Source of the DNA: an uncultured archaeon
GTDB taxonomy: Archaea; Iainarchaeota; Iainarchaeia; Iainarchaeales; JAAZKV01
Length of the DNA stretch: 64,000 bases
Reading direction: 5' to 3'
Assembly (NCBI GenBank): GCA_964619405.1
Contig: CAZUCF010000001.1
Coordinates: 33,633 to 97,632 of the forward strand
Part shown: piece after piece, positions 1 through 64,000 of the stretch
Numbering within the stretch: the first letter of the stretch is position 1
Layout: each line of letters opens with the position of its first letter
Translations under genes and position numbers: made by a program
Notes under the pieces: generated by a model
What the model was told of the DNA's origin: nothing
Database searches by the model: none
The model's input: only the letters and a program-made list of their open reading frames with translations

Positions 1-1866
1 TTTGGGTGGTTGAATACCCATTTCTTGAAAAGCAAGAGGATTTTTTAAAGGCCATTCAATTGCTTGTTTTAAAGTTTCTTTTATATCATCTAACGCACCA
101 ATATTATCCCATTTAACATTTGGTATTTCTATTGCTATTTCTCTTAGTGCTGAAGGCTGAACATCCTTTAACCCCTCAAAAAAATCTTTTCGAGTTATTT
201 TTAATGATTCAATTATTTCAAAAGGAATTGGTTGACTTTCATCAACTTTTTCTATTTCAGGCAAGTATCTTCGCAATGCTTTCATTGCAGCTTCTTTTGT
301 TAAAGCTTGTAAATCAGCACCAACAAAACCATGCGTCATTTCTGCAAAATAATCTAAATCAAATTCAATTGTTCGCAAAATATTTTTATTGGCCATTATT
401 CTTAACTCATCAATTATTTGTTTTAAAGATAATTTATCAAATTTTTTTTCATAAATTATTTGAATGTCTATTGCATCAATAACTTTTTCAGAACTAATTA
501 TTGAAAAAATATTTTTTTGAATATTAGATAATTCTCCTTTAAAATTTTTAATTGAAATTAAGTCTTTTGCAACCATTTTTTTTATTTCATCATAAAATAA
601 ATTGAAATCAATTTTATTATATAACTCTGAATACTTGTTAAACAAATTATTCAAACTAATATCCAAATTTTCTTCAATCAAATCAAATATTTTTTTTTGT
701 TGAACACTCAACTTTGCTTTCTTTTCTTTAACAAAATAAAATTCTTCTAAAGAATATGTTTTTGCAAGAGGCATTCCCCTTGTATGAATCCCAAGAATTT
801 GTTTTCTTGCTTTTTTATCAGGAATACCAAATTCTATTTCCCTGTCAAATCGCCCTGGCCTTCTTAATGCTTCATCAATAGAATTTACTCTGTTTGTTGC
901 AGCCATTACTATTACTTCTCCTCTTGATGATAAACCATCCATTAGAGACAATAATTGTGCAACAACACGTCTTTCTACTTCCCCAACAGCCTCATCTCTT
1001 TTTGAAGCAATAGCATCAATCTCGTCAATAAAAATTATTGAAGGCGCATTTTCTTCAGCATCCTTAAATATTTTTCTAACTCTTTCCTCTGCTTCCCCAA
1101 CAAATTTCCCCATTACTTCAGGAGCCGAAACAGAAATGAAGTGAACTTGTGCTTCATTCGCAACTGCTTTCGCAAGCAAAGTTTTTCCAGTACCAGGCGG
1201 CCCATGCATCAAAATTCCTTTTGGGGGAACAACACCCAATTTTTGAAATAATTCTGGACGCTTCATTGGTAATTCAACCATTTCCCTAACCTTTCTTACT
1301 TGTTCACTCAAACCACCAATGTCCTCGTAAGCAACTCTTGAAATTCCTTCAAGAGAATCAGTAACGGGCTTTTCTTTTAAAAAAAATTGTGTAGAATCAG
1401 TAACTTTTATTATTGCTCTTGGTTGAGTATCAATAACACGGTAAATAAAACCAGAACCAAAAACACTAACCCAAACATTATCACCAACAGTTAATGGCCT
1501 ACCCAAAAAAGATTTTTTTAATATTCGCTCATAACCAGAAGCAATTATCCTAACCTCTTCAATTGGGGCCAAAACAACCCGCTTAGCTTCTTTTGGCAAA
1601 CCCTTTCTAATTTTTACTCGCTCACCCAAACCAACACCAGCGTTGTGCCTGATAAACGAATCCATTCTAATAATTTCTTTACCATCATCTTCTGCTCTAG
1701 CAGGCCAAACTATCGCAGCAGTCTTTTTTGTTCCCTCAATTTCTATTATGTCACCAGAAGTAATATTCAATGTGTTTTTGGTTTGCTTGTCAAGAGTAAC
1801 AATGTTTCTACCAACGTGAGTTGGGTCAGGATCCTGAACCTGTAAAATAATTTCTTTGGATTCCAT
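1..1866 (-). CDS. cdc48: CDC48/VCP-like AAA+ ATPase (runs off window edge; N-terminal domain, D1 and start of D2 present)
   Basis: ATG at 1866..1864 on the minus strand. The translation begins [26 protein letters not shown], a double-psi barrel N-domain. The first AAA domain has the Walker A GPPGTGKT and the Walker B IIFIDEID. The frame continues open to position 1 into a second AAA domain. The gene is not in the ORF track because it is partial. Confidence 0.9.
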
Positions 1867-2176
1867 AAAAACACTCTCTCAAATAAAGAGCACTTAAAAA
1901 GGATTAAAAATGTAATCAATTATTATAAAAACAAGTAAATATAAGCCACTAAAAAGATTAACACGAACAATTAATTGAATTAATTAAAATACAAAATACT
2001 TTCAATATAATTAATTAATCAAATTAACTAATTTATAAAAAAATAAATCCATAAATAAAAAATTAATCAAATTAACTAAAATACAAATAAAAAATTGTTT
2101 GAATTAATTATTTTACAAATTTTACATTGACTTTTGCATTACTTAAAAATAATTAATAATTTTTTAATTAAATAAA

Positions 2177-2971
2177 TTAAACCAAACCAAATTTTCCATT
2201 AGGTAATAAGGATAATATTTCATCGTTAGAAAAAAACAAATTTTTTTCTTCAAATTTTTTTTGTAATTGTTTAGCAAAAACATTTTTTTCTATTTCACCT
2301 TGTTTTAATTCAATTATATGAACACAATTTTTTTTAACTGCACTTAAAGGGCCAGCCATTAACACATTTTCTTTTTGGTTTAAACCAATAGCAATGCTCA
2401 AAGAAGTTTTTTTGAACCAATTTCTTTCACCATAAATCATGAATGCACCAACAGAAAGACTTGTGCCTGTTGGCGCTCTTTTTGAAACTTGCTCTGGTTT
2501 TACTGAATAAGCATCAGCAGTTGATTGCCCTGATTCAAATGCTCTTGAAAAAGTTACCGCAAACTGTGCTGTTTCAACCATGGTTGTTTCTGGAACAAAA
2601 CGAATTTTATTTGTTTTCTCATCTTTTGTTTTTATTATGCAATGGGGTGCACCAAAAACTTCTGCGTGAAAATAAACATCTTCTTTTTTCATATAATTCT
2701 TCACAATTTCTTCATTCATTTTAGCATTTTTTCCACCAACTATCAAGAAATTGTCACTTGAAATAAACCACCTCAATTTTTCAAACCACTTTTTCTTTCT
2801 TTGAATTGATTCTTTTTTTGGAGAAACTTTTTCCAATTTTTTTTTCTGAAATTCAATGGCTTTGTTTATACCAAGAGCTTTTTTACGCATTAACTTTGCT
2901 TTCTCAAAATACATTGTTGCATTTTCTTCCAATGATTTACTTAAATCAATTTCTATTTCCATAAAAAACAC
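2177..2971 (-). CDS. NFACT-R (DUF814) domain protein, short RqcH/Tae2-like
   Basis: A coiled-coil N-terminus is followed by the motif VYFHAEVFGAPHCIIK, which is typical of the NFACT-R/DUF814 RNA-binding domain. The protein is only 264 aa, whereas full-length archaeal NFACT proteins are about 650 aa. Confidence 0.5.
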   Translation of the reverse strand: MFFMEIEIDLSKSLEENATMYFEKAKLMRKKALGINKAIEFQKKKLEKVSPKKESIQRKKKWFEKLRWFISSDNFLIVGGKNAKMNEEIVKNYMKKEDVYFHAEVFGAPHCIIKTKDEKTNKIRFVPETTMVETAQFAVTFSRAFESGQSTADAYSVKPEQVSKRAPTGTSLSVGAFMIYGERNWFKKTSLSIAIGLNQKENVLMAGPLSAVKKNCVHIIELKQGEIEKNVFAKQLQKKFEEKNLFFSNDEILSLLPNGKFGLV

Positions 2972-3076
2972 TTATTCAAAACTTAATAACAAGAAAAACA
3001 ATACATAAAAAACAATTTTAAACAAAATAAAAACTAATTATATTTTTTAAAAAATTATTTGTTTAAAAAATTCAAA

Positions 3077-3628
3077 TTAATCCAATGCTGCTTTCTCTCT
3101 AAGTATTTTTACTATTGAATCTGTTCTTGAACCCCTTTTGAAAGTAGGTTCAGTTAAATAAAAGACTTGCCTATCTTTAACAACATCATAATAATTTGGC
3201 AGTTTTTTTACATATCTTTCTTGCAAATTTTTGTGATAAGACTCAACATCCTTATAAAATTGAGAACTCATAACATTAAAATTACCAGAACCCATTATTG
3301 AACCTAAATGATAAACATGCGGATCACTCTCAACAATTTTTAAATAAGCTTCAATTAAATCCGGTTTAGAAAAATCTAGTTGTAGTAATTCAATTGCTTC
3401 CAACTTGTACTCTAATTTCCAAAAAGCTATTTTTGGCCCGTAACCAACAATAACTTTTTCGTTTTGCAAAAAATCAATTGAACTCTTAATTGTAGCTAAA
3501 TGATATTTGGTTTTTGCCTTTATTCTACGCAAATTTGGTTGTGTAGAACCTTTATCCAAAAGTGCTTTAACAATATTCAAACGAATCTCATCATCAACCC
3601 TCATTTTTTGAGCCAAACCAATCACCAA
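3077..3628 (-). CDS. hypothetical protein
   Basis: 183-aa ORF with coding-like composition. No recognisable motif. Confidence 0.5.
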   Translation of the reverse strand: MVIGLAQKMRVDDEIRLNIVKALLDKGSTQPNLRRIKAKTKYHLATIKSSIDFLQNEKVIVGYGPKIAFWKLEYKLEAIELLQLDFSKPDLIEAYLKIVESDPHVYHLGSIMGSGNFNVMSSQFYKDVESYHKNLQERYVKKLPNYYDVVKDRQVFYLTEPTFKRGSRTDSIVKILREKAALD

Positions 3629-4008
3629 ACACCGAATATAGCCAAAATGACTACTTACTAACTCAAAGTAATATCAAAAGGATTTTAAATGTTATTTTTG
3701 TTACATGAACAAAGTATTAATCCTTATTAATGCGAGAACACTATATTAGAATATTGTAATTGTAGGAGGGGATAACTAAGGGGATTGAAAAAATTTTTGA
3801 GATATTGAATGGGAATTGTGGGCTGGCTCACCAGGCTAACTAATTTTAAGCTCACAGTTTTTATTCAAGGTAAACTAATTTTATTTTAAGAAAAAACTAT
3901 TTAACAATTATTTCTTTCCAGAATTTTTTTGTGGCAATTTATTTTTTGGTTTCAAATTAATTATTAATTATAAAAAATTTCGTTCTTGTTTTTAAAAAGT
4001 ATTCAAAA

Positions 4009-6063
4009 TTATTCTTTGTTTTTTTCAAGTGGTTCTTTTTTCTTAAAATTTTTCCAAGATTCTTTTGTCTTACAAACCATGTTAAGACACATCTTGTATT
4101 CAAATCTACCATTCTTTACTTTTATAACTGGTTCATTACATTCAACACACAATTCATTAGTTGTTGTTATAACACCTTTCTGTGGCAGTGGATAAGAATT
4201 ATTACAATTAGGATAATTAGAACAACCAACAAACCTTTTACCTGTTTTACCTTTTCTTATTACCAAATTTCCTTCCTTGCATTTATTACAAGGACCAATA
4301 ATGTTTGTTGAGTGAATTGCTTTTCTTATATCTAATCGAATATTTTCTTTTTGTTTTTGCAAAGTTTCCAGAATTTGCTTTAATCTGTTTGAAGAATCAC
4401 TAACAACTTCTCTCATATCTTTTTTTCCAGCCGCAATCTCATCCATTTCTTTTTCTAGTTGAGAAGTCATCTCTGGTTTTGTAACAATACTACAATTATT
4501 TTCTAGTGAATCAATAACCGCAAAAGCAATATCACTAGCTTCAATACTTTTATTGCCAATAATGTATTTCCTCGAATAAAGTTTTTGAATTATGTTTGGC
4601 CGCGTTGATTTTGTGCCAAGATTATGCGTTTCCATTAATTTTATTAAAGATGCTTGACTATAATGAGCAGGAGGCTGTGTTTCTTTTGCGAACAAATCAA
4701 TTTTCAAAACATTTATTTTATCATTAACACGCATCAATGGTAAAATAACTTCATTTAATTTACTATAAAAATAAATTGCTTTCCAACCAGGCTCAATAAT
4801 TGTTTGACCACGAGCAACAAATTCCTCATCCTTTCCTTCCATCAAAACCGAGACATTTGAAGTTACAGCATCTTTGTACAAAGTTGCAAGAAACCGCCTA
4901 CAAATCAATTCATAAATCTTCCAATCATCTTTATTCAACGAAGATTTTTTAACTGCTTGAACAGGATAAATTGGGGGATGATCTTTTGTTTCTTTCCCCT
5001 TACTGGGAACAATTTTTTCTTGTGACAAAACTTTTTGAACATCGTCAACAAATTCACTAATAGAAGCAAGCTTGTTAACAATTTCTTTAAGATTTAAAGA
5101 AGCAGGGTACGCTTTATTATCTGTTCTTGGATAAGAAGTAAAACCTCTTTGGTATAATGATTCAGCAATATCCATTGCTTTCCCAGCAGAAAAACCAGTA
5201 TTAGCAGCAGCCCTCAAAAATTCTGTTGTATTAAAAGGAACCGGCCTCTTTAATGTTGTTTGTTTTTCATCAATTTTTTTTACAATTAATTCACTAATAT
5301 TTTTGGAAATAATTTTATCTGCTTTTTCTTTTTCCCAAAATTTTCCTTCCTTGTGAGAAGCAGAAAACTTTTCTCCTTTTTCACATTCAACAATAATCTC
5401 CCAATATTTTTTTGATTGAAAAGCCTTTCTTTCTTTTTCCCTATCCACAATTAACGCTAGTGTAGGTGTTTGTACTCTACCAACACTCAAAAAATTTTTT
5501 CCTAATTGCCCAGAAGCAATCGAAAGAAATCTTGTTAGAACAGCACCCCAAATTAAATCAATTTCTCTTCTTGAATCAGCTGAAAAAGCAAAATTGTAAT
5601 CAAATTTTTCTAAATTAGAAAAAGATTTTTCAATATCTTCTTTTGCTATTGCTGAAAAATAAGCTCTTTCGACCTTAATTTTTTTATTTGATTTTTGAGC
5701 ATATTTAATTGCTTCTAACCCTATTGATTCTCCTTCTCTATCAGCATCTGTTGCAATAATTATTTTTTCGCAATCTAAAGCAGAATCAATTATACAATCA
5801 ATTATCCTAAATTCTTTTTTGGAATAAATTATTGGAGCAGAAATTAATTTTTCTAATGGGACTGCCATCCAATTAGAATAGTCTTTTGGAAACTCAACAT
5901 CACTAATGTGCCCGCGTAATGGAAGCACCCTTGTTTCCTTTCCTTGCCATTCAAAATCAAAAACTTTTGTCCCGAGAACATTTTTTTGAGAAACTTTTCC
6001 ATCAGCAAGCAAAGAAGCAATTCTTTCACCAGCAATGGCTTTTTCTGAAATAATTAGCTGCAT
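4009..6063 (-). CDS. topA: DNA topoisomerase, type IA, with C-terminal zinc ribbons
   Basis: The Toprim region reads IIIATDADREGESIG and the active-site region GRVQTPTLALIVDREKER. The C-terminus has C4 zinc ribbons (CNKCKEG...CSNYPNC; CVEC...CLNMVC). Confidence 0.9.
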   Translation of the reverse strand: MQLIISEKAIAGERIASLLADGKVSQKNVLGTKVFDFEWQGKETRVLPLRGHISDVEFPKDYSNWMAVPLEKLISAPIIYSKKEFRIIDCIIDSALDCEKIIIATDADREGESIGLEAIKYAQKSNKKIKVERAYFSAIAKEDIEKSFSNLEKFDYNFAFSADSRREIDLIWGAVLTRFLSIASGQLGKNFLSVGRVQTPTLALIVDREKERKAFQSKKYWEIIVECEKGEKFSASHKEGKFWEKEKADKIISKNISELIVKKIDEKQTTLKRPVPFNTTEFLRAAANTGFSAGKAMDIAESLYQRGFTSYPRTDNKAYPASLNLKEIVNKLASISEFVDDVQKVLSQEKIVPSKGKETKDHPPIYPVQAVKKSSLNKDDWKIYELICRRFLATLYKDAVTSNVSVLMEGKDEEFVARGQTIIEPGWKAIYFYSKLNEVILPLMRVNDKINVLKIDLFAKETQPPAHYSQASLIKLMETHNLGTKSTRPNIIQKLYSRKYIIGNKSIEASDIAFAVIDSLENNCSIVTKPEMTSQLEKEMDEIAAGKKDMREVVSDSSNRLKQILETLQKQKENIRLDIRKAIHSTNIIGPCNKCKEGNLVIRKGKTGKRFVGCSNYPNCNNSYPLPQKGVITTTNELCVECNEPVIKVKNGRFEYKMCLNMVCKTKESWKNFKKKEPLEKNKE

Positions 6064-6147
6064 TAAACTGCTTGAGTTAAAAAAGAATTAAAAACACAAC
6101 CCTAAAATTTAAATTTTGAAAAAAGCGATTATTTACTTTTAAAAAAA

Positions 6148-6645
6148 TTATATTTTATTTTGTAATGTTTTGCTTGGCAAGGTTGATGATTTTTTTATTT
6201 CACTTAAAACAACCATTGTTTTCAAATCAATAACACCATCAATCAAACCTAATTGTGAAATAAATTTTTCAGCAGTCTCTAAACTAGGAACAATTATTTT
6301 TGCAATCAAATTATACTCGCCTAAAACTTGGTATAATTCTAAAATGAAATCCATATTACCTAATTTTTTTATTATATCCTTGTTTTTTGATAATTCACTC
6401 CTTATTTGAACAAAAATAGGATTCTCATAACCTAATGACCTATAATTTAAATCAACACTAATACCTGAAATAATATTTCTACGCTTTAAAGACTCAACTC
6501 TTTTTTTAATAGCAACATCAGTTAGTTTTGTTTCTCGTGCTATTGCTGAAAAACTAGCCCTACCATCAGTCAATAAAGCATCAAGAATAATATAATCAAT
6601 TTTATCTAAAACAATACTCAAACTAAAAACCCCCCACAAGTTCAA
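6148..6645 (-). CDS. Lrp/AsnC family transcriptional regulator
   Basis: The HTH region is IDYIILDALLTDGRASFSAIARETKLTDVAIKKRVESL, followed by a C-terminal RAM domain pattern. The true start is probably internal (TTG/GTG) near IDYIIL. Confidence 0.8.
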   Translation of the reverse strand: MNLWGVFSLSIVLDKIDYIILDALLTDGRASFSAIARETKLTDVAIKKRVESLKRRNIISGISVDLNYRSLGYENPIFVQIRSELSKNKDIIKKLGNMDFILELYQVLGEYNLIAKIIVPSLETAEKFISQLGLIDGVIDLKTMVVLSEIKKSSTLPSKTLQNKI

Positions 6646-6756
6646 AAAACAAAAACATCACTTAGAATATTAAACCGAAAACATTTATAAAATTTGTTTT
6701 TCAAATATTTTTTTTGAAAAGGTTAAGATTTAATTGTTTCGAATAACAATTGAAGT

Positions 6757-8319
6757 ATGGAACTAATTGAAGAAAAAATACAAATAATAGCAAAAGAAAT
6801 GCAGGAATCAAATGCATCCCAATGGACTATTACAAAAATAATAAAAGAATTAGCTGAATTGAATGTAAAAAGCGAGTCCAAATTAAGAAAAATTGCTTTA
6901 GAAAGATTAAAAAAAATGGAGCCCGAAGCAGGGCAAACTTATGAAACATTTAGCAAAATGAAGGTTTATACAACAAAAGAAACAATTGAGCATTTTGATA
7001 GAGGCAATATAATAAAATCCTTATTAAAAGAAACAACTATTTCAAGAACAGTTGCTGAAAAAATTACTATGGAAGTTGAAAACCAGATAAAAGATTCAAA
7101 AATAGAATATATAACCACTGCTTTGATACGAGAATTAGTTAATACGAAACTAATAAGTTATGGATTTGAAAAAATAAGAAATGAATATACTAGATTGGGA
7201 GAACCAGTATATGAAATAAAACAAAAAATAAATATTTTTCCATATGCAAACGAACAAACAAGAGAATATAATTTGATGAATGTAATACCAAAAAAAATTA
7301 GAGAAAAACATTTCAAAGGAGAAATATTTTTAGAAGATATAAAAGGATTTTCTACAAGAGCATACGCATATTCATTTATAAGCGAAAAAAAAGATACTAT
7401 TGAAAAAACAATCATTGGTAATATAAAAAATTTAATACAAAATAGACAATATTTTTATTGCCCACCAAATCTTTTCGGATTAACTTTTGTTACCGCGCCA
7501 TTCCTAAAAAAAGATTTCCAAACAAAAAAAGCATCTAAATTAATAAAAGAATTATTAAGCATTCCTGAAAAAGGGTTTGTAAATTCTTTAGAATTTTTTA
7601 CACCAACCATATTCGATGAATTTTCAGAATATAAATTAAAAGCTGTTGAATTATCAAATCTTTTATTAGAACAACAAAATAATATTAATCAAAATAATGT
7701 TATTCAAATTGATTCAAAATATTGTTTGAAATTAATTGAGCAAAAAGAAAAAAGCTTTTTAATACTGAATAATTTAAATGAAGAATATTTTGCTTTAAAC
7801 AATAATCTTTTCTCAACGAGCCAAGGCATTGATTTTTTTGTAAATATTAATTTAGATAAAATTGATTATGATGATGAAGACAGTTTTTTAACAGAATTAG
7901 AAAACTTGCTCGACGAAATAAAAAAGTTAAAAGAAATAAAACAAAAAGAGCTTTGCTCAAAACAATATTTAAAAAATTTTAAAATCAGTGAAATGAAAAC
8001 AGGAATAGGTTTAACAAATCTTTTCACTACTGCAGAAAAAATTACTGACAAAAAAAGCAAAGAATTTACTAATAAAATATATAAGAGTTTTACAAAAGAT
8101 GAAGACTTGCTGCTTTTTGGATTAGCAAGCAAAGAAGCAAAAGAAAGATTTAGTTATGTTTCAGGAAAAGAAATTTTTTCACACGAACCATTGGGTTTTG
8201 AAGAATGCTTGAATTCAAAAAAATGTTGTTTTACAGGAAAAGCAACAACAATAAAAGAATTAAATGAATTAATTGATAAAAAAGTTAAACAAATTTATTT
8301 TCAAGGAGAATTAAAATAA
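6757..8319 (+). CDS. ATP-cone domain-containing protein, function unknown
   Basis: The N-terminal region VYTTKETIEHFDRGNIIKSLLKETTISRTVAEKITMEVENQIKD...YGFEKIRNEY fits the ATP-cone consensus. The remaining ~350 aa have no recognised motif. Confidence 0.5.
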   Translation: MELIEEKIQIIAKEMQESNASQWTITKIIKELAELNVKSESKLRKIALERLKKMEPEAGQTYETFSKMKVYTTKETIEHFDRGNIIKSLLKETTISRTVAEKITMEVENQIKDSKIEYITTALIRELVNTKLISYGFEKIRNEYTRLGEPVYEIKQKINIFPYANEQTREYNLMNVIPKKIREKHFKGEIFLEDIKGFSTRAYAYSFISEKKDTIEKTIIGNIKNLIQNRQYFYCPPNLFGLTFVTAPFLKKDFQTKKASKLIKELLSIPEKGFVNSLEFFTPTIFDEFSEYKLKAVELSNLLLEQQNNINQNNVIQIDSKYCLKLIEQKEKSFLILNNLNEEYFALNNNLFSTSQGIDFFVNINLDKIDYDDEDSFLTELENLLDEIKKLKEIKQKELCSKQYLKNFKISEMKTGIGLTNLFTTAEKITDKKSKEFTNKIYKSFTKDEDLLLFGLASKEAKERFSYVSGKEIFSHEPLGFEECLNSKKCCFTGKATTIKELNELIDKKVKQIYFQGELK

Positions 8320-8326
8320 ATAATAA

Positions 8327-9133
8327 TTAGATTTTACCTTCTTTTGATTTTTCTCTCAAACGAGTAGCATTTATTTTAATAACTTTTTTTGGTTTCATTT
8401 GAGCACTAAGAACTTCTGATTGCTTAATCAAATTAGCTCTTAACATAAAAGAATAAGATTTTAATTGTTCAATGAAAGGAACAAGAAAAATTAAAACAAA
8501 AAAGAAAGAAATAATTGTACCTGGCAACAAAAAAAATTCAAACAAAAATTCAATTAATATTATTAAAAAAATAAAAACTGTACCAATAAAAATAATCGTT
8601 AAACCAATAACAAAATTGTTTCTCCAAAAAGAAATGCTTTCAAAAATAGATGAAATAATTGAAGCTTCATCTAAAACAATGCTTTGTGGAACATACATTA
8701 ACAAAGAAGAAAGTATTAAAGCTATTAAAGCCATTAAAAGTACCATATTGAAATATAAGCCAAGCAACAATAAAATATAAATAATAAGTGAAAGAAAAAA
8801 ATAAAACACAAATATTTGAACTGAAGCTTTTTTCAAAAGAATATTCCAATAAATATCAAAACTAACTTTTTGAACATCTCTCTTGGTTGAATAAACTGTT
8901 AGAGAAACAAAAAAAGACAAAAAATATAAAAATATTAGACCTAATAATAAACTAAAAATAGTTAAAATTGATTCATTATAAATTAAATGAACTGTTCCCG
9001 AAACAAAAAAAAACTGTTTAAAAAAAAGAAATAATATAATAAAAATAAACAAGACACCGTAACTAAACATTACTTTTAGATTATTACGATATTCTTCAAT
9101 AGATTTACTTAAAATCAATCTAATCATACACAC
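8327..9133 (-). CDS. integral membrane protein, hypothetical
   Basis: Multiple hydrophobic helices with an F/I/L-rich composition. Confidence 0.5.
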   Translation of the reverse strand: MCMIRLILSKSIEEYRNNLKVMFSYGVLFIFIILFLFFKQFFFVSGTVHLIYNESILTIFSLLLGLIFLYFLSFFVSLTVYSTKRDVQKVSFDIYWNILLKKASVQIFVFYFFLSLIIYILLLLGLYFNMVLLMALIALILSSLLMYVPQSIVLDEASIISSIFESISFWRNNFVIGLTIIFIGTVFIFLIILIEFLFEFFLLPGTIISFFFVLIFLVPFIEQLKSYSFMLRANLIKQSEVLSAQMKPKKVIKINATRLREKSKEGKI

Positions 9134-9161
9134 ATTTAAATAAAAAAGGTTTAAAAAAAGG

Positions 9162-10409
9162 TTATCTTTGGTTTTTCAAAATTTTCCCTTTAAAAAAATT
9201 GGGAAAAGAATCTGTTATTAAAACTCTTGCGAACTTACCAAAATCTTTTTTAACTAAAACTGGAGAATAATTATCAGTTCTTGCAACAAAACCATTTCTT
9301 TTAGCAATATCAGAAACTAATACATCAAATTCTTTACCAACAAGTTTTTTATTTTCTTCAGCAAAAATTTTTTGAACTGTTTCAGTTAGAATTTTGCTCC
9401 TAAATTTTTTTTCTTCTTCTGATAATTGTAAAGGCATTTTAAAAGCAATTGTTCCAAATCTTTTCCCAAACCTTGAAATGTTCACAGTATTAGGTTTTAT
9501 TTTTTTAATTAAATTTAATGTTTCATCAAAATCTTTTTTGTTTTCACCAGGAAAACCAACAATAATATCAGTTGAAATTCGCATATTGTGTATTTTTCTT
9601 GAATATTTTACAGCATCAACAAAATCTTTTACTAAATATTGCCTATTCATTTTCTTTAAAATTTTATTAGAACCACTTTGAACAGGCAAATGCAAAAACT
9701 TGTATAACCTTTTATCATTAAATAATGGAATAAGATCTTTTCTTATTTTTTTAAAATGCCTTGGATTCATCATCCCCAACCTAATTCTAAAATCGCCTTT
9801 GTTTTTCAATAATTCTTTTAACAAATCTGGCAAAGTAACACCAATATCAAAACCATAACAACCCAAATCTTGTGAAGTAATCCAAATTTCTTTTGATGAT
9901 TTCAACGCTTTTTTGAAAGAAGAATTTATTTCTTTAATAGAATATGATTTTAACGCGCCCCTCGCAATTCTAGTAGCACAATAAGCACAATTACCAACAC
10001 AACCAATACTAATAGGAATAATTGATATTAACTTGTGCGATTTTTCAGGAATAATTTTTGGAGAAAAAGATTCTTGCTTCAAGTTTAATGCTTTTGAAAT
10101 AGATTCTAACTTAGTATCAAGGACAATTAGTTCTTTAGAAATTTTTTTTATTTGAGAATTATTTGTTTTTGCCAAGCAACCACAAACAATAATTTTTGAA
10201 GCACTTTTTTTATTTTCCAAGAAAAAATTTATTCTTGAAAACATTCTTTGCTCAGTAACCATTTTAACAGAACAAGTGTTAATAATAATAAAATCCGCAT
10301 TTTTAATATTTTTTGTTTCAACAAAATTATTTTTTTTTAAAAAACCAGCTATTTGCTCGGTTTCACTCATATTCAAAGAACAGCCATACCCCTCAATAAA
10401 ATATTTCAT
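9162..10409 (-). CDS. MiaB/RimO-family radical-SAM methylthiotransferase (tRNA t6A/i6A methylthiotransferase-like)
   Basis: An N-terminal MTTase domain with three Cys (YGCSLN, NTCSV, CGCLA) is followed by a radical SAM CxxxCxxC (CVGNCAYC) and a C-terminal TRAM-like region. Confidence 0.85.
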   Translation of the reverse strand: MKYFIEGYGCSLNMSETEQIAGFLKKNNFVETKNIKNADFIIINTCSVKMVTEQRMFSRINFFLENKKSASKIIVCGCLAKTNNSQIKKISKELIVLDTKLESISKALNLKQESFSPKIIPEKSHKLISIIPISIGCVGNCAYCATRIARGALKSYSIKEINSSFKKALKSSKEIWITSQDLGCYGFDIGVTLPDLLKELLKNKGDFRIRLGMMNPRHFKKIRKDLIPLFNDKRLYKFLHLPVQSGSNKILKKMNRQYLVKDFVDAVKYSRKIHNMRISTDIIVGFPGENKKDFDETLNLIKKIKPNTVNISRFGKRFGTIAFKMPLQLSEEEKKFRSKILTETVQKIFAEENKKLVGKEFDVLVSDIAKRNGFVARTDNYSPVLVKKDFGKFARVLITDSFPNFFKGKILKNQR

Positions 10410-10460
10410 ATAAAATTGGACTATAAAAAATAAATATAAATTAACGCTTTTAACAAAAAA

Positions 10461-11120
10461 TTACTTTGATTTTTTGTCCAAAACATTTTTTACAAAAAAA
10501 GGAATCCAACCAGCAATAGCACCAAAAATAAAAGTTAGGAAAATGTTTTTTCTTAACATTGACCAATAATCAATTGAAATTAATTGTTTTACTGTATTAC
10601 CACCTGTTGTTTGAAATTGCGCTATGTACTCTTCATTCAATTTTTGAGCGGTTTCATTACAACTTTGAGAACTATTATCAAAACAAAAATATAACCCGTA
10701 TTGAACGCCTTGCCTTGGTTGTGAAACAGCATCAGCATAATACCAAGAAATAGTTAAATAATTTCCTAAAAGCAAAAACACAATTAATATTATTGGAAAA
10801 AAAATACTAAAAGCTTCTTTTGTTTCAAAATAATTGTTCCACCATTTTATTGCAAAAAAAGCAAAAAAGAAACCTGCTATTGGGGCAAACCAATAGAACA
10901 AAGAAACCCAATTATTAAAAGGAATAAACAAACCTATTATTGGGACACCAACTAAACTACTTAAAGTGTTACTAGAAATACAAGTTGAACTAACTTGACT
11001 CGGAGCAACAAAAATACTCAAACAAGCCCCACCAAGAAACCACATTAAAAAATAAGCTATAAAAAACCAAATAATAGTCATTAACAAAAATTGTTTATTA
11101 TCTAATTTCTTCATCATCAC
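10461..11120 (-). CDS. integral membrane protein, hypothetical
   Basis: Polytopic hydrophobic protein with no recognised motif. Confidence 0.45.
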   Translation of the reverse strand: MMMKKLDNKQFLLMTIIWFFIAYFLMWFLGGACLSIFVAPSQVSSTCISSNTLSSLVGVPIIGLFIPFNNWVSLFYWFAPIAGFFFAFFAIKWWNNYFETKEAFSIFFPIILIVFLLLGNYLTISWYYADAVSQPRQGVQYGLYFCFDNSSQSCNETAQKLNEEYIAQFQTTGGNTVKQLISIDYWSMLRKNIFLTFIFGAIAGWIPFFVKNVLDKKSK

Positions 11121-11236
11121 ACCTTTAAAAAAAATAAGGATAAAAGGCTTTTAAGCATTGCTAATAAAACCAAATTGAACCTAATTTAACTTACTTAACA
11201 AATCCTATTTTAACCTTTACTCGCAAAAAAATATTT

Positions 11237-12199
11237 ATGGATGACAATAATTTACCATGGGTTGAAAAATACCGTCCAAAAAAAATAAAAGATATTGTGG
11301 GACATGATGATTTAACTAAAAGATTCGCTAGCTATATTATAAAAAAAAGTATTCCTAACCTACTATTTTCTGGTCCAGCAGGAACAGGAAAAACTTCTTC
11401 AAGCATTGCTCTAGCAAAAGAATTATTCAATGATAGTTTTGAACAAAATTTTTTAGAATTAAATGCGAGTGACGACAGAGGAATTGATGTTGTTAGAAAC
11501 ACTATAAAAGATTTTGCTAGAACACTTGCTTTTGACTCGGGATTCAAAATAATTTTTTTAGATGAGTGTGATGCTCTGACAAGTGATGCCCAACAAGCAT
11601 TAAGAAGAACAATGGAAAAATATACTAAAACGTGTAGATTTATTTTGTCATGTAATTATTCTTCAAAAATAATTGAACCATTACAAAGCAGGTGTGTTGT
11701 TTACAGATTTAAACCATTAAATGGAGAAGAAATCAAAAAACAAATAAAAAATATTTCTAATATTGAAAAACTAAAGATAAGTGATGAAGCTTTAGAAGCA
11801 ATAAATTATGTTGCCCAAGGCGATTTGAGAAAAGCTATTAATGTTCTACAAGCAAGCTCAAGCATAAAAGATAGTATTGATGAAGAAACAGTTTATAGTG
11901 TTTCATCGAGAGCAAGACCAGAACAAATACAAGAAATGATTTTGTTTGCATTAGACGGAAAATTTTTGGATGCGAGAAAAAAATTGGATCAATTAATGTA
12001 CGAGCATGGCATGAGTGGTGAAGACATAATAAAACAATTATACAGGGAAACAATGAGTCTTAGTGAAGACAAAATTTCAAATAAAACAAAAATTGAATTA
12101 GTTAATATTATTGGAGAATATGATTTTAGAATGGTTGAAGGGGCAAATGAAAGAATACAATTAGAAGCTTTAATTGCACAGTACTTAAAATTTAAGTGA
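11237..12199 (+). CDS. rfcS: replication factor C small subunit
   Basis: Carries the RFC box II WVEKYRP, the Walker A GPAGTGKTSS, the DEAD-like motif LDECDALT and the sensor SRC motif. It is about 320 aa and intein-free. Confidence 0.9.
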   Translation: MDDNNLPWVEKYRPKKIKDIVGHDDLTKRFASYIIKKSIPNLLFSGPAGTGKTSSSIALAKELFNDSFEQNFLELNASDDRGIDVVRNTIKDFARTLAFDSGFKIIFLDECDALTSDAQQALRRTMEKYTKTCRFILSCNYSSKIIEPLQSRCVVYRFKPLNGEEIKKQIKNISNIEKLKISDEALEAINYVAQGDLRKAINVLQASSSIKDSIDEETVYSVSSRARPEQIQEMILFALDGKFLDARKKLDQLMYEHGMSGEDIIKQLYRETMSLSEDKISNKTKIELVNIIGEYDFRMVEGANERIQLEALIAQYLKFK

Positions 12200-12203
12200 T
12201 TTA

Positions 12204-12572
12204 ATGAGAATTCAAAATCTTTTTTTGACTCAAACAAAAGCAAAAACAATTGCTCAAAGAACGAGTTCAAAACAAATTGAAAGAACAATTAAATTAGAAA
12301 ACAAAGCAAGAAATTTGAATGCAAGATTCAAAAGAAAATCATATTACCGAATAAGAAGAATAGCACAGGGTCTTGAAAATGCTGAACAAAAAAATTCTTT
12401 TATAAAAACTTCAAGGGAAAGTGCCAAACTTATAATGATTGAATGTGAAATTCCAAGAAAACATTGGAGAATTATTCTTGATAAAGTTGAACTTTGGGCA
12501 AAATATAATTTTGCAGGAAATAAAACAAAATTAAAAGAAATTGAGAGAACAATATCTAATAGTATAGGTTAG
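12204..12572 (+). CDS. hypothetical basic protein
   Basis: 122-aa ORF that starts 5 nt after the rfcS stop. No recognisable motif. Confidence 0.35.
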   Translation: MRIQNLFLTQTKAKTIAQRTSSKQIERTIKLENKARNLNARFKRKSYYRIRRIAQGLENAEQKNSFIKTSRESAKLIMIECEIPRKHWRIILDKVELWAKYNFAGNKTKLKEIERTISNSIG

Positions 12573-12926
12573 TTTCTGGCCAAGAAAGAATGGGAAGAAC
12601 TTTCGTAAGTTATTTATCATGGGCTACTGAATCTAATTGGAACAATGTTAGAAAAAATATGAATTAAAACCATTGACTCAATCTTGTTTGATTTTTGAAA
12701 TGATTTATTAGAAAAGATTTTTCATAGATGCAACATAAATAGTTGATGAAATTCAACTTCCAAAAAAGGAAGAAAATATTTCAGTAATAAAAGAGCCAAA
12801 ATAGCGCCCAAAGTTCTTGGACGAAAAGAATTTGTGGATTCTTAAAAATTTTATTAGTAGTCTACAATGGGACCACCGGCATGATACTTCCAAAGTGATT
12901 ATAAAGCTTCGAAAAACAGTTTTATT

Positions 12927-14096
12927 ATGAGTAAATATACTGAAATTCATTTAATTAATTTTCCAAAAAACACTACTATTATGCTTGAAAATAAATTCCG
13001 ACAACAATTTATCAAAAACTTTATTGATTCTTGCAACACATGGAAAAAAGCTGTCGAATATTTGAATAACAAGAGTGGCTTTTATAATGTAAAAACGAAA
13101 ATTGGTGTTGGTTCATTATCACACTGGTTTTATGGAATTGAAAAAACAAGTAAAAAAACCAGAAGAATGTCTTTATGGGCAATCATTGAAATAGCTAAAA
13201 AAAACAACATAAACTTGAAAAAAATAGAACAAAATGTATTAGATATTTGTTCAATCGGAAGAGGAACTTCTGTGAAAGCAAAATTTCCACTTTATTTAAC
13301 CCCTGAGCTTGTATCAATTGCCTTTCATCTTTTCGGAGACGGCTATCTTGCGAAAAAAGGACAACAATCACATTACCGACAAGTAAATCAAGAAGGACTA
13401 AATAATTTCAAACAAAAATTGCTTAACTGTTTTGGCAAATTTAATATTGTTATTTCTGAAAAATCAAAAATTGCTATCCCAAAAGTTCTTAGCGAATTTC
13501 TAAAAGAATATTTAAATCTTGGAAGTTGTTATTGGAACAAGTCAAGAATAAATAAAACCATTAAGAAATTGCCCAAAGAATTCCTGCTTGCTGGTCTAAA
13601 TGCATTCATTGTTGATGAAGGACACATAGGTGAAAGTATTGAAATTTACTCAGGAAACAAATTACTTTTGCAAGATATTAAAGAAATTGCTGAAAAGTTA
13701 GGGTATAATACTTCAAAAATTGATATAAAAATTTACAAAAAAAGCAAGACTTATAGAACAAGAATTTCTACGAAAAATGCTCAACTTTTACTTCAAGATA
13801 TTCAATTGTTATCAAAGAAATTTCCTACTTGTGGACTTGCTCACAAAGAACACTTACTCGAGGAGATTGTAAGACGACAAACTCGAGATTGGAAAACACG
13901 ACCCACTGGAGAAACCAAAGAAAGGATAATAACTTTACTTACCAAGGGCAATATAAATTCTAAGGAACTGCGACTCAAACTAAATATCAGCGGAAGCACA
14001 CTTAGAGAACATCTTATCACATTGGAAGCTCAAAACAAAGTTAAGCGAATTCGACAACCAAATAGTTGTTGTCTTCTTTGGTCAAAAATCAAATAA
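12927..14096 (+). CDS. free-standing LAGLIDADG homing-endonuclease-like protein with C-terminal winged-helix domain
   Basis: Two LAGLIDADG-like motifs (IAFHLFGDGYLA and LAGLNAFIVDEGHIG) sit about 100 aa apart. The C-terminus has an HTH (ELRLKLNISGSTLREHLITLEAQNKVKRI). The upstream 350 bp are compositionally atypical. Confidence 0.55.
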   Translation: MSKYTEIHLINFPKNTTIMLENKFRQQFIKNFIDSCNTWKKAVEYLNNKSGFYNVKTKIGVGSLSHWFYGIEKTSKKTRRMSLWAIIEIAKKNNINLKKIEQNVLDICSIGRGTSVKAKFPLYLTPELVSIAFHLFGDGYLAKKGQQSHYRQVNQEGLNNFKQKLLNCFGKFNIVISEKSKIAIPKVLSEFLKEYLNLGSCYWNKSRINKTIKKLPKEFLLAGLNAFIVDEGHIGESIEIYSGNKLLLQDIKEIAEKLGYNTSKIDIKIYKKSKTYRTRISTKNAQLLLQDIQLLSKKFPTCGLAHKEHLLEEIVRRQTRDWKTRPTGETKERIITLLTKGNINSKELRLKLNISGSTLREHLITLEAQNKVKRIRQPNSCCLLWSKIK

Positions 14097-15323
14097 AGTT
14101 TTTTGTTTGTTATAATAATCCAAAACAACACTTTTTTTCTTCCACTTGTTAATTGGAATTCTGAATTGCTTTCCAATATACTTTAAAGCTAAATCAATTG
14201 TAGAAAATATTTTTGGTTGTTTTTGTAGGGCTGCTTTTGTCGTTTCGCCACACACCCATGAACCAAGTGGCAATTTATACCCTTCTCCAATTTCTCTAAA
14301 AACAATCACCATTGCTTGTTGCTTTTTTGAAAGTAAATATTCTAAAACAGATAATCGCACAGTATAATATGCACCAGTAACTTCATTAGCATAATTTTTT
14401 CGTCCATCAAAGAATTCATAATCATGAAATATTTTAACTTCTTCAAATTTTGAACCAATATTCCAAATACTTCCAGGAACCCATGTCTCCAATTGTTCAA
14501 ATGCCCATGCCTTTGGCAATAAAAGAACAATAAAGTGATTATCAAGATAATTTTCTTCAAAAACCTGTATTGAATCAATCAATGAAAATTCTTTTATTTT
14601 TTCTAAAATATTTTTACCAATATTATCAGTCGTTGCTACTAATGCCCATCTCGTAGGAACAATCTTCCTATCTTTTTTAACACCCAGCGCTCCAGACGAA
14701 AGAATTTTTGCAAGAAAAGAAACAGAAAAACCGTCTTTGAATAAATCAATCAAAGCAGTATTTGATTTTGCATCAACATCAGAAAAAAAGTAATCAACTT
14801 TTTTAGGAATTTTTGTATTCTCATTAAAAGACAATTTATCTAATTCAGCAGATGGCCCCATTGGTGCTGCAAAAGAATCAAATTTTGTTTCATTCTTAGG
14901 AGTTTTTTTTAATGAAACATTTAAATCAATTAATGATTCTGACATAGCAAGTTCTTGAAAATCTAATAATTCATAATTAGGGTTTGAGGCAAGAGACACA
15001 GGCATTGTTTTGTATGAACGAAGTAATGATTCTCTAAAAGAAATTATTTTTTCTTGTGACAAACCAAACCATTCTTCAGGTTTATCAGAAATTGAAGAAA
15101 CCTCTTCAGGCAAAGCGGATAAGGGCGCAACAGCTACTTTGGGATAATTTTGCCATGAAACAAAAAACCCTGGTGGCGTAGCACCAACAAAAGAATTATC
15201 TTTTATTTTAGAAATTATTCGGCTTGAAGAAAAATTTTTTTCTAAAATAGGACATTTTTTTAAACCACAAAGCAACTTACCCTTACACTTAACACATAAC
15301 TCGGGAGAAATCATTTTTACCAA
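14082..15323 (-). CDS. nreA: NreA-like archaeal DNA repair protein (Nre_N/Nre_C, DUF650/651)
   Basis: An N-terminal C4 cluster (CVKCKGKLLCGLKKCP) is typical of the archaeal Nre family. The length of about 410 aa also fits. Confidence 0.5.
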   Translation of the reverse strand: MVKMISPELCVKCKGKLLCGLKKCPILEKNFSSSRIISKIKDNSFVGATPPGFFVSWQNYPKVAVAPLSALPEEVSSISDKPEEWFGLSQEKIISFRESLLRSYKTMPVSLASNPNYELLDFQELAMSESLIDLNVSLKKTPKNETKFDSFAAPMGPSAELDKLSFNENTKIPKKVDYFFSDVDAKSNTALIDLFKDGFSVSFLAKILSSGALGVKKDRKIVPTRWALVATTDNIGKNILEKIKEFSLIDSIQVFEENYLDNHFIVLLLPKAWAFEQLETWVPGSIWNIGSKFEEVKIFHDYEFFDGRKNYANEVTGAYYTVRLSVLEYLLSKKQQAMVIVFREIGEGYKLPLGSWVCGETTKAALQKQPKIFSTIDLALKYIGKQFRIPINKWKKKSVVLDYYNKQKTLFDF

Positions 15324-15364
15324 CTAATGAACAGCTCAATAACGAACTGATTAATAATAAAATA

Positions 15365-16813
15365 TTAGTAAGATGTAGCAATGTAAATTACTTCACTAGC
15401 TTTTTTCCCGCAAACAACACAATTACCACTTGGTTTTTCTTTTACATCAATTCTTGTTCCCCTTATTTCTCCACCAGTTTCTTTTTCAATTATTTCAGCA
15501 CATTTTTCTCCGTCAAAATCACAAGAACAAAAATTTACTCTGGCAATCCCCTTTCCAACAACCTTTTTTATTTCACTAATATTTTTGCAATCACTAACTA
15601 TTTTTTCAAAAGAATTATTAGCCTCTTTCTTCAAATTATTACTTAAATCTAAACCAATTTTTTTAACAGAATTAATTATATCAGAAATTTTCACAAACTC
15701 TTTTTTTGAATTATCTCTTCGGCAAATAGCAACATTTTTTTTAGCAATATCTTTTGGCCCAATTTCTATTCTCAGTGGAACACCTTTCATCTCCCAAAAA
15801 TAAAATTTTTCACCAGGCCTTTTTTCTGAGGAATCTATTTCAACAGAAATATTTTCTTGTTCAAGCAAAGATTTTATTTTTTCGGCTTCTTTCAAAACAA
15901 GGGGTTCTTTTTCAAAAAGAATTGGAATAATTATTACTTGTAATGGTGCAATCTCAAAAGGGAATCTTAAACCCTTGTTGTCACCGTGAGTAAGAATAAC
16001 AGACGCAAATATTCTTGAAACGCAAGGCCCGTAACAAGTAAGAAAAGCAAATTCTTTTTCTCCTTGTTCATTAGTAAAAGTAACATTAAATGGTTTTGAA
16101 AAATTTTGTCCTAGCATGTGAGTACTTGGTTGTTGAATTACTTTGCCAGAAGGAGTTATTGCATCAGCACCAAAAGTATCAACTGCACCAGGAAACTTGT
16201 CCCATTGTGGCCTCTTAAAAACCATTGTTGGGACACCAAAAATGTCAAACACAACATCCTTTGTTGTTTGCATGTCACCTAAAACGTTTTCGTAAGCATC
16301 TTCACTTGTTCTGAAAGCGCAATGCGTTTCTATCCAATGAAATTCTCTACTCCTAAGAAAAGGCCTAGTCATTTTTGTGTCATAACGAAAAATATTTGCT
16401 CTTTGATATGTTTTGAAAGGAAGGTCTTTGTAAGAACGAATCCACATTGAAAACATTGAGTAAAAAGCTGTTTCGCTTGTTGGACGCAAAGCAAGTTTTT
16501 CTTCAAAAACAGTGTTGCCTGCTCTTTCAACCCAAAACACTTCAGGATTAAAACCCTCAACATGATCACTTTCAAGATTAAAATTTTTTTCAGGAATTAA
16601 TGTTGGAAACCAGTACTTCTTGTGCCCCCTTTTTTTCAAATTTTTTTCAAGATAAAAAAACATTTTCTCCATTGATTCAACGCTCCAAGGTTGAAAAACA
16701 AGGCACCCTTTAACACCATACCTTAGATCAGCAAGTTCAGCAGACTTTATTATCTCAGTAAACCACTCACTTGAATTTTTGTTCTTGTCAATATTGAAAG
16801 TCTCATTAACCAT
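15365..16813 (-). CDS. proS: prolyl-tRNA synthetase, archaeal/eukaryotic type
   Basis: Class II motifs (LRPTSETAFYSMF, FRYDTKMTRPFLRSREFHWIE) are present. There is a C-terminal zinc-binding domain ending CVVCGKKA..YIATSY. Confidence 0.9.
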   Translation of the reverse strand: MVNETFNIDKNKNSSEWFTEIIKSAELADLRYGVKGCLVFQPWSVESMEKMFFYLEKNLKKRGHKKYWFPTLIPEKNFNLESDHVEGFNPEVFWVERAGNTVFEEKLALRPTSETAFYSMFSMWIRSYKDLPFKTYQRANIFRYDTKMTRPFLRSREFHWIETHCAFRTSEDAYENVLGDMQTTKDVVFDIFGVPTMVFKRPQWDKFPGAVDTFGADAITPSGKVIQQPSTHMLGQNFSKPFNVTFTNEQGEKEFAFLTCYGPCVSRIFASVILTHGDNKGLRFPFEIAPLQVIIIPILFEKEPLVLKEAEKIKSLLEQENISVEIDSSEKRPGEKFYFWEMKGVPLRIEIGPKDIAKKNVAICRRDNSKKEFVKISDIINSVKKIGLDLSNNLKKEANNSFEKIVSDCKNISEIKKVVGKGIARVNFCSCDFDGEKCAEIIEKETGGEIRGTRIDVKEKPSGNCVVCGKKASEVIYIATSY

Positions 16814-16857
16814 AATTAAAATAAAGGTATTAAACTTTTTAATAGTATTTAAATGAA

Positions 16858-17349
16858 TTGAGGAGTACCTTTTTATTTGTTTTAGTAAACAAGTTAGCTA
16901 TGCCTTTGAAAAGTTTTGTTGATGAAGCAAGAAAAACTAACGCGTTAATGGAAAAAATGAGAAACCAAGAAAATCATTCAAGCGAAAACATTATTGATAT
17001 TAGTGATGGCCAAAACATTCCACAAAAACAATTAGAAAAAATACAAGAACAAAACAAAAGCACTTTTTCTAAACCAATAACACAAAACAAAAATTATAAT
17101 AATTTTGAAAAAAATTATATTAAGAAAAATGAGAATTATAGTTTTCCAAAAACAAATAATGGTTGCACACAAAAAATAGATGAAAGACACAATAATATAA
17201 TAGCAAATATTATACAAAAAAGTAATACCTCAACAGGAAACACTACTTGGGAGAATTGTAAACACAAAAAAGAGTGTAATGGAACAATATATTGCAAAGA
17301 ATTTATGTCATTGTGTGGAAAAGAAAAATGTAATAGGGCAACAAGATAA
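16858..17349 (+). CDS. hypothetical protein with Cys-rich C-terminus
   Basis: The N/K/Q-rich body ends with ENCKHKKECNGTIYCKEFMSLCGKEKC. Confidence 0.4.
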   Translation: MRSTFLFVLVNKLAMPLKSFVDEARKTNALMEKMRNQENHSSENIIDISDGQNIPQKQLEKIQEQNKSTFSKPITQNKNYNNFEKNYIKKNENYSFPKTNNGCTQKIDERHNNIIANIIQKSNTSTGNTTWENCKHKKECNGTIYCKEFMSLCGKEKCNRATR

Positions 17350-17872
17350 AAAAAATAATTCTAATAAAATAAAAAAATAATTCTTTGAAAATTCAAAATT
17401 AAAAAAACTAATTAACACAAATATTATAATAAAATTAAAAAAAAATAAAATTAAAAGTAAAAAGCGTAATAATAAAAATAATTTAATAATTGCAAAAATT
17501 AAAACTGATTAAAAACAAAATAAAAAAACTTAATTATAAAAATCACTTAAAAAAATAAAAAAATTCAAACTAATTAAAATAATTCACAAAAATTAAAATA
17601 AATTAAAAAAATTTAACTAAAAAGATAAAACTACAAATAACTATTCAAATTTAATTTTATGATTATTAAAATTACAAAAAATAGAAAATAATACTATTCA
17701 AAATAATACATCAAAAAACAAGTATTTTTTAAATATATTAAAAACAATAGTTATTTATGAAACACAAAAACAGTGATTTAGCCACTAAGTAGCAAACTAA
17801 TACAACTAATTTTTCATTTTAGTTTTAACAACATTGATTTTAAAGCCTTTTCAAATAATAAAATTCTTGTAA

Positions 17873-19630
17873 TTGGTGGTAATTATGAGTAAAGAAAACC
17901 TTGAAGCATTATGGCATAGCACAGCACACGTTTTTGCAGAAGCAATAACCAATTTGTACCCCAAAACAAAAATAGCTATTGGCCCACCAATAGAACAAGG
18001 ATTCCACTATGATTTTGAATTAGAAAAAGGAGTAAAAGAAGAGGATTTAAAAAAAATTGAAGAAGAAATGCAAAAAATAATTGATAGACAAGATAACCTT
18101 GAACAAAAATTTGTTTCAATAATTGAAGCAAAAAAACTTTTCAAAAACAATTCTTACAAAATAGAAATGATTAATGATTTAGAAAAAGAAGGCGAGAAAA
18201 AAATTAGTGTGTTTAGCAATGGAAAATTTATGGATATGTGCAAGGGCCCGCACATAAAAAATATTGGTGAAATAAAAGCATTCAAACTAATGAAAATTTC
18301 TAGTGCTTATTGGAAGGGCGATGAAAAAAACAAACAACTAATAAGAGTATACGGAATTTCTTTTAAAACAAAAGAAGAATTAGACGAATTTTTAAAAGAC
18401 AAAGAAAAGTCTGAGAACAATGACCACAACAAAATTGGTAGAGAATTAAATCTTTTCATGACACACGAGTTAGTAGGACAAGGATTACCATTATTGATGC
18501 CAAGAGGAGCAAAAATATTTCAAATACTAACAAGATTCATTGAAGACGAAGAAGAAAAAAGAGGATATGTTTATACTAGAACACCATACATGGCTAAATC
18601 AGATTTGTATAAAGTATCTGGGCACTGGGAACATTACAAAGACGGAATGTTCATAATGGGAAACGAAAATGATAAAGAAGTTCTTGCATTACGACCAATG
18701 ACTTGCCCATACCAATTCTTGATTTACAAGAATGGTTTAAAGTCATACAAGGATTTACCAATCAAGTTCGCTGAAACATCAGTATTATTTAGGAATGAGA
18801 GTTCAGGAGAAATGCATGGTTTGACAAGAGTAAGACAATTCACTTTATCAGAAGGACATGTTATTGTTACACCCGAACAATTAGAAAACGAGTTCAAAGA
18901 AGTCATACACTTAATAGATTACGTAATGGAAACACTTGGGATAAAAGAAGACATTACTTATAGGTTTTCAAAATGGGATCCTGAAAACAAAAAAGGAAAA
19001 TATATTGATAACAAAGAAGCTTGGGAACACTCACAAAAAGAAATGAAAAAAATTTTGGATCACTTGAAAATAAATTATGAAGAAGCAGAAGGCGAAGCAG
19101 CATTCTATGGGCCAAAATTAGATTTACAAGCAAAAAATGTTTACGGAAAAGAAGATACTATTATAACAGTACAAATAGACTTTGCTTTACCAGAAAGATT
19201 TGACATGACTTACATTGACAAAGACGGCAAAAAAAAGAGGCCGTATATAATACACAGGTCATCAATAGGTTGTTACGAGAGAACAATGGCAATGATAATA
19301 GAAAAGTGTGGTGGGAGTTTCCCAACTTGGTTAGCACCAGAACAATTAATTATTATTCCAGTGTCAGACAAATTTTCGGAAGAAGCACAAAAAATTAACC
19401 AACAATTATTAGAAGAAGGAATTAGAAGCAAATTAGATAATAGGAATGAATCACTAGGGTATAGAATAAGGGACGCACAAAAAATTAAATGCCCTTACAT
19501 AGGAGTAATCGGGGCAAAAGAAATTGAAAGCCAAAGCATTTCAATAAGAAATAGGAAAGGCGAACAATTCGTTTTAAAAGTAAATGAATTCATAGAAAAA
19601 ATAAAGAAAGAAATTATTGAAAAAAAATAA
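17873..19630 (+). CDS. thrS: threonyl-tRNA synthetase (no N-terminal TGS domain)
   Basis: The second-additional-domain HxxxH (WHSTAHVFAEAI) is followed by a class II core (FRNESSGEMHGLTRVRQFTLSEGH) and an anticodon-binding domain. Confidence 0.9.
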   Translation: MVVIMSKENLEALWHSTAHVFAEAITNLYPKTKIAIGPPIEQGFHYDFELEKGVKEEDLKKIEEEMQKIIDRQDNLEQKFVSIIEAKKLFKNNSYKIEMINDLEKEGEKKISVFSNGKFMDMCKGPHIKNIGEIKAFKLMKISSAYWKGDEKNKQLIRVYGISFKTKEELDEFLKDKEKSENNDHNKIGRELNLFMTHELVGQGLPLLMPRGAKIFQILTRFIEDEEEKRGYVYTRTPYMAKSDLYKVSGHWEHYKDGMFIMGNENDKEVLALRPMTCPYQFLIYKNGLKSYKDLPIKFAETSVLFRNESSGEMHGLTRVRQFTLSEGHVIVTPEQLENEFKEVIHLIDYVMETLGIKEDITYRFSKWDPENKKGKYIDNKEAWEHSQKEMKKILDHLKINYEEAEGEAAFYGPKLDLQAKNVYGKEDTIITVQIDFALPERFDMTYIDKDGKKKRPYIIHRSSIGCYERTMAMIIEKCGGSFPTWLAPEQLIIIPVSDKFSEEAQKINQQLLEEGIRSKLDNRNESLGYRIRDAQKIKCPYIGVIGAKEIESQSISIRNRKGEQFVLKVNEFIEKIKKEIIEKK

Positions 19631-19758
19631 TAACAAGTTAAAAAAAATTATTGAAAAAAAATAATAATAAGTTAAACAAATTATTGAAAGAAACTAATAA
19701 TAATTCAAATAAAAAACATAACAAAACATTAAAATAAACAAAAAACATATTTTTTAAC

Positions 19759-22746
19759 ATGGTTACTGATTACTTGGAAGACTTATTAAACGAGGCAAAA
19801 AAAGATTCTAATAATAAAGAAGTGATTAAGGAAAACACACAAAAAATTAGTGAAGAAGAAGTTGCTAAAGATGTTAAAAAAGAGGATTTAAAAAAATTTG
19901 AGGAAAAACTTTCGCAAAACGAACTAGAACAAAAAATTGAACCAAACGACAAAAAAGAAAAAACAGAAGTAGAAAAAGAGTTAGAATCACAAAAAAAAAT
20001 TGAGTTAAAAAAATATGGAAAAACAACTATTTACGAAGTTCCAGGCAAAGCAATGAAATATTATTTTGTACCAACATTAAGACCAACATCAGCTGAAAGA
20101 AAAATAATTAATACTATAAAAGAAGCAACAACAAGACTAATTAGTATTGCACCATTCAGAATAAGAAATAATGATGAAAGAAGAATAATTTACAAGCAAA
20201 AAGTTCTTGACATAATAAAAAATAACCCATCATTAAACATTCCACCAACAAGAGTATCATTTTATGCTGACGCGGTAGTAAGAGAAATGGTTGGGTACGG
20301 TTTAATTGATGATTTAATAAAAGACGATAATTTAGAAGAAATAATGATTGTTGGCTCCAAAAAACCTGTTTTTGTTTTCCACAGAGAATATGAAATGATG
20401 CAAACTAATATAGAATTTTTTTCAGAACAAGAAATTGAGGATTTAGTAAACAAAATCGCAAGAGAAGTTGGACGAAGAGTAGATGTGTCAGCACCACTAC
20501 TTGACGCGAGATTATCTGATGGTAGCAGAATAAATGCTACAATACCACCAGCAAGTATTAGTGGTGGAACACTAACAATAAGAAAATTTAGGGAAGACCC
20601 TTACTCAATAATAGATTTAGTAAGAATGAATACTTTGAATAGTGAGGCAGCAGCGTTCCTATGGATGTGCGTTGATGGACTAGGAGTAAAACCAGCAAAC
20701 ATGCTGATTAGTGGTGGTACTGGCTCAGGAAAAACAACTCTTTTGAATGTGCTAGCATCATTCATACCAGAAAGAGAAAGAATAGTAACAATAGAAGACA
20801 CGGCAGAATTAAACCTACCCTTAAAACACTGGATTAGATTAGAAGCAAGGCCACCTGGATTAGAAGGAACAGGCGAACTAAAAATGGATATTCTAACAAA
20901 AAATTCTTTGAGAATGCGACCAGACAGAATAATTGTTGGAGAAGTAAGACACGAAGAAGCATTCACATTATTCACTGCTATCAACACGGGGCATGATGGA
21001 GCAATAATTGGTGAAAGCTTAATACAATTATCAAACGGAGAATTAATTGAAGCACAAAAACTATGTGAAAAATATTTTGATAAACCAATAAAAGAAAATG
21101 ATTACGAATTTGTTGAAATTAACGACGAATTATTTGTTCCAAGTTTAAACAAAGAAACATTAAAAATAGAAGACAAAAAAATAAATAGGATTTGGAGAAA
21201 AAAGAATGAAAAAAAATTGTTAAAAATAAAATTGCGTTCTGGAAAAGAATTAATCCTAACTAAAGATCATCCAATTTACAAAATTTGCAATGGAATAAGT
21301 GAAATAAATGCAGAAAATGTTTTAATTGGGGATTATATTGCCACACCAACAACAATAAAAATGAAATCTGAAGAAAGTATTGAGTGCCCATATTATTTAG
21401 GATTAGTTTATGGTGATGGGCACATAGGACAAGAAAGTATTGAATTTACAAACAAAGAAATTTCTCTAATAAATGCTTTTGAAGAAGAAGCAAAACAAAT
21501 AACAAAAAATAAAATTAAAAGAAAATTAAAAAATGCATATTATAGTTCATTTTATGATAAAAAAGCAGTGCGAAACCTAAACATAAATTATGAAATACCA
21601 ATTGGAAATAAAACAAAAACATTTGTACTAGGAAAAGAAATCATGCAAGGAAACGAAAAAGATTTAAGTGAATTAATAAAAGGGTTATTTGATTGCGAAT
21701 CACATGTTAACTTGCATTCAAACAGCATACAATTTTCTACATCAAATTTTGATTTAGCAAAAAAACTACCTTTAATATTACAAAGATTCGGAATACAATC
21801 CTCAACAAACATTCAAGAAAAAGATGGTAAAGGAAATATTGGACCATATTACAGAATATCAATTTATGGAAAAGACAATTTAGAAAAATACTCTCAAAAA
21901 ATTGGTTACAAGCATTCAGCAAAAAAAGAAGCATTAAAAGAATTAATTAAAAAATCAAAAAACTCTTTAGATTTGTTTCCAAACATGCAAAATGTTTTAA
22001 GGGATTTGAGAACAGAAAATAATTTAACACAAAAAGAATTATCTTTTTTAATTGGTAATAATACACCAAGTGTTTCATTATCACACGAAATAGGGACAAG
22101 AGCACCAACAAGAGAAATGTTAGAAAAAATTTGTAAACAAACCAATGGTAAAACAAAAAAACAATTAGAAATATTAACAAAATCAGATATTAGGTTTGAA
22201 AAAATAATTTCAATAAGCGAATATAATTACGATGGTTTTGTTTATGATTTAACTGTTGAAGACAACCATAATTACATTGCTAACGGAGTAATAATAAGTA
22301 ATTGCCTTGGAACAGTACACGCGAATTCTCCAGAAGAAACAATAGTAAGAGTGACTAGCCCGCCAATGAATGTACCAAACATAATGCTCTCAGGATTAGA
22401 CATGATAATAGTTGAACACAGGTACCACGACAGAAAAAAAGGAACTATTAGAAGAATAAGTGAAATAGCAGAAGTATATGGGGGCCTAGAAGGAAAACCA
22501 AAAACACAAACATTGTTTCAAAGAGATGCTGTAAAAGATTATTTGGAAAGAACAATGATTGATAGCATGTACTTAAAACAATTAAGAACTTTTACTGGTT
22601 TGTCAAAAGATAATTTGGATGCTGAGTTAAAACTAAGACAACAATTCATAGAAAATCTTGCTGAAAAAAATTTGAGAGAATTAAAAGATGTTAGTAAGAA
22701 AGCACATGACTTCATTAACAAAAGAAATCTAGGTGAAAAAATATGA
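19759..22746 (+). CDS. KlbA/TadA/FlaI-family secretion ATPase of the type IV pilus system, interrupted by an intein
   Basis: The extein carries the Walker A GGTGSGKTT, IEDTAELNL, the Asp box and His box NTGHDG...CLGTVHANS. A 434-aa insertion lies between TGHDG and CLGTVHANS. The assembled extein is about 562 aa. Confidence 0.85.
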   Translation: MVTDYLEDLLNEAKKDSNNKEVIKENTQKISEEEVAKDVKKEDLKKFEEKLSQNELEQKIEPNDKKEKTEVEKELESQKKIELKKYGKTTIYEVPGKAMKYYFVPTLRPTSAERKIINTIKEATTRLISIAPFRIRNNDERRIIYKQKVLDIIKNNPSLNIPPTRVSFYADAVVREMVGYGLIDDLIKDDNLEEIMIVGSKKPVFVFHREYEMMQTNIEFFSEQEIEDLVNKIAREVGRRVDVSAPLLDARLSDGSRINATIPPASISGGTLTIRKFREDPYSIIDLVRMNTLNSEAAAFLWMCVDGLGVKPANMLISGGTGSGKTTLLNVLASFIPERERIVTIEDTAELNLPLKHWIRLEARPPGLEGTGELKMDILTKNSLRMRPDRIIVGEVRHEEAFTLFTAINTGHDGAIIGESLIQLSNGELIEAQKLCEKYFDKPIKENDYEFVEINDELFVPSLNKETLKIEDKKINRIWRKKNEKKLLKIKLRSGKELILTKDHPIYKICNGISEINAENVLIGDYIATPTTIKMKSEESIECPYYLGLVYGDGHIGQESIEFTNKEISLINAFEEEAKQITKNKIKRKLKNAYYSSFYDKKAVRNLNINYEIPIGNKTKTFVLGKEIMQGNEKDLSELIKGLFDCESHVNLHSNSIQFSTSNFDLAKKLPLILQRFGIQSSTNIQEKDGKGNIGPYYRISIYGKDNLEKYSQKIGYKHSAKKEALKELIKKSKNSLDLFPNMQNVLRDLRTENNLTQKELSFLIGNNTPSVSLSHEIGTRAPTREMLEKICKQTNGKTKKQLEILTKSDIRFEKIISISEYNYDGFVYDLTVEDNHNYIANGVIISNCLGTVHANSPEETIVRVTSPPMNVPNIMLSGLDMIIVEHRYHDRKKGTIRRISEIAEVYGGLEGKPKTQTLFQRDAVKDYLERTMIDSMYLKQLRTFTGLSKDNLDAELKLRQQFIENLAEKNLRELKDVSKKAHDFINKRNLGEKI
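21001..22302 (+). mobile_element. intein (KlbA-type, Ala1...Asn, +1 Cys) with LAGLIDADG homing endonuclease and HTH
   Basis: The intein starts AIIGESLIQLSNGE immediately after the TGHDG extein motif and ends YDLTVEDNHNYIANGVIISN before CLGTVHANS. Internal LAGLIDADG blocks are LGLVYGDGHIG and IKGLFDCESHV. The paralogous ATPase at 43314..44837 has the uninterrupted NNGHSGCLGTIHANN. Confidence 0.8.
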
Positions 22747-23837
22747 GTGACTTAAAAATTAATGAAGAAGAAGTAAACCAAATAGTAGAAACAATGAAAA
22801 AAAAATATAGGCAAGAAGGAATTGAAATTGAAGATGTTGATAACAGTTTAAAAGAATTAAGAGGAATAATTGCTGATAATTCTTACTCAAAAATTGATTT
22901 GGAAAATGAAGAGGACTTAGAACAATTTGGCTCAAATTTGGTAAAACAATTAGGAAACATTTATGTTAAATTAAAAAAAATACTTAAACCAATAAAAAAT
23001 ATTTTGAAAGAATTTCCTTTGAGTGAGGAAATAGGTTACTATCTTTACTCAGCAAACATGCGTTACTCAGCAAACCAATATTTAGCATTAGCTAGCGCAA
23101 GTGGCTTTGTAGTAGCATTACTAACAATAATAATAATTTTTTTTATAGGCGTAATATCACAAGATTTGTTATTCACAATTATTGTTCCAATAAGTGCTGG
23201 TTTTGTAGCATGGTTATTTTCAACAATAATAATATTATATTTACCAAAAAAGTTTGCAAAAACTAGGGGCGCAAAAATTTCTGTTGAACTACCATTTGCT
23301 TTAAGACACATGTCAACAGAACTCAAAGCAGGAATAGGCTTGTACAAAACAATACAAGCAATAGCAATAAATGATTACGGTGTCCTAAGCGAAGAATTTT
23401 CAAGGACAATAAATGAGATAGAAGAAGGCTCTGATACATCAACAGCATTAAAACACACTGCCTTAAGAACACAAAGTTTACCATTAAGAAAAGCTATTAA
23501 CCACATACTAAGAGCAATGCGTATTGGTGGGAACCTTTCAGATACCATGAATGACATAGCAGAAGATGTTTCAACCGAAATGAAAAACAGGATAGGAATT
23601 TTTTCCCAAAAAATGAATTTTTTTTCAGTAATATTTATTTTCATTGGAATTGTTTTACCAGTAGCAATAATGATTCTTGGTTCAATAAGAAATTCCCCGT
23701 TAGCAGCAACAGGAGAAGATTTATTCAAAAACATTCCACTAACACCCGAAATAATGTTTTTGATTTACATAATAGGAATGCCAATAATTTTTTTGTTAAT
23801 GATTTTTATGGTTTACAACATGCAACCAAAAATGTGA
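22743..23837 (+). CDS. pilus assembly platform protein, T2SS-F domain (TadB/FlaJ-like)
   Basis: The T2SSF-like region ELKAGIGLYKTIQAIA...LRAMRIGGNLSDTMNDIAEDV is flanked by TM helices. The ORF overlaps the ATPase stop (ATGA). Confidence 0.75.
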   Translation: MSDLKINEEEVNQIVETMKKKYRQEGIEIEDVDNSLKELRGIIADNSYSKIDLENEEDLEQFGSNLVKQLGNIYVKLKKILKPIKNILKEFPLSEEIGYYLYSANMRYSANQYLALASASGFVVALLTIIIIFFIGVISQDLLFTIIVPISAGFVAWLFSTIIILYLPKKFAKTRGAKISVELPFALRHMSTELKAGIGLYKTIQAIAINDYGVLSEEFSRTINEIEEGSDTSTALKHTALRTQSLPLRKAINHILRAMRIGGNLSDTMNDIAEDVSTEMKNRIGIFSQKMNFFSVIFIFIGIVLPVAIMILGSIRNSPLAATGEDLFKNIPLTPEIMFLIYIIGMPIIFLLMIFMVYNMQPKM

Positions 23838-23841
23838 TTTT

Positions 23842-24750
23842 ATGGATTTGATTACAAAATACAATGATTGGGTAAAATTTTCTAAGTTACCTTATAACGC
23901 AATTGTTTGGGTTAGCCTAGCAATAGGAACAACAATACTAGTAGCAATTGTTTCAATAATACTAAATTTTTTCATACTACAAGAAATGACTTTATTACCC
24001 ATTGCTTTTACAACAGCAACACTAGTACTAATGCTTGGTTACCCTTACATGAAAAAAGAATCAATCATTGATACAATAGAATACAATTTTAGTGACGCTC
24101 TAAAACAAATGGCTGATACTTTAAAAGCAGGAGACACTTACGAAAGCGCTTTAAGAGAAGTAGTTAACTCTGGTTATGGTAGATTATCAGACGAAATGCA
24201 AATCGCTTTAATAAGATTAGAAGAAGGAGAAAACATTGACACATCATTAAGGGGCTTCGCAGAAAGAATTGATTCAAGACTAATAAAAAGAACTATAACA
24301 ATATTATTAGACTCAATAAAAACTGGTGCTAGTCTAGCAAATATTTTAGAGGACATTGCAGACGATGTTAGAGAATCATACAGATTAAAAGAAGAAAGAA
24401 AAGCGAACACAACAATGCAATTCATGTTCATGATTGCTGCAAGCGGTTTTATAACACCGCTAATCTTTGGGGAAATAACAGCAATAATGAATTTGTTTGG
24501 AAGAATAACTGTAACACAATTACTCGCAGGACAAGCAATAACTGGAAACACTGCAACAAACTTTGTTTTCATTCTAATACAAGCTTATCTAATAATAGAG
24601 GTCATTGCTTCAGGAGTAATGATGGCTATAATAAGAGAAGGAAAATTTGGAAAAAGTATTATTTACATTCCCCTCTTACTAATAATAGTTTTCTTAACCT
24701 ATTATCTTACAAGTTATGTAATAAGTTTAATGTTACTAGGTGTATTTTAA
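23842..24750 (+). CDS. second pilus platform protein, T2SS-F domain (TadC-like)
   Basis: The T2SSF region is LKQMADTLKAGDTYESALREVV...LDSIKTGASLANILEDIADDV. There are TM helices at both ends. Confidence 0.75.
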   Translation: MDLITKYNDWVKFSKLPYNAIVWVSLAIGTTILVAIVSIILNFFILQEMTLLPIAFTTATLVLMLGYPYMKKESIIDTIEYNFSDALKQMADTLKAGDTYESALREVVNSGYGRLSDEMQIALIRLEEGENIDTSLRGFAERIDSRLIKRTITILLDSIKTGASLANILEDIADDVRESYRLKEERKANTTMQFMFMIAASGFITPLIFGEITAIMNLFGRITVTQLLAGQAITGNTATNFVFILIQAYLIIEVIASGVMMAIIREGKFGKSIIYIPLLLIIVFLTYYLTSYVISLMLLGVF

Positions 24751-24890
24751 TGGAAGAAAAAGCACAAGTGAGTTTAGAGTACTTGCTAATAATAATTGGG
24801 GCAATAATAGTTGTTACAACAGTCGCAATGTACATTAAGGCAACAGCACAATCAACAACACAAGCAATACAAGAACAAGGAAAAAACTAG
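24750..24890 (+). CDS. Flp-like minor/major pilin, 46 aa, class III signal peptide
   Basis: The ATG overlaps the TAA of the upstream gene. Translation is MEEKAQVSLEYLLIIIGAIIVVTTVAMYIKATAQSTTQAIQEQGKN. The KAQ|VSLEYLLII segment matches the archaeal prepilin signal. The ORF is not in the track because it is shorter than 60 aa. Confidence 0.7.
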   Translation: MEEKAQVSLEYLLIIIGAIIVVTTVAMYIKATAQSTTQAIQEQGKN

Positions 24891-24904
24891 TTCAAAGTGA
24901 ACCT

Positions 24905-25012
24905 CCCCACACTAAAGTGTGGGGCTTCTGCTGGTTTACAGCAGAAGTATTCACTTTTCCGTCAACGGAAAAGAAATCTCAAACTCCAACGTAAACGTTG
25001 AAGATTTCTTTT
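24905..25012 (+). other. GC-rich cluster of four consecutive stem-loops (structured RNA element / 3' UTR)
   Basis: The hairpins are ccccacac-taaa-gtgtgggg (24905..24924), cttctgctg-gttta-cagcagaag (24925..24947) and cttttccg-tcaa-cggaaaag (24954..24973). A fourth, compound hairpin is gaaatct..caacg-taaa-cgttg..agatttc (24973..25008), followed by TTTT. Confidence 0.5.
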
Positions 25013-25110
25013 GGGTTGATTAAAAAAAAACTTTAAAACTATTAAACCAAAAAAAAAACTTGTTAAAGAATAGGTTTAAAAATAATAAAAACTTTAATAG
25101 AATAGGTAAT

Positions 25111-25132
25111 TTTTATTAAATTGAACGGAGGG
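25111..25132 (+). promoter_or_regulatory. A/T-rich TATA-like element plus GGAGG ribosome-binding site upstream of the pilin gene
   Basis: ttttattaaa (25111..25120) is followed by ggaggg at 25127..25132, which lies 8 nt upstream of the ATG at 25140. Confidence 0.35.
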
Positions 25133-25139
25133 AAATGAA

Positions 25140-25424
25140 ATGGATAAAAAAGGACAAGGAGCAATTGAATACTTATTAATCATTGGAGCAGCAATACTTG
25201 TTGTAGCAGTAGTAATAATAGCACTAGTTAGTGTTACAGGAGCAGCAACAGATGATACAACAGGAGAAGAGGCTCAAGCAGCACAACTATTACAAAGTTG
25301 TATTGCATCATGCGGAACAATTGGCGGAGACTGGAATTATAATGATAATTTGTGTTATTCAATAGCACAACCAACTAACTGGCCAATCAAATGTTACGAC
25401 TATAACGCAATAGCAGTTAACTAA
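25140..25424 (+). CDS. archaeal type IV pilin, class III signal peptide, Cys-rich C-domain
   Basis: Begins MDKKGQGAIEYLLIIGAAILVV. The C-terminal domain has six Cys. Confidence 0.8.
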   Translation: MDKKGQGAIEYLLIIGAAILVVAVVIIALVSVTGAATDDTTGEEAQAAQLLQSCIASCGTIGGDWNYNDNLCYSIAQPTNWPIKCYDYNAIAVN

Positions 25425-25444
25425 ACTTAATTAAAGATTTGTTT

Positions 25445-25480
25445 GAAAAGGCCTTAACGCCTTTTCAAAAACTATTTTTT
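25445..25480 (+). terminator. hairpin plus T-tract terminator after the pilin gene
   Basis: An 8-bp stem (gaaaaggc/gccttttc, 25445..25466) with a cttaac loop is followed by T7 at 25474..25480. Confidence 0.45.
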
Positions 25481-25548
25481 TGATACTAAAACAGAGTAAT
25501 TTAAAAATAACAAAAAACACAATAAGTAATATAATTATTGTGATAAAA

Positions 25549-28500
25549 ATGCAAAATGAAGAAAATTTAGCGCAAACAGCAATAGAGTACTTGCTAATAA
25601 TAGCAGGCGTAATTATTATTGTTACAATAATAGCTTTTTTTTCTAAGTCAATAATGCTAACCGCAACACAAACAATTGACGAGACAATAAACCTTGAAGA
25701 AGAAGTAAAAGTAACCGAAAACAAAATTTCGTTATACTATCCCAATAATACAACATATTTAACAGGAAAAATAATTTTTGCTTACGCGCCACAAAGCCCA
25801 ATTGAAATAAACTCGTGCAAATTAATAGTAAATGAAAAAGAAGAAGAAATTAATTTTAGTATTAGCAAAAACAAAATGAATATTTTTGAAAAAGATGCTA
25901 ATGATTTTCCAATAGGAAATCATTCTTGGAATATTGAGTGCGAAGACTCAAACAATGCTTTGTTCCAAGGAACACAAAAATATTTTACAATCCAAGAAGG
26001 AATCGTTGAACCAGAACAACCAATTGAACCACCACCATTACTATTTTCTGGCGGAGACGGAACAATAAACAACCCATACCAAATAACAAAAATAGAACAC
26101 TTAAACACAATAAGATACTACCCAGACAAAAATTTCATTCTAATGAATGATCTTGATTTTGAAAACAATTCTAATTACAATAACCCAATATACAAAAACT
26201 ATTTTATAACAAATGAAGGATGGAAATCAATAGGAATAACAAATTATTGTATTACAAATATTGTAAATCTTTATTGTAAGTATAATAGTAGTAAGACCAC
26301 TTGTGAAAATTCTTGTGATGGAAATTATATTGATGGAAACATATTCACTGGAAACTTTAACGGAAATAATCACACAATAAAAAATTTGTATTCAAACAAA
26401 CCACTGCATAATTACATAGGATTATTTGGAAGCACTAACAATTCACAAATAAAAAATTTGATTATAGAAGACGCAAACATAATTGGAAGAGATTACACAG
26501 GAGGAATAATAGGTTACGCAAACAACTCAATAATTAATAATATTAGTTTTGAAGGAATTATTTCAGGAAAAAATTATGTTGGCGGAATAATTGGAAGCGC
26601 AAACAATTCACAAATAAATATTTTAAAAAATACTAGTAATATAAACGCACAAGAAGTTGTTGGAGGAATAATAGGACAATCAGATCAACACACAATAATA
26701 ACAAACACACAAAACATTGGAAGCATAAATGGAATAACGGATGTTGGAGGAATAGCTGGAAGAGCACCCAATATTCAAAATTCTTTAAATTCAGGAGATA
26801 TCAATGGAACAGAAAACATTGGAGGAATAATGGGCCAATCAAACTCATTATATACTAATAATATAAAAAACACATACAACATTGGAACAATTAATGGCAA
26901 CACTAATGCAGGTGGTTTTGCCGGTAAATTAAATTCAACAATTGGAATAACCAATTCTGGTTGGTGGACGGGAACAACAACACAATCAATCGGAACACAC
27001 CCTGATTATGAACTAACTTATAATGAAATAAATAAAACAAATTTTTACCCAACAGAACATTTAATTTACACCAATGGAAATGAACCATGGGACTTTGATA
27101 ATATTTGGTTAGAAAGAGACAACAATTACCCAATACTAAGAATAATAAATGAATCAGAAACACCAACACCCCCACAACAAGAACTACCACCAGTACAATT
27201 CGCTGGCGGAGACGGAACAATAAACAACCCATACCAAATAACAAAAATAGAACACTTAAACACAATAAGATACTACCCAGACAAAAATTTCATTCTAATG
27301 AATGACCTTGATTTTGAAAATGACAATGATTACAACAACTCAGAAAACAAAAATTATTTTATAACAAACGAAGGATGGAGCTCAATAGGAAAAAAAACTT
27401 ATTGTGAAACAAGCAGCACCAACACAATTTGTAAAAATAATCAAACAACTTGTGAATTCACATGCAATGGAATATGGTTTGAAGAAAATTTATTCACAGG
27501 AAATTTTAACGGAAATTACAAAAAAATAAATAATTTGTATTCAAACAAACCATTACACGATTACACAGGATTATTTGGAAGCATTAAAAATTCTGAAATA
27601 AAAAATTTGATTATAGAAGACGCAAACATAATTGGAAGAGATAACACAGGTGGAATAATAGGCGATGCAAACCTCGCAAAAATCAATAATGTAAGTTTTA
27701 AAGGAATTATTTCAGGAAAAAATAATGTGGGCGGAATAACAGGAAATATAAGTAGCTCAAATATTGATAATACAAAAAATTTTGGAAAAATAAATGCACA
27801 AGAAAATGTAGGAGGAATAACCGGGAATGTAAAAAACACTTCAATAAACAATGCATTTAATACTCAAGAAATAAACGGAACAACAAATGTCGGAGGAATA
27901 ACCGGGAACCATTCTGGTGGATTAATTACCAATGTAATAAATATTGGCCAAATTAATGGAACAATAAATGTTGGAGGAATAGCTGGAAGAGCACCCAATA
28001 TTCAAAATTCTTTAAATTCAGGAGATATCAATGGAACAGAAAACATTGGAGGAATAATGGGCCAATCAAACTCATTATATACTAATAATATAAAAAACAC
28101 ATACAACATTGGAACAATTAATGGCAACACTAATGCAGGTGGTTTTGCCGGTAAATTAAATTCAACAATTGGAATAACCAATTCTGGTTGGTGGACGGGA
28201 ACAACAACACAATCAATCGGAACACACCCTGATTATGAACTAACTTATAATGAAATAAATAAAACAAATTTTTACCCAAAAGAACACCTAATTTACACAG
28301 CTCAATCACCAATCTGGGATTTTGAAAACACTTGGTTAGAAAGAGACAACAATTACCCAATACTAAAAACAATGAATGAAATAGAACGCTTACCCCAGTT
28401 CCCAAATGGCGATGGAACAATAAACAACCCATACCAAATAACAAAAGTAGAACACTTAAACACAATAAGATACTATTTAAACTCAAATTTTGTTTTAATG

Positions 28501-29598
28501 AATGACCTAGACTTTGAAAACAATAATAATTATATTAATCCTGAAAACAAAAATGATTTTATATTTGGAGAAGGTTGGGATCCTATTGGAAAAACAAATT
28601 ATTGCATAACAAGCAATACTACTACAAATTGTAATGACTGGAAAAGTGTTTGTGAAAATACTTGCAAAGGAATTTGGATTGAAACAAATTTATTCACAGG
28701 AAATTTTAACGGAAATAATAATACAATAAAAAATTTGTATTCAAACAAACCACAACACAATTACACTGGATTATTTGGAAGCATATCTAATTCAGAAATA
28801 AAAAATTTGATTATAGAAGACGCAAACATAATTGGAAAAGAATTTATAGGTGGAATAATTGGTAGCACAAATTATTCAATAATAAATAATGCAAGTTTTG
28901 AAGGAAACATTTCAGGAAAAAATTATGTTGGCGGAATAATTGGTTACGCAAATAACTCTGACATAAATAACACAAAAAATTATGGAAAAATAAATGCACA
29001 AGACAGAGTAGGTGGAATAATAGGATCGGTCGTACGCAGTAAAATAAACAATTCTTTTAATAATAACAAAATATCTGGTGCAAACTCTATTGGCGGAATA
29101 ATAGGCTTTTCACAAGGAGCCACAACAAAATACACAAATGTAATAAATATTGGAAGCATAAATGGGCAAACTAATGTTGGCGGAATAATTGGTTACGATT
29201 ATTATTCAGAAATAAAAAACTCTTTAAATGCAGGAGATATCAATGGAACAAGCCAAATAGGAGGAATAACCGGCCAAACAATTAATCAAACAAACAAAAT
29301 AGATAATTCATATAATATTGGTTTGATTACAGGTACTGAAGATATTGGGGGAATAATAGGAAACATTTATTCAACAACATCATTAACAATAACCAATTCA
29401 GGTTGGTGGACAGGAACAACAACACAAGCAATCGGAAACAACACAACTATTGTGTTCAGTTATAATGAAACAAACAAAACAAATTTTTACCCAAAAGAAC
29501 ATTTAATTTACACCAATGGAAATGAACCATGGGACTTTGATAATATTTGGTTAGAAAGAGACAACAATTACCCAATACTAAGAATAATGAATGAATAA
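25549..29598 (+). CDS. giant (~1350 aa) pilin-fused surface adhesin with three tandem ~400-aa beta-helix/GLUG-like repeat modules
   Basis: The likely true start is M24 of the track ORF (MQNEENLAQTAIEYLLIIAGVIIIV), a class III signal peptide. Three modules follow, each starting GGDGTINNPYQITKIEHLNTIRYY and containing many (N)xVGGI(I/T)G repeats about 19 aa apart. Confidence 0.8.
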   Translation: MQNEENLAQTAIEYLLIIAGVIIIVTIIAFFSKSIMLTATQTIDETINLEEEVKVTENKISLYYPNNTTYLTGKIIFAYAPQSPIEINSCKLIVNEKEEEINFSISKNKMNIFEKDANDFPIGNHSWNIECEDSNNALFQGTQKYFTIQEGIVEPEQPIEPPPLLFSGGDGTINNPYQITKIEHLNTIRYYPDKNFILMNDLDFENNSNYNNPIYKNYFITNEGWKSIGITNYCITNIVNLYCKYNSSKTTCENSCDGNYIDGNIFTGNFNGNNHTIKNLYSNKPLHNYIGLFGSTNNSQIKNLIIEDANIIGRDYTGGIIGYANNSIINNISFEGIISGKNYVGGIIGSANNSQINILKNTSNINAQEVVGGIIGQSDQHTIITNTQNIGSINGITDVGGIAGRAPNIQNSLNSGDINGTENIGGIMGQSNSLYTNNIKNTYNIGTINGNTNAGGFAGKLNSTIGITNSGWWTGTTTQSIGTHPDYELTYNEINKTNFYPTEHLIYTNGNEPWDFDNIWLERDNNYPILRIINESETPTPPQQELPPVQFAGGDGTINNPYQITKIEHLNTIRYYPDKNFILMNDLDFENDNDYNNSENKNYFITNEGWSSIGKKTYCETSSTNTICKNNQTTCEFTCNGIWFEENLFTGNFNGNYKKINNLYSNKPLHDYTGLFGSIKNSEIKNLIIEDANIIGRDNTGGIIGDANLAKINNVSFKGIISGKNNVGGITGNISSSNIDNTKNFGKINAQENVGGITGNVKNTSINNAFNTQEINGTTNVGGITGNHSGGLITNVINIGQINGTINVGGIAGRAPNIQNSLNSGDINGTENIGGIMGQSNSLYTNNIKNTYNIGTINGNTNAGGFAGKLNSTIGITNSGWWTGTTTQSIGTHPDYELTYNEINKTNFYPKEHLIYTAQSPIWDFENTWLERDNNYPILKTMNEIERLPQFPNGDGTINNPYQITKVEHLNTIRYYLNSNFVLMNDLDFENNNNYINPENKNDFIFGEGWDPIGKTNYCITSNTTTNCNDWKSVCENTCKGIWIETNLFTGNFNGNNNTIKNLYSNKPQHNYTGLFGSISNSEIKNLIIEDANIIGKEFIGGIIGSTNYSIINNASFEGNISGKNYVGGIIGYANNSDINNTKNYGKINAQDRVGGIIGSVVRSKINNSFNNNKISGANSIGGIIGFSQGATTKYTNVINIGSINGQTNVGGIIGYDYYSEIKNSLNAGDINGTSQIGGITGQTINQTNKIDNSYNIGLITGTEDIGGIIGNIYSTTSLTITNSGWWTGTTTQAIGNNTTIVFSYNETNKTNFYPKEHLIYTNGNEPWDFDNIWLERDNNYPILRIMNE
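26050..29595 (+). repeat. three tandem intragenic repeat units (26050..27204, 27205..28404, 28405..29595) with perfectly identical sub-segments
   Basis: Perfect DNA identities are 26741..27052 = 27968..28279 (312 bp), 26048..26150 = 27203..27305 (103 bp) and 27054..27146 = 29496..29588 (93 bp). Confidence 0.85.
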
Positions 29599-29633
29599 TA
29601 GAAAAGAATAATAAGTTTAAAATAATTAATTAA

Positions 29634-29921
29634 ATGATTAAAATGACAAAAAAATATTTTTCAGAAAAAAAAGCACAAGGTGCAATAGAATACTTATTGA
29701 TTATTGGAGCAGCAATACTAGTAGTAGCAATAGTATCAATATCAATGGTAGGCGTAACAACAGGGGGCCTAGAAAAAACAGATGCTGATACAATAAGAGA
29801 CACAACACTAATACTAGAATGTCAAAAAGAATGCATTCAACAAGGTTACAGTTGGAACGGAATTAATTGTGAAGTAGAAACCAGTGAAAAATGCAATGAA
29901 TTTGGACCTAACCCAAATTAA
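29634..29921 (+). CDS. archaeal type IV pilin, class III signal peptide
   Basis: Contains EKKAQGAIEYLLIIGAAILVV and a C-terminal Cys-containing domain. The start is 29634 or the ATG at 29643. Confidence 0.75.
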   Translation: MIKMTKKYFSEKKAQGAIEYLLIIGAAILVVAIVSISMVGVTTGGLEKTDADTIRDTTLILECQKECIQQGYSWNGINCEVETSEKCNEFGPNPN

Positions 29922-29970
29922 ATCTAATTTTCAGCAACAATTAAATATCACTTAATTAATACTATTTCTT

Positions 29971-30261
29971 ATGAATAATAACAAGAGCAATAATAGAGGA
30001 CAAACCGCAATAGAATACTTATTGATTATTGGAGCAGCAGTACTACTAGTAGCAATAGTAATAATTTTTATTTCACAAGCAATTGCAACTGGTTCAGACA
30101 CTGGTGGGGAAAACACTTACCAATATTTGTGCGTAACACTTGATTCAAACACATTGGATTGCGGTTGTTATTTAGGAGAAACCAATAGAGGCGGAGCAAC
30201 TAATGACTTATGTTGTGCAAAACCCCAAAGTATTTTACGCTCAAAATGGACTTGTGGTTAA
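29971..30261 (+). CDS. archaeal type IV pilin, class III signal peptide
   Basis: Begins MNNNKSNNRGQTAIEYLLIIGAAVLLV. The C-terminus is Cys-rich. Confidence 0.75.
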   Translation: MNNNKSNNRGQTAIEYLLIIGAAVLLVAIVIIFISQAIATGSDTGGENTYQYLCVTLDSNTLDCGCYLGETNRGGATNDLCCAKPQSILRSKWTCG

Positions 30262-30262
30262 A

Positions 30263-30454
30263 TTGAATAAAAAAAATCTTTTTGAAGAAGAAAAAGCACA
30301 AGTTGCTTTCGAGTATTTGTTAACAGCAGTATTTGGAATAATATTAACAATAGGAACAGCCTTAATATTAGAAACATTAAGACAACTAGCATTAAAAGCG
30401 CAAACCGATTTTTTGAATGAACGAACAAGAGTAATAGAAAATCTTTTACAATAA
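30263..30454 (+). CDS. Flp-like short pilin, class III signal peptide
   Basis: A probable TTG start at 30263 lies right after the upstream stop. The N-terminus reads NKKNLFEEEKAQVAFEYLLTAVFGIIL. The longer track ORF (from 30203) overlaps the previous gene. Confidence 0.6.
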   Translation: MNKKNLFEEEKAQVAFEYLLTAVFGIILTIGTALILETLRQLALKAQTDFLNERTRVIENLLQ

Positions 30455-30672
30455 AAAAGCAATCAAAATAAAAATCACAAAAAAGCAAAACTAAAAAAAT
30501 ATCAAACAAATAATAAAAATTAAAAACTACAAAACAAACAACAAAAATTAAAAACTATCAAACAAATAATACGACTTCATATTATTAAAAAGATTAATTA
30601 ATTTTTTTATATTGGTTCAAAATCAAATAAGATATTTTTTTAAATTGGAAAAACCTTATTTAATAGATAAAG

Positions 30673-31767
30673 ATGTTTTTTCTCACAGCAATAATAATTT
30701 CTTTGATTGGTTTGCTTGGCGCAACATACACTGATTTAACAGAAAGAATTGTTCCAAACAAACTAAATTTTGGTTTAATTATAACAGGACTATTAATATA
30801 TTCAATTCAATCAATATACATGCAAAATATTTTCCCCATAATTTATTCTATTTTTGGGTTGTGTTTTGGATTCTTTTTTGGTTGGACACTATGGAAACTA
30901 GGTGTTTTTGCTGGAGGAGATGTAAAATTATTCATGGCATTAGGCACATTAAATCCTTTCACCCCAGCATTAATCAAAGTTGGTTTTTTAACAAATATTA
31001 GTTACCCAATAATGCCAATAAGTTTATTCATTTATTCTTTACTTGCTTTTCTACCATACGGAATAATAGTAATAATACACAAATTATTGAAAAACAAAAA
31101 AGAAAGAAAAAAAATATTTTTGGAATTAAAACAAAAAACAATACTCGCGACACACACCTCAATATTTATTTCAGGAGCATATGTTATTACAACAATAATT
31201 ACAACAAACAATTTTTTGAATTTGATAATTATTTTTACAGCACTAATAATATGGAATTTTTTAAAACAAAGAAAAAAATATTTAACTATTATTTTTGCAT
31301 TAATTGGATTAATAATAAATTATTTGACAATGATTGAATACTTGATAATACTAATAATACTTTTTGTTGGATTATATGGTTTGATAAGAATATTATTTTT
31401 AATGAAACCATTACTCTCAAAAAAAATATTTATTAATGATTTAGAAGAAGGCATGATTCCAAGCAAAACATTGATGTGGAAAGGCAAAAAAGTTATTGAA
31501 AAAAAACAATTAAGTCTTAAAGAACTAATACGAAAAATGAAAAACAAAGAAATAGTTTCAAGCGAAAAAGAAATTATTTCTTCGATGAAAGCAAGGGGCC
31601 TGACAATTGAAGAAATTAATACATTAAAAAAGTTATCCAAAAAAGGATTAATATCAAAAACACTTCTTGTAAAAGATTCAATCCCTTTTGTCCCAACAAT
31701 ATTATTAGGATATATTTTGTGCTTGATTTTAGGAGATTTTATAATCCAGATAGTGTTATTCATATAA
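30673..31767 (+). CDS. prepilin/preflagellin peptidase (PibD/FlaK, A24 family) with C-terminal extension
   Basis: The first catalytic Asp is in GATYTDLTERIVPNKL and the second in AGGDVKLFMALG. The protein is polytopic. Confidence 0.8.
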   Translation: MFFLTAIIISLIGLLGATYTDLTERIVPNKLNFGLIITGLLIYSIQSIYMQNIFPIIYSIFGLCFGFFFGWTLWKLGVFAGGDVKLFMALGTLNPFTPALIKVGFLTNISYPIMPISLFIYSLLAFLPYGIIVIIHKLLKNKKERKKIFLELKQKTILATHTSIFISGAYVITTIITTNNFLNLIIIFTALIIWNFLKQRKKYLTIIFALIGLIINYLTMIEYLIILIILFVGLYGLIRILFLMKPLLSKKIFINDLEEGMIPSKTLMWKGKKVIEKKQLSLKELIRKMKNKEIVSSEKEIISSMKARGLTIEEINTLKKLSKKGLISKTLLVKDSIPFVPTILLGYILCLILGDFIIQIVLFI

Positions 31768-31776
31768 GGTGAAAAA

Positions 31777-32229
31777 ATGCGAGGACAAGCAACCATAGAA
31801 TTTATTTTTATAATATTAATAGTAATTGTTTACATTTTTAGTGTAACAAAACCATTAATAGAAAACGCGCAAGGAGTAATTGAAGATATTGAAAACATTT
31901 CTAAAACAAATTACGCAACACAACAAATAGTTAACACAACAAATAAAATAGCTTTACTAGGAACAAATTCAAAAGAAACTATTACATTATTTATTCCAAA
32001 CAATTCTAAAATAATTTGTCAAGAAAATGGTTTTAGTTACCAAATTGAAATAAACAAAACAGGAAACAACCCAACTATCTTACTTTGCCCACAAAATATT
32101 TGTGAAAAACGTTTTGAAATACTTGAAGGATTTACAATTAACTGTGAAGAAGACCTATTTGGATACGGAATAAAAAAAATAGCAATAGAAAAAATTGAAA
32201 AAAATAAAATAAAAATAAATAATGGGTGA
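31777..32229 (+). CDS. pilin-like protein, class III signal peptide
   Basis: Begins MRGQATIEFIFIILIVIV. Confidence 0.65.
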   Translation: MRGQATIEFIFIILIVIVYIFSVTKPLIENAQGVIEDIENISKTNYATQQIVNTTNKIALLGTNSKETITLFIPNNSKIICQENGFSYQIEINKTGNNPTILLCPQNICEKRFEILEGFTINCEEDLFGYGIKKIAIEKIEKNKIKINNG

Positions 32230-32563
32230 ATTTTTGAGAGGCCAAGTATCTTTTGAAGTATTATTACTTATTCTACTAGTTGTCATAATAGCAATAACCA
32301 TGACTAATTTATTCATACAAACAAATGACACTACTAATGCTTACTTGTTAATAAGAAACGAGTTCTTGTTACAAACAAATGTAAAAAATGAAGAAATAAT
32401 ATTAGAACAAATTTATTTCGTACAAGAAGATACACCCACTTTTTACATAAAAACAATTCCAATTATAATAAATTCTAACGACATAAATCTTACATTAATT
32501 GAAGACAAGGTTAACAAAATGACAAATTTCAAAAACACTAAAATAAAAATTAATGCAGAATAA
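32222..32563 (+). CDS. pilin-like protein, class III signal peptide
   Basis: Begins MGEFLRGQVSFEVLLLILLVVII. Confidence 0.65.
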   Translation: MGEFLRGQVSFEVLLLILLVVIIAITMTNLFIQTNDTTNAYLLIRNEFLLQTNVKNEEIILEQIYFVQEDTPTFYIKTIPIIINSNDINLTLIEDKVNKMTNFKNTKIKINAE

Positions 32564-32742
32564 AAATTAATACAGAATAAAAAAATAAGTAATATACTAT
32601 AAAAAAACAAATCTAATACATTTAAATTTAATCAAAAACTAACTATATAATTTAATTTATTTAACAAAACTTCAATATAAAAAAGACGACAATTAACGAA
32701 AAAGTGCTTTGGTTTTTTTAAACTTAATTATATAAAAAAATT

Positions 32743-33069
32743 ATGAATGAAAGAAATATTACCCAAATTTGTATCATCATATCAATAATTGGTTTAATTT
32801 TTTTTGTTTTTTGTTACGAAGAAGAATTCCCAGAAAAAACAATAAGTGAAATGATTTCAAATATTGGAACAAAAGGAAAACTAATTGGAAAAGTAGAATA
32901 CATAATAAATAATGAGCCATTAATTTTTATTCTCCAAAACGAAGAAAAAATAAAAGTTTTTTACCCAAAAAAAATTGAGTTAAAAAAAAATGATATTGTA
33001 GAAGTATTCGGAGAAACCACTATTTACAATAACGAAATTGAGATTTTTGCTCAAAGGGTAACAAAATGA
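32743..33069 (+). CDS. small membrane-anchored protein, possible OB-fold
   Basis: An N-terminal TM anchor is followed by a beta-rich ~80-aa domain. No motif is recognised. Confidence 0.4.
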   Translation: MNERNITQICIIISIIGLIFFVFCYEEEFPEKTISEMISNIGTKGKLIGKVEYIINNEPLIFILQNEEKIKVFYPKKIELKKNDIVEVFGETTIYNNEIEIFAQRVTK

Positions 33070-34244
33070 TTACTTACTTGTTACTTGGAATAATAGCTGG
33101 CACAACCGCAGGATTAATTCCTGGCATACACACAAACAATATAACACTAATAGTTTTCCTAACACCACTCTTTGGAAACAATGCAACAGTTTTTGTTTTG
33201 AGCATGATAACAACACAAAGCTTTGTTGACTTCATACCAACAATATTTATTGGAGCGGCAAGCGAAAACTCTTTTGAAGGAATATTGCCTGGACACAAAA
33301 TGTTCATGCAAGGAAAAGCACACGAAGCAATAATGCTAACTGTTTTTGGAGGAATAATAGCAACAATAATTTCAATACTTGTGTTTCCGTTTTTCATCAA
33401 AAGCATTGAATTTTATTCCACAAATTTTGAAATAATAATTCCAATGATATTAATTTTTTCAATAATAACACTAATACTCACTGAAAACACTAAACAAAAA
33501 AAATTAATTGCTATTTTTGTAATAATTGTTGCTACAACACAAGGAATATTATTCAAAGACCAAATTTTCCCATTAATAAGTGGTTATTTTGGTATTTCAA
33601 CATTAATTAATTCCACAATAAAAAAACAAATTTCACAAAAACAGGAAACTGAATTTGAAATACACAACGATAAAATAAAAGACGCTTTAACAGGAATTAT
33701 CGGAGGAGCAATAGTTGCTTTTGTGCCAGGAATAGGAAATAATTTAGCTGCCGCCATAATTAGATTGTTCAGACAAAAAATAAGAACGAAAAATTATTTG
33801 GTTTTATTAGGAAGTATAAACACTAGTAATTTTATTTTTTCTTTCCCAGTATTATTATTTTTATCAAAAACAAGGAACGGTGCAATGATTTTTTTAAAAG
33901 AAAGAATTCTTATTACAGAACAAACTATTTTGATTGGTTGCGCTACCATACTAATTTCTTCAGGAATAGCAGGAATCATAACAATAATTATTTCAAAAAA
34001 AATGTCCAAAAACAGTAATAATTCAAAATTTATAAAACTACAACAAAACAAAATCATCGAAAAAATAATTATTATACTTATTACAATACTTGTTTTATTC
34101 TTTAACGGGTTAATTGGTTTAATAGCATTAATTTTTTCAACAGCATTAGGATTAATAACAATAAACACTAAAACAAAAAGAAGTAATTGCCTAGCATTTT
34201 TGATAATACCAGTCCTATTTTTCTACCTTTACCAATTAATATAA
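33066..34244 (+). CDS. TctA-family (DUF112) polytopic membrane protein
   Basis: The N-terminal GIIAGTTAGLIPGIHTNN and the ENSFEGILPGHKMFMQGKAHEAIMLTVFGGIIA region resemble the TctA GxxPG / PGE...DG..mar.G..g.AL motifs. Confidence 0.5.
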   Translation: MITYLLLGIIAGTTAGLIPGIHTNNITLIVFLTPLFGNNATVFVLSMITTQSFVDFIPTIFIGAASENSFEGILPGHKMFMQGKAHEAIMLTVFGGIIATIISILVFPFFIKSIEFYSTNFEIIIPMILIFSIITLILTENTKQKKLIAIFVIIVATTQGILFKDQIFPLISGYFGISTLINSTIKKQISQKQETEFEIHNDKIKDALTGIIGGAIVAFVPGIGNNLAAAIIRLFRQKIRTKNYLVLLGSINTSNFIFSFPVLLFLSKTRNGAMIFLKERILITEQTILIGCATILISSGIAGIITIIISKKMSKNSNNSKFIKLQQNKIIEKIIIILITILVLFFNGLIGLIALIFSTALGLITINTKTKRSNCLAFLIIPVLFFYLYQLI

Positions 34245-34246
34245 TT

Positions 34247-34612
34247 ATGTGGCACATAAAAAAAAGTTTGTTAGAAGATATAATCCAATCATCAAAAAAT
34301 TATTTACCTGATGAATTCCTATGCTTTTTAGGAAGCAATACACAAAAACAAGAAATAATAGAAATAATTTTTTTACCCAATCAAAGTGATGAATCATCAA
34401 CCAGCATAAACATGAATGCTTTCCCAAGCGATGCAACAATAATAGGTAGCGCTCACTCACACCCAAATAGCAGTATTTTGCCAAGCAATGCAGACAAAAA
34501 ATTCTTTAAAAGATTCAAAATTAATATAATAATAGGGTTAAATAAATTTGAAACCAGAATAGGGTTTTATAATGAAAAAACCAACAAGATAGAAGTGAAA
34601 ATAATTGATTAG
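34247..34612 (+). CDS. JAMM/MPN+ metalloprotease domain protein
   Basis: The JAMM motif HSHPNSSILPSNADKK (H-x-H-x7-S-x2-D) is present. The start is taken at the internal ATG (MWHIKK). Confidence 0.6.
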   Translation: MWHIKKSLLEDIIQSSKNYLPDEFLCFLGSNTQKQEIIEIIFLPNQSDESSTSINMNAFPSDATIIGSAHSHPNSSILPSNADKKFFKRFKINIIIGLNKFETRIGFYNEKTNKIEVKIID

Positions 34613-34636
34613 ACAAAGTTAAAAAGAAAAAAAGAG

Positions 34637-35029
34637 TTGAATTATTACATGAAAGGACAAGTAAGTTTAGATTTGTTACTAACAATACTAGCATTAGTAA
34701 TATTTATTAGCACAACAACAATGATAATTAACGAAATAAAACAAAACAATGAACTAATCATATTAGATAATAAATTAAAAATAATTGCAAATGATTACTC
34801 GTCATTAATAACAACAAGTGAATTATTAATTGATTTTAATTATGAAATAAGAAAAAATTTAGATGTTGTTATTTTTAAAGGGAAAAAAACTATTCCAGAG
34901 TTAACAACCAATAATGAAAAACTTATTTTAAATATTAGTGAATACAAACGAACAATTGAAACAAATATTCCAACAAACAATAAAACAATTAAACAAGAAG
35001 AACAATTTTTGGTGATCACAAATGAATAA
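34637..35029 (+). CDS. pilin-like protein, class III signal peptide
   Basis: Begins MKGQVSLDLLLTILALVIFI. Confidence 0.65.
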   Translation: MNYYMKGQVSLDLLLTILALVIFISTTTMIINEIKQNNELIILDNKLKIIANDYSSLITTSELLIDFNYEIRKNLDVVIFKGKKTIPELTTNNEKLILNISEYKRTIETNIPTNNKTIKQEEQFLVITNE

Positions 35030-35498
35030 AGGTCAAATTTTTTCACTTGATTTTTTGCTAGCAACAATAATTATGATAATATTTATTGGAACAACAATAA
35101 ATGCTTTTGAAACTAGAACATATTTAATAAAAGAAGAAATTAATTCAGATATTCTAATACAAAACAGCAATTCAGCTTTTATCGCACTAACTAATGGAAT
35201 TTATTCTTGTAAAACTGAAAATTATATTAGTTTACCATTTACAATAAATGAAACCGTTTTAAATTCAAAAAATATTGGTGAATTGAAAGCAAGCATTGGT
35301 TTGCAAGACAAAAACATCTCATTAGAAATAAATGGAACAAAAGTGTTTGATGAAATTAATCAAAAAGAAACAATTATTGCAATTGAAAACGAAGTTCTTT
35401 TTTGTAATAATATAATAGAACTTAAAGATTTAGAAGATTGCTTAAATGGAAATTGTATTTTTGAAAAGAAAAAAATTATTTTAATGGTGGAAAAATGA
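35022..35498 (+). CDS. pilin-like protein, class III signal peptide
   Basis: Begins MNKGQIFSLDFLLATIIMIIFI. Confidence 0.65.
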   Translation: MNKGQIFSLDFLLATIIMIIFIGTTINAFETRTYLIKEEINSDILIQNSNSAFIALTNGIYSCKTENYISLPFTINETVLNSKNIGELKASIGLQDKNISLEINGTKVFDEINQKETIIAIENEVLFCNNIIELKDLEDCLNGNCIFEKKKIILMVEK

Positions 35499-35770
35499 AA
35501 GGCTTTCTTTTTTCTATTGAAGCATTAATAACAATAATATTATTGATTTCAACTATTACCATCATATGGACTTATTTTGATTATAATTATAATACAAACT
35601 TTTTAACAACAAACTCAAAAATTAATACAATCAACGCATTTTATTTTAATGATTATTCTAAATCAACCGCGAATGATTCAAATTTGAATATTAATTTTTG
35701 TTCCAAAATAATAATTTATAATAATCAAAAAGAATTTGAGGAAAAAACTTTTTGCGAGGGAATAAAATGA
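35495..35770 (+). CDS. pilin-like protein, class III signal peptide
   Basis: Begins MKGFLFSIEALITIILLIS. Confidence 0.55.
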   Translation: MKGFLFSIEALITIILLISTITIIWTYFDYNYNTNFLTTNSKINTINAFYFNDYSKSTANDSNLNINFCSKIIIYNNQKEFEEKTFCEGIK

Positions 35771-36174
35771 ATAAAAAAGGTTTTGCAACAGTGCTTGTCG
35801 GGATAAGCATTTTTTTTGTAACAATAATAATGCTTAGTAGCAATTATTACCAAGAAGAAAGAATAGATTACTCGCAAATAATAATTGACTCTAAAATAAA
35901 AATAACTAATTATGAAATTGTTTTGAATCAAGCAATACAAGATTGTAATTGGCAAAAACCTAATAATGAAATACAAAATTGTGTTAATTTAAAAGCAAAT
36001 AATTTAAAACAAGAAATTTTTGATGAAATGAATAAGTGTGAACAAGAAGATTTTATTTTTAATGACATAAATTCACTAATTGGGAAAATAAATTGTCACA
36101 ATGACATAAATATTAACAAAACATTTTTTTCAATAGATTTAAACAAAAATATTATTCTCAAAAGGTACAAGTGA
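35752..36174 (+). CDS. pilin-like protein, class III signal peptide
   Basis: Begins MNKKGFATVLVGISIFFVTIIML. The start is probably the ATG at 35767. Confidence 0.55.
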   Translation: MRGNKMNKKGFATVLVGISIFFVTIIMLSSNYYQEERIDYSQIIIDSKIKITNYEIVLNQAIQDCNWQKPNNEIQNCVNLKANNLKQEIFDEMNKCEQEDFIFNDINSLIGKINCHNDININKTFFSIDLNKNIILKRYK

Positions 36175-36207
36175 GGTTATTTATACCTTTTCTTGGAAAA
36201 CTAATTT

Positions 36208-37959
36208 ATGGAAACAAAAAAAAGAATTGCTGTTATTGACTACGAAAAATGCAATTTTGAGAAATGCGGGATGTACTTGTGCCAAAAAGTTTGCCCATTA
36301 AATAGGAATGGTAAAGAATGTATTACCTTTGAAAAAAATGAGAAACCGCAAATATCAGAAGAACTATGCATTGGTTGCGAGATTTGTCAAAACAGGTGTC
36401 CTTTCAAAGCAATAAGTATTCTAAACATAGCATTTAATCTTGACAACCCAATACACTCTTACGGAAAAAACATGTTCAGATTACATGGCTTACCCATTCC
36501 AAAAGAAGAAAACACTATTGGTTTAATAGGAAGAAATGGTATTGGAAAAACAACAATTCTAAAAATACTTTCAGGAAATCTTATACCAAATTTAAACGAA
36601 GAAAATAATAACCAAGAAAAAGTTCTTGAATATTTTAAAGGCAAAGAAGCCCAATCTTTTTTTGAAAAAGTTTATTCAGGAAAAAACAGGATTGCATTAA
36701 AACCACAAAATATTGAAGTAATAAATGCAAAAGGAAAAGTAATTGACTTATTAAAAAAAGTTGATGAAACAAATAATTTAGAAGAAGTAATAAATGATTT
36801 AGATTTAAAACAAATACTAAATAGAAACGCTGAAGATTTATCAGGAGGAGAATTCCAAAAAATAGCTATTGCTGCAACAGGACTAAAAGATGCCGAACTA
36901 TATTTTTTTGATGAGCCAACATCCTTCCTTGATATTAGAGAAAGACTAAGAGTAGCAAAATTCATCAGAAAAATTTCTGAAAAAAAATCAGTAATGGTAG
37001 TAGAACACGACTTAATATTATTAGATTATTTAAGTGATTTTGTACATTTAATCTATGGAAAACCAAGAGTATACGGATTGGTTTCACAAATCAAAACAAC
37101 TAGAGAAGGAATAAATGATTACCTTGAAGGTTACTCAAAAGAAGAGAATTTTAGGTTCAGAGAATACAAAATAGATTTCTTTTCAAATTTTAAAAACGAG
37201 AACTCACAAAAAAAAGAAAAGATGATTGAATGGCCGACACTAGAAAAAACACTTGGTTCATTCAAATTAAATGTAGAAGCAAAATCAATTAATGAGAACG
37301 ATGTTGTTGGAATAGTTGGGCCTAATGGAATAGGAAAAACAACTTTTATGAAAATACTCGCTCAAGAAATAAAACCAGATAATACAAATTTAGAGAAAAA
37401 AGTAAAAATTTCTTACAAACCCCAATATGTTTCGTACACTGGTGAAAAAACTGTTCGAGAATTATTTGATGATAATGAATTAGAAAAAATAAAAAACACT
37501 TTAATAAAAAATCTTGAGATTGAAGAATTATTTGAAAAACAAGCTAAATTGTTATCGGGTGGAGAACTACAAAGAGTGTCTGTTGCATTGTGTTTATCAA
37601 AAAAAGCTGACTTGTACTTGTTAGACGAACCGTCTGCTTACTTAGATATAGAACAAAGATTAAACATTGGAAAAGTTATTAGAAATCATATTGCACTAAA
37701 CAAGTGCTCTGCAATAATAATTGACCATGATCTCACATTTATTGATTATGTGAGTGACAAAATAATGGTTTTTGAAGGAGAGCCAACAAGAAAAGGTATT
37801 GCAATGGGTCCTTTTGGGGTTGAAGACGGGATGAACAAACTATTAGAATACCTTGATATTACTGTGCGAAGAGACAACCAAACAAAGCGGCCAAGAATAA
37901 ATAAATTTGATTCAGTATTAGACAATGAACAAAAAAAATCAAAAAAATATTATAACTAA
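36208..37959 (+). CDS. abce1: ABCE1 / RNase L inhibitor, ribosome recycling ATPase
   Basis: An N-terminal 4Fe-4S ferredoxin domain (CQKVCP...CIGCEICQNRCP) is followed by two ABC cassettes (GRNGIGKTT; GPNGIGKTT; LSGGELQR). Confidence 0.95.
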   Translation: METKKRIAVIDYEKCNFEKCGMYLCQKVCPLNRNGKECITFEKNEKPQISEELCIGCEICQNRCPFKAISILNIAFNLDNPIHSYGKNMFRLHGLPIPKEENTIGLIGRNGIGKTTILKILSGNLIPNLNEENNNQEKVLEYFKGKEAQSFFEKVYSGKNRIALKPQNIEVINAKGKVIDLLKKVDETNNLEEVINDLDLKQILNRNAEDLSGGEFQKIAIAATGLKDAELYFFDEPTSFLDIRERLRVAKFIRKISEKKSVMVVEHDLILLDYLSDFVHLIYGKPRVYGLVSQIKTTREGINDYLEGYSKEENFRFREYKIDFFSNFKNENSQKKEKMIEWPTLEKTLGSFKLNVEAKSINENDVVGIVGPNGIGKTTFMKILAQEIKPDNTNLEKKVKISYKPQYVSYTGEKTVRELFDDNELEKIKNTLIKNLEIEELFEKQAKLLSGGELQRVSVALCLSKKADLYLLDEPSAYLDIEQRLNIGKVIRNHIALNKCSAIIIDHDLTFIDYVSDKIMVFEGEPTRKGIAMGPFGVEDGMNKLLEYLDITVRRDNQTKRPRINKFDSVLDNEQKKSKKYYN

Positions 37960-37960
37960 C

Positions 37961-38362
37961 TTAACCAAAAATAGCTTTTTTTGATATTGGTGTTAAATCC
38001 ATTTTTTTTATTTCATCAATTGAAAAAAAACCGTGTTTTGAATGATCAACAGATGTTTTCAAAGAACCTTTTATCTCACAATTAAAAACCATTAAAAAAA
38101 GTGTTCCCTTAAAACCATTAAATTCTTCATAAAAAGAAAAAACTTTTTCTAAATTTGATTTAACACAATTACAACCAGTTTCCTCAAAAATCTCTCTATT
38201 CACAGCAACATCAATATTTTCACCAAACTCAACTTTGCCACCAGCTAACTGCCACTTACCCTTAAAAAAAGTGTTTTTATTACTTCTTTTGAGCAACAAA
38301 ATATTATTATTTGAATCTTTTATTATGGCTTCAACAATTGAAACACTTTCATTGCTTGTCAT
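37961..38362 (-). CDS. NUDIX hydrolase
   Basis: Nudix box GGKVEFGENIDVAVNREIFEETG. Confidence 0.8.
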   Translation of the reverse strand: MTSNESVSIVEAIIKDSNNNILLLKRSNKNTFFKGKWQLAGGKVEFGENIDVAVNREIFEETGCNCVKSNLEKVFSFYEEFNGFKGTLFLMVFNCEIKGSLKTSVDHSKHGFFSIDEIKKMDLTPISKKAIFG

Positions 38363-38417
38363 TCAAACTAATTCCCATTACGAATTTATTTAAAACCCTT
38401 CTCAAAACAATACTTTT

Positions 38418-39437
38418 ATGAAAATCATTAAAATTGATAAAAAGTTTAATCAAATCATAGTTGTTCCTGAAATAATTGATGATTTATGGCACTTAGAAAA
38501 AATAATTGAGAAAAACGATATTATCATTGGAAAAACAGATAGAAAAATAAAACCAAGCAAAGAAGGAGAAAAAACAATTAGACAAAACATTTTTGTAGAA
38601 TTAGAAGTACAAGACGCACATTTTCAAGAATTTAGCGAAAACTTAAAAATAAGCGGGGTGATACTTTCAGGAAGCCCAAAAGAATTCATTGAAATACATG
38701 CTCACCAAAGCCTCGACATAAAAACAAACGAAAAATTAAAAATTATTAAAAAACAAATAAAAAAATGGCATATAGAAAGATTAAAGAAAGCAGAGGAAAC
38801 AACTACAACAGAAATACTAACCATAATATTAGATGATGAAATAGCTGAATTAGCATTTATAAACCAATTTTCAATAAAGAAAAAAGCATTAATAAAATCA
38901 AACAAACAAGGAAAAATGTTTGAAGAACAAAAAAACACTTTCTTTGAAGAAATACTTGAAAAAATTATTTCAATAAAACCAAAAAAATTGTTTTTGGTTG
39001 GGCCTGGATTCACAAAAGATAATTTGAAAAAATTTATTGAAGAAAAAAAAGTTTTTTTAGGAACAATAATAATAGAAACAATTAATTCTATCGGAGAAAC
39101 TGGTTTAAGAGAATTAATTAGTTCTGGAAAACTATCAAATATTGAAAAAGAATTACAATTAACAAAAGAAAGCAAGATAATAGAAGAATTTTTAACAAAA
39201 TTATCAAAAAACAAGGCGGAATATGGAATAGAAAAAATTAATGAAGAAATAAAAAACGGTAGAATAGAAAAATTAATTGTTAGTGAGAGTTATTTAATGC
39301 AAAAAAGAGAAGAAACAGAAAAAATAATGGATTTAGCAGAAAAATTTGGAAGCGAAATAAATATCATTTCATCAAAAAACCCTCAAGAAAAAACAATTTA
39401 CAATATGGGCGGGATAGTCGCAACACTACGATACTAA
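38418..39437 (+). CDS. pelA: Pelota/Dom34 mRNA surveillance factor
   Basis: The N-terminal region MKIIKIDKKFNQIIVVPEIIDDLWHLEKII fits the Pelota N-domain. The protein has the eRF1-like three-domain length (339 aa). Confidence 0.8.
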   Translation: MKIIKIDKKFNQIIVVPEIIDDLWHLEKIIEKNDIIIGKTDRKIKPSKEGEKTIRQNIFVELEVQDAHFQEFSENLKISGVILSGSPKEFIEIHAHQSLDIKTNEKLKIIKKQIKKWHIERLKKAEETTTTEILTIILDDEIAELAFINQFSIKKKALIKSNKQGKMFEEQKNTFFEEILEKIISIKPKKLFLVGPGFTKDNLKKFIEEKKVFLGTIIIETINSIGETGLRELISSGKLSNIEKELQLTKESKIIEEFLTKLSKNKAEYGIEKINEEIKNGRIEKLIVSESYLMQKREETEKIMDLAEKFGSEINIISSKNPQEKTIYNMGGIVATLRY

Positions 39438-39593
39438 ATAACAATCAATTAAATAATGAAACAACTTTCAATTAACTAATAAATAATTAAAAAAGTAAAA
39501 AAATAATTAAGCAACAAAAAAAACTAAACAACAAATAAAAAAATAAAAAGCAAAAATAATTAAACAATAATTAAAAAATAAATTTTTAATTAA

Positions 39594-39953
39594 CTAATCA
39601 GCTTTCAGTTCAAACCACTCAATTTTTTTTTCTTCAACTAGTTTTTTAATCTTTTTTTGAATCTCGCTTAATTGCGACTTGTTTGACTTGAATTCAATAA
39701 AAACAATTTTGTCATTTTCAAAAGAAACCCCGTCAATTGGTTTCCCAATAAAACGAAAATTTTGTGAATCATACGGATATTTATTAGAAAAAGGTATCCA
39801 TTGTTCGGTTAATTGACCATACTTAACACTTTGAGAACGCTTCAAGTATTGGATTGAAGCCACTTCCTCTTTTAAAGAAAAAACTTTTAAAAAAAGCAAG
39901 AAAATAATTATTACTAAAATTATTATTAAAAAAAATAGAAAAAATTCAAACAT
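39594..39953 (-). CDS. membrane-anchored hypothetical protein (possible nuclease-like fold)
   Basis: An N-terminal TM helix precedes a domain ending IVFIEFKS, which loosely resembles restriction-endonuclease-like folds. This is not conclusive. Confidence 0.35.
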   Translation of the reverse strand: MFEFFLFFLIIILVIIIFLLFLKVFSLKEEVASIQYLKRSQSVKYGQLTEQWIPFSNKYPYDSQNFRFIGKPIDGVSFENDKIVFIEFKSNKSQLSEIQKKIKKLVEEKKIEWFELKAD

Positions 39954-40094
39954 AAATGATTAATGCTTTCCAAATTATTAAACATTTCTCAATTAAAATA
40001 AAACAAATTTTAATCTCTTTTTGTTTTTGTTGGTTTAAATTGAATTTGATAATTATTTTTTGTTATTTATAATTAATGAATAATTTAATTATTT

Positions 40095-41693
40095 TTAATT
40101 CACTAATTTTTTTGAAACATATGTTCCATCATTCTCATAACAAAAGTTTTTTCTATAATACTCTTTTACTCCTAACCCAGAAATAATAACCATTTTTTTT
40201 GAATCAAACTCTTCTTTCGCTATTCGCTCTGCTTCTTCAATAAGAGTTTTGCCATAACCAAGGTGTTGTGTTGAATCAACATCTTTCTCACCAACACCAA
40301 GTGTTTTCCCATAAACATGCAATTCTCTTATTATAGCAGTATTATCATTTATTTGTTTTACAAATGGTTCAAAAGGTTTTCTTAAACGAGCAAAACCATA
40401 CAAACATTCTTTTGACTCCATAGAAATAAAAACTTCTTTACCTTTAGAAGAATTATAAAAAATAGTTTTTAGTTTAGGATTTTTATCAACTATTTTGTTT
40501 TGCCTTGAAAATAATCCTATTTCCCTACACCTAATACAATTACACTTTTTTCCTTCTTTAACTAATTGTTTTTCAATTAATTGTCTTAAATTAGTCTTTT
40601 TTATCCCCCCACTAATAATATTACTTGGAATATCCCTATTAACACGCATTACCCTTACCCAAGGAGGCAACTCTGATTTTAGTTTTGTTAACAATTTAAT
40701 TGTTTTTTCTTCACTCATTGGAACAAAATTTCCTTTCTCCCAATCACTAAAAAGTTTTGTTCCTTTAATGACAAGACAAGGATAAAATTTTACCATATCA
40801 GGTTTAAAATCAGAATTAGAAAAAATTTTTCTAAAATTTTTTAAATCAATAGAATAATTGCTCCCAGGCAAACCAGGCATTAAATGATAAAGAACCTTAA
40901 AACCAGAGTCCTTCAATAATCTTGTTGAATTAATAACAGAATTAACATCATGCCCCCGATTAATTTTTTTATAAATTTTGTTATCAGGATTTTGAACACC
41001 CAATTCAACCCTTGTGCCACCAAGAAAAAGCATTTGTTCAACATCTTTTTTAGAACACAAATCAGGCCTTGTTTCAAAAGTTATTCCAACTATTCGTCTT
41101 GAAGAAATCTCAGCAAATTTTTTTGACAACAAAAAAGAACTTGAATCTTTTTTGGTAACCGCATCAATGCTTGATTTAACAATTTTTTCCTGACTCTTTT
41201 TTGGGAGAGCAGTAAAAGAACTACCTTGAAAAATTAATTCTATTTTCTTAGCATTATTACCAGTAGCATCTAATTGATTAATTCTATTTGAAACAATTTT
41301 GTAAGAATCATAATCAAATCTTTGTGCTCTAAGAGTTGAAGGCTCAAAACCAGTGTATGATTGAGGCGCTTTTTTATTTTCAAAAGAAGACGGACAATAA
41401 ACACACTTTCCAGGGCATTTAAAAGGAGGGAGCATTACAGCTATTACTTGAACACCCGAAAGACTTCTCGTAGGTTTTATTGAAAGTAATCCCAAAATTT
41501 TTTTAGAAGGTTTTTTTACAAAAGAAAGAATGAATGGCCTTGTTGGAACTTCGGTCAAAGAAAATTTTTTACAATAATCAAACTGCACTAACTCAATATC
41601 GCGCAAAGAATTTATTTTATTATTTTCAATGTCAAATATTATTTGTTTTGCAAAAGCAACTCTATTTTTAAAAGAATCCATAAAAATAATCAA
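40095..41693 (-). CDS. elp3: Elp3-family radical SAM / GNAT tRNA modification enzyme
   Basis: The radical SAM cluster CPGKCVYCP is followed by a C-terminal GNAT domain. The length of about 530 aa also fits. Confidence 0.9.
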   Translation of the reverse strand: MIIFMDSFKNRVAFAKQIIFDIENNKINSLRDIELVQFDYCKKFSLTEVPTRPFILSFVKKPSKKILGLLSIKPTRSLSGVQVIAVMLPPFKCPGKCVYCPSSFENKKAPQSYTGFEPSTLRAQRFDYDSYKIVSNRINQLDATGNNAKKIELIFQGSSFTALPKKSQEKIVKSSIDAVTKKDSSSFLLSKKFAEISSRRIVGITFETRPDLCSKKDVEQMLFLGGTRVELGVQNPDNKIYKKINRGHDVNSVINSTRLLKDSGFKVLYHLMPGLPGSNYSIDLKNFRKIFSNSDFKPDMVKFYPCLVIKGTKLFSDWEKGNFVPMSEEKTIKLLTKLKSELPPWVRVMRVNRDIPSNIISGGIKKTNLRQLIEKQLVKEGKKCNCIRCREIGLFSRQNKIVDKNPKLKTIFYNSSKGKEVFISMESKECLYGFARLRKPFEPFVKQINDNTAIIRELHVYGKTLGVGEKDVDSTQHLGYGKTLIEEAERIAKEEFDSKKMVIISGLGVKEYYRKNFCYENDGTYVSKKLVN

Positions 41694-41696
41694 AAA

Positions 41697-42491
41697 TTAA
41701 TTAAAAATTGATGTTAAAACACCAGTTAGAAAATAACTTGGAAGAATAGATATTGAGAAAAACGGAAAACCATTCAAAGATGATTCCAATTTATAAGTTA
41801 TTGTTTGAGATGTTTTTGAAGAAAGCGTAAAACTCTTTGAATAATAATCACTTTGCATTATTATTTTAGTTAAAAAATGATGTTCACCGTGAATTCTTGG
41901 AAAAACAATTATTTTTTCAATAATCTTACTTTGCTTAGGAACTATTATTTCTTTATAATATTTTTTCCCAAAATAATTTTCACCAAGCCAATACCAAGGT
42001 AATCCAACTTCAATTTTAAAAACAGCATCCGCATCAGAATTATTTATTAAGAGAAAACTATACTCTGCAGAATCGTTAACAAAAACATTTGATGAATAAT
42101 TAAGTAATGTTGAATCAAGCAAAGAATCCTCAACTGAGAAAAAAACATTTACTGATTCTGAAGAAGATATTCCTTGCAACGTAAAAGAAAAATTATAATT
42201 TGTTTTTGGTGTTCGTTCATTAGAAACAATTATTATTTTGAATGACTCTAAATAATCCTTTACCGATACTGAAAAAAAATCTGGTAATTCAGAAGTTATC
42301 TTCAAAGAATCAAAAAATCCAAGTTCTTTTGAAACAATTAATTCGAGGGTTTGACCAGGAACAATTGAACCAACGAAAGAATTATCAATTAAATCTTTAG
42401 AAATTGGCTCAACAAGCCTTATTGCAAAAGCATTACTAATCAAGAATAAAAATAATATTAAAAATAAAGCCTTTTTAAACATTATAACCAA
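41697..42491 (-). CDS. secreted hypothetical protein
   Basis: Has an N-terminal signal peptide (MFKKALFLILFLFLISNAFA). Confidence 0.5.
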   Translation of the reverse strand: MVIMFKKALFLILFLFLISNAFAIRLVEPISKDLIDNSFVGSIVPGQTLELIVSKELGFFDSLKITSELPDFFSVSVKDYLESFKIIIVSNERTPKTNYNFSFTLQGISSSESVNVFFSVEDSLLDSTLLNYSSNVFVNDSAEYSFLLINNSDADAVFKIEVGLPWYWLGENYFGKKYYKEIIVPKQSKIIEKIIVFPRIHGEHHFLTKIIMQSDYYSKSFTLSSKTSQTITYKLESSLNGFPFFSISILPSYFLTGVLTSIFN

Positions 42492-42528
42492 AAAATTGTT
42501 GAAAGGAACAAAATAAAAAGGTTATTTT

Positions 42529-43116
42529 ATGGATAAAAAAGAAACTATTTTTCAAATGATAAAAGAACATCATAAAAAAACATTTGAAAAAGCAATAAAA
42601 GAAGGAAAAATGGATCTCGAATTTATTCCATTGTGCAAACACATAGCAAAAACAAAAAACTTTTTTACTAGTAGTTGTTGCGCGGGAAGAATAGTTTTAG
42701 TAAGTTTGGATCAAAAAGAAAGAAAAAAAGAAAGCGCTTTTCACAGAAAATGGCATAGAAAAGTAAATTACAACGAAGTAAAAAAAGGAGTTGATCTTTT
42801 CAACGGAGAAGTATTATGGTTAAAACAAGAACCAATAATATTACATATTGGAGCAAAAGATTTGGAAAACTCAAAAAAAATATTAGCAATTTGTGAAAAA
42901 GTTGGTGTTAAACGATTTGGAATCAAAGTTGCCAAAGAAGGGAAATTCTTAATTGAAATAGTTGGAACACATAGTATCAACATACCAATAAAAGAAGGAA
43001 AAATTGTTATTAGCGATGAATATTTGAAATACATTCTAAAAAAATGCAACAAAAAGTTTGAGAAAAACCAAGCAACATTAAAAAATTTTACAAAAGAAAT
43101 AAAAAAAATAAAGTGA
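42529..43116 (+). CDS. taw3: tRNA wyosine-derivative methyltransferase Taw3 (TYW3 family)
   Basis: Carries the TYW3 signature SSCCAGRI (SSCSGRI-type). The length of about 195 aa fits. Confidence 0.7.
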   Translation: MDKKETIFQMIKEHHKKTFEKAIKEGKMDLEFIPLCKHIAKTKNFFTSSCCAGRIVLVSLDQKERKKESAFHRKWHRKVNYNEVKKGVDLFNGEVLWLKQEPIILHIGAKDLENSKKILAICEKVGVKRFGIKVAKEGKFLIEIVGTHSINIPIKEGKIVISDEYLKYILKKCNKKFEKNQATLKNFTKEIKKIK

Positions 43117-43313
43117 TTAAACTAAAAATATGCAAACAATAAAACAAAAAATAGAAAATAAATAAACAATAAACTGAATATTGAAAACAAAAAATTAAAC
43201 TAAACTTGCAAAAAAATAAACAATTTATAGAATATAACAAAAAATTAAACTAAAATAACATTTCAAAAATTAATTTATTTATAAATTAAAAATAATAAAA
43301 AACTAAATTTTAA

Positions 43314-44837
43314 TTAGTTTTTACCTAATATTGTTGACAAAACTTTTTCTGGTGAAAAATAATAACTTTGAATAACTTCAAGAATTTCTTCAGGTTTTGA
43401 AAAATCATTTTCAACCATCCAAGACAAAATCAATTGTCTAGTTTCAATTTCCTTTTTCAAAACATTTTTTTCAATTGAATTTTGCTCGGCAAATTTTTCA
43501 ATAACATGACTTGGAATATTTGTCCTAGTTAAAGAAGAATTATTTAATTCAAAAACATTTGCTAACAAAATCTTATCATCCATTCTTGAGACCTCTGAAA
43601 TTTGCGAAACTTTTCTAATAACCCCTTCTTTAGAAAAATTTTTTTGCAAAACAACAATTAAATCAACCAAAGACAATAATGATTTAGGAACATCAAATGG
43701 TTTTTCACATAACTTATCAACGGTTTCTCTAGCATTGTTAGCATGAATAGTTCCAAGACAACCAGAATGCCCATTATTCATTGCAGTAAAAAGTGTTAAT
43801 GCTTCACTACCCCTTACTTCACCAACAATTATTCTGTCAGGCCTCATTCTCAAAGAATTTTTTAATAAATAATTCATTGAAATTTCATTATCTTTTGAAT
43901 GAATTGCTTCTAAAGCAACCCAGTTCTCCCTATTAAGAAAATTTAGTTCAAGAGTATCTTCTATTGAAATAATCCTTTCATTTAATCTAATAAAATTTGA
44001 TAGAACAGAGAGAAAAGCAGTTTTTCCTGTTGCTGTTCCACCAACAATAAGAATGTTTTTTGGGTTAACCCCAAACCCATCAACCATTACCCACAAGAAA
44101 GCAGCAGCATCAACATTAATAGTATTATTTTTTATCAAATCAATAATTGAAAGCGGATTATGAGAAAACTTTCTAATTGTAAGAGAAACCCCTTTTGGAG
44201 AAATATTATTCATTGTTGCATTTATCCTGCTACCATCAGGCAAATGAGCATCAAGCAAAGGATTATTATAATTAAATTCTTTCCCAACACTAAAAGCTAT
44301 TTTTTGAACCAAATTATTAAAACTTTTTTCATCAAGAACAAGATTAGTCTTACACACGCCAAATTCTTTATGAAAAACAAAAACCTCGTTTAAAGCATTA
44401 ATCATTAATTCTTCAAAACCTTTTTCAATAAAAAAAAAAGATAATTGTTTCAAACCAATCGCATTATGAAAAACAGTTTCAGCAAAAATAGATTTGTTTG
44501 AAATAAAATCAATATCTTTAATCAAATAAATTAATGATTCCACAAGCGAAACAAATAATTTCAAAGAAGAAATCTTTTCCAACAAACCATTTAAATCAAT
44601 AACCGAAATAATATTTTCCCTAAAATTAGACAAAAAATCTTCTGAAACACCAAAATCATTTATTTCAGAAAAAGATGCCTTCCTTTTAATAATATCTTCT
44701 AAAAAAAAAGCAAATTTTTGCTCTTTTTCAGAAAAATACACTTCTTTTAAATCATAATAATTATGCGCAAGACCCTTGTAGAATACGCCAAGTTCAGATT
44801 CATGCATTTTACCCAAACGAATCTCATTAAACTTCAT
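43314..44837 (-). CDS. second FlaI/TadA/GspE-family secretion ATPase, intein-free
   Basis: Contains LLDAHLPDGSRINAT, the Walker A GGTATGKTA, IEDTLELN and the His box NNGHSGCLGTIHANN. Confidence 0.85.
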   Translation of the reverse strand: MKFNEIRLGKMHESELGVFYKGLAHNYYDLKEVYFSEKEQKFAFFLEDIIKRKASFSEINDFGVSEDFLSNFRENIISVIDLNGLLEKISSLKLFVSLVESLIYLIKDIDFISNKSIFAETVFHNAIGLKQLSFFFIEKGFEELMINALNEVFVFHKEFGVCKTNLVLDEKSFNNLVQKIAFSVGKEFNYNNPLLDAHLPDGSRINATMNNISPKGVSLTIRKFSHNPLSIIDLIKNNTINVDAAAFLWVMVDGFGVNPKNILIVGGTATGKTAFLSVLSNFIRLNERIISIEDTLELNFLNRENWVALEAIHSKDNEISMNYLLKNSLRMRPDRIIVGEVRGSEALTLFTAMNNGHSGCLGTIHANNARETVDKLCEKPFDVPKSLLSLVDLIVVLQKNFSKEGVIRKVSQISEVSRMDDKILLANVFELNNSSLTRTNIPSHVIEKFAEQNSIEKNVLKKEIETRQLILSWMVENDFSKPEEILEVIQSYYFSPEKVLSTILGKN

Positions 44838-44876
44838 GCAAATGATTTATATAAAAAGTAGTATAATAAGCTTATT

Positions 44877-46262
44877 ATGAACAACAATAAAAAAAATATT
44901 AATAAAAACAAAAACAAGGAAATTATTACAAAAATTTGTAAAAAAATATTAAAAAAAATTACTCCAACCAAAGAAGAATTAATCGAAGAAAAAAAAATTT
45001 TTGAGGAAATAAAACAAAAAGTTTCTAAAATTAACGGAAAACAATCATATTTGGAATGGTGCGGAAGTAGTGCGAGAAACACTCACTTGAGAAATGACAG
45101 AGATTTAGATTTATTTATAATGTTTGATAAACAATTAAGTGACCAAGAATTAGAAAAAGAAGGATTAAAAATAGGAAAAAAAGTTTTTAAAGGAAACAAA
45201 TGGGAAAAAGCGTACTCACAACACCCATACATAAGAGGAATAATAAAAGGGTTTGACATTGAAATAGTCCCAGGATACATTGTTAAAAGTGGTTCCGAAA
45301 AAAAAAGTGCTGTTGACAGAACGCCATTCCATAACAAATACTTATTAGAAAGATTTTCTAAAAAACAAAAAAATGAAGTAAGATTACTCAAACAATTCCT
45401 AAAAGGAATTGATGCTTATGGCGCAGATTTAAAGAATTGTGCTTTGCCAGGATACGGAATAGAATTAATAATACTAAAATATGGTAGTTTTCAAAAAGCT
45501 TTGAAAGAAATTTCAAAATGGCAAAAAGGAATAATAATAAAATTTAATAGCGAAGAAGAAAAATTTGATACACCATTAACAATAATTGATCCTGTTGACC
45601 CAAAAAGAAATGTTGCATCAGCATTAACAACAGAACAATTTGAGAAAATGATTTATGCGAGCAAATTGTTTTTGCAAAAACCTAACAAAAAATTTTTTTT
45701 CCGAAAAAAAGTAAGGGCTTGGCCAAAACAAAAAGTAAAAAAAATGTTGGAGAAAAAAGAGTTGATTGCATTAAAAACAATTTTTCCTCAAAAAGGATTA
45801 AAGGATTTGATTTGGGGGCAATTAAGAAGAACCCTAAAAAAAATATCAAACACATTACAAGAAAATGATTTTGTTGTTTTAAGACAAAGATTATGGAGTA
45901 ATGAAAAAGAAGTGTGGTTCATATTTGAATTAGAATCATTAGAATTGCAAAAATCAAAAAAAATAATTGGACCAAAAGCAAGTGACGAAGAAAATGTTAA
46001 AAAGTTTTTAGAAAAGAAAAAGATTCTTAGCGGACCAAGGATTGAGAATGAACGCATTATAATAGAAATTGAGAGAAAACAAAACAAGGCAAGTGAAATA
46101 CTTAAAGAATTTGTGAAAAAATATAGTAAAGACGAAAAAAAAGATGTGAAAAAAATGTTGAAAACAGGGAAAGTTGTTTTCGAAAAAGAAATGCTTAAAG
46201 AATACAAGGGAGAATTTGCAAAGTTTTTTACAAAATACTTGAAAGGAAAAGAAATATTCTAA
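44877..46262 (+). CDS. cca: CCA-adding tRNA nucleotidyltransferase, archaeal class I
   Basis: The nucleotidyltransferase motif GSSARNTHLRNDRDLDLF is present. The protein is about 460 aa. Confidence 0.85.
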   Translation: MNNNKKNINKNKNKEIITKICKKILKKITPTKEELIEEKKIFEEIKQKVSKINGKQSYLEWCGSSARNTHLRNDRDLDLFIMFDKQLSDQELEKEGLKIGKKVFKGNKWEKAYSQHPYIRGIIKGFDIEIVPGYIVKSGSEKKSAVDRTPFHNKYLLERFSKKQKNEVRLLKQFLKGIDAYGADLKNCALPGYGIELIILKYGSFQKALKEISKWQKGIIIKFNSEEEKFDTPLTIIDPVDPKRNVASALTTEQFEKMIYASKLFLQKPNKKFFFRKKVRAWPKQKVKKMLEKKELIALKTIFPQKGLKDLIWGQLRRTLKKISNTLQENDFVVLRQRLWSNEKEVWFIFELESLELQKSKKIIGPKASDEENVKKFLEKKKILSGPRIENERIIIEIERKQNKASEILKEFVKKYSKDEKKDVKKMLKTGKVVFEKEMLKEYKGEFAKFFTKYLKGKEIF

Positions 46263-46321
46263 TAAAAGTTTTCAAACAAAACATTAATAAATAAAAAAAA
46301 ATAAATTATTTCGGTGATTTA

Positions 46322-46573
46322 ATGCCAAGATATGCTGGACAAGGAAGTGCTATAAGTAAAAGAAAAAAACAAATTTCAAGAGTCACAAAAATCCCAAAAA
46401 GGAAAGTAAAATTTAACATGGCTATTAAAAAAACAGGTTTAAGAATTCCAAAAATGGGACTGGCAAGGCCCGGCGCGGTAATAAGAGTACCAGCTAACAC
46501 TAATGTTAACAAAGCACTAAAAAAAATGAAGAGACTTAACCCAAGAACATTGCAAAAAGAAAGAAGAAGATAA
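46322..46573 (+). CDS. small highly basic protein (possible ribosomal or nucleic-acid-binding protein)
   Basis: 83 aa, K/R-rich. The antisense ORF is hydrophobic and probably spurious. No family could be assigned. Confidence 0.35.
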   Translation: MPRYAGQGSAISKRKKQISRVTKIPKRKVKFNMAIKKTGLRIPKMGLARPGAVIRVPANTNVNKALKKMKRLNPRTLQKERRR

Positions 46574-46660
46574 AATAAAAACTATTTAATTTAACAAATA
46601 TAAGTATACAATTAAATACAAAAACTAAATCAAAAAATTAAGTAATTCACTTTGATAAAA

Positions 46661-46745
46661 CGGGCCCGGAGGGAATCGAACCCCCATCTCAAGATCGCTA
46701 CAATAATGCCGAAGTCTTGCCGGTTATCCATTGCCACACGAGCCC
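46661..46745 (-). tRNA. tRNA-Arg(UCG) with a 13-nt intron at the canonical 37/38 position
   Basis: The reverse complement GGGCTCG-TG-...TTCGATT...CGGGCCC-G folds into an acceptor stem (7 bp, one G.U), U8, a D-loop with A14 and GG, the anticodon stem CAAGA/TCTTG and a TPsiC arm GGGGG-TTCGATT-CCCTC. The anticodon loop CUUCGG[13 nt]A gives the anticodon UCG. CCA is not encoded. Confidence 0.65.
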
Positions 46746-46891
46746 ATAATATAATTGTGTTAAAGAAGTTTTTAATATTAATTAAAACAACCATTAAAGA
46801 TTTCTTTTATAAAGGTTATCAATTAAAAAATAAATTATCAGAGAACTTAAAATTAACAAAAAATAAGATATTGATTAAAAAAGGTGAATTT

Positions 46892-47047
46892 ATGAAAAAA
46901 TGTACTAGTTGTAACAAAATAGTTACAGATGACAAAACAGAGTTCAAATGCCCGAGTTGTGGAAAAGAAACAATAATTAGGTGTAACTCTTGTAAAATGA
47001 CATCAAAAGAATATACTTGTAAAGAATGCGGTTTTGTGGGGCCTTAG
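46892..47047 (+). CDS. Zn-ribbon RNA-binding protein (COG2888 family) typically encoded upstream of aEF-1beta
   Basis: The 51-aa protein MKKCTSCNKIVTDDKTEFKCPSCGKETIIRCNSCKMTSKEYTCKECGFVGP has four CxxC pairs. The longer track ORF (46652..) overlaps the tRNA and its N-terminal part is spurious. Confidence 0.75.
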   Translation: MKKCTSCNKIVTDDKTEFKCPSCGKETIIRCNSCKMTSKEYTCKECGFVGP

Positions 47048-47049
47048 AA

Positions 47050-47316
47050 ATGGGAAAAGCAATGGTCATTTTCAAGGTTTTTTCGGACCCTGAAAAAATG
47101 GATGCTGTTACAGTAGCTTTAAAAAGTATTGAAATAGACCAAGTAAAATTTCAAGATTTGAAAAGAGAACCAATTGGTTTTGGAATCGAAGTTATAAGAG
47201 TCGGATATATTGTACCAGATAAAACTGATGGATTAATGCCCAAACTCGAAGAAGAAATATCAAAAATTGATGGGATTAATCAATTAGAAGTAGATGGTGT
47301 AACACTAATTTCTTAA
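47050..47316 (+). CDS. ef1b: translation elongation factor aEF-1 beta
   Basis: The protein MGKAMVIFKVFSDPEKMDAVTVALKSIEI...FGIEVIRVGYIVPDKTDGLMPKLEEEISKIDGINQLEV is the typical 88-aa aEF-1beta. Confidence 0.85.
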   Translation: MGKAMVIFKVFSDPEKMDAVTVALKSIEIDQVKFQDLKREPIGFGIEVIRVGYIVPDKTDGLMPKLEEEISKIDGINQLEVDGVTLIS

Positions 47317-47450
47317 AAACTAAACATTAACAAAATATTAAAATAATAAAACTTTACATGAATTGTTAACCAAATAATTCATAAAAATAATACTTAATAA
47401 AAAGCGAATTTTGGCATTGCCTTTTATTCTTTTTTAAGTTAAAATTATTT

Positions 47451-49502
47451 ATGATAAAAACACTGGAATTAAAAAATTGGCGAACACACAAACAATCCAT
47501 TTTTGAGTTTGGAAAAGGAACAAACGTAATAATAGGTGTGATGGGTTCAGGAAAAAGTTCAATAATGAATGCGCTAAGTTATTCTTTATTTGGAAACTTT
47601 CCATCATTAAAAAGCAAACAAGTATCACTCAACGAAATAATAATGAACAAACCAAACCCTTGTATTGAAACTGAAACAAAATTAACTTTTACAAATAATG
47701 AAAAAGAATATACTGTTCAAAGAATAATAAAAAACAACGGAACAAACGAAGCAAAATTATTTGAAGGAAATATGTTAATTGCCGGCCCAAAACAAAAAGA
47801 TGTTAACGAAAAAATTGAGAAACTTCTTGGATTAAATTATGAATTATTTAGTAGAGCCGCATATTCAGAACAAAATGAAATCGATTTTTTTCTCAAATTG
47901 ACTCCGAGTGAAAGAAAAAGAAAATTTGATGAATTATTAGAATTAGAAAAATATGAAATTGCAAGAAAAAACGCAATTAGCTTGAAAAATCAATTTACAA
48001 GAGAAAACAAACAACAAAAAGAATTTATTGAACAACAAAAAGAAATTGTAAAAAATTATGAAGAAAATAAAATACTTGAACGAATACAAAAAGAAAAAAA
48101 TGATATTAATGATTTGAAACAACAAAAAGAAGTTCTTGCAAAAAAAACAATTGAAGGAAAAGCAAAAATAGGAGAACTTGAAAAAAAAGAAATTGTTTTT
48201 AATCAAACAAGAGATGAAATAACAAAGAATTCTTCAAAGTTAGAAACACTAATTGAAAAATTAGAGGAAAAAGAAAAAATTGATTTAATAAAAATTAATA
48301 TTGAATTAGAATGCCAAAAAAAATCATTTTCTGAATTAGAAAAAGCCATAAAAGAAAACGAAAATCAAAAAAGCATTTTTGAAGAAAAACAAAAAAAACA
48401 AAACGAAGAATTAAAAGTATTAAATTATAGATTGAAACAGTTTGAAAACGAAGAAAATGAAATAAAAAAAATAAGCGGAAAATGCCCCAAATGTTTACGA
48501 GAATTAACTGAAGAACAAAAAGAAAAAATTATTTTTAATGGAAGAAACTCATTAAAAGAAATTGAAAAAAATATTAATGATATTAAAAAAGAAGAACAAA
48601 TAAATATTGAAATAATAAACAAACACAAAAAAGAAATAGAACAAAATAAAACAAAATTTGATAAAACAAAAGAAAAAATTTTTTTGTTAGAACGAAGCAA
48701 AAAAGAAGCTCAAGAAATTGAACAGTATAAAAAAGAAATTGAATTATTAAAAAAACAGATTCCAGAAAAACAAAAAAAAATTGAAGAACTAAAATTTAAT
48801 AAAAACGATTTTGAAAAAGCAAAAAAAAATTATTTTGAAGAAAAATCATTATTAAACAATGTTGATGAAAAGATTTTAGGCATTGACAAGCTAATAAAAA
48901 GTTTGGAAGAAAATATTGAAAGAATAACAAAAATAAAGTTAAATATAGATTTAATTGAAAAAAAATACGGAAAATTTGATGAAACAACAAAAAAACTAAG
49001 TATTTTTGAAAATTGTTTAATTGCAACACAAAATGAATTAAGAGAAACTTTGTTAGAAACAATTAATGAAGCAATGACACAAATTTGGGGTGTTTTATAC
49101 CCATATAAAGATTTTGTTGACGCCAAACTTTGTGTTGTTGAAAATGGTTATGATTTACAAGTAATGACTAGAAATGGTAATTGGACTAGAGTAGAAGGAA
49201 TACTAAGTGGGGGAGAACGAAGTGCTGCGGCAATTTGCATTAGAATTGCTTTCGCATTAGTACTCACAAAACAATTAAGTATATTTATTTTGGATGAACC
49301 AACACACAATCTTGATAAAAATGCTATAACACGATTAAGTGAAATGTTAAATAATTCTCTTCCAGAATTAGTTGAACAAATATTTGTTATTACACATGAA
49401 AAAGAAATGGAGAAAGCAGCAACAAGCACCCTTTATGAATTACAAAGAAACAAAGATCTAGATGAAGCAACAAAAATAGAAGTGTTGCCATTAAATTATT
49501 AG
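47451..49502 (+). CDS. rad50: Rad50 DSB repair ATPase
   Basis: The Walker A GVMGSGKSS is followed by a long coiled coil with the zinc hook CPKC. The signature LSGGERSAAAICIRIAFAL and the D-loop/Walker B FILDEPTHNLD lie at the C-terminus. Confidence 0.9.
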   Translation: MIKTLELKNWRTHKQSIFEFGKGTNVIIGVMGSGKSSIMNALSYSLFGNFPSLKSKQVSLNEIIMNKPNPCIETETKLTFTNNEKEYTVQRIIKNNGTNEAKLFEGNMLIAGPKQKDVNEKIEKLLGLNYELFSRAAYSEQNEIDFFLKLTPSERKRKFDELLELEKYEIARKNAISLKNQFTRENKQQKEFIEQQKEIVKNYEENKILERIQKEKNDINDLKQQKEVLAKKTIEGKAKIGELEKKEIVFNQTRDEITKNSSKLETLIEKLEEKEKIDLIKINIELECQKKSFSELEKAIKENENQKSIFEEKQKKQNEELKVLNYRLKQFENEENEIKKISGKCPKCLRELTEEQKEKIIFNGRNSLKEIEKNINDIKKEEQINIEIINKHKKEIEQNKTKFDKTKEKIFLLERSKKEAQEIEQYKKEIELLKKQIPEKQKKIEELKFNKNDFEKAKKNYFEEKSLLNNVDEKILGIDKLIKSLEENIERITKIKLNIDLIEKKYGKFDETTKKLSIFENCLIATQNELRETLLETINEAMTQIWGVLYPYKDFVDAKLCVVENGYDLQVMTRNGNWTRVEGILSGGERSAAAICIRIAFALVLTKQLSIFILDEPTHNLDKNAITRLSEMLNNSLPELVEQIFVITHEKEMEKAATSTLYELQRNKDLDEATKIEVLPLNY

Positions 49503-49525
49503 TTTTTTAAAAAAGAATTAAAAAA

Positions 49526-49714
49526 TCACTCTTTCTTAGAAGATAATCTTATAATGTAACCAGATAACACATTTCGATTAGTTTTTGAAAGACCTAATTC
49601 CAATTGTTTTAACTCACTTTTATTTTTATCAAAATCACTACCAAATTTATCAGGCATTTCTTTCAATAGAACTTCGCCTTTGTACTTTAAACCCTTTGAA
49701 ACTGATTTACCCAT
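49526..49714 (-). CDS. rps17e: 30S ribosomal protein S17e
   Basis: MGKSVSKG...PDKFGSDFDKNKSELKQLELGLSKTNRNVLSGYIIRL matches the archaeal S17e pattern (PDxFxxDFexNK...SKxxRNxIAGYIxRL). Confidence 0.7.
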   Translation of the reverse strand: MGKSVSKGLKYKGEVLLKEMPDKFGSDFDKNKSELKQLELGLSKTNRNVLSGYIIRLSSKKE

Positions 49715-49722
49715 AAAAACAC

Positions 49723-49959
49723 CTAAAATAACTCAACTCTTTTTATCAAACCATTTGGATACTTTCTAAGAACACTCATTGGCAAAATATTTTCACCAAG
49801 CTCTTTTTCAGCCACTTCAAGCATTGAAAGTTCTTTTGTTCCTTTAACTAAAGGAGGTGCCCCTAATGACAATTGCAAAGATCTTGCACTAAGAACCCTT
49901 GTTAATTCAAATCTTGTTAACCTAACCATTGACTCACCAATATAACTAATTCTCAACAA
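49723..49959 (-). CDS. rpoK: DNA-directed RNA polymerase subunit Rpo6/RpoK
   Basis: LTRFELTRVLSARSLQLSLGAPPLV matches the Rpb6/RpoK core (TRYExARiiGaRAlQ...GAP). The start is probably the internal ATG (MVRLTRFEL). Confidence 0.7.
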   Translation of the reverse strand: MLRISYIGESMVRLTRFELTRVLSARSLQLSLGAPPLVKGTKELSMLEVAEKELGENILPMSVLRKYPNGLIKRVELF

Positions 49960-49992
49960 GAAGCTTTAAAAAAGTAGCTTTTTTTATTAATT

Positions 49993-51471
49993 TTATCGAA
50001 AACAATGCTTTTTTGAAAACCCTGAAACAACGGGCTGAGGTAATTTAAGTTTTTTTGCAAAATTTCTTGTTAAAGAAAGCGAGTACTTGCTTCTCAAAAA
50101 AACATTTTTGTTAGTAGAATAAATAATTCTAGCACCCTCTTGCTCAGAAAACTCTTTAAATTTAAACAAAACACTTTCCTGCACAGCAACAATTGTTTGA
50201 GCTAAATCTATTGAAGAGAATTTTGAAAACGGTTTTGTTAAATGAAACGGAATATTCAAAAAAATATTTTTTGAAAAAGAAAGTAAACTCGAAGCAAAAA
50301 AATAATCAAAACTATTTTCAAATAAAAGATTTGAAGAATATTTTTTTAATTCATTTTCAATAGAAAAAATAAACTCGTTTAACTTTTTAATTTCACTTGA
50401 AAAAAAAGATTCTTTTTTTGTACAAGACCAAAGTAAAGAATGATTTTTTGACAAAACTACTTTTTTTTCATCCAGCAATTTTATTGCATCAACCAAAGGA
50501 ACTAAATATTTGTTATTTGAATTCAGTGGACCAACAGGAAAATTTTTTAAGCCAAATTCATTTTTTTTCAAACGCCTTATTTTTTTATTAGGATTATTAA
50601 TATTAAATAAATTTGAAAAAGAACCCGAAGTTGAAATATAAAAAAAATCTTTTTCTAAAGGAATTATTTCTATTAATGAACTCGGCAAAATATTTTTATC
50701 ATCTATTTTAACAGGCTTACAACAATCACAATTTATAACATCTTTACCAATATTAAAAAAATTGTTTGTCATTGTTTGTAACCAAACAAAAGAAAAATCA
50801 ATTTCTGAAAAATCTTCAAATAAACCATAAGGCGCAAAATCAATATGTGAAAAAACCTTGTTTTCTTTTTTCCAAGTAATTGGAACACCATTTGAAAAAT
50901 AAATATTTTCTAATAATGATTCTGTTTGCTCATCAATGTTTTCGGGCAACTCGCCAATAGGTAATTTTAACAAATTAGAAAGAGCGCTTTGTGAAATCAA
51001 ACTAATTAAATTCTTTTTATTAATATTTAATGCTTCAGCAAAATCTATATTTGGAATTAAAAAAAAAGAAAAATCTTTTTCAACAAAAACTTTTTGTGGA
51101 ATATTATACTCAAAACAAAATGAATCAAAATAAGACCAATCTTTTTCAATTAAGAAAACTCTTTCGGGCTCTAAAACCAAATATTTTTTACCAGAACAAA
51201 ATGCAATAACTTGACTAATTTTTTTTAAATTATTAAAAGAATTTGAAGACACAATTTTATTGGAACCATAATCACAAATGTTAAAATTCTTAAAATCAAA
51301 AAAAACAAGTAATTTTTTTATATCTTCAATATTAATTGAATTATCTAAAATAAAATATGGTTTGAAAGAAAATCTTTTGGCTATTTGAGAAGAAGAATCT
51401 TTAAAATAACAAATAATCTCGCATTTTTCTTCAACATACTCTACTTTAAACAAGTACTTGTGTGGGCGCAT
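49993..51471 (-). CDS. hypothetical protein; N-terminus resembles family-B DNA polymerase N-terminal domain, catalytic motifs absent
   Basis: The N-terminal pattern YLFKVEYVEEKCEIICYFKD...KRFSFKPYFIL resembles the PolB N-domain. A C-terminal ARIIYSTNKNVFL resembles a degenerate motif C (YxDTDS). No intact polymerase or exonuclease motifs are present. Confidence 0.4.
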   Translation of the reverse strand: MRPHKYLFKVEYVEEKCEIICYFKDSSSQIAKRFSFKPYFILDNSINIEDIKKLLVFFDFKNFNICDYGSNKIVSSNSFNNLKKISQVIAFCSGKKYLVLEPERVFLIEKDWSYFDSFCFEYNIPQKVFVEKDFSFFLIPNIDFAEALNINKKNLISLISQSALSNLLKLPIGELPENIDEQTESLLENIYFSNGVPITWKKENKVFSHIDFAPYGLFEDFSEIDFSFVWLQTMTNNFFNIGKDVINCDCCKPVKIDDKNILPSSLIEIIPLEKDFFYISTSGSFSNLFNINNPNKKIRRLKKNEFGLKNFPVGPLNSNNKYLVPLVDAIKLLDEKKVVLSKNHSLLWSCTKKESFFSSEIKKLNEFIFSIENELKKYSSNLLFENSFDYFFASSLLSFSKNIFLNIPFHLTKPFSKFSSIDLAQTIVAVQESVLFKFKEFSEQEGARIIYSTNKNVFLRSKYSLSLTRNFAKKLKLPQPVVSGFSKKHCFR

Positions 51472-51612
51472 GAAAAGATGGTTTTTTGTTTATTTAAAAA
51501 CAAATTGGGTGTTTCATGCCGACCTATCAAAGTAAAAAATAAAAAAAATAATATGATTAAAACAATCAATTATTGCAACTAATAATTACAAACAACTAAT
51601 ACAAAAAAAGAA

Positions 51613-53142
51613 TTACAAAAAATTACTTATTTCATCAACATTTTTTTTGTCATCAGCACAAAACATTTTTGCTGCTTCTTCCAAAGACATCTCATGCTTG
51701 CTTGGAGCTGACTCTCTTAATCTCACTTTAAAAAAAGTAGGAGCAGAAACTGCTTCCCCAACAATAATAGCTTCTCCAACCCTCAAAGAAGAAATCATTG
51801 AAATACTATTAGAATCCAAACCCTCACTTGATTGTTTAATATGATCTAAATCATAAGGATTAGATATCCTCAAAATTATGTTAGTATTACAATTTGCGAG
51901 AGTAGTTGTATCAAGTCTTTTTGGCCTTTGCGAAACAACAATAAGCGATGCACCAAATTTTCTACCTTCTCTTGCAATAGTTCTCAAAATTGGTTTTGCT
52001 AGAGCATGTTCAGCAGAGGTTGACTCTGGAATGAAATTATGGGCTTCTTCAACAAGAATTGCAAAAGGACAAATTTTTTTTGTTCTCCGCAAATTAAATA
52101 ATTTTTGAGAAAAATAAGAAACAATTAACTGTTTTTTTCTCTCTGAAATAATTCCATTCAAATCAATAATTGTTAATTGACCCGTTTTCGCAAAATCAAA
52201 TACTGATGGCTCATCAATTTTTCCAAAAATGTTTAAAGATAATAATTCATCAACCATAAAAGTTAATGGCACAGATGTTTTTGAATCTAATTTAGAAAAT
52301 TCGGCTTTAATATTGTTTAAATCAAAAGGCCCTACTCCTGACTTCATTTCATCTCTTAGTTTTGAAATTATTCTTGACAATTCTCTCTTTTGAACAGGAG
52401 TAATTGAAGGAACTAGTGAAGAAAGCATTTGATGAGAAATATTTGAAGTAGCAATTTTTATTTGAGAAGCATTAATCACCCTAGTACTAGAAGAAAAATC
52501 CTTATAATTAGAATTTGAAACAGGTTCACCAAAAGAAGTGTATTCACCATGAGTATCAAAAACAATAACCGCAATTTTTCCTTGCTCATCAGAACGCTTT
52601 TGAAGTTCTTCTAATATTACTGACATCAAAAAAGATTTTCCAGCACCCGACATTGCTAACACAGCCAAGTGTTTTTGCAATAATTTTGACATATTTAGTT
52701 TTAATAAAACATCATGGAATTGTATTTTGCCTAAATACAAACCATTTTCTTCTAAACCAAGAAATTGTTTTATGTGATCATTAGTTGCAACAAAAACTTT
52801 TGTTCCAGGAGAAGGAGGAAAAGTTGAGCGTTGCATAAAAGAATCATTAAAAACACCAAGTGGCTTTGCTTTCGCAATCAAAAACTCCCAATCCGCAACA
52901 GGAAAATTTTTTTCTAGTTCAGAACCCATTGTTTTAACTGAATCAGGCCGCTCAAAATAACGATTTGTTTTAATCAATTCCTCAACCATACAAATCATTG
53001 TACCCTCAGAATAATTTAGTTCAACAAACATTCCCTTGTGAACAACCCCATTATTCACTACAAAATCAATTCTATTTGGCGAGGGCCCTTCAATTGTTGA
53101 AACAATTGTTCCTAATTGAACATTATCTAAATGCACACTCAT
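51613..53142 (-). CDS. herA: HerA-family (DUF87, FtsK/HerA) hexameric DNA helicase/translocase
   Basis: An N-terminal HAS-barrel region is followed by the Walker A HLAVLAMSGAGKS, the Walker B IAVIVFDTHGE and arginine-finger regions. Confidence 0.85.
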   Translation of the reverse strand: MSVHLDNVQLGTIVSTIEGPSPNRIDFVVNNGVVHKGMFVELNYSEGTMICMVEELIKTNRYFERPDSVKTMGSELEKNFPVADWEFLIAKAKPLGVFNDSFMQRSTFPPSPGTKVFVATNDHIKQFLGLEENGLYLGKIQFHDVLLKLNMSKLLQKHLAVLAMSGAGKSFLMSVILEELQKRSDEQGKIAVIVFDTHGEYTSFGEPVSNSNYKDFSSSTRVINASQIKIATSNISHQMLSSLVPSITPVQKRELSRIISKLRDEMKSGVGPFDLNNIKAEFSKLDSKTSVPLTFMVDELLSLNIFGKIDEPSVFDFAKTGQLTIIDLNGIISERKKQLIVSYFSQKLFNLRRTKKICPFAILVEEAHNFIPESTSAEHALAKPILRTIAREGRKFGASLIVVSQRPKRLDTTTLANCNTNIILRISNPYDLDHIKQSSEGLDSNSISMISSLRVGEAIIVGEAVSAPTFFKVRLRESAPSKHEMSLEEAAKMFCADDKKNVDEISNFL

Positions 53143-53351
53143 TTTTTTCCACCATTTTTATTTAACAACATTTTTTGGCGAAAAGCAAGAATTGCTTTTT
53201 TTCTTTTCAAATATTCTCCAATGTGAGCAGTCTTCTTCAAAACCCTTGCAGAATCAGCACGAGCTTTTTTTTCTCGCGCAATTTTTCTTGCTAACTGCAA
53301 ACTCTCTTTTTCTACACCATTAACATCCCTAATATTAATTCTTTTTCTCAT
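53139..53351 (-). CDS. small basic protein, hypothetical
   Basis: 70 aa, K/R-rich. It overlaps herA and the upstream HAD gene by 4 nt each (operonic). Confidence 0.4.
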   Translation of the reverse strand: MRKRINIRDVNGVEKESLQLARKIAREKKARADSARVLKKTAHIGEYLKRKKAILAFRQKMLLNKNGGKK

Positions 53352-54028
53352 TTTAATTCCCCCAAAACTTTTTCTAACTCATTAAAAGATTTTATTTCAA
53401 AATCTGGTTTCTCATTAGCATTATCAAGAATAATATTATCACGATTTATTAAAATGGTGTGAATACCAACATTTTTTGCTCCAAGAATATCTGCTCTTAA
53501 AGAATCGCCAACCATTACTGTTTCACTAGGATTAACCTTGAATTTTTTCAAAACAAATTCAAAAGCCTCTTTTTCAGGTTTCAAGTGTTTTAATTCAAAA
53601 CTATAACCCAAAAAATCAAAATAATTTTTCAAATTTAATTGTTTCTCAATATTTTTTGCAGGCAAACTCTCAGTATTACTAAGGAGCGCTAAAAAATAAT
53701 CTTTTTTTAATTTAACCAAATTTTTTTCAACATCAGGAAAAAAATTTATTTTATCAATTCTATTAAGATAAATCTCGTAAAAATTTTTTTCAAGAATATC
53801 TTTGTCAATACCATTAAAAGCAATAAAAAAATCTTTTTTTAATTTACTAATTGAAGAATACTTTTTTACTTGAACTGATTGTTCATATTTTTCAATGAAT
53901 TCCTCTCTTGAAAAATCACTTTTATTAATCAAAGAAAATAAGTGAGAAAAATCAATTGTCGCAGGAATTAATGTTCTCCACAAATCAAAAATAATTAATT
54001 TAATCATAAACACACCAATCAAAATCAA
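53348..54028 (-). CDS. HAD-superfamily hydrolase
   Basis: HAD motif I is IIFDLWRTL and motif IV is VMVGDSLRADILGAKNVGI. The start is likely the internal ATG (MIKLIIFD). Confidence 0.75.
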   Translation of the reverse strand: MILIGVFMIKLIIFDLWRTLIPATIDFSHLFSLINKSDFSREEFIEKYEQSVQVKKYSSISKLKKDFFIAFNGIDKDILEKNFYEIYLNRIDKINFFPDVEKNLVKLKKDYFLALLSNTESLPAKNIEKQLNLKNYFDFLGYSFELKHLKPEKEAFEFVLKKFKVNPSETVMVGDSLRADILGAKNVGIHTILINRDNIILDNANEKPDFEIKSFNELEKVLGELK

Positions 54029-55117
54029 TTACTTAAATGGCCGAGAATTTCTCCTTAATTTTATTTTGGGGCCTAATTTGTCAATCATTTTATTATAGAT
54101 TATTGAAATATCATCATCTTTTAAACGCGCTCTTAAATCAGCTTCTATTAATATTGAGGGATAAGAATATTCTTTGTGGATTGATGAAAGCATGTAAACA
54201 ATTGAAGCAATTTTGTTTGCTTTGTCAACAATATTTTTTTTTGAAATAAATTCAATTCTTAGTGGAAAATCAAATTCGCTTGCCTTCATATAAAAAACAA
54301 ATATTTTTTCAGCCCACTCTTTTTTATAATCTTTTAGAATAGGGTGCAAATTTGAATCATTAGTATAAGGAAAACAAAAAGTCCTTTCTTTTTTAAACAA
54401 AAAATAATCTAATAATAATGAATCAGACATATTTTTCAAAGAATTATTGTCAACAAATTTCTGTGATTCAACACACTCTTCCAATATTTGAATAAATCTT
54501 TTTCCCCTAGAATCCTCAATTGTTGAAATCAAAATACAATCATTTTTTTCTGCAACCAAATATAATTCTTGAAACAAATCAATTATTGATAAATAATCTG
54601 AATTTAAAACAGAATCATTTCTCGGTTTATCTTGGTATTGTGGAACAATAGAGCCATCAATGAACAAATAATTTGGTTTAAACTTAATAATAATATCAAT
54701 TGAAAGTCTAACTTCTTTTCTTAATCTTTCAAGTGAAACACTTTGGGATTCCTCATCTTTTTCCAAAAAGCTTTTCAATAATAATGGCTCAGGCAACAAA
54801 ACAGGCGAAGGAAAATAATCAGCTTGCTCAAGAATTGAATCTTTGTAAGAAAAAATTACTCCACCCATTTTTATTAAAATCAAATTAGCAAAATTAATTC
54901 TTTTTGAAACAAATCCAGAATCAACACCAGCAATTTTTCCAGAAAACTTTTTTTCATCAATATTTACAACAAAATTTTCTAAAAAATTCGGAGAAACTAT
55001 TTTTTTTAAATTAATTAATTTAGAAACAACTTGTTCGTTATTCAACTGGTTTTTGTTAATAGTCGAACAAGCATCATCAAGAAAAGCGTTAAAATACATA
55101 AAGAGATTAGAATTCAT
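54029..55117 (-). CDS. nurA: NurA 5'-3' nuclease
   Basis: NurA-type catalytic motifs are GKIAGVDSGF and LFIDGSIVPQ. The length is about 360 aa and the gene is in an operon with herA. Confidence 0.75.
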   Translation of the reverse strand: MNSNLFMYFNAFLDDACSTINKNQLNNEQVVSKLINLKKIVSPNFLENFVVNIDEKKFSGKIAGVDSGFVSKRINFANLILIKMGGVIFSYKDSILEQADYFPSPVLLPEPLLLKSFLEKDEESQSVSLERLRKEVRLSIDIIIKFKPNYLFIDGSIVPQYQDKPRNDSVLNSDYLSIIDLFQELYLVAEKNDCILISTIEDSRGKRFIQILEECVESQKFVDNNSLKNMSDSLLLDYFLFKKERTFCFPYTNDSNLHPILKDYKKEWAEKIFVFYMKASEFDFPLRIEFISKKNIVDKANKIASIVYMLSSIHKEYSYPSILIEADLRARLKDDDISIIYNKMIDKLGPKIKLRRNSRPFK

Positions 55118-55143
55118 TCATTTAAAATTCTTTACTAAGAATT

Positions 55144-55596
55144 GTGCCGGGCATGCGACAAATTTTTAAACAAAACAGGCTTTCTTATTTTAGTGATAGC
55201 ATGAAAGCAAGATTTGATATTAAAAGCATAAAAGCACAATGGAAACCCCCATTTAAAAAAGAAATAACTGAAGAAGTGTTTGATGTTGAAGAAAACGAGA
55301 AATTCGATAAAATAATAGGCAATGGAAACAACGAATATGTTTTCAAACTAATAAGATTCAATAATGATTTTGCTGAAATAGAGTATTCAAAGCTTTTCAC
55401 ATTAAAAACAGGAAACCCTAACAAATATATTATAACAATTAATAGAGATCAAACAGTTGATATGGCATACTTATGGGGTGAAGACGGGGTAACAAAAAAG
55501 ATAACATACAAAGGAATAATAATGCCTAGTGAAACAAAAACAAATGACATAAAAGACGAGAATACAACAGAAAATGAAGTAACAGGCGAAGAATAA
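55144..55596 (+). CDS. hypothetical protein
   Basis: 150-aa ORF with an acidic C-terminus. Confidence 0.4.
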   Translation: MPGMRQIFKQNRLSYFSDSMKARFDIKSIKAQWKPPFKKEITEEVFDVEENEKFDKIIGNGNNEYVFKLIRFNNDFAEIEYSKLFTLKTGNPNKYIITINRDQTVDMAYLWGEDGVTKKITYKGIIMPSETKTNDIKDENTTENEVTGEE

Positions 55597-55700
55597 AAAA
55601 ATTAATTAAAAAAAGTAAAACTAATTTTCAAATTGACTTAATGAATTTAATTATTTCAAAATTGAAAACATTTAAAAACATTACATGAAATTATATTCAT

Positions 55701-56009
55701 ATGTCTTTGAGTTATCCACACAAATGCTTAAACATTCTTGGAAACGAAATAAGAATAAATATAATAAAATCTCTAAGAGAAAAACCAAAAACGGTTTTAG
55801 AATTATGCGAAGAACAAGGAAAAGAACAAAGCACAATAAGCCACGCATTACAACAACTAAGAAAATGTAATTTTGTAGGATTTGAAAAAAAAGGAAAAGA
55901 AAGATACTATTTTATTAAAAGCAAAATATTTACTAAAAATTCAAACAAAAACATTTTAGAATTAATAGAAGAACACGTTAAAGAATACTGTGGTGAGAAA
56001 AATGAGTAA
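55701..56009 (+). CDS. ArsR/SmtB-family winged-helix transcriptional regulator
   Basis: The HTH reads NEIRINIIKSLREKPKTVLELCEEQGKEQSTISHALQQLRKCNFV. Confidence 0.75.
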   Translation: MSLSYPHKCLNILGNEIRINIIKSLREKPKTVLELCEEQGKEQSTISHALQQLRKCNFVGFEKKGKERYYFIKSKIFTKNSNKNILELIEEHVKEYCGEKNE

Positions 56010-57183
56010 AAAAATAATTTACCTTGACAATAGTGCGACAACACAAACAAGAAAAGAAGTGTTAAAAGAAACACAAAAATATTTTTTAAAAGAATTTGGA
56101 AATCCAAGTTCATTTCATTCAAAAGGATTTGAAGCAAAAAAAGCAATAAATAAATCAAGAGAAACAATTGCAAGAATATTGGGTTGTGAAAAAGAAGAAA
56201 TAATATTTACTGGATCAGGAACAGAAAGCATTAATTTAGCAATAAAAGGAATTGCTTTCAGAGAATTGTTAAAAGGAAGAAAAGGACATTTTATAACACA
56301 AAAAACAGAACATGACGCTGTACTAGAAAGCATGCACTGGTTAGAAAAACTTGGTTTTGAAGTAACTTACATTAATGTTGATGAAAACGGTTTAATAAAA
56401 TTAGGTGAATTAGAAAAAAAAATTAGGAATGATACTTTATTAGTTAGCATAATGTATGCTAACAATGAAATAGGAACAATACAACCAATAAAAAAAATAT
56501 CAGAAATATGCAAAAATAAAAATATTTTATTTCACACTGATGCCTGTCAAGGAGCAGAATACTTGAACCTAAATGTAAAAGAATTAGGAATAGATTTAAT
56601 GACAATAAATGGAAGCAAATTATATGGTTTCAAAGGAACAGGTTTATTATACAAGAAAAAAAAAGTTGAAATAGAACCAATAATTCATGGTGGAAAACAC
56701 GAGTTTGGTTTAAGAGCAGGAACGGAAAATGTAACAGGAATAATTGCTATAGCAAAAGCACTAGAAATAGCAGAAAAAGAAAAAAAAAATGAAACAAAAA
56801 GACTTGAAAAACTAAGAGATTATATGATTAAACGAATACTAAAAGAAATAAATAAAACAAAATTAAATGGTTCAAAAAAAAGGTTACCAAACAATGTAAA
56901 CATTTCATTTTATGGCGTAGAAGGAGAATCAATATTATTAATGTTGAACGAGAAAAGAATAATGGTTTCAACAGGATCAGCGTGCTCATCACAATCACTA
57001 GAACCAAGCCACGTGCTAATGGCAATAGGCCTCCCACACGAATTAAGTCACGGGAGTATAAGATTTAGTTTAGGAAAAACCACTACAAAAAAAGATGTTG
57101 ATTACACAATAACAGAATTAAAAAAAATAATAAAAAAACTGAGAAAAATGAGTCCTGTTTGGGAAAAGGAGTTGAACAAATGA
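55990..57183 (+). CDS. iscS: cysteine desulfurase (IscS/NifS family)
   Basis: Begins IYLDNSATT, continues with the PLP-lysine region INGSKLYGFKGTGLLY and ends with SCSSQSLEPSHVLMAIGL. The start is likely the ATG at 56002. Confidence 0.9.
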   Translation: MVRKMSKKIIYLDNSATTQTRKEVLKETQKYFLKEFGNPSSFHSKGFEAKKAINKSRETIARILGCEKEEIIFTGSGTESINLAIKGIAFRELLKGRKGHFITQKTEHDAVLESMHWLEKLGFEVTYINVDENGLIKLGELEKKIRNDTLLVSIMYANNEIGTIQPIKKISEICKNKNILFHTDACQGAEYLNLNVKELGIDLMTINGSKLYGFKGTGLLYKKKKVEIEPIIHGGKHEFGLRAGTENVTGIIAIAKALEIAEKEKKNETKRLEKLRDYMIKRILKEINKTKLNGSKKRLPNNVNISFYGVEGESILLMLNEKRIMVSTGSACSSQSLEPSHVLMAIGLPHELSHGSIRFSLGKTTTKKDVDYTITELKKIIKKLRKMSPVWEKELNK

Positions 57184-58685
57184 AATTTGAAGGACAAGAC
57201 TGGTTTTATTCAGCAACAGTAAAAGAGCATTTCTTGAAACCAAAAAATGTTTTAAAAAATGAAGGAGAAATAAAAAATTATAATGGTTATGGTAAAGTAG
57301 GGAACATGAAATGTGGAGACATAATGGAATTATGGATAAAAATAGAAAAAGGAATAATAAAAAAATGTAAATGGAGAACATTTGGTTCTATTCACCCACA
57401 AGAAAAAGTTTTAATGAGTGATTATACATATAAAGCAGCAAAAAATATAAAACCCGGAAATGTTATCATAGATGGCAATGGGAAAAAAAACCTTGTTGAA
57501 ACAAAAAAAGAAAAAGACTATTCTGGAAAATTAATAACTATTTTTTTGTCAACATCCAAATTTTATAATTTTACAGTTACCCCTAATCATCCAATTCAAA
57601 TAATAAAAAGAAATCAAGTTTCAATGATAAATAGATTAAAAGGAACCCATTGGTCAGAAGTATCTCAAAAAAAAATTGATTTTGCAGAATCTCAAATTTA
57701 TTCAGCAAGTGAATTAAGAAAAAGCGATTTTGTTTTATTTGGAATTTCAAAATTCACAAAAGATTCAAACGAATTAACTAAAGAATTATGCACTCTCTTA
57801 GGATATTATGTGTCAGATGGTGGAATACCTTCAAAAAACAGAGTAATATTTTATTTTGGTTTAGGCGAACAAAAATACATTAAAGAAATTGAAACAATAT
57901 GTAAAAAAAACAAATGGAAAACAATAACTTATAAAAGAAATACTGAAAATGTTTATTGCATACAAATAAATGAACCAAAAATAGCAGCAATACTTAGAAA
58001 ACACGGTGGTGAATCTGGAAACAAAAAATTTTCAGAAACCGTTCTCGTGTTACCAAAACAAAAACAACTAAAAATAATTAATTCATATGTAAATGGAGAT
58101 GGTTGGACAACACAACAAAATAAAAATTGGGAACCCCAATTTTTCATATCAACTTCAAACGAAATCATAGCAAATCAACTCCAAATGATGTTGGCCAGAA
58201 ACAAAATTTTTGCACCATTACATTATAGAGAACCACGAAAATTTGTAATAAAAGGAAAAACTTACAAAAATAAAGGCGAAATAAATTTGGTTTTCAGAAA
58301 AAATACAAAATATTCAAGAATAAAATTTAGTAAAAAAGAAAATGCTTTTTTAATACCAATATCAAAAATAATTGAAACTGATTATAATGGAAAAATAGTG
58401 GATTTGAGTCTTATTGAAACCCCAAACACATACAAAATAAAAGGAATATCAATTCATAATTGCGCAAGCGCAATAGCATCAACAAGCATGCTATCATTAA
58501 TGATTACAGAAAATGGTGGAATGAAAATAAAAGATGCTTTAAAAATAACTGGAAAAGATATTACAGAAAGATTGAAGGGCTTGCCCCAAATAAAAATTCA
58601 TTGCTCGGTTTTGGGCGACGAAGCACTAAGAGAAGCAATAAAAGATTATGAAAAAAAGCAAGAAATTAAAAACTCTGAAAAATAA
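57159..58685 (+). CDS. iscU: Fe-S cluster scaffold IscU/NifU, interrupted by an intein
   Basis: The extein is FYSATVKEHFLKPKNV...GNMKCGDIMELWIKI...KWRTFG | CASAIASTSMLSLMITENGGMKIKDALKIT...LPQIKIHCSVLGDEALREAI. It is 150 aa when joined. A likely start at 57180 overlaps the iscS stop (ATGA). Confidence 0.85.
   Translation: MGKGVEQMKFEGQDWFYSATVKEHFLKPKNVLKNEGEIKNYNGYGKVGNMKCGDIMELWIKIEKGIIKKCKWRTFGSIHPQEKVLMSDYTYKAAKNIKPGNVIIDGNGKKNLVETKKEKDYSGKLITIFLSTSKFYNFTVTPNHPIQIIKRNQVSMINRLKGTHWSEVSQKKIDFAESQIYSASELRKSDFVLFGISKFTKDSNELTKELCTLLGYYVSDGGIPSKNRVIFYFGLGEQKYIKEIETICKKNKWKTITYKRNTENVYCIQINEPKIAAILRKHGGESGNKKFSETVLVLPKQKQLKIINSYVNGDGWTTQQNKNWEPQFFISTSNEIIANQLQMMLARNKIFAPLHYREPRKFVIKGKTYKNKGEINLVFRKNTKYSRIKFSKKENAFLIPISKIIETDYNGKIVDLSLIETPNTYKIKGISIHNCASAIASTSMLSLMITENGGMKIKDALKITGKDITERLKGLPQIKIHCSVLGDEALREAIKDYEKKQEIKNSEK
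57387..58460 (+). mobile_element. intein (Ser1...His-Asn, +1 Cys) with LAGLIDADG homing endonuclease domain inside iscU
   Basis: The intein begins SIHPQEKVLMSDYTY right after TFG and ends KIKGISIHN before CASAIAS. The LAGLIDADG blocks are LLGYYVSDGGIP and INSYVNGDGWTT. It is 358 aa. Confidence 0.8.
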
Positions 58686-58693
58686 GTATTATT

Positions 58694-59407
58694 ATGCCTT
58701 TACCAAACAAAAAAGCAAAATCAATAAGAATAAGTGAGAAAAAACCTTTTGTAATAAGTGCTTCGCCAAAAGGACTAGTTATTGGAAAATATATGTCAGC
58801 TTATTTAAACCCAAAACCAACTAACACTAAAAAAATGTTTCTTGAAGTTGAAGCAAAGCTAAACATACTTGGAAAACAAATGAGAAATATAAAAAGAAAT
58901 CAAACAGAAGAAAACCCTTATGGGAGAAGAGTAATGATACAATTTTTCAAAGAAGCAGCAAATTATACTGAGTTAAAATGGAAAATGCTACAAGAAAAAA
59001 TTAATAAAGAAGGAGCAAACAAAGAAAAAATAATGGAAGAAATTAAACAAGCAGAATCAGATTTTAATTATTTTTGGAGTAAACACAGATTATTAATGCC
59101 CAAAAAAGAACAAAAAAAACCACAAGAAATTAAAGTAAAAAAAGCCGAGCAAAAACTTGACGAAAGTAGAGAAAAATTAAAAAGAATTCAAAAAGAATAT
59201 GGTGCACAAAGTTGGCAAGCACAAAAAGCCCTCTTAGAACACTTAGAAAATTTTAAAACATTTTTATACAAAGAAGCAGATTATTTAAATTTGCTAATAG
59301 CAGAAAATCCAAAATTATCTAGAGACATAAAAACAAGTTTAAATACAATAGAAACTAATTTTAAGAAAATAGCAAAAAGAATAGCATTTTTACGAGAAAG
59401 ATTATAA
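58694..59407 (+). CDS. hypothetical coiled-coil protein
   Basis: 237 aa, K/E-rich, with heptad-like periodicity. Confidence 0.45.
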   Translation: MPLPNKKAKSIRISEKKPFVISASPKGLVIGKYMSAYLNPKPTNTKKMFLEVEAKLNILGKQMRNIKRNQTEENPYGRRVMIQFFKEAANYTELKWKMLQEKINKEGANKEKIMEEIKQAESDFNYFWSKHRLLMPKKEQKKPQEIKVKKAEQKLDESREKLKRIQKEYGAQSWQAQKALLEHLENFKTFLYKEADYLNLLIAENPKLSRDIKTSLNTIETNFKKIAKRIAFLRERL

Positions 59408-59445
59408 CGAATTGGTTTAAAAGGAAAAAGGACCAAACATAAATT

Positions 59446-59787
59446 ATGGAACTCGCACAATATATAATAATAAATAATTCTTTAGGAATGGGCAAAGGCA
59501 AAATGATTGCACAAGGATGCCATGCAGCCATAGCAGTATTAGAAAAAGTAAAACCAGAAACAATCCAAGAATGGAAAAACCAAGGAATGAAAAAAATTGT
59601 TTTAAAAGTAAATTCAACAGAAGAACTATTAAACTTATTTCAAAAAACAAAAAAAGAATTGCCTTGCGCATTAATAACTGACGCAGGAAAAACCCAAATA
59701 GAAAGTGGAAGCAAAACTGCTTTTGCTTGCGGGCCAACAGAGGAATCAAAAAGTAGCAAATATTTCTCTCATTTAAAATTATTATAA
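59446..59787 (+). CDS. pth2: peptidyl-tRNA hydrolase, archaeal Pth2
   Basis: Contains GMGKGKMIAQGCHAA...KIVLKVNSTEEL...ITDAGKTQIESGSKTAFACGP. Confidence 0.85.
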   Translation: MELAQYIIINNSLGMGKGKMIAQGCHAAIAVLEKVKPETIQEWKNQGMKKIVLKVNSTEELLNLFQKTKKELPCALITDAGKTQIESGSKTAFACGPTEESKSSKYFSHLKLL

Positions 59788-59814
59788 TACAAAAAAATAT
59801 TAAATGGTGAAAAA

Positions 59815-60570
59815 ATGTTCAAAGGATTTCTCAAACATGTTAATAATATAATTGATGCAAGCAATCTAATATTCGAAATAATTGATGCACGGTATCCTGA
59901 AAAAACACGAAATTTTGAACTCGAAAAAAAAATTCTAAAAAAAGGAAAAAAATTAATAATTATAATAAACAAATCTGATTTAGTAGAAAAAGAAAAAATA
60001 GAGAATGATAAAGAAAAATTATTTAACAAAACAAGATTTAGAACCATATTTGTTTCAGCAAAAAATAAAACAGGAATAAACTTAATAAGAAAAGAAATAG
60101 GCATGGCAAAAAAAGGCAACTCATTAACAATAGGAATTATTGGTTACCCTAACACTGGCAAAAGCACTTTAATAAATTCAATTGCTGGAAAAGGAAAGGG
60201 CAGGGTCGCAACATCAAAAAAAGCTGGTTTAACAAGAGGCTTGCAAAGAATAAAAATAAGTGATGGAATTTATTTGCTTGATAGCCCAGGAATAATACCA
60301 AGAAAAAAAGAAGAAACAGATTTGTTTTTAGTTAACTCAAAAAATATTAACCAGTTAAAAGACCTTGAAGGAACCGCTTACAAAATAATACAAGAAATCG
60401 GTTTAGACAAAATGATACAATATTTTAGAATAAAAAAAGTTAGTGACGAAGAAGAATTTTTGGAAGAACTAGCAATAAAACAAAACTTATTAAAAAAAGG
60501 AGCTTTACCAGACACAATCAAATCAGCAAGATTCTTGCTTGAAAGATACCAAAAAAACGAATTAGTTTAA
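59815..60570 (+). CDS. circularly permuted ribosome-biogenesis GTPase (YlqF/RbgA/MMR-HSR1 family)
   Basis: The G4 motif NKSDL precedes the G1 motif GYPNTGKST and the G3 motif DSPG. Confidence 0.8.
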   Translation: MFKGFLKHVNNIIDASNLIFEIIDARYPEKTRNFELEKKILKKGKKLIIIINKSDLVEKEKIENDKEKLFNKTRFRTIFVSAKNKTGINLIRKEIGMAKKGNSLTIGIIGYPNTGKSTLINSIAGKGKGRVATSKKAGLTRGLQRIKISDGIYLLDSPGIIPRKKEETDLFLVNSKNINQLKDLEGTAYKIIQEIGLDKMIQYFRIKKVSDEEEFLEELAIKQNLLKKGALPDTIKSARFLLERYQKNELV

Positions 60571-60652
60571 AAACAAAAATAATACAAAAAAATAACTAAT
60601 TTGGCATAAAAATAATAAATAAAATATTAAAATTAATATATTTTATAAAAAA

Positions 60653-60760
60653 ATAAATTAACACTAAATAAAAAAATAAATTAACACTAAATAAAAAAAT
60701 AAATTAACACTAAATAAAAAAATTAATTAACATAAAATAAAATTAACATACTAAATAAAA
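60653..60760. repeat. 23-bp tandem direct repeat array (3 perfect + 2 degenerate copies)
   Basis: ataaattaacactaaataaaaaa occurs at 60653, 60676 and 60699. Degenerate copies (attaattaacataaaat...) follow. Confidence 0.7.
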
Positions 60761-60992
60761 TGTTATAATCAAATAAAAAATTAGAATTGCCTTACTTAAC
60801 AAAAAAATTAGTTCAAGGATTCTATTAACTCAATAATTTTTCTAATATTAATCTTGTTTTTCAAAGACTTTTCTTTCTCTAAACGCAAATTGAATTCCAT
60901 TAATAATTCTTCATTGTTAAAACGCATAATAATAATAAGAAAAAAAGGATTATAAAACAAACGAATTTGATAAAAATGATATTAAATAGAGT

Positions 60993-61415
60993 TCAAAGAA
61001 TTGATTGTTGACCAATAATAACATTCAAATCAATTGAATGCTTTTTGGCTTCATCTAATGAGAGCATATAATTTTTTCCAGCAAGGTGAAAAACATCATG
61101 TTTAAGGAAAAGCCAGCCCTTATTTGGAATCTTCCAAGCGACAACGAATTCAGCACCAGCTTTCTCAGCCCAACCAATTTCTTCATCTAACTGTTCTTTA
61201 ACAATTGGTAAATAATTGCCTTTTCTTGCCTTACACTCAAAAGCCAGTATTTTGCCGTTTAAAAGAGCAACAATATCAGGACAAGGCAAAGGGTTAACAC
61301 CAGAACCTGCAACACGCAAAACAGCAAACCCCTTTGAATCAAGAATTTTTATTAACTCTCGCTCAGCATTTGCACCTTTATTATAATGAGCCATAAATGA
61401 AATAATACAAAACAA
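60993..61415 (-). CDS. hjc: Holliday junction resolvase Hjc
   Basis: The protein contains GANAERELIKILDSKGFAVLRVAGSG...PDIVALLNGKILAFECKARK, the canonical Hjc pattern. The start is probably the internal ATG (MAHYNKG). Confidence 0.85.
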   Translation of the reverse strand: MFCIISFMAHYNKGANAERELIKILDSKGFAVLRVAGSGVNPLPCPDIVALLNGKILAFECKARKGNYLPIVKEQLDEEIGWAEKAGAEFVVAWKIPNKGWLFLKHDVFHLAGKNYMLSLDEAKKHSIDLNVIIGQQSIL

Positions 61416-61526
61416 GTTTAATAATAATATGATAACCTTATTTCTTCAAAAAGACAATTTTGTTCTCAAAAAGGTAAGTTTAAAATCCCTACATAACAAG
61501 AAAATCTTTAAGAATTAGGAATTTAA

Positions 61527-61781
61527 ATGAAAACGGTTGTAAAATTAAAGGTTTTTACCGGAAAACCAGTTACCAGAATTTATCTTGGTAATGACGGAGA
61601 AACATTATTAATTGATGTTAAAAACAAACCTGAAAAAAATAAAGCGAATAAGGAAATTATAAAAATATTAAAAAAGTTTTTTAAAAGCGAAGTCAAAATA
61701 GTTTCAGGGTTAAAACAAAAAAACAAAATTATTGAAATTTATTCTAAAAAAGAAGAAATATTCAAGAAATTTAAAGCCTAA
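61527..61781 (+). CDS. DUF167 (YggU/UPF0235) family protein
   Basis: 84 aa with the pattern VKLKVFTGKPVTRIY...LLIDVKNKPEKNKANKEIIKILKKFF. Confidence 0.6.
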   Translation: MKTVVKLKVFTGKPVTRIYLGNDGETLLIDVKNKPEKNKANKEIIKILKKFFKSEVKIVSGLKQKNKIIEIYSKKEEIFKKFKA

Positions 61782-61813
61782 TTCTAAAAAAATTAAAAAT
61801 AGGGAGTGAAAAA

Positions 61814-63247
61814 ATGGCAAAAACATATTTAAGTGCTATAAAATACGAAATAAAAGCAGTTTATGAAGTCGATGGAATAGTTGAGAAACCAGACATCATA
61901 GGAGCAATATTCGGCCAAAGCGAAGGCTTACTAGGCGAAGACATGGATCTAAAAGAATTACAACAAGCTGGAAAATTAGGAAGAATAGAAATAACTGTAA
62001 ACAAGCAAAAAGGAAAAACTACTGGAGAAATAATAATTCCTAGTTCATTAGACCAAGTAAAAACAAGTATTCTTGCGGCAACAATAGAAACAGTTGAAAA
62101 AGTTGGGCCTTGTAATACAACAGTAAAAATATTAAAAATAAATGATACAAGAAAAGAAAAAAGAGATATTATTACTGACAGAGCAAAACAATTGCTAACA
62201 AGAATGCAAAAATTTGAGGGAATAGAAACAACAGAAATCGCTGACAATATAAAAAGTCAAATAAGAACAGCAAAAATAATTAGTTTGAATGGCTTACCAG
62301 CAGGACCAGAAGCACAAACAAGCGAAGAAATAATAATTGTTGAAGGGAGAGCAGACGTTTTGAAACTATTAAGCTATGGAATAAAAAATGCTGTAGCAAT
62401 GAACGGAAGCAATATTGAAAAATCCTTAATAGATTTGTGCAAACAAAAAACAACAACAATGCTTGTTGATGGTGACAGGGGCGGAGAACTAAACGCAAAA
62501 AAATTAGCATCCCTAACAGACATTAATTTTGTTGCAAGAGCACCTGATGGAAAAGAAGTTGAAGAACTAACACAAAAAGAAATACTACAATCATTAAAAA
62601 GAAAACTAACAATCAATGATTTTTTAAAAGGAAAAACAAGTAATTATCCAAATCAAAAAAGTTATGAACCAAGACCATACAATTCATACCAAAACAATAA
62701 CTACAACAATAGAAATAATTACTCAAACTATAATAATAACACAAATAATAGAAACCCACGATTTGATAATAGGCGAAACGGATTCAACTCTTGGAAACCA
62801 AGAACACAAGAATATTTTGATCCATTCAAAGGAAATTATAGATCAAAACCACAAACAATAACAGCAAAAATTGATAATATAATAAAACCAATGCAATCTA
62901 TAACACAAAAACCAGCAACAATGCAAAATATAATACAAGAAAAACCAGTTACAATAAAACAAATAAATCCAAAAGAATTCGAATCAATAAAAAAAGATTT
63001 TGCAAAAATAAAGGGTAAATCAACCGCAAGATTCTATGATGAAAAAAACAAAAAAATCAAAGATGTTGCAGTAAAAGAACTTATTCACGCATTAGAAAAA
63101 CAAAAAAAGAAAATAAAGACAATACTAATTGATGGAATAATAACAAAAAGACTTATTGATTCTGCAGAAAAAATGAACGTAGAAAATATTATTGGCGCAA
63201 GAAAAAGCATAGCAAAATCAGAAAAAATAAATATAATAACAATTTAA
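61814..63247 (+). CDS. dnaG: archaeal DnaG-type primase (Toprim; exosome-associated) with N/Y/Q-rich C-terminal extension
   Basis: Begins MAKTYLSAIKYEIKAVYEVDGIVEKPDIIGAIFGQSEGLLGEDMDLKELQQAGKLGRIEI and has the Toprim region IIIVEGRADVLKL...LVDGDRGGE. A low-complexity tail (NYPNQKSYEPRPYNSYQNNNYNNRNNYSNYNNNTNNRNPRFDNRRNGF) follows. Confidence 0.85.
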   Translation: MAKTYLSAIKYEIKAVYEVDGIVEKPDIIGAIFGQSEGLLGEDMDLKELQQAGKLGRIEITVNKQKGKTTGEIIIPSSLDQVKTSILAATIETVEKVGPCNTTVKILKINDTRKEKRDIITDRAKQLLTRMQKFEGIETTEIADNIKSQIRTAKIISLNGLPAGPEAQTSEEIIIVEGRADVLKLLSYGIKNAVAMNGSNIEKSLIDLCKQKTTTMLVDGDRGGELNAKKLASLTDINFVARAPDGKEVEELTQKEILQSLKRKLTINDFLKGKTSNYPNQKSYEPRPYNSYQNNNYNNRNNYSNYNNNTNNRNPRFDNRRNGFNSWKPRTQEYFDPFKGNYRSKPQTITAKIDNIIKPMQSITQKPATMQNIIQEKPVTIKQINPKEFESIKKDFAKIKGKSTARFYDEKNKKIKDVAVKELIHALEKQKKKIKTILIDGIITKRLIDSAEKMNVENIIGARKSIAKSEKINIITI

Positions 63248-63273
63248 AAAAAATAGGAATTTTTTATTCCTAT

Positions 63274-63834
63274 TTATTTTTTCTTTTTAAGAATTTTTTT
63301 ATTAGAATCCTTATTTAATTCAATTTCTACTTGTTCAACTGGAACAATTATTGAGGACGAATTAAATAAAAACAATGCAAACAGGAAAATTATTGCCCAA
63401 ACAAAGAAAACACTTACTGGAGTAGCAAAAGCAGTCCAAAATTGTCTTGATGTTAAATATGTTTTACCACCAACTACTTGCGCACCAGTTATCTGGTACA
63501 ACGAGTTCTTACAATCCTGATACTTTAACTCTGACAAAATAGCATCCAACCCTTGAACATCCCCCTCAACACTATATGCTTTATCAACACAATAATTGAA
63601 TTCTTTTACTGCTGACCACGAATCAAACATTACTGCCCCCGATTGAATAAGCATTAACACCGAAATGACTATTAGAAAAGCTCCAATCATTTTTGGCAAC
63701 TGAGCATTCTTTGAACCAATTTTAAACAAAACAATTTTTTTCAAAATACCACCTAACAAATAAAAGAAAAACTTATATTTAAAGCTTCTTAAAAAAAGGT
63801 TTTTTAAAAAAAGTAAAATTGTTGTAAAAAACAA
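63274..63834 (-). CDS. membrane protein, hypothetical
   Basis: Has N-terminal TM helices. Confidence 0.4.
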   Translation of the reverse strand: MFFTTILLFLKNLFLRSFKYKFFFYLLGGILKKIVLFKIGSKNAQLPKMIGAFLIVISVLMLIQSGAVMFDSWSAVKEFNYCVDKAYSVEGDVQGLDAILSELKYQDCKNSLYQITGAQVVGGKTYLTSRQFWTAFATPVSVFFVWAIIFLFALFLFNSSSIIVPVEQVEIELNKDSNKKILKKKK

Positions 63835-63973
63835 GGAAAAACTTAAGGTTTAAAAAGAAACTGCTAAACAATCTTTTTAGTTAAAATATGTTAATAAAAA
63901 CATATTATCAAAATAAACAAGTTGAACTCGCTCAAAGAACGAGCAATTTTGATCAAACTTTTTTCAAAAGTTT

Positions 63974-64000
63974 GGGCCGGTGGTCTAGCGGCTATGACAT
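63974..64000 (+). tRNA. 5' part of a tRNA gene truncated by the window end
   Basis: GGGCCGG-T-G-GTCT-AGCGGCTA-TGAC... has a 7-nt acceptor strand, U8 and a D-arm with A14 and GG. This GC-rich island lies in an AT-rich spacer. Confidence 0.5.

Follow-up and report, generated by a model that had tools for sequence, protein, structure and literature searches.

A probable homing-endonuclease cassette that replaces the 3' end of nreA in an Iainarchaeota (DPANN) chromosome

Layout of the rfcS-nreA locus

The window, i.e. the whole stretch of 64,000 nucleotides that was analyzed, derives from an uncultured archaeon of the Iainarchaeota. It contains an endonuclease gene flanked by rfcS (11237..12199) and nreA (14082..15323, minus strand). 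A first-pass annotation had placed this gene between rfcS and nreA and not within an rRNA, tRNA or protein host gene. The flanking genes were named correctly, and an rRNA, intron or intein host is indeed absent. However, the actual insertion is inside nreA, after the codon equivalent to W356 of NreA, and in the mobile-ORF sense the segment does lie within the 3' region of a protein gene. The following features were assigned:

12662..12722, minus strand: displaced native nreA 3' end (last ~19 codons and stop), a putative pre-invasion remnant
12739..12861, plus strand: decayed small cassette ORF, recognized by tblastn to a 43-aa ORF of the related genome L001
12897..12906, plus strand: putative archaeal promoter, TATA-like GATTATAAAG, preceded by the purine-rich CAAAGT
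12927..14096, plus strand: free-standing LAGLIDADG homing-endonuclease gene (predicted), 389 aa
residues 1-~118 of the endonuclease: helical N-terminal domain
residues ~122-320: monomeric double LAGLIDADG core
residues ~328-389: ArsR-type winged helix at the C-terminus
14082..14096, both strands: antisense overlap (15 nt) of the 3' ends of the endonuclease gene and nreA
14082..14645, minus strand: putative cassette-borne substitute nreA 3' module, NreA residues ~227-413, of the type GSWVCGETT...QKTLFDF-stop
14646..15323, minus strand: native 5' part of nreA, residues 1-226, apparently vertically inherited

Judged by comparison with relatives, about 12723..14645 is a putatively foreign segment of ~1.9 kb inserted in the 3' part of nreA. 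The foreign patch had been proposed to end at 14096; instead it reaches about 14645 and includes the substitute for NreA residues ~227-413. Pfam Nre_N and Nre_C together span the whole window NreA. Within the 15-nt overlap, the plus strand encodes the endonuclease end ...SKIK and the minus strand the PIP-box end of NreA, ...LFDF, each followed by its stop. The insertion and putative cleavage site corresponds to the W356 codon (14256-14258), and the left recombination junction falls within the conserved KKDRKIVPTRW segment of nreA. No integrase, transposase or terminal repeats were found within the 1.9-kb segment.

The 354 bp upstream of the endonuclease gene had been described as decayed coding sequence, and this applies to both strands. 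On the minus strand, the native-tail remnant reads EKSFLINHFKNQTRLSQWF, with the PIP box QTRLSQWF and a stop codon at 12664-12666, and forms the 3' end of a 30-aa ORF with a TTG start (12664..12756). On the plus strand, the small ORF is 63% identical to the L001 ORF over 41 aa (tblastn, E 1e-11) and is broken, its ATG having become ATA (12739-12741) and a TAG standing in frame at 12802-12804. The frame runs on as a TTG ORF (12817..12930), the stop of which overlaps the endonuclease ATG. In relatives, among them L004, L005 and L008, the small ORF is conserved and measures 43-51 aa; it also adjoins a second endonuclease family in L014 and L016. It has no Pfam and no PHROG match.

The TATA-like element is centered ~25 nt ahead of the endonuclease ATG. 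A/T-rich TATA-like elements occur at the same start-codon spacing in L001, L044, L004, L005, L008, L009, L057 and L090. From these sequences we infer a promoter function, and the spacing suggests a leaderless or short-leader endonuclease mRNA. A conserved 20-aa N-terminal extension in relatives (..YSQSDYK..) was considered as protein, but the stretch is more plausibly a conserved BRE/TATA DNA element lying ahead of the true start codon. The upstream region was also considered as an intron or structured RNA and this was rejected, Rfam being empty there at gathering thresholds; across the whole window Rfam returned nothing but one tRNA at 46661 and no intron RNA family. ORF122 (12204..12572) was considered as a homologue of the 154-aa ORF of L005; BLASTP gave no match, and the one tblastn match, for 12569..12655, is weak (E 0.002). 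A HAD hydrolase lies between rfcS and the element in L001, L004 and L013. A HAD-hydrolase pseudogene in 12204..12926 was rejected, as tblastn gave no trace of a decayed copy.

The first-pass annotation had also called the region a compositionally atypical patch. This was not borne out, all z-scores being below 1. The endonuclease gene has a GC content of 0.302 (z +0.9; GC3 z +0.9) and a sense-strand A content of 0.413 (z 0.0), and at 0.211 (z +0.6) its product is slightly richer in N+K than the mean of 49 ORFs. The tetranucleotide distance across the region ranges from z -0.5 to +0.6. Thus, neither composition nor k-mers gave evidence of foreign origin in this region of the window. A native-like composition of the cassette is expected, since the donors would also be low-GC Iainarchaeota.

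The LAGLIDADG protein and its family

Both LAGLIDADG-type motifs claimed for the ORF are present, in agreement with the predicted fold and the invariant acidic residues. Motif 1 (LVSIAFHLFGDGYL) contains G137-D138-G139 (D138 codon 13338-13340) and motif 2 (LLAGLNAFIVDEGH) contains D230-E231(-G232) (E231 codon 13617-13619). G137-D138-G139 and D230-E231 are invariant across 26 homologues of 36-67% identity, and in the alignment a conserved acidic residue closes each LAGLIDADG helix. The catalytic acidic residues, which had been singled out for checking, are therefore retained throughout, with D138 and E231 as the putative metal-binding pair.

The AlphaFold model of the endonuclease is confident (pLDDT 93.6) and places the LAGLIDADG helices at residues 126-136 and 217-231, with beta strands after each, in keeping with the pseudo-dimeric alpha-beta-beta-alpha-beta-beta-alpha fold in which the two LAGLIDADG helices pack centrally. 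In a Foldseek search the model matched the TliVMA intein endonuclease, I-DmoI, PI-PfuI and PI-SceI (E 1e-4 to 4e-6, probability 1.00), and likewise I-OnuI (probability 1.00). The top matches are true homing endonucleases (TM ~0.6 on target); the WhiA structure 3hyi appeared at rank 26 (E 1.4e-3). Among the searches of solved structures, only structure prediction with Foldseek brought out the LAGLIDADG fold. For the window protein alone, Pfam LAGLIDADG_3 scored 21.9 bits against a gathering score of 22.5 (E 2e-4, second repeat only), and 12 of the 26 family members have Pfam LAGLIDADG matches at E<=0.01 (best 6.5e-7). A single-protein sequence search of solved structures gave spurious armadillo-repeat matches only, and a family-profile search of the same structures matched ArsR/MarR/Z-alpha proteins in the winged helix region only. 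By modelled fold and active-site residues, the protein is a member of the LAGLIDADG superfamily with predicted cleavage activity.

The C-terminal winged helix was likewise borne out, with an HTH_5/ArsR domain in 20 of the 26 members (best E 1.3e-11). The N-terminal domain, modelled separately (pLDDT 84), has no significant match in the PDB; the best matches show a weak resemblance to the HTH proteins Aca7 and Cro. Pfam searches detected no Hint or intein domains in the endonuclease, and no WhiA domains in the window protein or family members.

The family is large, comprising 803 cluster representatives at E<=1e-3, and its members are mostly annotated as 'hypothetical' or 'ArsR regulator'. IMG/VR viral contigs contain no relatives, the endonuclease segment has no PHROG matches, and the 1.9-kb segment has no PADLOC-type family matches. 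A dN/dS of ~0.10-0.17 indicates purifying selection on the endonuclease. Degenerate copies were not seen, by search methods partly biased to intact ones.

Mosaic nreA, displaced tails and empty sites

The NreA protein of the window falls into two parts of different affinity. Residues 1-226 are 90% identical to L013, the nearest element-free relative, and 77% identical to the carrier L001, whereas residues 227-413 share 64-73% identity with element-carrying genomes. Against element-free relatives, the identity of 30-aa windows falls to 30-67% from ~aa 226 on, and aa 281-413 are only 42-45% identical. The same break is seen in DNA, where identity to L013 nreA is 83.9% over codons 1-222 and 60.2% thereafter. 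Carrier and element-free NreA show 30 fixed differences, none before residue 233; at 27 of these the window NreA agrees with the carriers.

The displaced tail has the opposite affinity. Across 61 nt, the remnant at 12662..12722 shares 88.5% identity with the L013 nreA tail (16 of 19 positions in protein) and 86% DNA identity with the tails of L012 and L015. No DNA similarity is detectable to the window's own current nreA tail, with which about 8 of 19 amino acids match by eye. Native-tail remnants lie upstream of the endonuclease gene in many other loci, with fuller ones of 57-60 codons in L001, L014 and L016. The insertion point is fixed, no remnant extending past Nre profile position 350. 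Where compared, remnants match the tails of the carrier's own nearest element-free relatives (34/37 in L004, 35/37 in L005, 43/59 in L001). In these three genomes the N-terminal parts of NreA group with the same element-free relatives and the C-terminal parts with other carriers. The displaced PIP-box mini-ORF is still intact in some lineages, e.g. as a 39-aa ATG-initiated ORF in L001. The upstream PIP-box remnant was considered as a selected micro-protein; this was rejected, each remnant resembling its own lineage's native tail.

For comparison we used 29 related Iainarchaeota species genomes, found through NreA, with relatedness gauged by MiaB, two membrane proteins, RfcS, ThrRS and NreA 1-140. 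In at least 24 of the 29, nreA is of native type and uninterrupted, and a LAGLIDADG ORF is absent within 4 kb. Native-type nreA stands tail-to-tail with rfcS where no other insert is present, and in element-free genomes the gap between the two is as short as ~35-110 nt. The closest relatives of the window (L012, L013 and L015; 81-84% identity in RfcS, 82-90% in NreA 1-140) are all element-free, as are the nearest relatives of each carrier. The synteny of rfcS and nreA in relatives, which the first-pass annotation had named as a check, thus identifies the segment as an insertion. Occurrence of the same gene at the same locus in relatives had been thought to speak against one. Some relatives do have it there; the insertion stands nonetheless because the closest relatives lack the gene. 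We read these sequences as recording independent invasions in at least four host lineages.

In carriers the insertion point follows the Trp codon of the conserved PLGVW/QIRENV (slash, insertion point), ~57 codons before the stop. The native junction, TGG followed by CAAATTAGAGAAAATGT, is strongly conserved in 24 empty alleles, whereas carriers have TGG followed by GTGTGTGGCGAAAC. The native site of L013 reads TATGTTATCCCGCTCGGAGTTTGGCAAATTCGTGAAAATGTTAGG, and the native junction (L013 or L012) reads TATGTTATCCCGCTCGGAGTT TGG CAAATTCGTGAAAATGTTAGG. At the equivalent junction the window's own allele reads CCACTTGGTTCA TGG GTGTGTGGCGAAACGACA.

The association with nreA holds across the family. 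The endonuclease gene is convergent with nreA and overlaps it in 9 of 9 looked-up loci and, with overlapping 3' ends, in 48 of 56 metagenomic homologues; the overlap at all 48 measures 4-65 nt (median 17). In about 30 of 70 metagenomic loci the alignment covers only ~aa 1-316 of the query, so that these copies, at the same nreA position, appear to be without the winged helix; natural short-form homologues measure ~330 aa. At the same nreA site, L014 and L016 have a LAGLIDADG ORF of a second, distant family with the native remnant intact (57-60 codons), and extra cargo genes (LigT-like, unknown ORFs) lie inside the insert. A divergent endonuclease branch is found at the 3' end of an ELP3-like gene (L095, L101-L106, L111). 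Homing endonucleases typically diversify their targets in this way. In L035 the nreA tail is cassette-like, without endonuclease or remnant; this could be a post-loss state or a lineage in which the cassette-like tail is native.

The endonucleases of the four carrier lineages are 52-65% identical, with saturated synonymous sites and a divergence similar to that of their hosts. The small ORF is 90% identical between L001 and L044, the endonucleases of which are only 63% identical.

Homing with C-terminal replacement, its alternatives and known systems

On these sequence comparisons we consider it highly probable that about 12723..14645 is a homing-endonuclease cassette of the type 'mobile ORF with C-terminal replacement' in an Iainarchaeota (DPANN) chromosome. 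The cassette would have spread among DPANN archaea by cutting nreA, swapping its 3' end and leaving the native end behind as a scar. The inserted block in carriers comprises a divergent substitute nreA 3' module, an endonuclease gene on the opposite strand and the small ORF, and the displaced native tail persists beyond it. The monomeric LAGLIDADG enzyme, with D138 and E231 as metal-binding catalytic residues, would cut the native nreA allele at or near TGG/CAAAT; the N-terminal domain and the winged helix would probably contribute longer DNA recognition or autoregulation. The break would be repaired from the carrier allele, with the retained native tail as the right homology arm. On the left side, conversion would run back to KKxRKIVPTRW (residue ~226) because the nreA module of the cassette is too divergent to pair, and the conversion tract would replace NreA residues 227-413. 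The substitute module would keep NreA whole, PIP box included, and would remove the target site, rendering carriers immune. In Haloferax, NreA cannot fulfil its role in repair without the C-terminal PIP motif (PMC4929162). Antisense overlap with the PIP-box codons would make clean loss of the endonuclease gene costly. The earlier proposal of a selfish element acquired horizontally at the rfcS-nreA junction is thus essentially right in view of the empty sites, the displaced tail, the chimeric nreA and the four invasions; its argument from composition is not.

The insertion in the window is not fresh: of the native tail only 19 codons remain, and the small ORF is disrupted, with the endonuclease ORF and its catalytic residues intact. 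Because the carrier elements are as diverged as their hosts, the spread appears to have been old or slow and not a recent sweep. Without regular re-invasion, a purely selfish endonuclease would not usually keep its ORF intact for so long. The window element, having lost its small ORF, may no longer be mobile.

The first-pass annotation had offered a domesticated regulator as an alternative, and the winged helix and the purifying selection leave room for a host-related role. The LAGLIDADG-winged-helix protein would then have been co-opted as a WhiA-like regulator or NreA repair partner and kept for that purpose, as the intact ORFs in deeply diverged lineages, the very large family, the lack of observed degenerate copies and the constant linkage to a DNA-repair gene might suggest. 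The order of N-terminal domain, LAGLIDADG repeats and HTH also resembles WhiA. However, both catalytic acidic residues are invariant, unlike in WhiA and maturases, true homing endonucleases rather than WhiA head the list of structural matches, and WhiA Pfam domains were not detected. Moreover, each carrier's closest relatives do well without the gene and with a native nreA. Regulation by the winged helix is not the common function, because the ~30 of 70 loci that appear to be without it keep the nreA position. The invariant catalytic residues together with the patchy distribution favor a nuclease that homes, and we regard domestication as unlikely.

Mobility might also be due to something else, the LAGLIDADG protein being a passenger of a small integrative element or of a hotspot that swaps nreA 3' modules. 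Sharing of the small ORF by two distant endonuclease families at one site, its 90% identity between L001 and L044 despite their diverged endonucleases, and the cargo genes of L014 and L016 point in this direction. But the 1.9-kb segment lacks integrase, transposase and terminal repeats, and the LAGLIDADG protein with its intact active site is the only conserved enzyme in all copies. The architecture fits endonuclease-driven mobile ORFs (PMC3630166), and no PADLOC-type, PHROG or viral-contig matches were found. We consider such a passenger, for instance an addiction or defence nuclease partnered by the small ORF, very improbable. Finally, that the LAGLIDADG gene and cassette-type nreA are an ancestral pair which most lineages lost, with no insertion at all, is hardly credible. 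In its favor, the gene occurs at this locus with native composition in several relatives, and elements and hosts have diverged to a similar degree. But loss cannot make a native-type tail remnant beyond the gene that matches each carrier's nearest element-free relative, nor a sharp drop in NreA identity to the same relative from 90% to about 30-67% (42-45% for aa 281-413), and a different 187-residue module would have had to be restored exactly, and independently, many times.

On homing with C-terminal replacement, a large unannotated family would behave as free-standing homing cassettes in archaeal chromosomes, which would explain its recurrent mis-annotation and indicate that ultra-small archaea exchange a DNA-repair gene horizontally and swap its domains. 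The predicted natural target of ~20-40 bp and the immune allele make activity directly testable. For meganuclease engineering, the proteins would be a new source of monomeric LAGLIDADG scaffolds to which a winged helix and an N-terminal DNA-binding module are already appended. With two endonuclease lineages sharing a site and a sister branch on elp3, the system lends itself to studies of target switching and of the homing life cycle in uncultivated archaea. A far-reaching version, to which we give limited credence, is an active chromosomal gene drive of DPANN archaea that exchanges a ~187-residue module of a PCNA-dependent repair protein, including the PCNA-binding tail, against a divergent allele and is locked in by a C-terminus encoded antisense to the new PIP box. 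In this version the small ORF and, in some lineages, the intact displaced PIP-box mini-ORF may be expressed accessory factors, candidates being an endonuclease modulator or a PCNA-binding peptide. The element would selfishly drive the diversification of repair proteins and of the PCNA interactome, and sister lineages would do so on elp3.

The monomeric two-motif LAGLIDADG fold is shared with I-DmoI, PI-PfuI and TliVMA. I-DmoI also has Asp in motif 1 and Glu in motif 2, its catalytic pair being D21/E117. An E117A variant of I-DmoI is present in the PDB titles among the fold matches. In contrast to I-DmoI and the archaeal intein endonucleases, the cassette enzyme is encoded outside an intron or intein by a gene with its own promoter-like element and start codon. 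It carries ~200 extra residues in flanking domains of DNA-binding type and shares only 16-23% sequence identity with them.

WhiA (DUF199) is vertically inherited. It is a bacterial transcription factor on a degenerate LAGLIDADG scaffold that has lost the catalytic residues, and like the cassette enzyme it runs from an N-terminal domain through two LAGLIDADG repeats to a C-terminal helix-turn-helix (PMC3384342; 3hyi). The cassette family differs in keeping both acidic residues, in its presence/absence polymorphism and insertion scars, and in lacking WhiA Pfam domains. The Seg/Mob endonucleases of phage T4 are, like the cassette, free-standing genes that mobilize themselves and flanking DNA by double-strand-break repair (PMC3943268, PMC2790892), with co-conversion of neighboring host sequence and a modular build of nuclease and HTH-type DNA-binding domains. 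However, they are GIY-YIG or HNH enzymes located between genes and cutting away from the insertion site, whereas the cassette enzyme is LAGLIDADG and its element replaces part of the target gene.

The closest counterpart is found in fungal mitochondrial mORFs (Allomyces macrogynus atp6; Glomus sp. atp6, atp9, cox2 and nad3; Rhizopus atp9; Mortierella cox2), where a free-standing endonuclease ORF, mostly LAGLIDADG, likewise lies near the 3' end of a protein gene (PMC3630166; Paquin et al. 1994 cited there). The Allomyces and Glomus genes have the same anatomy as our locus. In both systems a foreign, divergent C-terminal coding segment completes the host gene, and the native C-terminus lies beyond the insert and is much closer to a near relative's tail than to the inserted tail; in Glomus the native C-terminus is 91-98% identical to the near relative's tail and 64-81% to the inserted tail (PMC3630166). 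In contrast, the cassette resides in an archaeal chromosome and not in an organelle, and its target is a PCNA-binding repair gene. The fungal ORF lies downstream, often in phase; here the endonuclease gene is on the opposite strand, convergent and overlapping (by 15 nt in the window), an arrangement seen at all 48 nreA-linked loci. The replaced module is long (~187 codons) with only ~57 native codons remaining, and the enzyme has an extra N-terminal domain and a winged helix. LAGLIDADG homing endonucleases of archaea appear in the reviews consulted as rRNA-intron or intein passengers, and literature searches on LAGLIDADG proteins with NreA, free-standing archaeal LAGLIDADG, DPANN homing endonucleases and intronless archaeal homing turned up no account of this system. 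Judged from the sequences, what is new here is mobile-ORF C-terminal replacement, previously documented in fungal mitochondria, in archaeal chromosomes, antisense-encoded and with extra putative DNA-binding domains.

The endonuclease gene and its protein

The first-pass annotation had described a gene with two LAGLIDADG-like motifs and a C-terminal winged helix. In the window, this gene lies between rfcS and nreA:

11237..12199, rfcS (NCBIfam PRK00440, E 1.6e-142)
12927..14096, plus strand, endonuclease ORF, 389 aa
14082..15323, minus strand, nreA (Pfam Nre_N and Nre_C)

Searched singly against Pfam, the window protein scored 21.9 bits for LAGLIDADG_3, below the cut-off of 22.5, and otherwise had only weak matches to ArsR/HTH families. 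Thirty-four full-length relatives (36-67% identity) were recovered as homologues; they are either unannotated or called 'ArsR family transcriptional regulator'. The motifs 'FGDG' (G137-D138-G139) and 'LLAGL..FIVDEG' (D230-E231) were invariant in a 26-sequence alignment, from which a confident AlphaFold model was obtained (pLDDT 93.6, pTM 0.88). Foldseek matched this model to TliVMA intein endonuclease, I-DmoI (TM ~0.6 on target), PI-PfuI, PI-SceI, I-Tsp061I and I-OnuI, with WhiA only at rank 26. The C-terminal ~60 residues form an ArsR/MarR-type winged helix. For the helical domain of residues 1-~118, structural search found no significant match, only weak resemblance to the HTH proteins Aca7 and Cro. 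Thus, with both motifs, the fold and the winged helix recovered, the initial description of the gene was correct, and the predicted fold groups the protein with genuine LAGLIDADG homing endonucleases.

The atypical composition proposed for the gene and its surroundings was not borne out by ORF statistics or tetranucleotide distance. Measured against 49 long window ORFs, the z-scores of the endonuclease gene are +0.9 for GC, +0.9 for GC3, 0.0 for sense-strand A and +0.6 for N+K; tetranucleotide distance in 1.5-kb windows across 11.5-15 kb ranges from z -0.5 to +0.6. A far larger deviation occurs at 17300-17750, between a 163-aa ORF and thrS, where the DNA is extremely AT-rich (GC 0.11-0.12).

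nreA in carriers and element-free relatives

L-numbers denote comparison loci or genomes from databases, all of them MAGs or metagenomic contigs; carriers have the endonuclease gene at nreA. In all nine loci fetched via homologues (endonuclease identity to the window 65% down to 36%), the gene is convergent with nreA and the 3' ends overlap, while the upstream neighbour varies (rfcS with or without a HAD hydrolase, ABC ATPase, DUF4145 or topoisomerase I). Empty sites were surveyed with window NreA as query against species-representative genomes, yielding 30 Iainarchaeota loci, 29 of them informative (L040 ends inside nreA). Only one, on the same contig as carrier L001, has the endonuclease gene. 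Twenty-four have a native-type nreA tail and no such ORF within 4 kb (copies elsewhere are possible); in five of these (L012, L030, L031, L032, L034) nreA lies tail-to-tail with rfcS across ~35-110 nt. Two others, L014 and L016, hold a distantly related LAGLIDADG ORF at this place, and L035 has neither (see below). The NreA of L038 is distant and its tail is of neither type; this locus, too, lacks such an ORF. The window's closest relatives by all other neighbourhood genes, L012, L013 and L015, are all element-free (RfcS 81-84%, NreA residues 1-140 82-90%; also MiaB-like, two membrane proteins and ThrRS). L012 has a second Nre-family paralogue directly upstream of nreA (2286-3707, plus strand; E 8.6e-67 against the NreA profile).

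Window NreA (413 residues) is a mosaic. In sliding windows it is 83-97% identical to L013 up to residue ~225 and 30-57% thereafter, where identity to carriers L001 and L005 climbs to 53-90%. At the DNA level, identity to L013 is 83.9% over codons 1-222 and 60.2% after. There are 30 amino-acid positions at which carriers and non-carriers are fixed for different residues; every one is at residue 233 or beyond, and window NreA has the carrier state at 27. The native tail ends in '...PLGVWQIRENVRAALKEKPLEF..DLALDFLSKKLTVPIEQYKKKSALIxHFKSQTRLSQWF*', the carrier tail in '...PLGSWVCGETTKAA...KWKKKSVVLDYYNKQKTLFDF*'. A copy of the native tail is still present in carriers, on the minus strand upstream of the endonuclease gene. 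In the window, remnant and insertion point are:

12662..12722, minus strand, native nreA tail remnant 'EKSFLINHFKNQTRLSQWF*', 88.5% DNA identity to the L013 nreA end
14256-14258, W356 codon, equivalent of the insertion point

Remnants span 57-60 codons in L001, L014 and L016, with 'WQIRENV' or 'IRENV' as first residues. Among metagenomic loci, remnants never reach past Nre profile position 350. The insertion point is therefore fixed and directly follows the Trp codon in PLG(V/S)W. At L001:7541-7660 (minus strand), the displaced tail still reads as an unbroken ORF of 39 aa that starts with ATG and has a canonical PIP box, QHRLSEWF*, at its C-terminus. A PCNA-binding peptide could in principle be made from it; set against element-free genomes, it looks like no more than a young remnant.

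The 354 bp upstream of the endonuclease gene had been read as decayed coding sequence. This was right: they hold the native-tail remnant and a broken small ORF.

12204..12572, ORF122, 122 aa, K/R-rich, between rfcS and nreA and just before the 354 bp, in the place of the HAD hydrolase of relatives
12739..12861, plus strand, broken small ORF (ATA for ATG; TAG at 12802-12804)
12897..12906, promoter-like GATTATAAAG, centred ~25 nt before the ATG

In relatives the small ORF is conserved (43-51 aa; 'MV...P..EEI..V......PE.LD.RE.W.LEN') and had no match in protein families, including PHROGs. The copies at L001:7873-8004 and L044:3816-3935 are 90% identical, their endonucleases only 63%. Relatives have the promoter-like element at the same distance from the start, and it resembles the archaeal BRE/TATA of a leaderless mRNA. 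ORF122 has no detected homologue besides identical L011. Just past it, at 12590..12667, lies a 25-aa ORF with weak similarity (tblastn E 0.002) to the C-terminal end of the 154-aa ORF that L005 has in this place. This similarity hints at a frameshifted gene at 12204-12667; BLASTP of ORF122 against the 154-aa ORF found nothing.

Distribution and separate acquisition of the cassette

A profile search of 1.84 billion representatives yielded 803 proteins at E<=1e-3, of which 149 also pass E<=1e-30; the majority are ~380-400 aa long and matched full length. A shorter form (~330 aa), which lacks the winged helix, is found at this position by nreA too. No member was found in the viral contigs and PHROGs searched. 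A metagenome scan gave 70 loci, 56 with at least 300 nt downstream of the gene; nreA is convergent in 48 of the 56, always with 3' overlap (4-65 nt, median 17). The other eight belong to the most divergent members, and six of them adjoin the 3' end of an ELP3-like radical-SAM/GNAT gene. This most divergent branch (33-37% identity) is seen next to the ELP3-like gene, in place of nreA, at L104:3575-6511, L106:977-3761, L111:95-2269, L095, L101, L102 and L103; at three of these loci it is convergent with that gene and overlaps it, and at four it follows directly downstream. A displaced elp3 tail was not detected at these loci. In L095 and L101 a reverse-transcriptase (RVT_1) ORF is convergent on the other side.

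L014 and L016 carry, at the same nreA place, a distantly related LAGLIDADG ORF (motifs LAGAHAADGT and GFMTFESG; E 1e-4 against the first-family profile):

L014:5219-6610, minus strand, 463 aa
L016:1255-2580, minus strand, 441 aa

Their substitute nreA tail is of a third type (GSWLILES...QKRLFDFC*). These inserts also hold an intact native remnant, additional cargo (in L014, a LigT-like 2H phosphoesterase) and the small ORF, which is thus common to both endonuclease families (L001, L004, L005, L008; L014, L016). L035 (3965-5679) has a cassette-like NreA tail (GNWVCGET...QKNLFDYC*) without an endonuclease ORF of either family or a native remnant; a 146-aa ORF fills its gap to rfcS. Its nreA may be an 'immune' allele left behind after loss of the element; alternatively, the substitute module may be native to this lineage.

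Over the N-terminal 226 residues of NreA, each of four carriers is nearest to a different genome:

Nearest genome by NreA residues 1-226
Window: L013 (90%)
L001: L014 (85%)
L004: L021/L026/L029/L039 (87%)
L005: L034 (93%)

By its C-terminal part, each is closest to other carriers, at 64-78%. The remnants agree with the tails that these same element-free relatives have today (window 16/19, L004 34/37, L005 35/37). L001 falls outside this simple pairing: its nearest genome carries the second-family endonuclease, and the tails closest to its remnant are the native ones of L041, L036 and L027 (43/59). An ancestral gene with many losses is ruled out, since N-terminal NreA and the remnants track relatives and the C-terminal part tracks carriers. 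The pattern shows separate acquisition of the cassette at least four times. The endonuclease copies have dN/dS of 0.10-0.17, with dS saturated. The element lineages are old, the accessories of the window copy are eroded, and present-day mobility is putative, for the window copy especially.

A model for the cassette and its relation to known systems

In the model proposed here, the conserved consensus TGG/CAAATTAGAGAAAATGT in native nreA, or a position close to it, would be where the enzyme cleaves. Break repair would copy the carrier allele, with the retained native tail as right homology arm. On the left, conversion would extend to the conserved KKxRKIVPTRW segment, because the carrier 3' module would be too divergent to pair. 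Since NreA function requires a C-terminal PIP motif (PMC4929162), the cassette would bring a complete substitute end with a PIP box (QKTLFDF*), which would also destroy the cleavage target. The last endonuclease codons are antisense to the PIP box (14082..14096), and this overlap would penalise loss of the endonuclease gene. The N-terminal domain, winged helix and small ORF are candidates for extended target recognition or autoregulation. The protein may also have a secondary host function.

Structurally, the modelled protein is a LAGLIDADG endonuclease, with all defining features testable here present save for the marginal Pfam score. The cassette fits a 'homing endonuclease gene' on every sequence-comparable criterion, with cleavage predicted. 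We found no prior description of the nreA-cassette system in the literature searched. The reviews consulted (PMC3943268, PMC2602781) present the LAGLIDADG enzymes of archaea as encoded within introns or inteins. The cassette is borne by neither, nor is it a domesticated factor of the WhiA type. In fungal mitochondria, endonuclease 'mobile ORFs' create gene hybrids (PMC3630166, citing the Allomyces atp6 case): an inserted foreign C-terminus and endonuclease ORF displace the native C-terminus, whose nearest match is still the C-terminus of a near relative (PMC3630166). The nreA cassette shares this anatomy of insert and displaced tail, but differs in its archaeal chromosomal host, the antisense overlapping strand, the added domains and the length of the replaced module.

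Follow-up and report, generated by a model that had tools for sequence, protein, structure and literature searches.

What a type IV pilus is for when its genes enclose the same OB/TctA pair that a methanogen needs for DNA uptake is the question raised by a locus of an uncultured archaeon, and this enclosure is its notable feature. Within the window (the whole 64-kb stretch of DNA analysed), positions 19759–36174 hold 19 ORFs, all on the plus strand, which agrees with the contiguous one-strand pilus locus proposed in a preliminary description; the ThrRS and ABCE1 genes are its neighbours, one at each end. Its products include a secretion ATPase, a pair of platform proteins with one domain each, a prepilin peptidase that resembles EppA, and 12 proteins bearing class III signal peptides. 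Among the pilus genes sit three of another kind, as that description had also stated: a membrane-anchored OB-fold protein, recognized by its fold in an AlphaFold2 (AF2) model, and a TctA-like transporter and a JAMM protease, identified by the Pfam domains TctA and Prok-JAB. The host is a small Iainarchaeota-type DPANN archaeon, and the locus is a fairly standard type IV pilus cluster. Since its gene content fits, the predicted pilus very probably belongs to archaeal System 1 (Epd/Tad-like), for which we used the criterion of two separate platform genes from the 2026 archaeal survey; System 1 loci are a kind already reported in DPANN. Domains and motifs agree with the earlier reading of a Tad-like core, comprising a split platform, a Flp-like pilin, minor pilins, a pilin-adhesin and a dedicated peptidase.

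The pilus assembly ATPase (KlbA/TadA/FlaI-like; 19759–22746, plus strand) matches Pfam T2SSE (1.3e-36), and the NCBIfam FlaI and TadA models match it below their cut-offs. Its gene encodes 995 aa only because of a 434-aa intein inside; after splicing, the protein is predicted to have ~561 aa, compared to 553–650 aa for orthologues without intein. The intein (21001–22302, plus strand), a point absent from the preliminary description, contains the Pfam domains Intein_splicing, LAGLIDADG_3 and HTH_3, its cargo being a LAGLIDADG homing endonuclease and an HTH. It interrupts the ATPase at NTGHDG↓CLGTVHAN (the arrow marks a junction or cleavage site), as mapped on intein-less orthologues, starts with Ala at position 1 and ends with ...ISN↓C, namely an Asn followed by Cys+1. 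An Ala at position 1 of an intein implies the class 2 splicing route. The best PDB match is the KlbA intein of MJ0781 (2jmz, E 5.4e-31), with an identical junction. Judged by its site, Ala1, terminal Asn and Cys+1, the intein is of the KlbA type (class 2), and splicing is predicted. It shares with the Methanocaldococcus jannaschii KlbA intein (PDB 2jmz/2jnq) the host protein family, the NTGHDG↓... site, Ala1 and close splicing blocks; however, the Methanocaldococcus one is a mini-intein, whereas ours has 434 residues with endonuclease and HTH. The intein is patchy among the ATPases of relatives, and its being allelic to that of MJ0781 (KlbA) is consistent with orthologous ATPases. The ATPase would be active only once the intein is spliced out.

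Platform protein 1 (TadB/EpdJ-like; 22743–23837, plus strand) and platform protein 2 (TadC/EpdK-like; 23842–24750, plus strand) each have one T2SSF domain (9e-21 and 9e-17, respectively). With T2SSE found once and T2SSF twice, the KlbA/TadA-like ATPase and the two T2SS-F platform genes described earlier are confirmed. The genes for the ATPase and platform protein 1 share 4 nt, and platform protein 2 aligns to the C-terminal half of the ArlJ model. The prepilin peptidase (30673–31767, plus strand) matches Pfam Peptidase_A24, Arc_PepC and Arc_PepC_II, and displays an Asp within ...TYTDL... in addition to a GGD motif. It aligns over its full length to the NCBIfam EppA equivalog at 43.5 bits, far under the 450-bit cut-off. 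The enzyme had been labelled PibD/FlaK; Peptidase_A24 bears out a prepilin peptidase, whereas by the NCBIfam models it is nearer EppA. We propose that this EppA-like peptidase first cuts the 12 prepilins after a conserved Gly/Ala (with Gln or Phe at +1), and that the ATPase and the two half-size platform proteins would build a filament of short, Flp-like, all-helical pilins.

A FlaFind-like scan of the whole window in six frames yielded 12 matches, 11 of which are locus ORFs, all on the plus strand. The sole match outside the locus, a class III candidate at 8327–8920 on the minus strand, looks spurious. The giant pilin escaped the scan only because its −2 residue is Leu and not Lys/Arg (LA↓Q). 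Exactly 12 prepilin-like genes were counted, starting at 24750, 25140, 25549, 29634, 29971, 30263, 31777, 32222, 34649, 35022, 35495 and 35767; this accords with the at least 12 claimed before, although the itemised pilin list in that account sums to 13. Position +1 is Gln in 10 of the 12 prepilins and Phe in the other two, and the cleavage motif [KR][GA]↓[QF], with the conserved Gly/Ala at −1, recurs in orthologues for each of the eight groups of pilins examined; the lack of a conserved Gly or Ala at −1, which would have refuted the earlier reading, is therefore not seen. Pfam Class_IIIsignal scores five genes above threshold and two more below it. Likely ATG starts were revised for the giant pilin (25549), the JAMM gene (34247), pC1 (34649) and pC4 (35767). 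For the six further class III genes listed previously (31777, 32222, 34637, 35022, 35495 and 35752), the signals stand, but the starts at 34637 and 35752 probably do not.

The pilins, all encoded on the plus strand, differ in size and architecture. The Flp-like short pilin of 46 aa (24750–24890; MEEKA↓QVSLEYLL...), which had been recognized before, scores 28.7 bits with Class_IIIsignal, above the cut-off; it is without a globular domain, and [KR]A↓Q.S.E recurs in its orthologues from 14 loci. A second short all-helical pilin of ~63 aa (30263–30454; EEKA↓QVAFEYLLT), identified by its signal motif and orthologues and with no Pfam match, probably starts at TTG 30263 in an ORF that opens at 30203. 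No other small pilin is as strongly conserved (56–60-aa orthologues in 19 loci with [KR]A↓QVSFEYLL), and it is the only extra short pilin found, where two had been counted. The three Cys-rich pilins, which were found as described, have 94 aa (25140–25424; KKG↓QGAIEYLL; 4 Cys), 95 aa (29634–29921; KKA↓QGAIEYLL; 4 Cys) and 96 aa (29971–30261; NRG↓QTAIEYLL; 6 Cys), all above the Class_IIIsignal cut-off. Behind the peptidase gene lie pB1 (150 aa; 31777–32229; MRG↓QATIEF), with [KR]G↓Q..IEF retained by its orthologues at 20 loci, and pB2 (113 aa; 32222–32563; LRG↓QVSFE), with a Class_IIIsignal score of 25.6 bits and 14 orthologues. The last block consists of pC1 (126 aa; 34649–35029; MKG↓QVSLD; 15 orthologues keep G↓Q[IV]S.D), pC2 (158 aa; 35022–35498; NKG↓QIFSLD; 19 orthologues), pC3 (91 aa; 35495–35770; MKG↓FLFSIE; orthologues keep G↓F.FS.E) and pC4 (135 aa; 35767–36174; KKG↓FATVL; orthologues keep [KR]G↓F). 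In a search of 1.84 billion proteins, the pC2 family numbers only 77 representatives, aligned over the full length. The small Cys-rich pilins, the two pB and the four pC proteins may serve as minor or tip subunits, and the short pilins may form the bulk of the filament.

The giant modular pilin (25549–29598, plus strand; 1,349 aa from ATG) comprises a pilin-like N-terminus (LA↓QTAIEYLL), a domain of ~130 aa and three tandem GLUG repeats of 385–400 aa. The repeats are 66–77% identical and hold 20 GG[IF]xG turns, in addition to 40 N-x-S/T sequons. Pfam matches the protein to Peptidase_M26_N (3.7e-9); its −2 residue is non-basic and its Class_IIIsignal score of 19.2 bits is below the cut-off. A search with the repeats gave 482 homologues, most of the 120 listed being annotated as PF07581; the nearest, PF07581 GLUG proteins, are at most 42% identical among the matches listed. 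The pilin-like N-terminus together with these repeats and homologues bears out the giant pilin-adhesin of the earlier reading. No orthologue occurs in the 80 closest related loci, and by its sequence the protein joins a pilin N-terminus to three GLUG repeats, a fusion specific to this lineage; we found no description of an archaeal pilin with such repeats. In GLUG-motif surface proteins (PF07581/PF05342) elsewhere, these modules are fused to T9SS sorting domains or flagellin, whereas here they are joined to a pilin. In relatives, other adhesin modules are joined to other pilins: one orthologue of pB2 (locus L009) has 638 aa with seven DUF285 repeats, and one of pC2 (L011) has a ConA-like lectin domain, which argues that such subunits are surface-exposed. 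Some subunits might thus be scaffolds for swappable adhesin modules, and the 1,349-aa pilin could bind a host cell or surface.

Comparison with the 80 closest loci, all DPANN-type, revealed the gene order ATPase, F, F, pilins, peptidase, pB, OB, TctA, JAB, pC in ~20 Iainarchaeota (Diapherotrites) species genomes, across which TctA identity ranges from 79% down to 28%; the pilin-like ORFs keep their order there, so the lack of conservation that would have refuted the earlier reading is not seen. The ThrRS-to-ABCE1/Pelota region is broadly syntenic in Iainarchaeota. From OB to pC4, the intergenic gaps are −4, +2, +36, −8, −4 and −4 nt. Four genomes keep OB, TctA, JAB, (iPGM) and pC1–4 together with no ATPase block within 10 kb upstream.

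The OB-fold protein (108 aa; 32743–33069, plus strand) is modelled by AF2 (pLDDT 91.5) with a transmembrane (TM) helix (residues 3–24) and a five-strand OB domain. Foldseek revealed Pyrococcus abyssi RPA bound to ssDNA as the top match (8aas_C, E 7.5e-6), and the fold also resembles YgiW and CcmE, which are non-nucleic-acid OB proteins. Its homologues carry PF01336/PF13742, nucleic-acid-type OB domains, and the profile search matched DPANN-type or metagenomic proteins only. The domain is net negative in 15 of 20 family members, and the flank after the TM helix has 50 Asp/Glu versus 21 Lys/Arg; this acidic flank weakly suggests that the OB domain faces outside of the cell. On the model, the protein is a candidate extracellular DNA/oligonucleotide receptor or a tethered binding partner of TctA. 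The TctA-like protein (392 aa; 33066–34244, plus strand), the gene of which overlaps the OB gene by 4 nt, matches Pfam TctA over its full length (7e-34) and is modelled by AF2 (pLDDT 85.8) with a secondary-transporter fold; no TctB or TctC is found among the neighbouring genes. The OB gene lies directly upstream of TctA in 39 loci from several DPANN phyla, so we regard the two as a conserved pair. The stand-alone JAMM/MPN+ metalloprotease (121 aa; 34247–34612, ORF 34187, plus strand; Pfam Prok-JAB) has an intact HSHPNSSILPSNAD motif, which is kept in 29 of 31 orthologues; among the 80 loci, its gene follows TctA only in Iainarchaeota-type ones.

In Methanococcus maripaludis, the adjacent genes MMJJ_13020 (OB fold, one TM helix) and MMJJ_13030 (TctA-like, 11 TM helices) are each essential for natural transformation, which also requires the Epd pilus genes; a TctA homologue is essential for transformation in Methanoculleus thermophilus too (PMC10133366). 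Both there and here, a small single-TM OB gene stands directly upstream of an archaeal-type TctA (~400 aa) without TctB/TctC. The likeness is one of architecture, Pfam family and gene neighbour, with the genetic evidence coming from methanogens only. Unlike MMJJ_13020/13030, the tags of which are far from those of epd (PMC10133366), the Iainarchaeota pair sits within the pilus locus and is followed by the JAMM gene. We propose, by analogy, that the two genes are translationally coupled counterparts of the M. maripaludis transformation pair and that their products move pilus-captured material (DNA or oligonucleotides) across the membrane, with the TctA-like protein as candidate DNA/oligonucleotide importer. 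A pilus machine combined with OB/TctA-mediated DNA import, taken as one statement, is our preferred reading at somewhat short of an even chance, its DNA-uptake link being tentative. It is doubtful that the locus is a complete archaeal DNA-uptake machine in which the pilus captures DNA, OB receives it and TctA translocates it, with JAMM and the four co-transcribed pC pilins as dedicated parts. If it were so, a TctA-family protein recruited from solute transport would be the long-sought archaeal DNA/oligonucleotide translocase, and reduced-genome DPANN archaea would use the machine for nucleotide scavenging and gene acquisition.

A real possibility, though below even, is that the locus encodes an ordinary adhesion or host-attachment pilus and that OB, TctA and JAMM are unrelated passengers caught in a block of conserved synteny. 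The passengers could be, for instance, a transporter of carboxylates or another solute with its tethered binding protein, and a deubiquitinase-like protease with a housekeeping role. An iPGM (glycolytic) gene stands between JAB and pC1 in ~15 of 25 Iainarchaeota loci, glycosyltransferase genes follow TctA in several relatives, and iPGM, GT2/GtrA and PMT_2-like genes fill the same intervals; unrelated genes thus persist inside the cluster, and the embedding of OB/TctA proves little alone. The earlier suggestion that the embedded genes may be accessory components keeps its hedge, with OB and TctA independently tied by experiments in a methanogen to DNA uptake through the pilus (PMC10133366). The flanking housekeeping genes are likewise conserved. 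Among the 80 loci, the pilus and OB-TctA are linked in one lineage only and never adjoin outside Iainarchaeota; in Woese-, Pace- and Nanoarchaeota, OB-TctA lies among replication/translation genes with no consistent pilin genes nearby. The acidic OB domain and the secondary-transporter fold fit passengers as well, as do the TctA proteins of arCOG04469, predicted carboxylate transporters that are mostly stand-alone genes (PMC5898192). However, M. maripaludis needs pilus and OB/TctA for one process (PMC10133366), the two genes are same-strand and overlapping in this clade, and OB-TctA-JAB stays with the pC block even where the ATPase block is missing within 10 kb upstream.

OB and TctA, perhaps with JAMM, might instead be factors of pilus biogenesis or function, acting in precursor supply or flipping, pilin modification, or control of extension and retraction, in which case impaired pili would underlie the loss of transformation in the Methanococcus mutants. 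Their position between pilin blocks and a glycosyltransferase gene adjoining TctA in eight loci suit this, and a search by terms showed no mention of mutant piliation in the 2023 study (PMC10133366). We consider it unlikely: no known type IV filament system has a TctA-family protein, such components are absent from the archaeal pilus surveys of 2016 and 2026, and OB-TctA is widespread in DPANN loci without nearby pilus genes. Less probable still is that no external pilus is made and that the machinery instead forms a bindosome-like platform or short pseudopilus for the presentation or secretion of the large surface proteins. The many class III signal-peptide subunits, a weak match of the ATPase to the bindosome BasE model and the proposal of the 2026 survey that binding proteins functionalise the type IV machineries of archaea favour it. 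Against it, System 1/Epd loci have matching gene content and produce genuine pili in Methanococcus, short Flp-like pilins typically build filaments, and Pfam finds no substrate-binding protein or ABC transporter genes in the locus.

One of the closest known systems is the Epd pilus of M. maripaludis (System 1). Both have one ATPase, two separate platform genes, a dedicated prepilin peptidase (EppA-like in our locus and predicted to cut before Gln), many minor pilins, an adhesin-like member and a main pilin, in our case a candidate, without globular head. Compared to Epd, our locus encodes the short pilins inside, has two separate pilin blocks after the peptidase, embeds OB, TctA and JAMM, and adds the 1,349-aa GLUG pilin. 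With the bacterial Tad/Flp pilus, which probably derived from the archaeal Epd pilus (2026 survey), it shares a TadA-like ATPase, a TadB/TadC-like split, a very short Flp-like pilin and an A24 peptidase. However, the 19 proteins have no Pfam match to secretin (RcpA/CpaC), TadZ, TadD or TadG-type components, which rules out membership, and our pilins display the archaeal Class_IIIsignal motif with Gln at +1; the pilus would work like Tad without being one. PilB and PilC of Streptococcus sanguinis are modular type IV pilins, and the giant pilin resembles them in joining a pilin N-terminus to a large adhesin module. Homology to ComEC/ComEA is rejected, as no ComEC competence domain or ComEA helix-hairpin-helix is matched by Pfam in the locus proteins; an OB fold stands in place of the helix-hairpin-helix, and TctA has a solute-transporter fold. 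The parallel to the bacterial Com pilus with ComEA and ComEC would thus be functional, an analogy in which a filament, an anchored extracellular binder and a polytopic importer are encoded together, and the DNA-uptake machine, if real, would be to archaea what competence systems are to CPR bacteria.

The locus at 19759-36174 comprises 19 tightly packed ORFs, every one on the + strand, and is bordered by the genes of ThrRS (17873-19630) and ABCE1 (36208-37959) in a genome of ~27% GC. Pfam searches assigned to it a T2SSE ATPase, two proteins with a single T2SSF domain each, a Peptidase_A24 protein with archaeal C-terminal domains, a TctA-family protein and a Prok-JAB protein, in addition to the Class_IIIsignal motif in five small proteins above threshold and two more below it, all encoded on the + strand. 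When all six frames of the window were scanned in the manner of FlaFind, 12 candidates emerged, 11 of which lie inside the locus, all on the + strand. The giant pilin (25549-29598), passed over by the scan solely for a Leu at position -2, is the twelfth locus prepilin and brings the prepilin-like genes to exactly 12. The single-strand super-locus with at least 12 such genes claimed in the preliminary description is thus upheld; its itemized pilin list implied one gene more than the number counted, and the start codons of several locus genes require adjustment. Immediately downstream of the 46-aa pilin gene (24750-24890) lies a GC-rich multi-hairpin element (24894-25020, + strand), with an RNA MFE of -53.9 kcal/mol (z = -7.2 against shuffles). 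Its identity as a conserved RNA was rejected, with no equivalent in any of the 12 relatives checked and no Rfam match. The first hairpin, the sole part searched for, has no further copy in the window, and the element could be a lineage-specific terminator or stabilizer, or a small inserted element. Elsewhere in the window, the tRNA-Pro(CGG) gene (46660-46746, - strand) measures 87 nt versus the 71 positions of the Rfam model, and may have an intron or insertion.

Orthologues were assigned by phmmer and iterated HMMs in 80 related loci, the closest 80 of >574 relatives gathered with a 6-sequence TctA alignment, with no euryarchaeal (Methanococcus) loci among them. The cleavage motif is kept in every one of the eight pilin groups aligned (slash, cleavage position): [KR]A/Q.S.E in the 46-aa pilin, [KR]A/QVSFEYLL in the second short pilin (30263-30454), [KR]G/Q..[IF]E in the pilin-like proteins pB1 (31777) and pB2 (32222), G/Q[IV]S.D in pC1 (34649), G/QIFS.D in pC2 (35022), G/F.FS.E in pC3 (35495) and [KR]G/F in pC4 (35767). 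The preliminary description had allowed that a conserved Gly or Ala at -1 might be missing or that the ORFs might not be conserved; the alignments of orthologues speak against both. An exhaustive search of 1.84 billion proteins gave 77 cluster representatives of the pC2 family, nearly all of ~160 aa and most aligning across most of their length, so pC2 is a small but real family restricted to the lineage. The gene order, for which a comparison with other DPANN genomes had been proposed, proved to be shared as well: ATPase, two platform genes, short pilin, Cys-rich pilins, short pilin, peptidase, pB1, pB2, OB, TctA, JAB and pC1 to pC4 follow one another in ~20 species-level genomes, across which the identity of TctA to that of the window ranges from 79% down to 28%. 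The TctA homologues have source names of Candidatus Diapherotrites or Iainarchaeum. DPANN-type TctA also occurs on contigs filed under bacterial names (Falkowbacteria, Alphaproteobacteria), namely L047 (JAFCBY010000013.1), which bears a full Iainarchaeota-type pilus locus, and L087 (DASPMU010000059.1), and in several loci titled 'uncultured Methanosarcinales'; all of them are likely products of faulty binning or labelling of MAGs.

The pilus ATPase is 995 aa long because residues 415-848 (nucleotides 21001-22302, + strand) form a 434-aa KlbA-type intein, overlooked in the preliminary description, that bears LAGLIDADG and HTH domains according to Pfam. The insertion site is NTGHDG/CLGTVHAN (slash, insertion); the first residue is Ala, and the end ...ISN is followed by Cys. 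Among solved inteins, it is closest to that of Methanocaldococcus jannaschii MJ0781 (KlbA), which has an identical junction (E 5.4e-31). As the insert divides a conserved motif, the unspliced ATPase is probably inactive. Enlarged ATPases of 1,027-1,089 aa are found in four relatives (L017, L018, L019 and L047), with an insert at the same site confirmed by alignment for L018, the complete AR10 genome, only; the closest relative, L009, has an ATPase lacking the intein. This patchy distribution fits what would be expected of a mobile intein. A second, stand-alone T2SSE ATPase of 507 aa (43314-44837, - strand), which has neither an intein nor a neighboring platform gene, is situated ~7 kb downstream of the locus at a position conserved in nearer relatives, and might be a second motor of the same pilus.

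The giant pilin of 1,349 aa starts from the ATG at 25549 with the pilin-like N-terminus MQNEENLA/QTAIEYLL..., followed by a ~130-aa domain and three tandem repeats of 385-400 aa. Its signal peptide lacks a basic residue at -2, and the Pfam score falls short of the cut-off. The repeats, which share 66-77% identity with each other, have four Cys residues each and together contain 20 GG[IF]xG turns; the whole protein has 40 N-glycosylation sequons. The repeats belong to the GLUG family, with the nearest homologues among the matches listed being at most 42% identical; named GLUG-repeat homologues are for the most part surface proteins of bacteria, featuring T9SS sorting domains, fusions to flagellin or proteases of the Zmp type, and a few come from Thermoplasmatota. 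No orthologue of the giant pilin was found in the 80 closest of >574 related loci, suggesting that it is, along with extra Cys-rich pilin paralogues, a lineage-specific addition. In L009, the pB2 orthologue (7659-9575, + strand; 638 aa) has seven DUF285 (BspA-like) repeats, and in L011 the pC2 orthologue (12000-13046, + strand; 348 aa) has a ConA-like lectin domain. Judged from these predicted domains, different species attach different adhesin modules to different pilins of one conserved locus, which would act as a conserved chassis for the display of exchangeable adhesins. Such fusions in relatives support the idea, put forward earlier, of a complex minor-pilin or tip assembly. The locus thereby illustrates how DPANN archaea diversify surface recognition, with GLUG repeats, BspA-like repeats and a ConA-like lectin on varied pilin scaffolds.

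The OB gene (32743-33069) encodes a 108-aa protein without a Pfam match, the high-confidence model of which (pLDDT 91.5) consists of one transmembrane helix and a five-stranded OB fold. Among solved structures, a Pyrococcus abyssi RPA subunit in complex with ssDNA is the closest, ahead of the OB folds with which LysRS and AspRS bind the anticodon; YgiW and CcmE are also similar. Homologues of the protein bear PF01336 and PF13742, and the charge distribution flanking the transmembrane helix weakly suggests an outward-facing OB domain. A profile search with the family gave 20 matches, of which all the named ones are from DPANN archaea. The gene overlaps that of TctA (33066-34244) by 4 nt. As 39 loci among the closest 80 relatives, spread over several DPANN phyla, have an OB gene immediately upstream of TctA, the two are a conserved unit by themselves. 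The JAMM gene (34247-34612), the product of which keeps the HxHx7Sx2D motif intact in 29 of 31 orthologues, follows TctA in Iainarchaeota-type loci only, among the same 80 relatives. In four loci, genes of the IF-2B family and class II aldolase lie upstream of OB; a role in nucleotide salvage was rejected, since they resemble MtnA/MtnB, which we take to be a methionine salvage pair. A 119-aa protein with an N-terminal transmembrane helix and a PF10107 domain, an endonuclease domain related to archaeal Holliday junction resolvase, is encoded 3.4 kb downstream of the locus (39594-39953, - strand) and kept in place in many relatives; this predicted membrane-anchored nuclease may have a bearing on DNA processing.

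Natural transformation of Methanococcus maripaludis requires each of two adjacent genes, MMJJ_13020 (OB fold, single transmembrane helix) and MMJJ_13030 (TctA-like, 11 transmembrane helices), as well as the Epd pilus genes; the TctA homologue is essential in Methanoculleus thermophilus too, and Fonseca et al. (2023) proposed TctA as the missing archaeal DNA transporter (PMC10133366). A term search of the text of that paper found no mention of the piliation of the mutants. The TctA genes of arCOG04469 are mostly stand-alone with predicted carboxylate transport (2015 arCOG analysis, PMC5898192). In the literature we found no paper that ties TctA or OB to pilus loci, and none other than PMC10133366 that pairs "TctA-like" with natural transformation; the 2016 and 2026 surveys of archaeal pili do not mention TctA or OB.

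Whether OB-TctA is functionally coupled to the pilus has to be weighed against the main rival explanation, that OB, TctA and the JAMM protein are passengers in an adhesion-pilus locus. Coupling is favored by the compactness of the seven-gene stretch OB to pC4, with intervals of -4, +2, +36, -8, -4 and -4 nt in the window's clade, and by four genomes in which OB, TctA, JAB, (iPGM) and pC1 to pC4 stay together with no ATPase block within 10 kb upstream. It is further favored by the requirement for both pilus and OB/TctA in natural transformation of the distant M. maripaludis (PMC10133366); the likeness of the window's pair to MMJJ_13020/13030 is one of two-gene architecture. The passenger explanation draws on the pilus association being confined to one lineage, and among the closest 80 relatives no consistent pilin-like genes were found beside OB-TctA in independent lineages. 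In other DPANN (L030-L088), OB-TctA lies near genes of PolD (DP2 and a DP1-like subunit), Cdc6/Orc1, a DRG-type GTPase and ribosomal protein L35Ae, and may therefore be located close to the origin of replication in Woese-, Pace- and Nanoarchaeota. Iainarchaeota share broad synteny over the entire stretch that runs from ThrRS to ABCE1/Pelota/Hjc/Elp3. Moreover, the pilus cluster clearly tolerates passengers, as a phosphoglycerate mutase gene of the archaeal ApgM or bacterial iPGM type (~400-520 aa) sits between JAB and pC1 in ~15 of 25 Iainarchaeota-type loci (L016, L017, L019-L022, L026-L029, L043-L045, L047 and L062; none in the window's clade), and a PMT_2-like glycosyltransferase gene follows TctA in eight loci, six of them Iainarchaeota-type. 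The OB domain itself, which carries a net negative charge in 15 of the 20 family members and resembles YgiW and CcmE, also counts against coupling, as does the outcome of the term search of PMC10133366 for piliation. Taken together, we put the probability of functional coupling a little under one half.

Starting from the gene content, domain identities, conserved cleavage motifs and gene order, OB fold and intein identity established here, we propose a working model. Splicing of the intein would activate the ATPase, and the 12 prepilins would be trimmed by the EppA-like peptidase. The short helical pilins would then be polymerized by the ATPase and the split platform, while minor or tip assemblies of pB, pC and Cys-rich pilins would display adhesins such as the GLUG pilin. 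The tethered OB domain might bind DNA or oligonucleotides brought to the cell surface, and the TctA-like protein might import the OB-bound material. To our knowledge, archaea have no ComEC, and the sole candidates for carrying DNA across the archaeal membrane in natural transformation are the OB/TctA pair, from transposon mutagenesis in one methanogen (PMC10133366). In the present locus the pair is built into the pilus locus of a whole archaeal phylum, overlapping pilin genes, which may serve as weak, independent comparative evidence for a role in DNA uptake. Concrete objects for tests are at hand in the ectodomain of OB, in TctA and in the four neighboring pilins, and the main interest of the locus is that the hypothesis of TctA as a DNA transporter becomes more testable. 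If the link is merely historical, the locus is a well-annotated, ordinary System 1 pilus locus.

By definition, System 1 has a single ATPase, a pair of platform genes, numerous pilins, a peptidase of its own and a main pilin that lacks a globular head; it is known from methanogens, Thermococcales and DPANN (2026 bioRxiv survey; cf. PMC6393860). By its predicted content, the present locus qualifies as an archaeal TFF System 1 (Epd-like) locus. The peptidase aligns over the full NCBIfam EppA model with a score below the cut-off of the model, a match consistent with Gln at +1. As System 1 has been reported before in DPANN, the pilus itself belongs to an already known type. The locus would work much as the Epd pilus and its bacterial Tad counterpart do; it is not a member of the latter type, because Pfam searches of its proteins revealed neither a secretin nor TadZ/D/G-type proteins. 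The same searches revealed no homology to ComEC or ComEA, and therefore the parallel with bacterial competence is one of analogy only. What sets this otherwise standard System 1 chassis apart is the embedded candidate DNA-import pair, the mobile KlbA intein and the unique GLUG pilin.

Follow-up and report, generated by a model that had tools for sequence, protein, structure and literature searches.

The type IV pilus ATPase of a DPANN archaeon related to Candidatus Iainarchaeum carries, within its His box, an insertion that is best read as a class 2 (KlbA-type) intein, for which we propose both protein splicing and homing; to this reading we give a probability of about 0.85. The insertion was found in a stretch of 64,000 nucleotides, here called the window. 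It lies in a single open reading frame, and the features of this precursor are as follows.

19759..22746, plus strand: precursor open reading frame of 995 aa, a FlaI/KlbA/CpaF-type type IV pilus (T2SSE) ATPase with the intein (T2SSE 1.3e-36)
19759..21000, plus strand: N-extein, aa 1-414, ending FTAINTGHDG (first half of the His box; Gly at -1)
20713..20736, plus strand: Walker A motif of the precursor, GGTGSGKT
20923..20949, plus strand: Walker B motif of the precursor, DRIIVGEVR
21001..22302, plus strand: predicted class 2 (KlbA-type) intein, 434 aa, from Ala1 to Ser433-Asn434
21001..21360, plus strand: HINT N-terminal lobe, aligned to residues 13-131 of the Methanocaldococcus jannaschii KlbA intein; block A AIIGESLIQLSNG, block B GKELILT87KDH90PI92Y
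21361..21960, plus strand: LAGLIDADG homing-endonuclease domain (LAGLIDADG_3 2.4e-15 on aa 224-302)
21397..21423, plus strand: LAGLIDADG motif 1, LGLVYGD139GH
21679..21705, plus strand: LAGLIDADG motif 2, KGLFDCE233SH
21997..22146, plus strand: helix-turn-helix of Xre type (HTH_3), aa 333-382, which separates the endonuclease from the C-terminal splicing lobe
22183..22302, plus strand: HINT C-terminal lobe, from the block alignment with the M. jannaschii KlbA intein; block F GFVYD416LTVEDNH423NY425IA, block G NGVIIS433N434
22303..22746, plus strand: C-extein, aa 849-995 and stop, from Cys+1 (TGC): CLGTVHANSPEE (second half of the His box)

The interrupted ATPase gene and its operon

The intein corresponds to residues 415 to 848 of the precursor and splits the His box, in frame, into NTGHDG and CLGTVHANS; TGHDG ends at residue 414 and CLGTVHANS starts at residue 849. 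It begins with GCA (Ala) and ends with AAT (Asn), and the C-extein opens with TGC (Cys+1), so that the C-terminal junction reads VIIS433-N434/C(+1)LGT. The coordinates and codons agree with those given in a first-pass annotation of this DNA, which had described a 434-residue insertion with Ala1, a terminal Asn and Cys+1. Its reading required that the flanks rejoin into a continuous His box, and this is borne out by comparison with the closest ortholog of the host ATPase (P0164, 84% identity), which lies at a syntenic locus (L082) and has an empty site. Removal of the intein leaves a protein of 561 residues with the junction NTGHDG/CLGTVHANSPEE, residue for residue the same as in this intein-free ortholog. 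The identity of the exteins to the ortholog is 96% for the last 200 residues of the N-extein and 83% for the C-extein. The predicted junction peptide of the spliced ATPase is ...NTGHDGCLGTVHANSPEETIVR, and the rejoined host site at the DNA level is TTCACTGCTATCAACACGGGGCATGATGGA/TGCCTTGGAACAGTACACGCGAATTCTCCA.

Two other interpretations of the insertion were discarded. Other boundaries, or a hidden Cys or Ser start, are ruled out by the intein-free ortholog, which sets the junction to the residue. Likewise, there is no sign of an RNA intron: when the window was scanned with Rfam and for tRNAs, one tRNA-Pro was returned and nothing close to the insertion. The reading frame of 995 codons has no frameshifts or stops, and the chance of a 434-codon open frame at a composition of 25% G+C (approx. 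0.098 stops per codon) is about 3e-20. The G+C content is 25.1% in the intein, 32.7% in the exteins and 27.5% in the window; since a raised G+C content is usual for conserved ATPase cores within an A+T-rich genome, this difference was judged uninformative with regard to a recent transfer. To judge from its sequence, the insertion is a genuine and intact-looking intein, and from the same features we infer that it splices.

The ATPase gene is followed by platform and pilin-like genes:

22743..23837, plus strand: T2SSF-domain (TadB/TadC- or FlaJ-like) membrane platform gene
23842..24750, plus strand: second T2SSF-domain platform gene, in the same operon as the interrupted ATPase (T2SSF matches of the pair, 9.1e-21 and 9.4e-17)
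24750..24890, plus strand: small pilin-like gene with an archaeal class III signal peptide, ...KAQVSLEYLLIIIG
25140..25424, plus strand: small pilin-like gene with an archaeal class III signal peptide, ...KGQGAIEYLLIIGA

The order of the ATPase and T2SSF genes is the same in L082 and in a second related locus (L001), and in L082 the syntenic pilin-like genes, which show Class_IIIsignal matches, are followed by a prepilin peptidase. A 1372-aa open reading frame at 25480..29598 has an N-terminus that resembles those of the pilin-like genes.

Splicing domain and class of the intein

A Pfam search of the precursor detected, besides T2SSE, the families Intein_splicing (5.5e-27; 6.3e-30 in a separate Pfam scan), LAGLIDADG_3 (1.9e-13) and HTH_3. 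The LAGLIDADG blocks and the HTH claimed in the first-pass annotation are supported by these matches, and Hint blocks A, B, F and G by the Intein_splicing match and by the alignment to the M. jannaschii KlbA intein. The latter (MJ0781; PDB 2JMZ/2JNQ), the prototype of class 2, is also the best match among solved structures (E 5.6e-25), and together with the shared insertion site it upholds the earlier description of a KlbA-type intein. In the AF2 model the HINT N-terminal lobe has pLDDT values of 86-93, and the HINT lobes match 2JMZ with 41% identity.

All residues involved in splicing are retained: Thr87 and His90 in block B, Asp416, His423 and Tyr425 in block F, and Ser433-Asn434/Cys+1 in block G; those within the intein correspond to T93, H96, D147, H154, Y156, S167 and N168 of the M. 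jannaschii protein. In alignment A2, Ala1 is near-invariant and T87, D89, H90, P91 and D416 are invariant. Activation of the N-terminal junction and of Cys+1 is ascribed to Thr(7) and His(10) of block B and to Asp(4) of block F (PMC2807308); here these positions are held by T87, H90 and D416. Class 2 comprises the orthologs of KlbA: position 1 is Ala, the penultimate residue is Ser, the WCT triplet is missing, and Cys+1 attacks the amide directly (PMC2807308, PMC4031507); Ala1 and the penultimate Ser are common to all its members (PMC4031507). The intein described here has Ala1, Cys+1, a terminal Asn, and a penultimate Ser instead of His. Class 3 inteins, on the other hand, carry a triplet of Trp at B:12, Cys at F:4 and a penultimate Thr, and the block F Cys is their obligate nucleophile (PMC2807308). 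This intein and class 3 (the type of the mycobacteriophage Bethlehem DnaB intein) both lack a position-1 nucleophile; however, class 3 members have the triplet, usually Ser or Thr at +1, and helicase-type hosts (PMC2807308), whereas here the triplet is absent, with Ile92 at B:12, Asp416 at F:4, Ser433 as the penultimate residue, and Cys at +1. Because the triplet is absent, membership in class 3 was ruled out, and the label "class-3-like" used in the first-pass annotation has to be replaced, given that KlbA inteins define class 2. Its residues and insertion site identify the element as a full-length, KlbA-type intein of class 2 and as an ortholog of the M. jannaschii KlbA intein, a member of a known family and not a new kind of element.

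Both inteins reside in a VirB11/FlaI/KlbA-type secretion ATPase, at the same insertion point (GHDG/C-x-GT-x-HANS); the M. jannaschii junction (P0010) reads GHDG/ALAYDE...AVSN/CSGTLHANS. They also share Ala1, Gly at -1, the penultimate Ser, the terminal Asn, Cys+1, the block B Thr and His, and the block F Asp, His and Tyr, with an identity of approx. 43% in the splicing domain and of 50% in the host exteins. The M. jannaschii element is a mini-intein of 168 residues without endonuclease from a hyperthermophilic methanogen, in contrast with the 434 residues, the LAGLIDADG and HTH domains, and the DPANN host of 27% G+C found here; the +1 context is CSGT in the former and CLGT in the latter. Full-length inteins at the KlbA site are present in Thermococcus sp. 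JdFR-02 (L018, 433 aa) and Methanothermococcus sp. Ax23 (L021/P0016, 436-437 aa). These have Ala1, Ser-Asn/Cys and the same order of domains (HINT-N, LAGLIDADG, HTH and HINT-C), but they belong to hosts of a different phylum, and their full-length identity is 44-47%. Long KlbA inteins of Pyrococcus are catalogued in InBase as well.

The overall fold and the order of domains are shared with archaeal class 1 inteins that have an endonuclease, i.e., TliVMA (7QSS), PI-PfuI (1DQ3) and PI-TkoII (2CW7), with Foldseek E values from 1.8e-21 to 4.8e-17 and a TM score of about 0.6, as well as the MCM and SRP54/FtsY-type inteins (P0033-P0062, P0074, P0132, P0135). Their LAGLIDADG and HTH module is homologous to the one described here (27-36% identity); nevertheless, class 1 inteins start with Cys or Ser, in contrast to Ala1, and interrupt other host genes.

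Distribution, the endonuclease domain and the paralogous ATPase

The first-pass annotation considered the Ala1/Asn/Cys+1 arrangement rarer than it turned out to be. Inteins at this ATPase site occur in approximately 45 species-representative genomes, and the KlbA-site family, which reaches Iainarchaeota, Micrarchaeota, Methanococcales and Thermococcales, is far broader than the five members by which class 2 was defined. The nearest alleles, from Iainarchaeota and uncultured archaea, show 53-64% identity (L002-L013), and full-length alleles of 433-438 residues are found in 21 species genomes of several archaeal phyla (L003-L009, L011-L022). In P0005, P0029, P0031, P0075 and the Methanocaldococcus alleles, the endonuclease has been lost and a mini-intein occupies the same site. 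Among the inteins at this site, position 1 varies between Ala, Met, Val, Arg, Ser and Cys, and His or Gly occasionally takes the penultimate place. A scan of viral contigs with the KlbA-intein alignment recovered only distant inteins, with at most 23% full-length identity and none at this site. With an empty site in the closest syntenic ortholog (L082), the distribution is sporadic, which is what a mobile element is expected to show.

Regarding the endonuclease, both LAGLIDADG motifs bear the catalytic acidic residue (Asp139 and Glu233) and are conserved in P0002 and P0015-P0018; motif 2 terminates in Ser, not Gly. On the intein alone the HTH_3 match reaches 25.1 bits, the curated cut-off being 23, and this region is a helical bundle in the AF2 model (pLDDT 85-94); the HTH module is present in related inteins, and was kept in the mini-intein P0029, where the LAGLIDADG domain was lost. 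The complete AF2 model has an overall pLDDT of 75.8, and its top Foldseek matches are TliVMA (7qss) and PI-PfuI (1dq3). Conservation was gauged by per-domain protein identity; this was chosen over dN/dS because synonymous sites would be saturated with the nearest allele at 64% protein identity. Compared with P0002, the endonuclease is 56-63% identical and the splicing domain 64-68%; compared with P0015, the second half of the endonuclease is 75% identical and the splicing domain 50-60%. The endonuclease is conserved about as well as the splicing domain.

These data bear on an alternative that we consider somewhat unlikely, namely that the splicing domain works while the endonuclease is inactive or decaying, so that mobility has been lost and the intein is kept only because the ATPase needs precise splicing. 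Such a decay would agree with the properties of the first LAGLIDADG lobe (aa 124-207), which has pLDDT values below 50 (from a 9-sequence alignment), no Pfam match, and the lowest conservation of any segment (19-56%), whereas the second lobe was confidently modelled. The many same-site relatives that are mini-inteins and the uncut, empty paralog in the same genome point in the same direction. Nevertheless, Asp139, Glu233 and the motifs around them are conserved in all full-length relatives, the length is held at 433-438 residues across phyla in a frame free of stops and frameshifts, and the second half of the endonuclease is closer to that of P0015 than the splicing domain is. Furthermore, the sporadic presence and absence among close relatives is consistent with ongoing gain and loss.

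The paralog mentioned above lies in the window:

43314..44837, minus strand: paralogous T2SSE ATPase, 507 aa, with the uninterrupted His box NNGHSG-CLGTIHANN

It is 47% identical to the host ATPase over the ATPase core, and its equivalent of the intein junction falls, on the minus strand, between bases 43761 and 43760 of the window. The first-pass annotation offered this gene as an internal control and as a possible homing target. The first proposal was sustained, as the alignment of both ATPases makes it a valid alignment control, although the syntenic intein-free ortholog in L082 is a better empty-site control. The second is unsupported by the distribution, as an intein domain is missing from all 85 homologs most similar to the paralog (51-100% identity, 502-522 aa). 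An active endonuclease with the paralog as a real (ectopic) target is held to be highly unlikely. It draws some support from the DNA: the paralog keeps the codon-level junction GGT/TGT CTT GGA AC, and it is identical to the rejoined host site in 16/20 and 21/30 positions, the latter falling within the 18-27/30 measured for other occupied sites against that of the host. Moreover, an Ala1 intein of the same family occupies the same site in a more distant clade of ATPases that are nearer to the paralog than to the host (P0075, 449 versus 341 bits, and L023). However, the agreement amounts to only 21/30 and, over a longer stretch, 28/40 positions, the differences cluster beside the junction, with AAT..TCT (Asn/Ser) in the paralog versus ACG..GAT (Thr/Asp) in the host, and ACT ATT versus ACA GTA, and the paralog has stayed empty despite an intact-looking endonuclease in the same genome.

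It is hardly credible that the interrupted gene is a dead, non-splicing pseudogene whose ATPase function is supplied by the paralog, an idea favoured by the second ATPase in the window and by a related locus (L001/L003) in which the host gene is frameshifted, since the 995-codon frame and every splicing residue are retained, the exteins share 83-96% of their residues with the intein-free ortholog, the operon is intact and keeps its two T2SSF genes and its pilins in synteny, and the paralog falls into a conserved clade of its own. In that related locus, which carries an Iainarchaeum allele 59% identical to the intein, bases are masked, and the frameshift looks like a matter of MAG assembly quality and not of decay. 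As for the paralog clade, it co-occurs with the host-type ATPase on the 100-kb contig of a relative (P0287 and P0164), so that the two ATPases of the window are not redundant copies.

Proposed splicing and homing, and their significance

In the class 2 reading that we favour, the 995-residue precursor would be translated whole. Since residue 1 is Ala, an N-S acyl shift would be impossible; instead, the thiol of Cys+1 would directly attack the Gly(-1)-Ala1 amide, aided by Thr87 and His90 from block B and by Asp416 at position 4 of block F. The product would be the standard block G branched thioester, from which cyclisation of Asn434 would free the intein; a spontaneous S-to-N shift would then link NTGHDG to CLGTVHANS and restore the 561-residue ATPase. 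This mechanism is carried over by analogy from the M. jannaschii ortholog, to which the splicing domain is approx. 43% identical. The excised 434-residue protein, with its two-motif LAGLIDADG endonuclease and its HTH domain, probably spreads by homing, cutting alleles of this ATPase gene that lack the intein. Homing would account for an intein that is present here and absent in the closest syntenic relative.

Class 2 is the smallest mechanistic class of inteins and has been described only as orthologs of M. jannaschii KlbA; the members studied so far come from hyperthermophiles (PMC2807308, PMC4031507). What is new is an apparently intact, full-length class 2 member with its endonuclease domain, from a low-G+C DPANN archaeon that is presumably mesophilic. 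A bolder proposal, which we regard as unlikely, is that this class 2 intein is functional, derives from a mesophile and has a live endonuclease, in a lineage that naturally crosses the boundary between class 1 and class 2, and that its splicing may be conditional, e.g., on redox through Cys+1 and the five intein cysteines, gating pilus assembly. If this were true, the variants at position 1 and at the penultimate position, together with the occupied gene, its empty paralog and the empty syntenic ortholog, would allow direct tests of how the Cys+1 attack on the amide originated and of whether homing jumps between paralogs.

The known working of class 2 inteins is unchanged by the new member. 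Its value lies in providing a class 2 candidate for splicing at moderate temperature; in the natural pair of occupied and empty syntenic alleles formed by the intein-bearing host gene and L082, which could be used in homing assays; and in the natural variants at position 1, which may help to understand how the first splicing step becomes dispensable.

The insertion in the pilus ATPase and its kinship with the KlbA intein

A type IV pilus operon in the window begins with the gene for a secretion-superfamily ATPase, which is interrupted as follows:

19759..22746, forward strand, ORF of the host precursor, 995 aa
21001..22302, forward strand, intein, residues 415-848 of the precursor, 434 aa

Translation of the ORF fixed these limits, residue 414 being the last of TGHDG and residue 849 the first of CLGTVHANS; the insertion begins with GCA (Ala), ends with AAT (Asn) and is followed by TGC (Cys), so that both the boundaries and the terminal residues read in the first-pass annotation were exact. 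At 25% G+C the chance of a 434-codon open frame is about 3e-20, and the insertion is therefore translated within the host protein. Pfam detected T2SSE on both sides of the insertion and, within it, Intein_splicing, LAGLIDADG_3 and HTH_3 (25.1 bits in a scan of the intein alone, with a curated cut-off of 23), in agreement with the LAGLIDADG and HTH elements that the annotation had recognized.

T2SSE ATPases are characterized by the Walker A, Asp box, Walker B and His box motifs. The insertion point lies between both histidines of the His box, and for this reason the unspliced ATPase should be inactive. The ATPase gene is followed by two T2SSF platform genes (Pfam) and by small genes whose products bear archaeal class III signal peptides. 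Just downstream of the operon, a 1372-aa ORF (25480..29598, forward strand) starts like a pilin, with a class III signal peptide (...AQTAIEYLLIIAGV), and shows three long internal repeats in which GGIxG-type motifs abound and a weak match to Peptidase_M26_N; its product is probably a giant surface protein or adhesin with a pilin-type anchor.

Among all solved structures, the top match of the intein was the Methanocaldococcus jannaschii MJ0781 KlbA intein (2JMZ/2JNQ, E 5.6e-25), in two pieces, one covering the N-terminal and the other the C-terminal lobe of the splicing domain. Both inteins occupy an identical insertion point in homologous host proteins and share Gly(-1), Ala1, a Ser-Asn end and Cys+1; the junctions of the M. 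jannaschii protein (P0010) are ...NTGHDG/ALAYDE...GFAVSN/CSGTLHANS. The initial comparison with the KlbA intein was right. An AlphaFold2 model (mean pLDDT 75.8, from an alignment of 9 sequences) was confident for the HTH and for the splicing lobes as well as the second endonuclease lobe; its top Foldseek matches were endonuclease-containing archaeal inteins (TliVMA 7QSS, 1.8e-21; PI-PfuI 1DQ3, 4.3e-20), and its HINT lobes matched 2JMZ with 41% identity.

Table. Residues of the window intein, their functionally characterized counterparts in the M. jannaschii KlbA intein and block positions, from an alignment of 16 inteins, all from the KlbA site
Thr87, Thr93, B:7
His90, His96, B:10
Asp416, Asp147, F:4
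His423, His154, F:13
Tyr425, Tyr156, F:15
Ser433-Asn434, Ser167-Asn168, block G

Mechanistic class and variant inteins

Class 1 inteins start with Cys or Ser; class 3 inteins lack the N-terminal nucleophile and carry Trp (B:12), Cys (F:4) and a penultimate Thr, and class 2 comprises the KlbA-like inteins, with neither the nucleophile nor this triplet (Tori et al., PMC2807308). The window intein has Ile92, Asp416 and Ser433 instead of Trp-Cys-Thr, together with Ala1 and Cys+1, which on its sequence places it in class 2; the label "class-3-like" originally applied to it was wrong. Following the mechanism described for the family (PMC2807308, PMC4031507), the Cys+1 thiol would attack the Gly(-1)-Ala1 amide directly, giving the branched thioester of block G, Asn434 would then cyclise, and finally an S-to-N shift would yield an ATPase of 561 aa whose His box is intact.

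Every class 2 intein known when reviewed was an ortholog of KlbA that had Ala1 and, next to last, Ser (Mills et al., PMC4031507). In contrast, among KlbA-site inteins (GHDG/.../C-x-GT) position 1 may also be Met (P0005/P0006/P0007, P0020 and L011), Val (P0019 and P0021), Arg (L026), Ser (L006) or Cys (P0104, with Gly-Asn/Ser+1), and the penultimate residue is at times Gly or His (the latter in P0018, with a His-Asn end). These variants could be natural transitions between classes 1 and 2, or MAG sequencing errors. P0019 (1594 aa) is a homologous ATPase with two inteins, the first with Cys1 after the Asp-box motif TIED-S (...HN/TAELNLPLEH), and the second, with Val1, at the KlbA site in the His box.

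The window holds a second intein, in an IscU/NifU_N-type Fe-S scaffold (ORF 57159..58685, forward strand, 508 aa):

about 57387..58460, forward strand, 358-aa insertion

Its junctions (...KWRTFG/SIHPQEKVLM...KGISIHN/CASAIASTSM) follow the class 1 pattern, with Ser1, a His-Asn end and Cys+1, and it shows a weak LAGLIDADG_3 match.

The endonuclease and the HTH

It is rather unlikely that the endonuclease of the KlbA-site intein is inactive. The first endonuclease lobe (aa 124-207) is poorly modelled, is the least conserved part of the protein and gave no match in the Pfam scan of the intein. Against inactivity, each LAGLIDADG motif keeps its acidic residue (LGLVYGD139GH and KGLFDCE233SH), and both motifs are kept in all full-length relatives in the alignment. 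The endonuclease and the splicing domain also show similar identity to relatives: 56-63% and 64-68%, respectively, with P0002, while with P0015 the second endonuclease lobe, 75% identical, exceeds the splicing lobes. Moreover, the length of full-length alleles is held at 433-438 aa across 21 species genomes, which belong to Iainarchaeota, Micrarchaeota, Thermococcus and Methanothermococcus, a constancy that argues for selection on the whole intein protein.

The HTH, which follows the endonuclease and precedes the C-terminal lobe, is regular in the KlbA-site lineage, and is likewise present in related MCM and SRP54/FtsY-type inteins. Two KlbA-site mini-inteins differ in their deletion end-points: in that of protein P0029 (857 aa in all) the LAGLIDADG domain is gone and the whole HTH is retained, and that of protein P0005/L046 (755 aa in all) keeps only a remnant of the segment after the HTH. 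They look like snapshots of endonuclease loss.

Distribution, mobility and the paralogous ATPase

Searched without a profile, 1.84 billion representative proteins yielded 2802 matches, the top ones all being inteins at the same ATPase site. When one genome per species was scanned, full-length or mini-inteins at the KlbA site turned up in about 45 genomes, belonging to Candidatus Iainarchaeum, Micrarchaeota, Methanocaldococcus, Methanothermococcus and Thermococcus; identity to the closest allele is 64%. The orthologs closest to the host ATPase (84%, 83% and 76-77% identity; 553-567 aa) have no intein. The window most likely derives from an Iainarchaeota (DPANN) genome. The first of these, from a genome labelled Candidatus Iainarchaeum sp. 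(locus L082, GCA_028702895.1), lies in the same gene order as in the window (ProRS, ThrRS, ATPase, two T2SSF genes and pilins), with a prepilin peptidase further along; the end of its N-extein is 96% identical and its C-extein 83%. The site is thus empty in the nearest known relative and occupied in more distant ones, and this sporadic pattern is that expected of a mobile intein.

Two related contigs deserve mention. JAFCBY010000013.1 (L006) bears the label Candidatus Falkowbacteria bacterium, yet encodes an ATPase of the archaeal FlaI/KlbA type; the KlbA site of this ATPase holds a full-length intein 53% identical to that of the window, and the contig is probably archaeal and mis-binned. In JAPLVQ010000108.1 (L001/L003, 1..3400), with a 59%-identical Iainarchaeum allele, the host gene is frameshifted near the P-loop and includes a run of masked bases, which looks more like an assembly error than a pseudogene.

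Alignment of both ATPases upheld the view that the second pilus ATPase of the window (43314..44837, reverse strand, 507 aa, 47% identical to the host over the core), with its uninterrupted NNGHSG-CLGTIHANN, is an internal control for the insertion point. That it is also a live homing target is improbable. In DNA sequence, the paralog matches the rejoined host site at 16/20, 21/30 and 28/40 positions, and the empty L082 ortholog matches that same host site at 17/20, 24/30 and 31/40; both fall within the range of other occupied sites (18-27/30), so that identity alone decides nothing. In another ATPase clade, which by score stands closer to the paralog than to the host (449 versus 341 bits), the same site is indeed occupied, in P0075 by an Ala1 mini-intein and in L023 by a full-length relative; nevertheless, no intein is present in the 85 homologs closest to the paralog (51-100% identity, 502-522 aa), and the paralog's own site is still empty despite the intein in the neighbouring ATPase.

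The family, insertion site, mechanism class and endonuclease-bearing form of this intein have all been previously described or are directly paralleled. What is new, to a mild degree, is the host lineage, a probably mesophilic DPANN archaeon; also new, from the related loci, are the breadth of the KlbA-site intein family and its variation at position 1.
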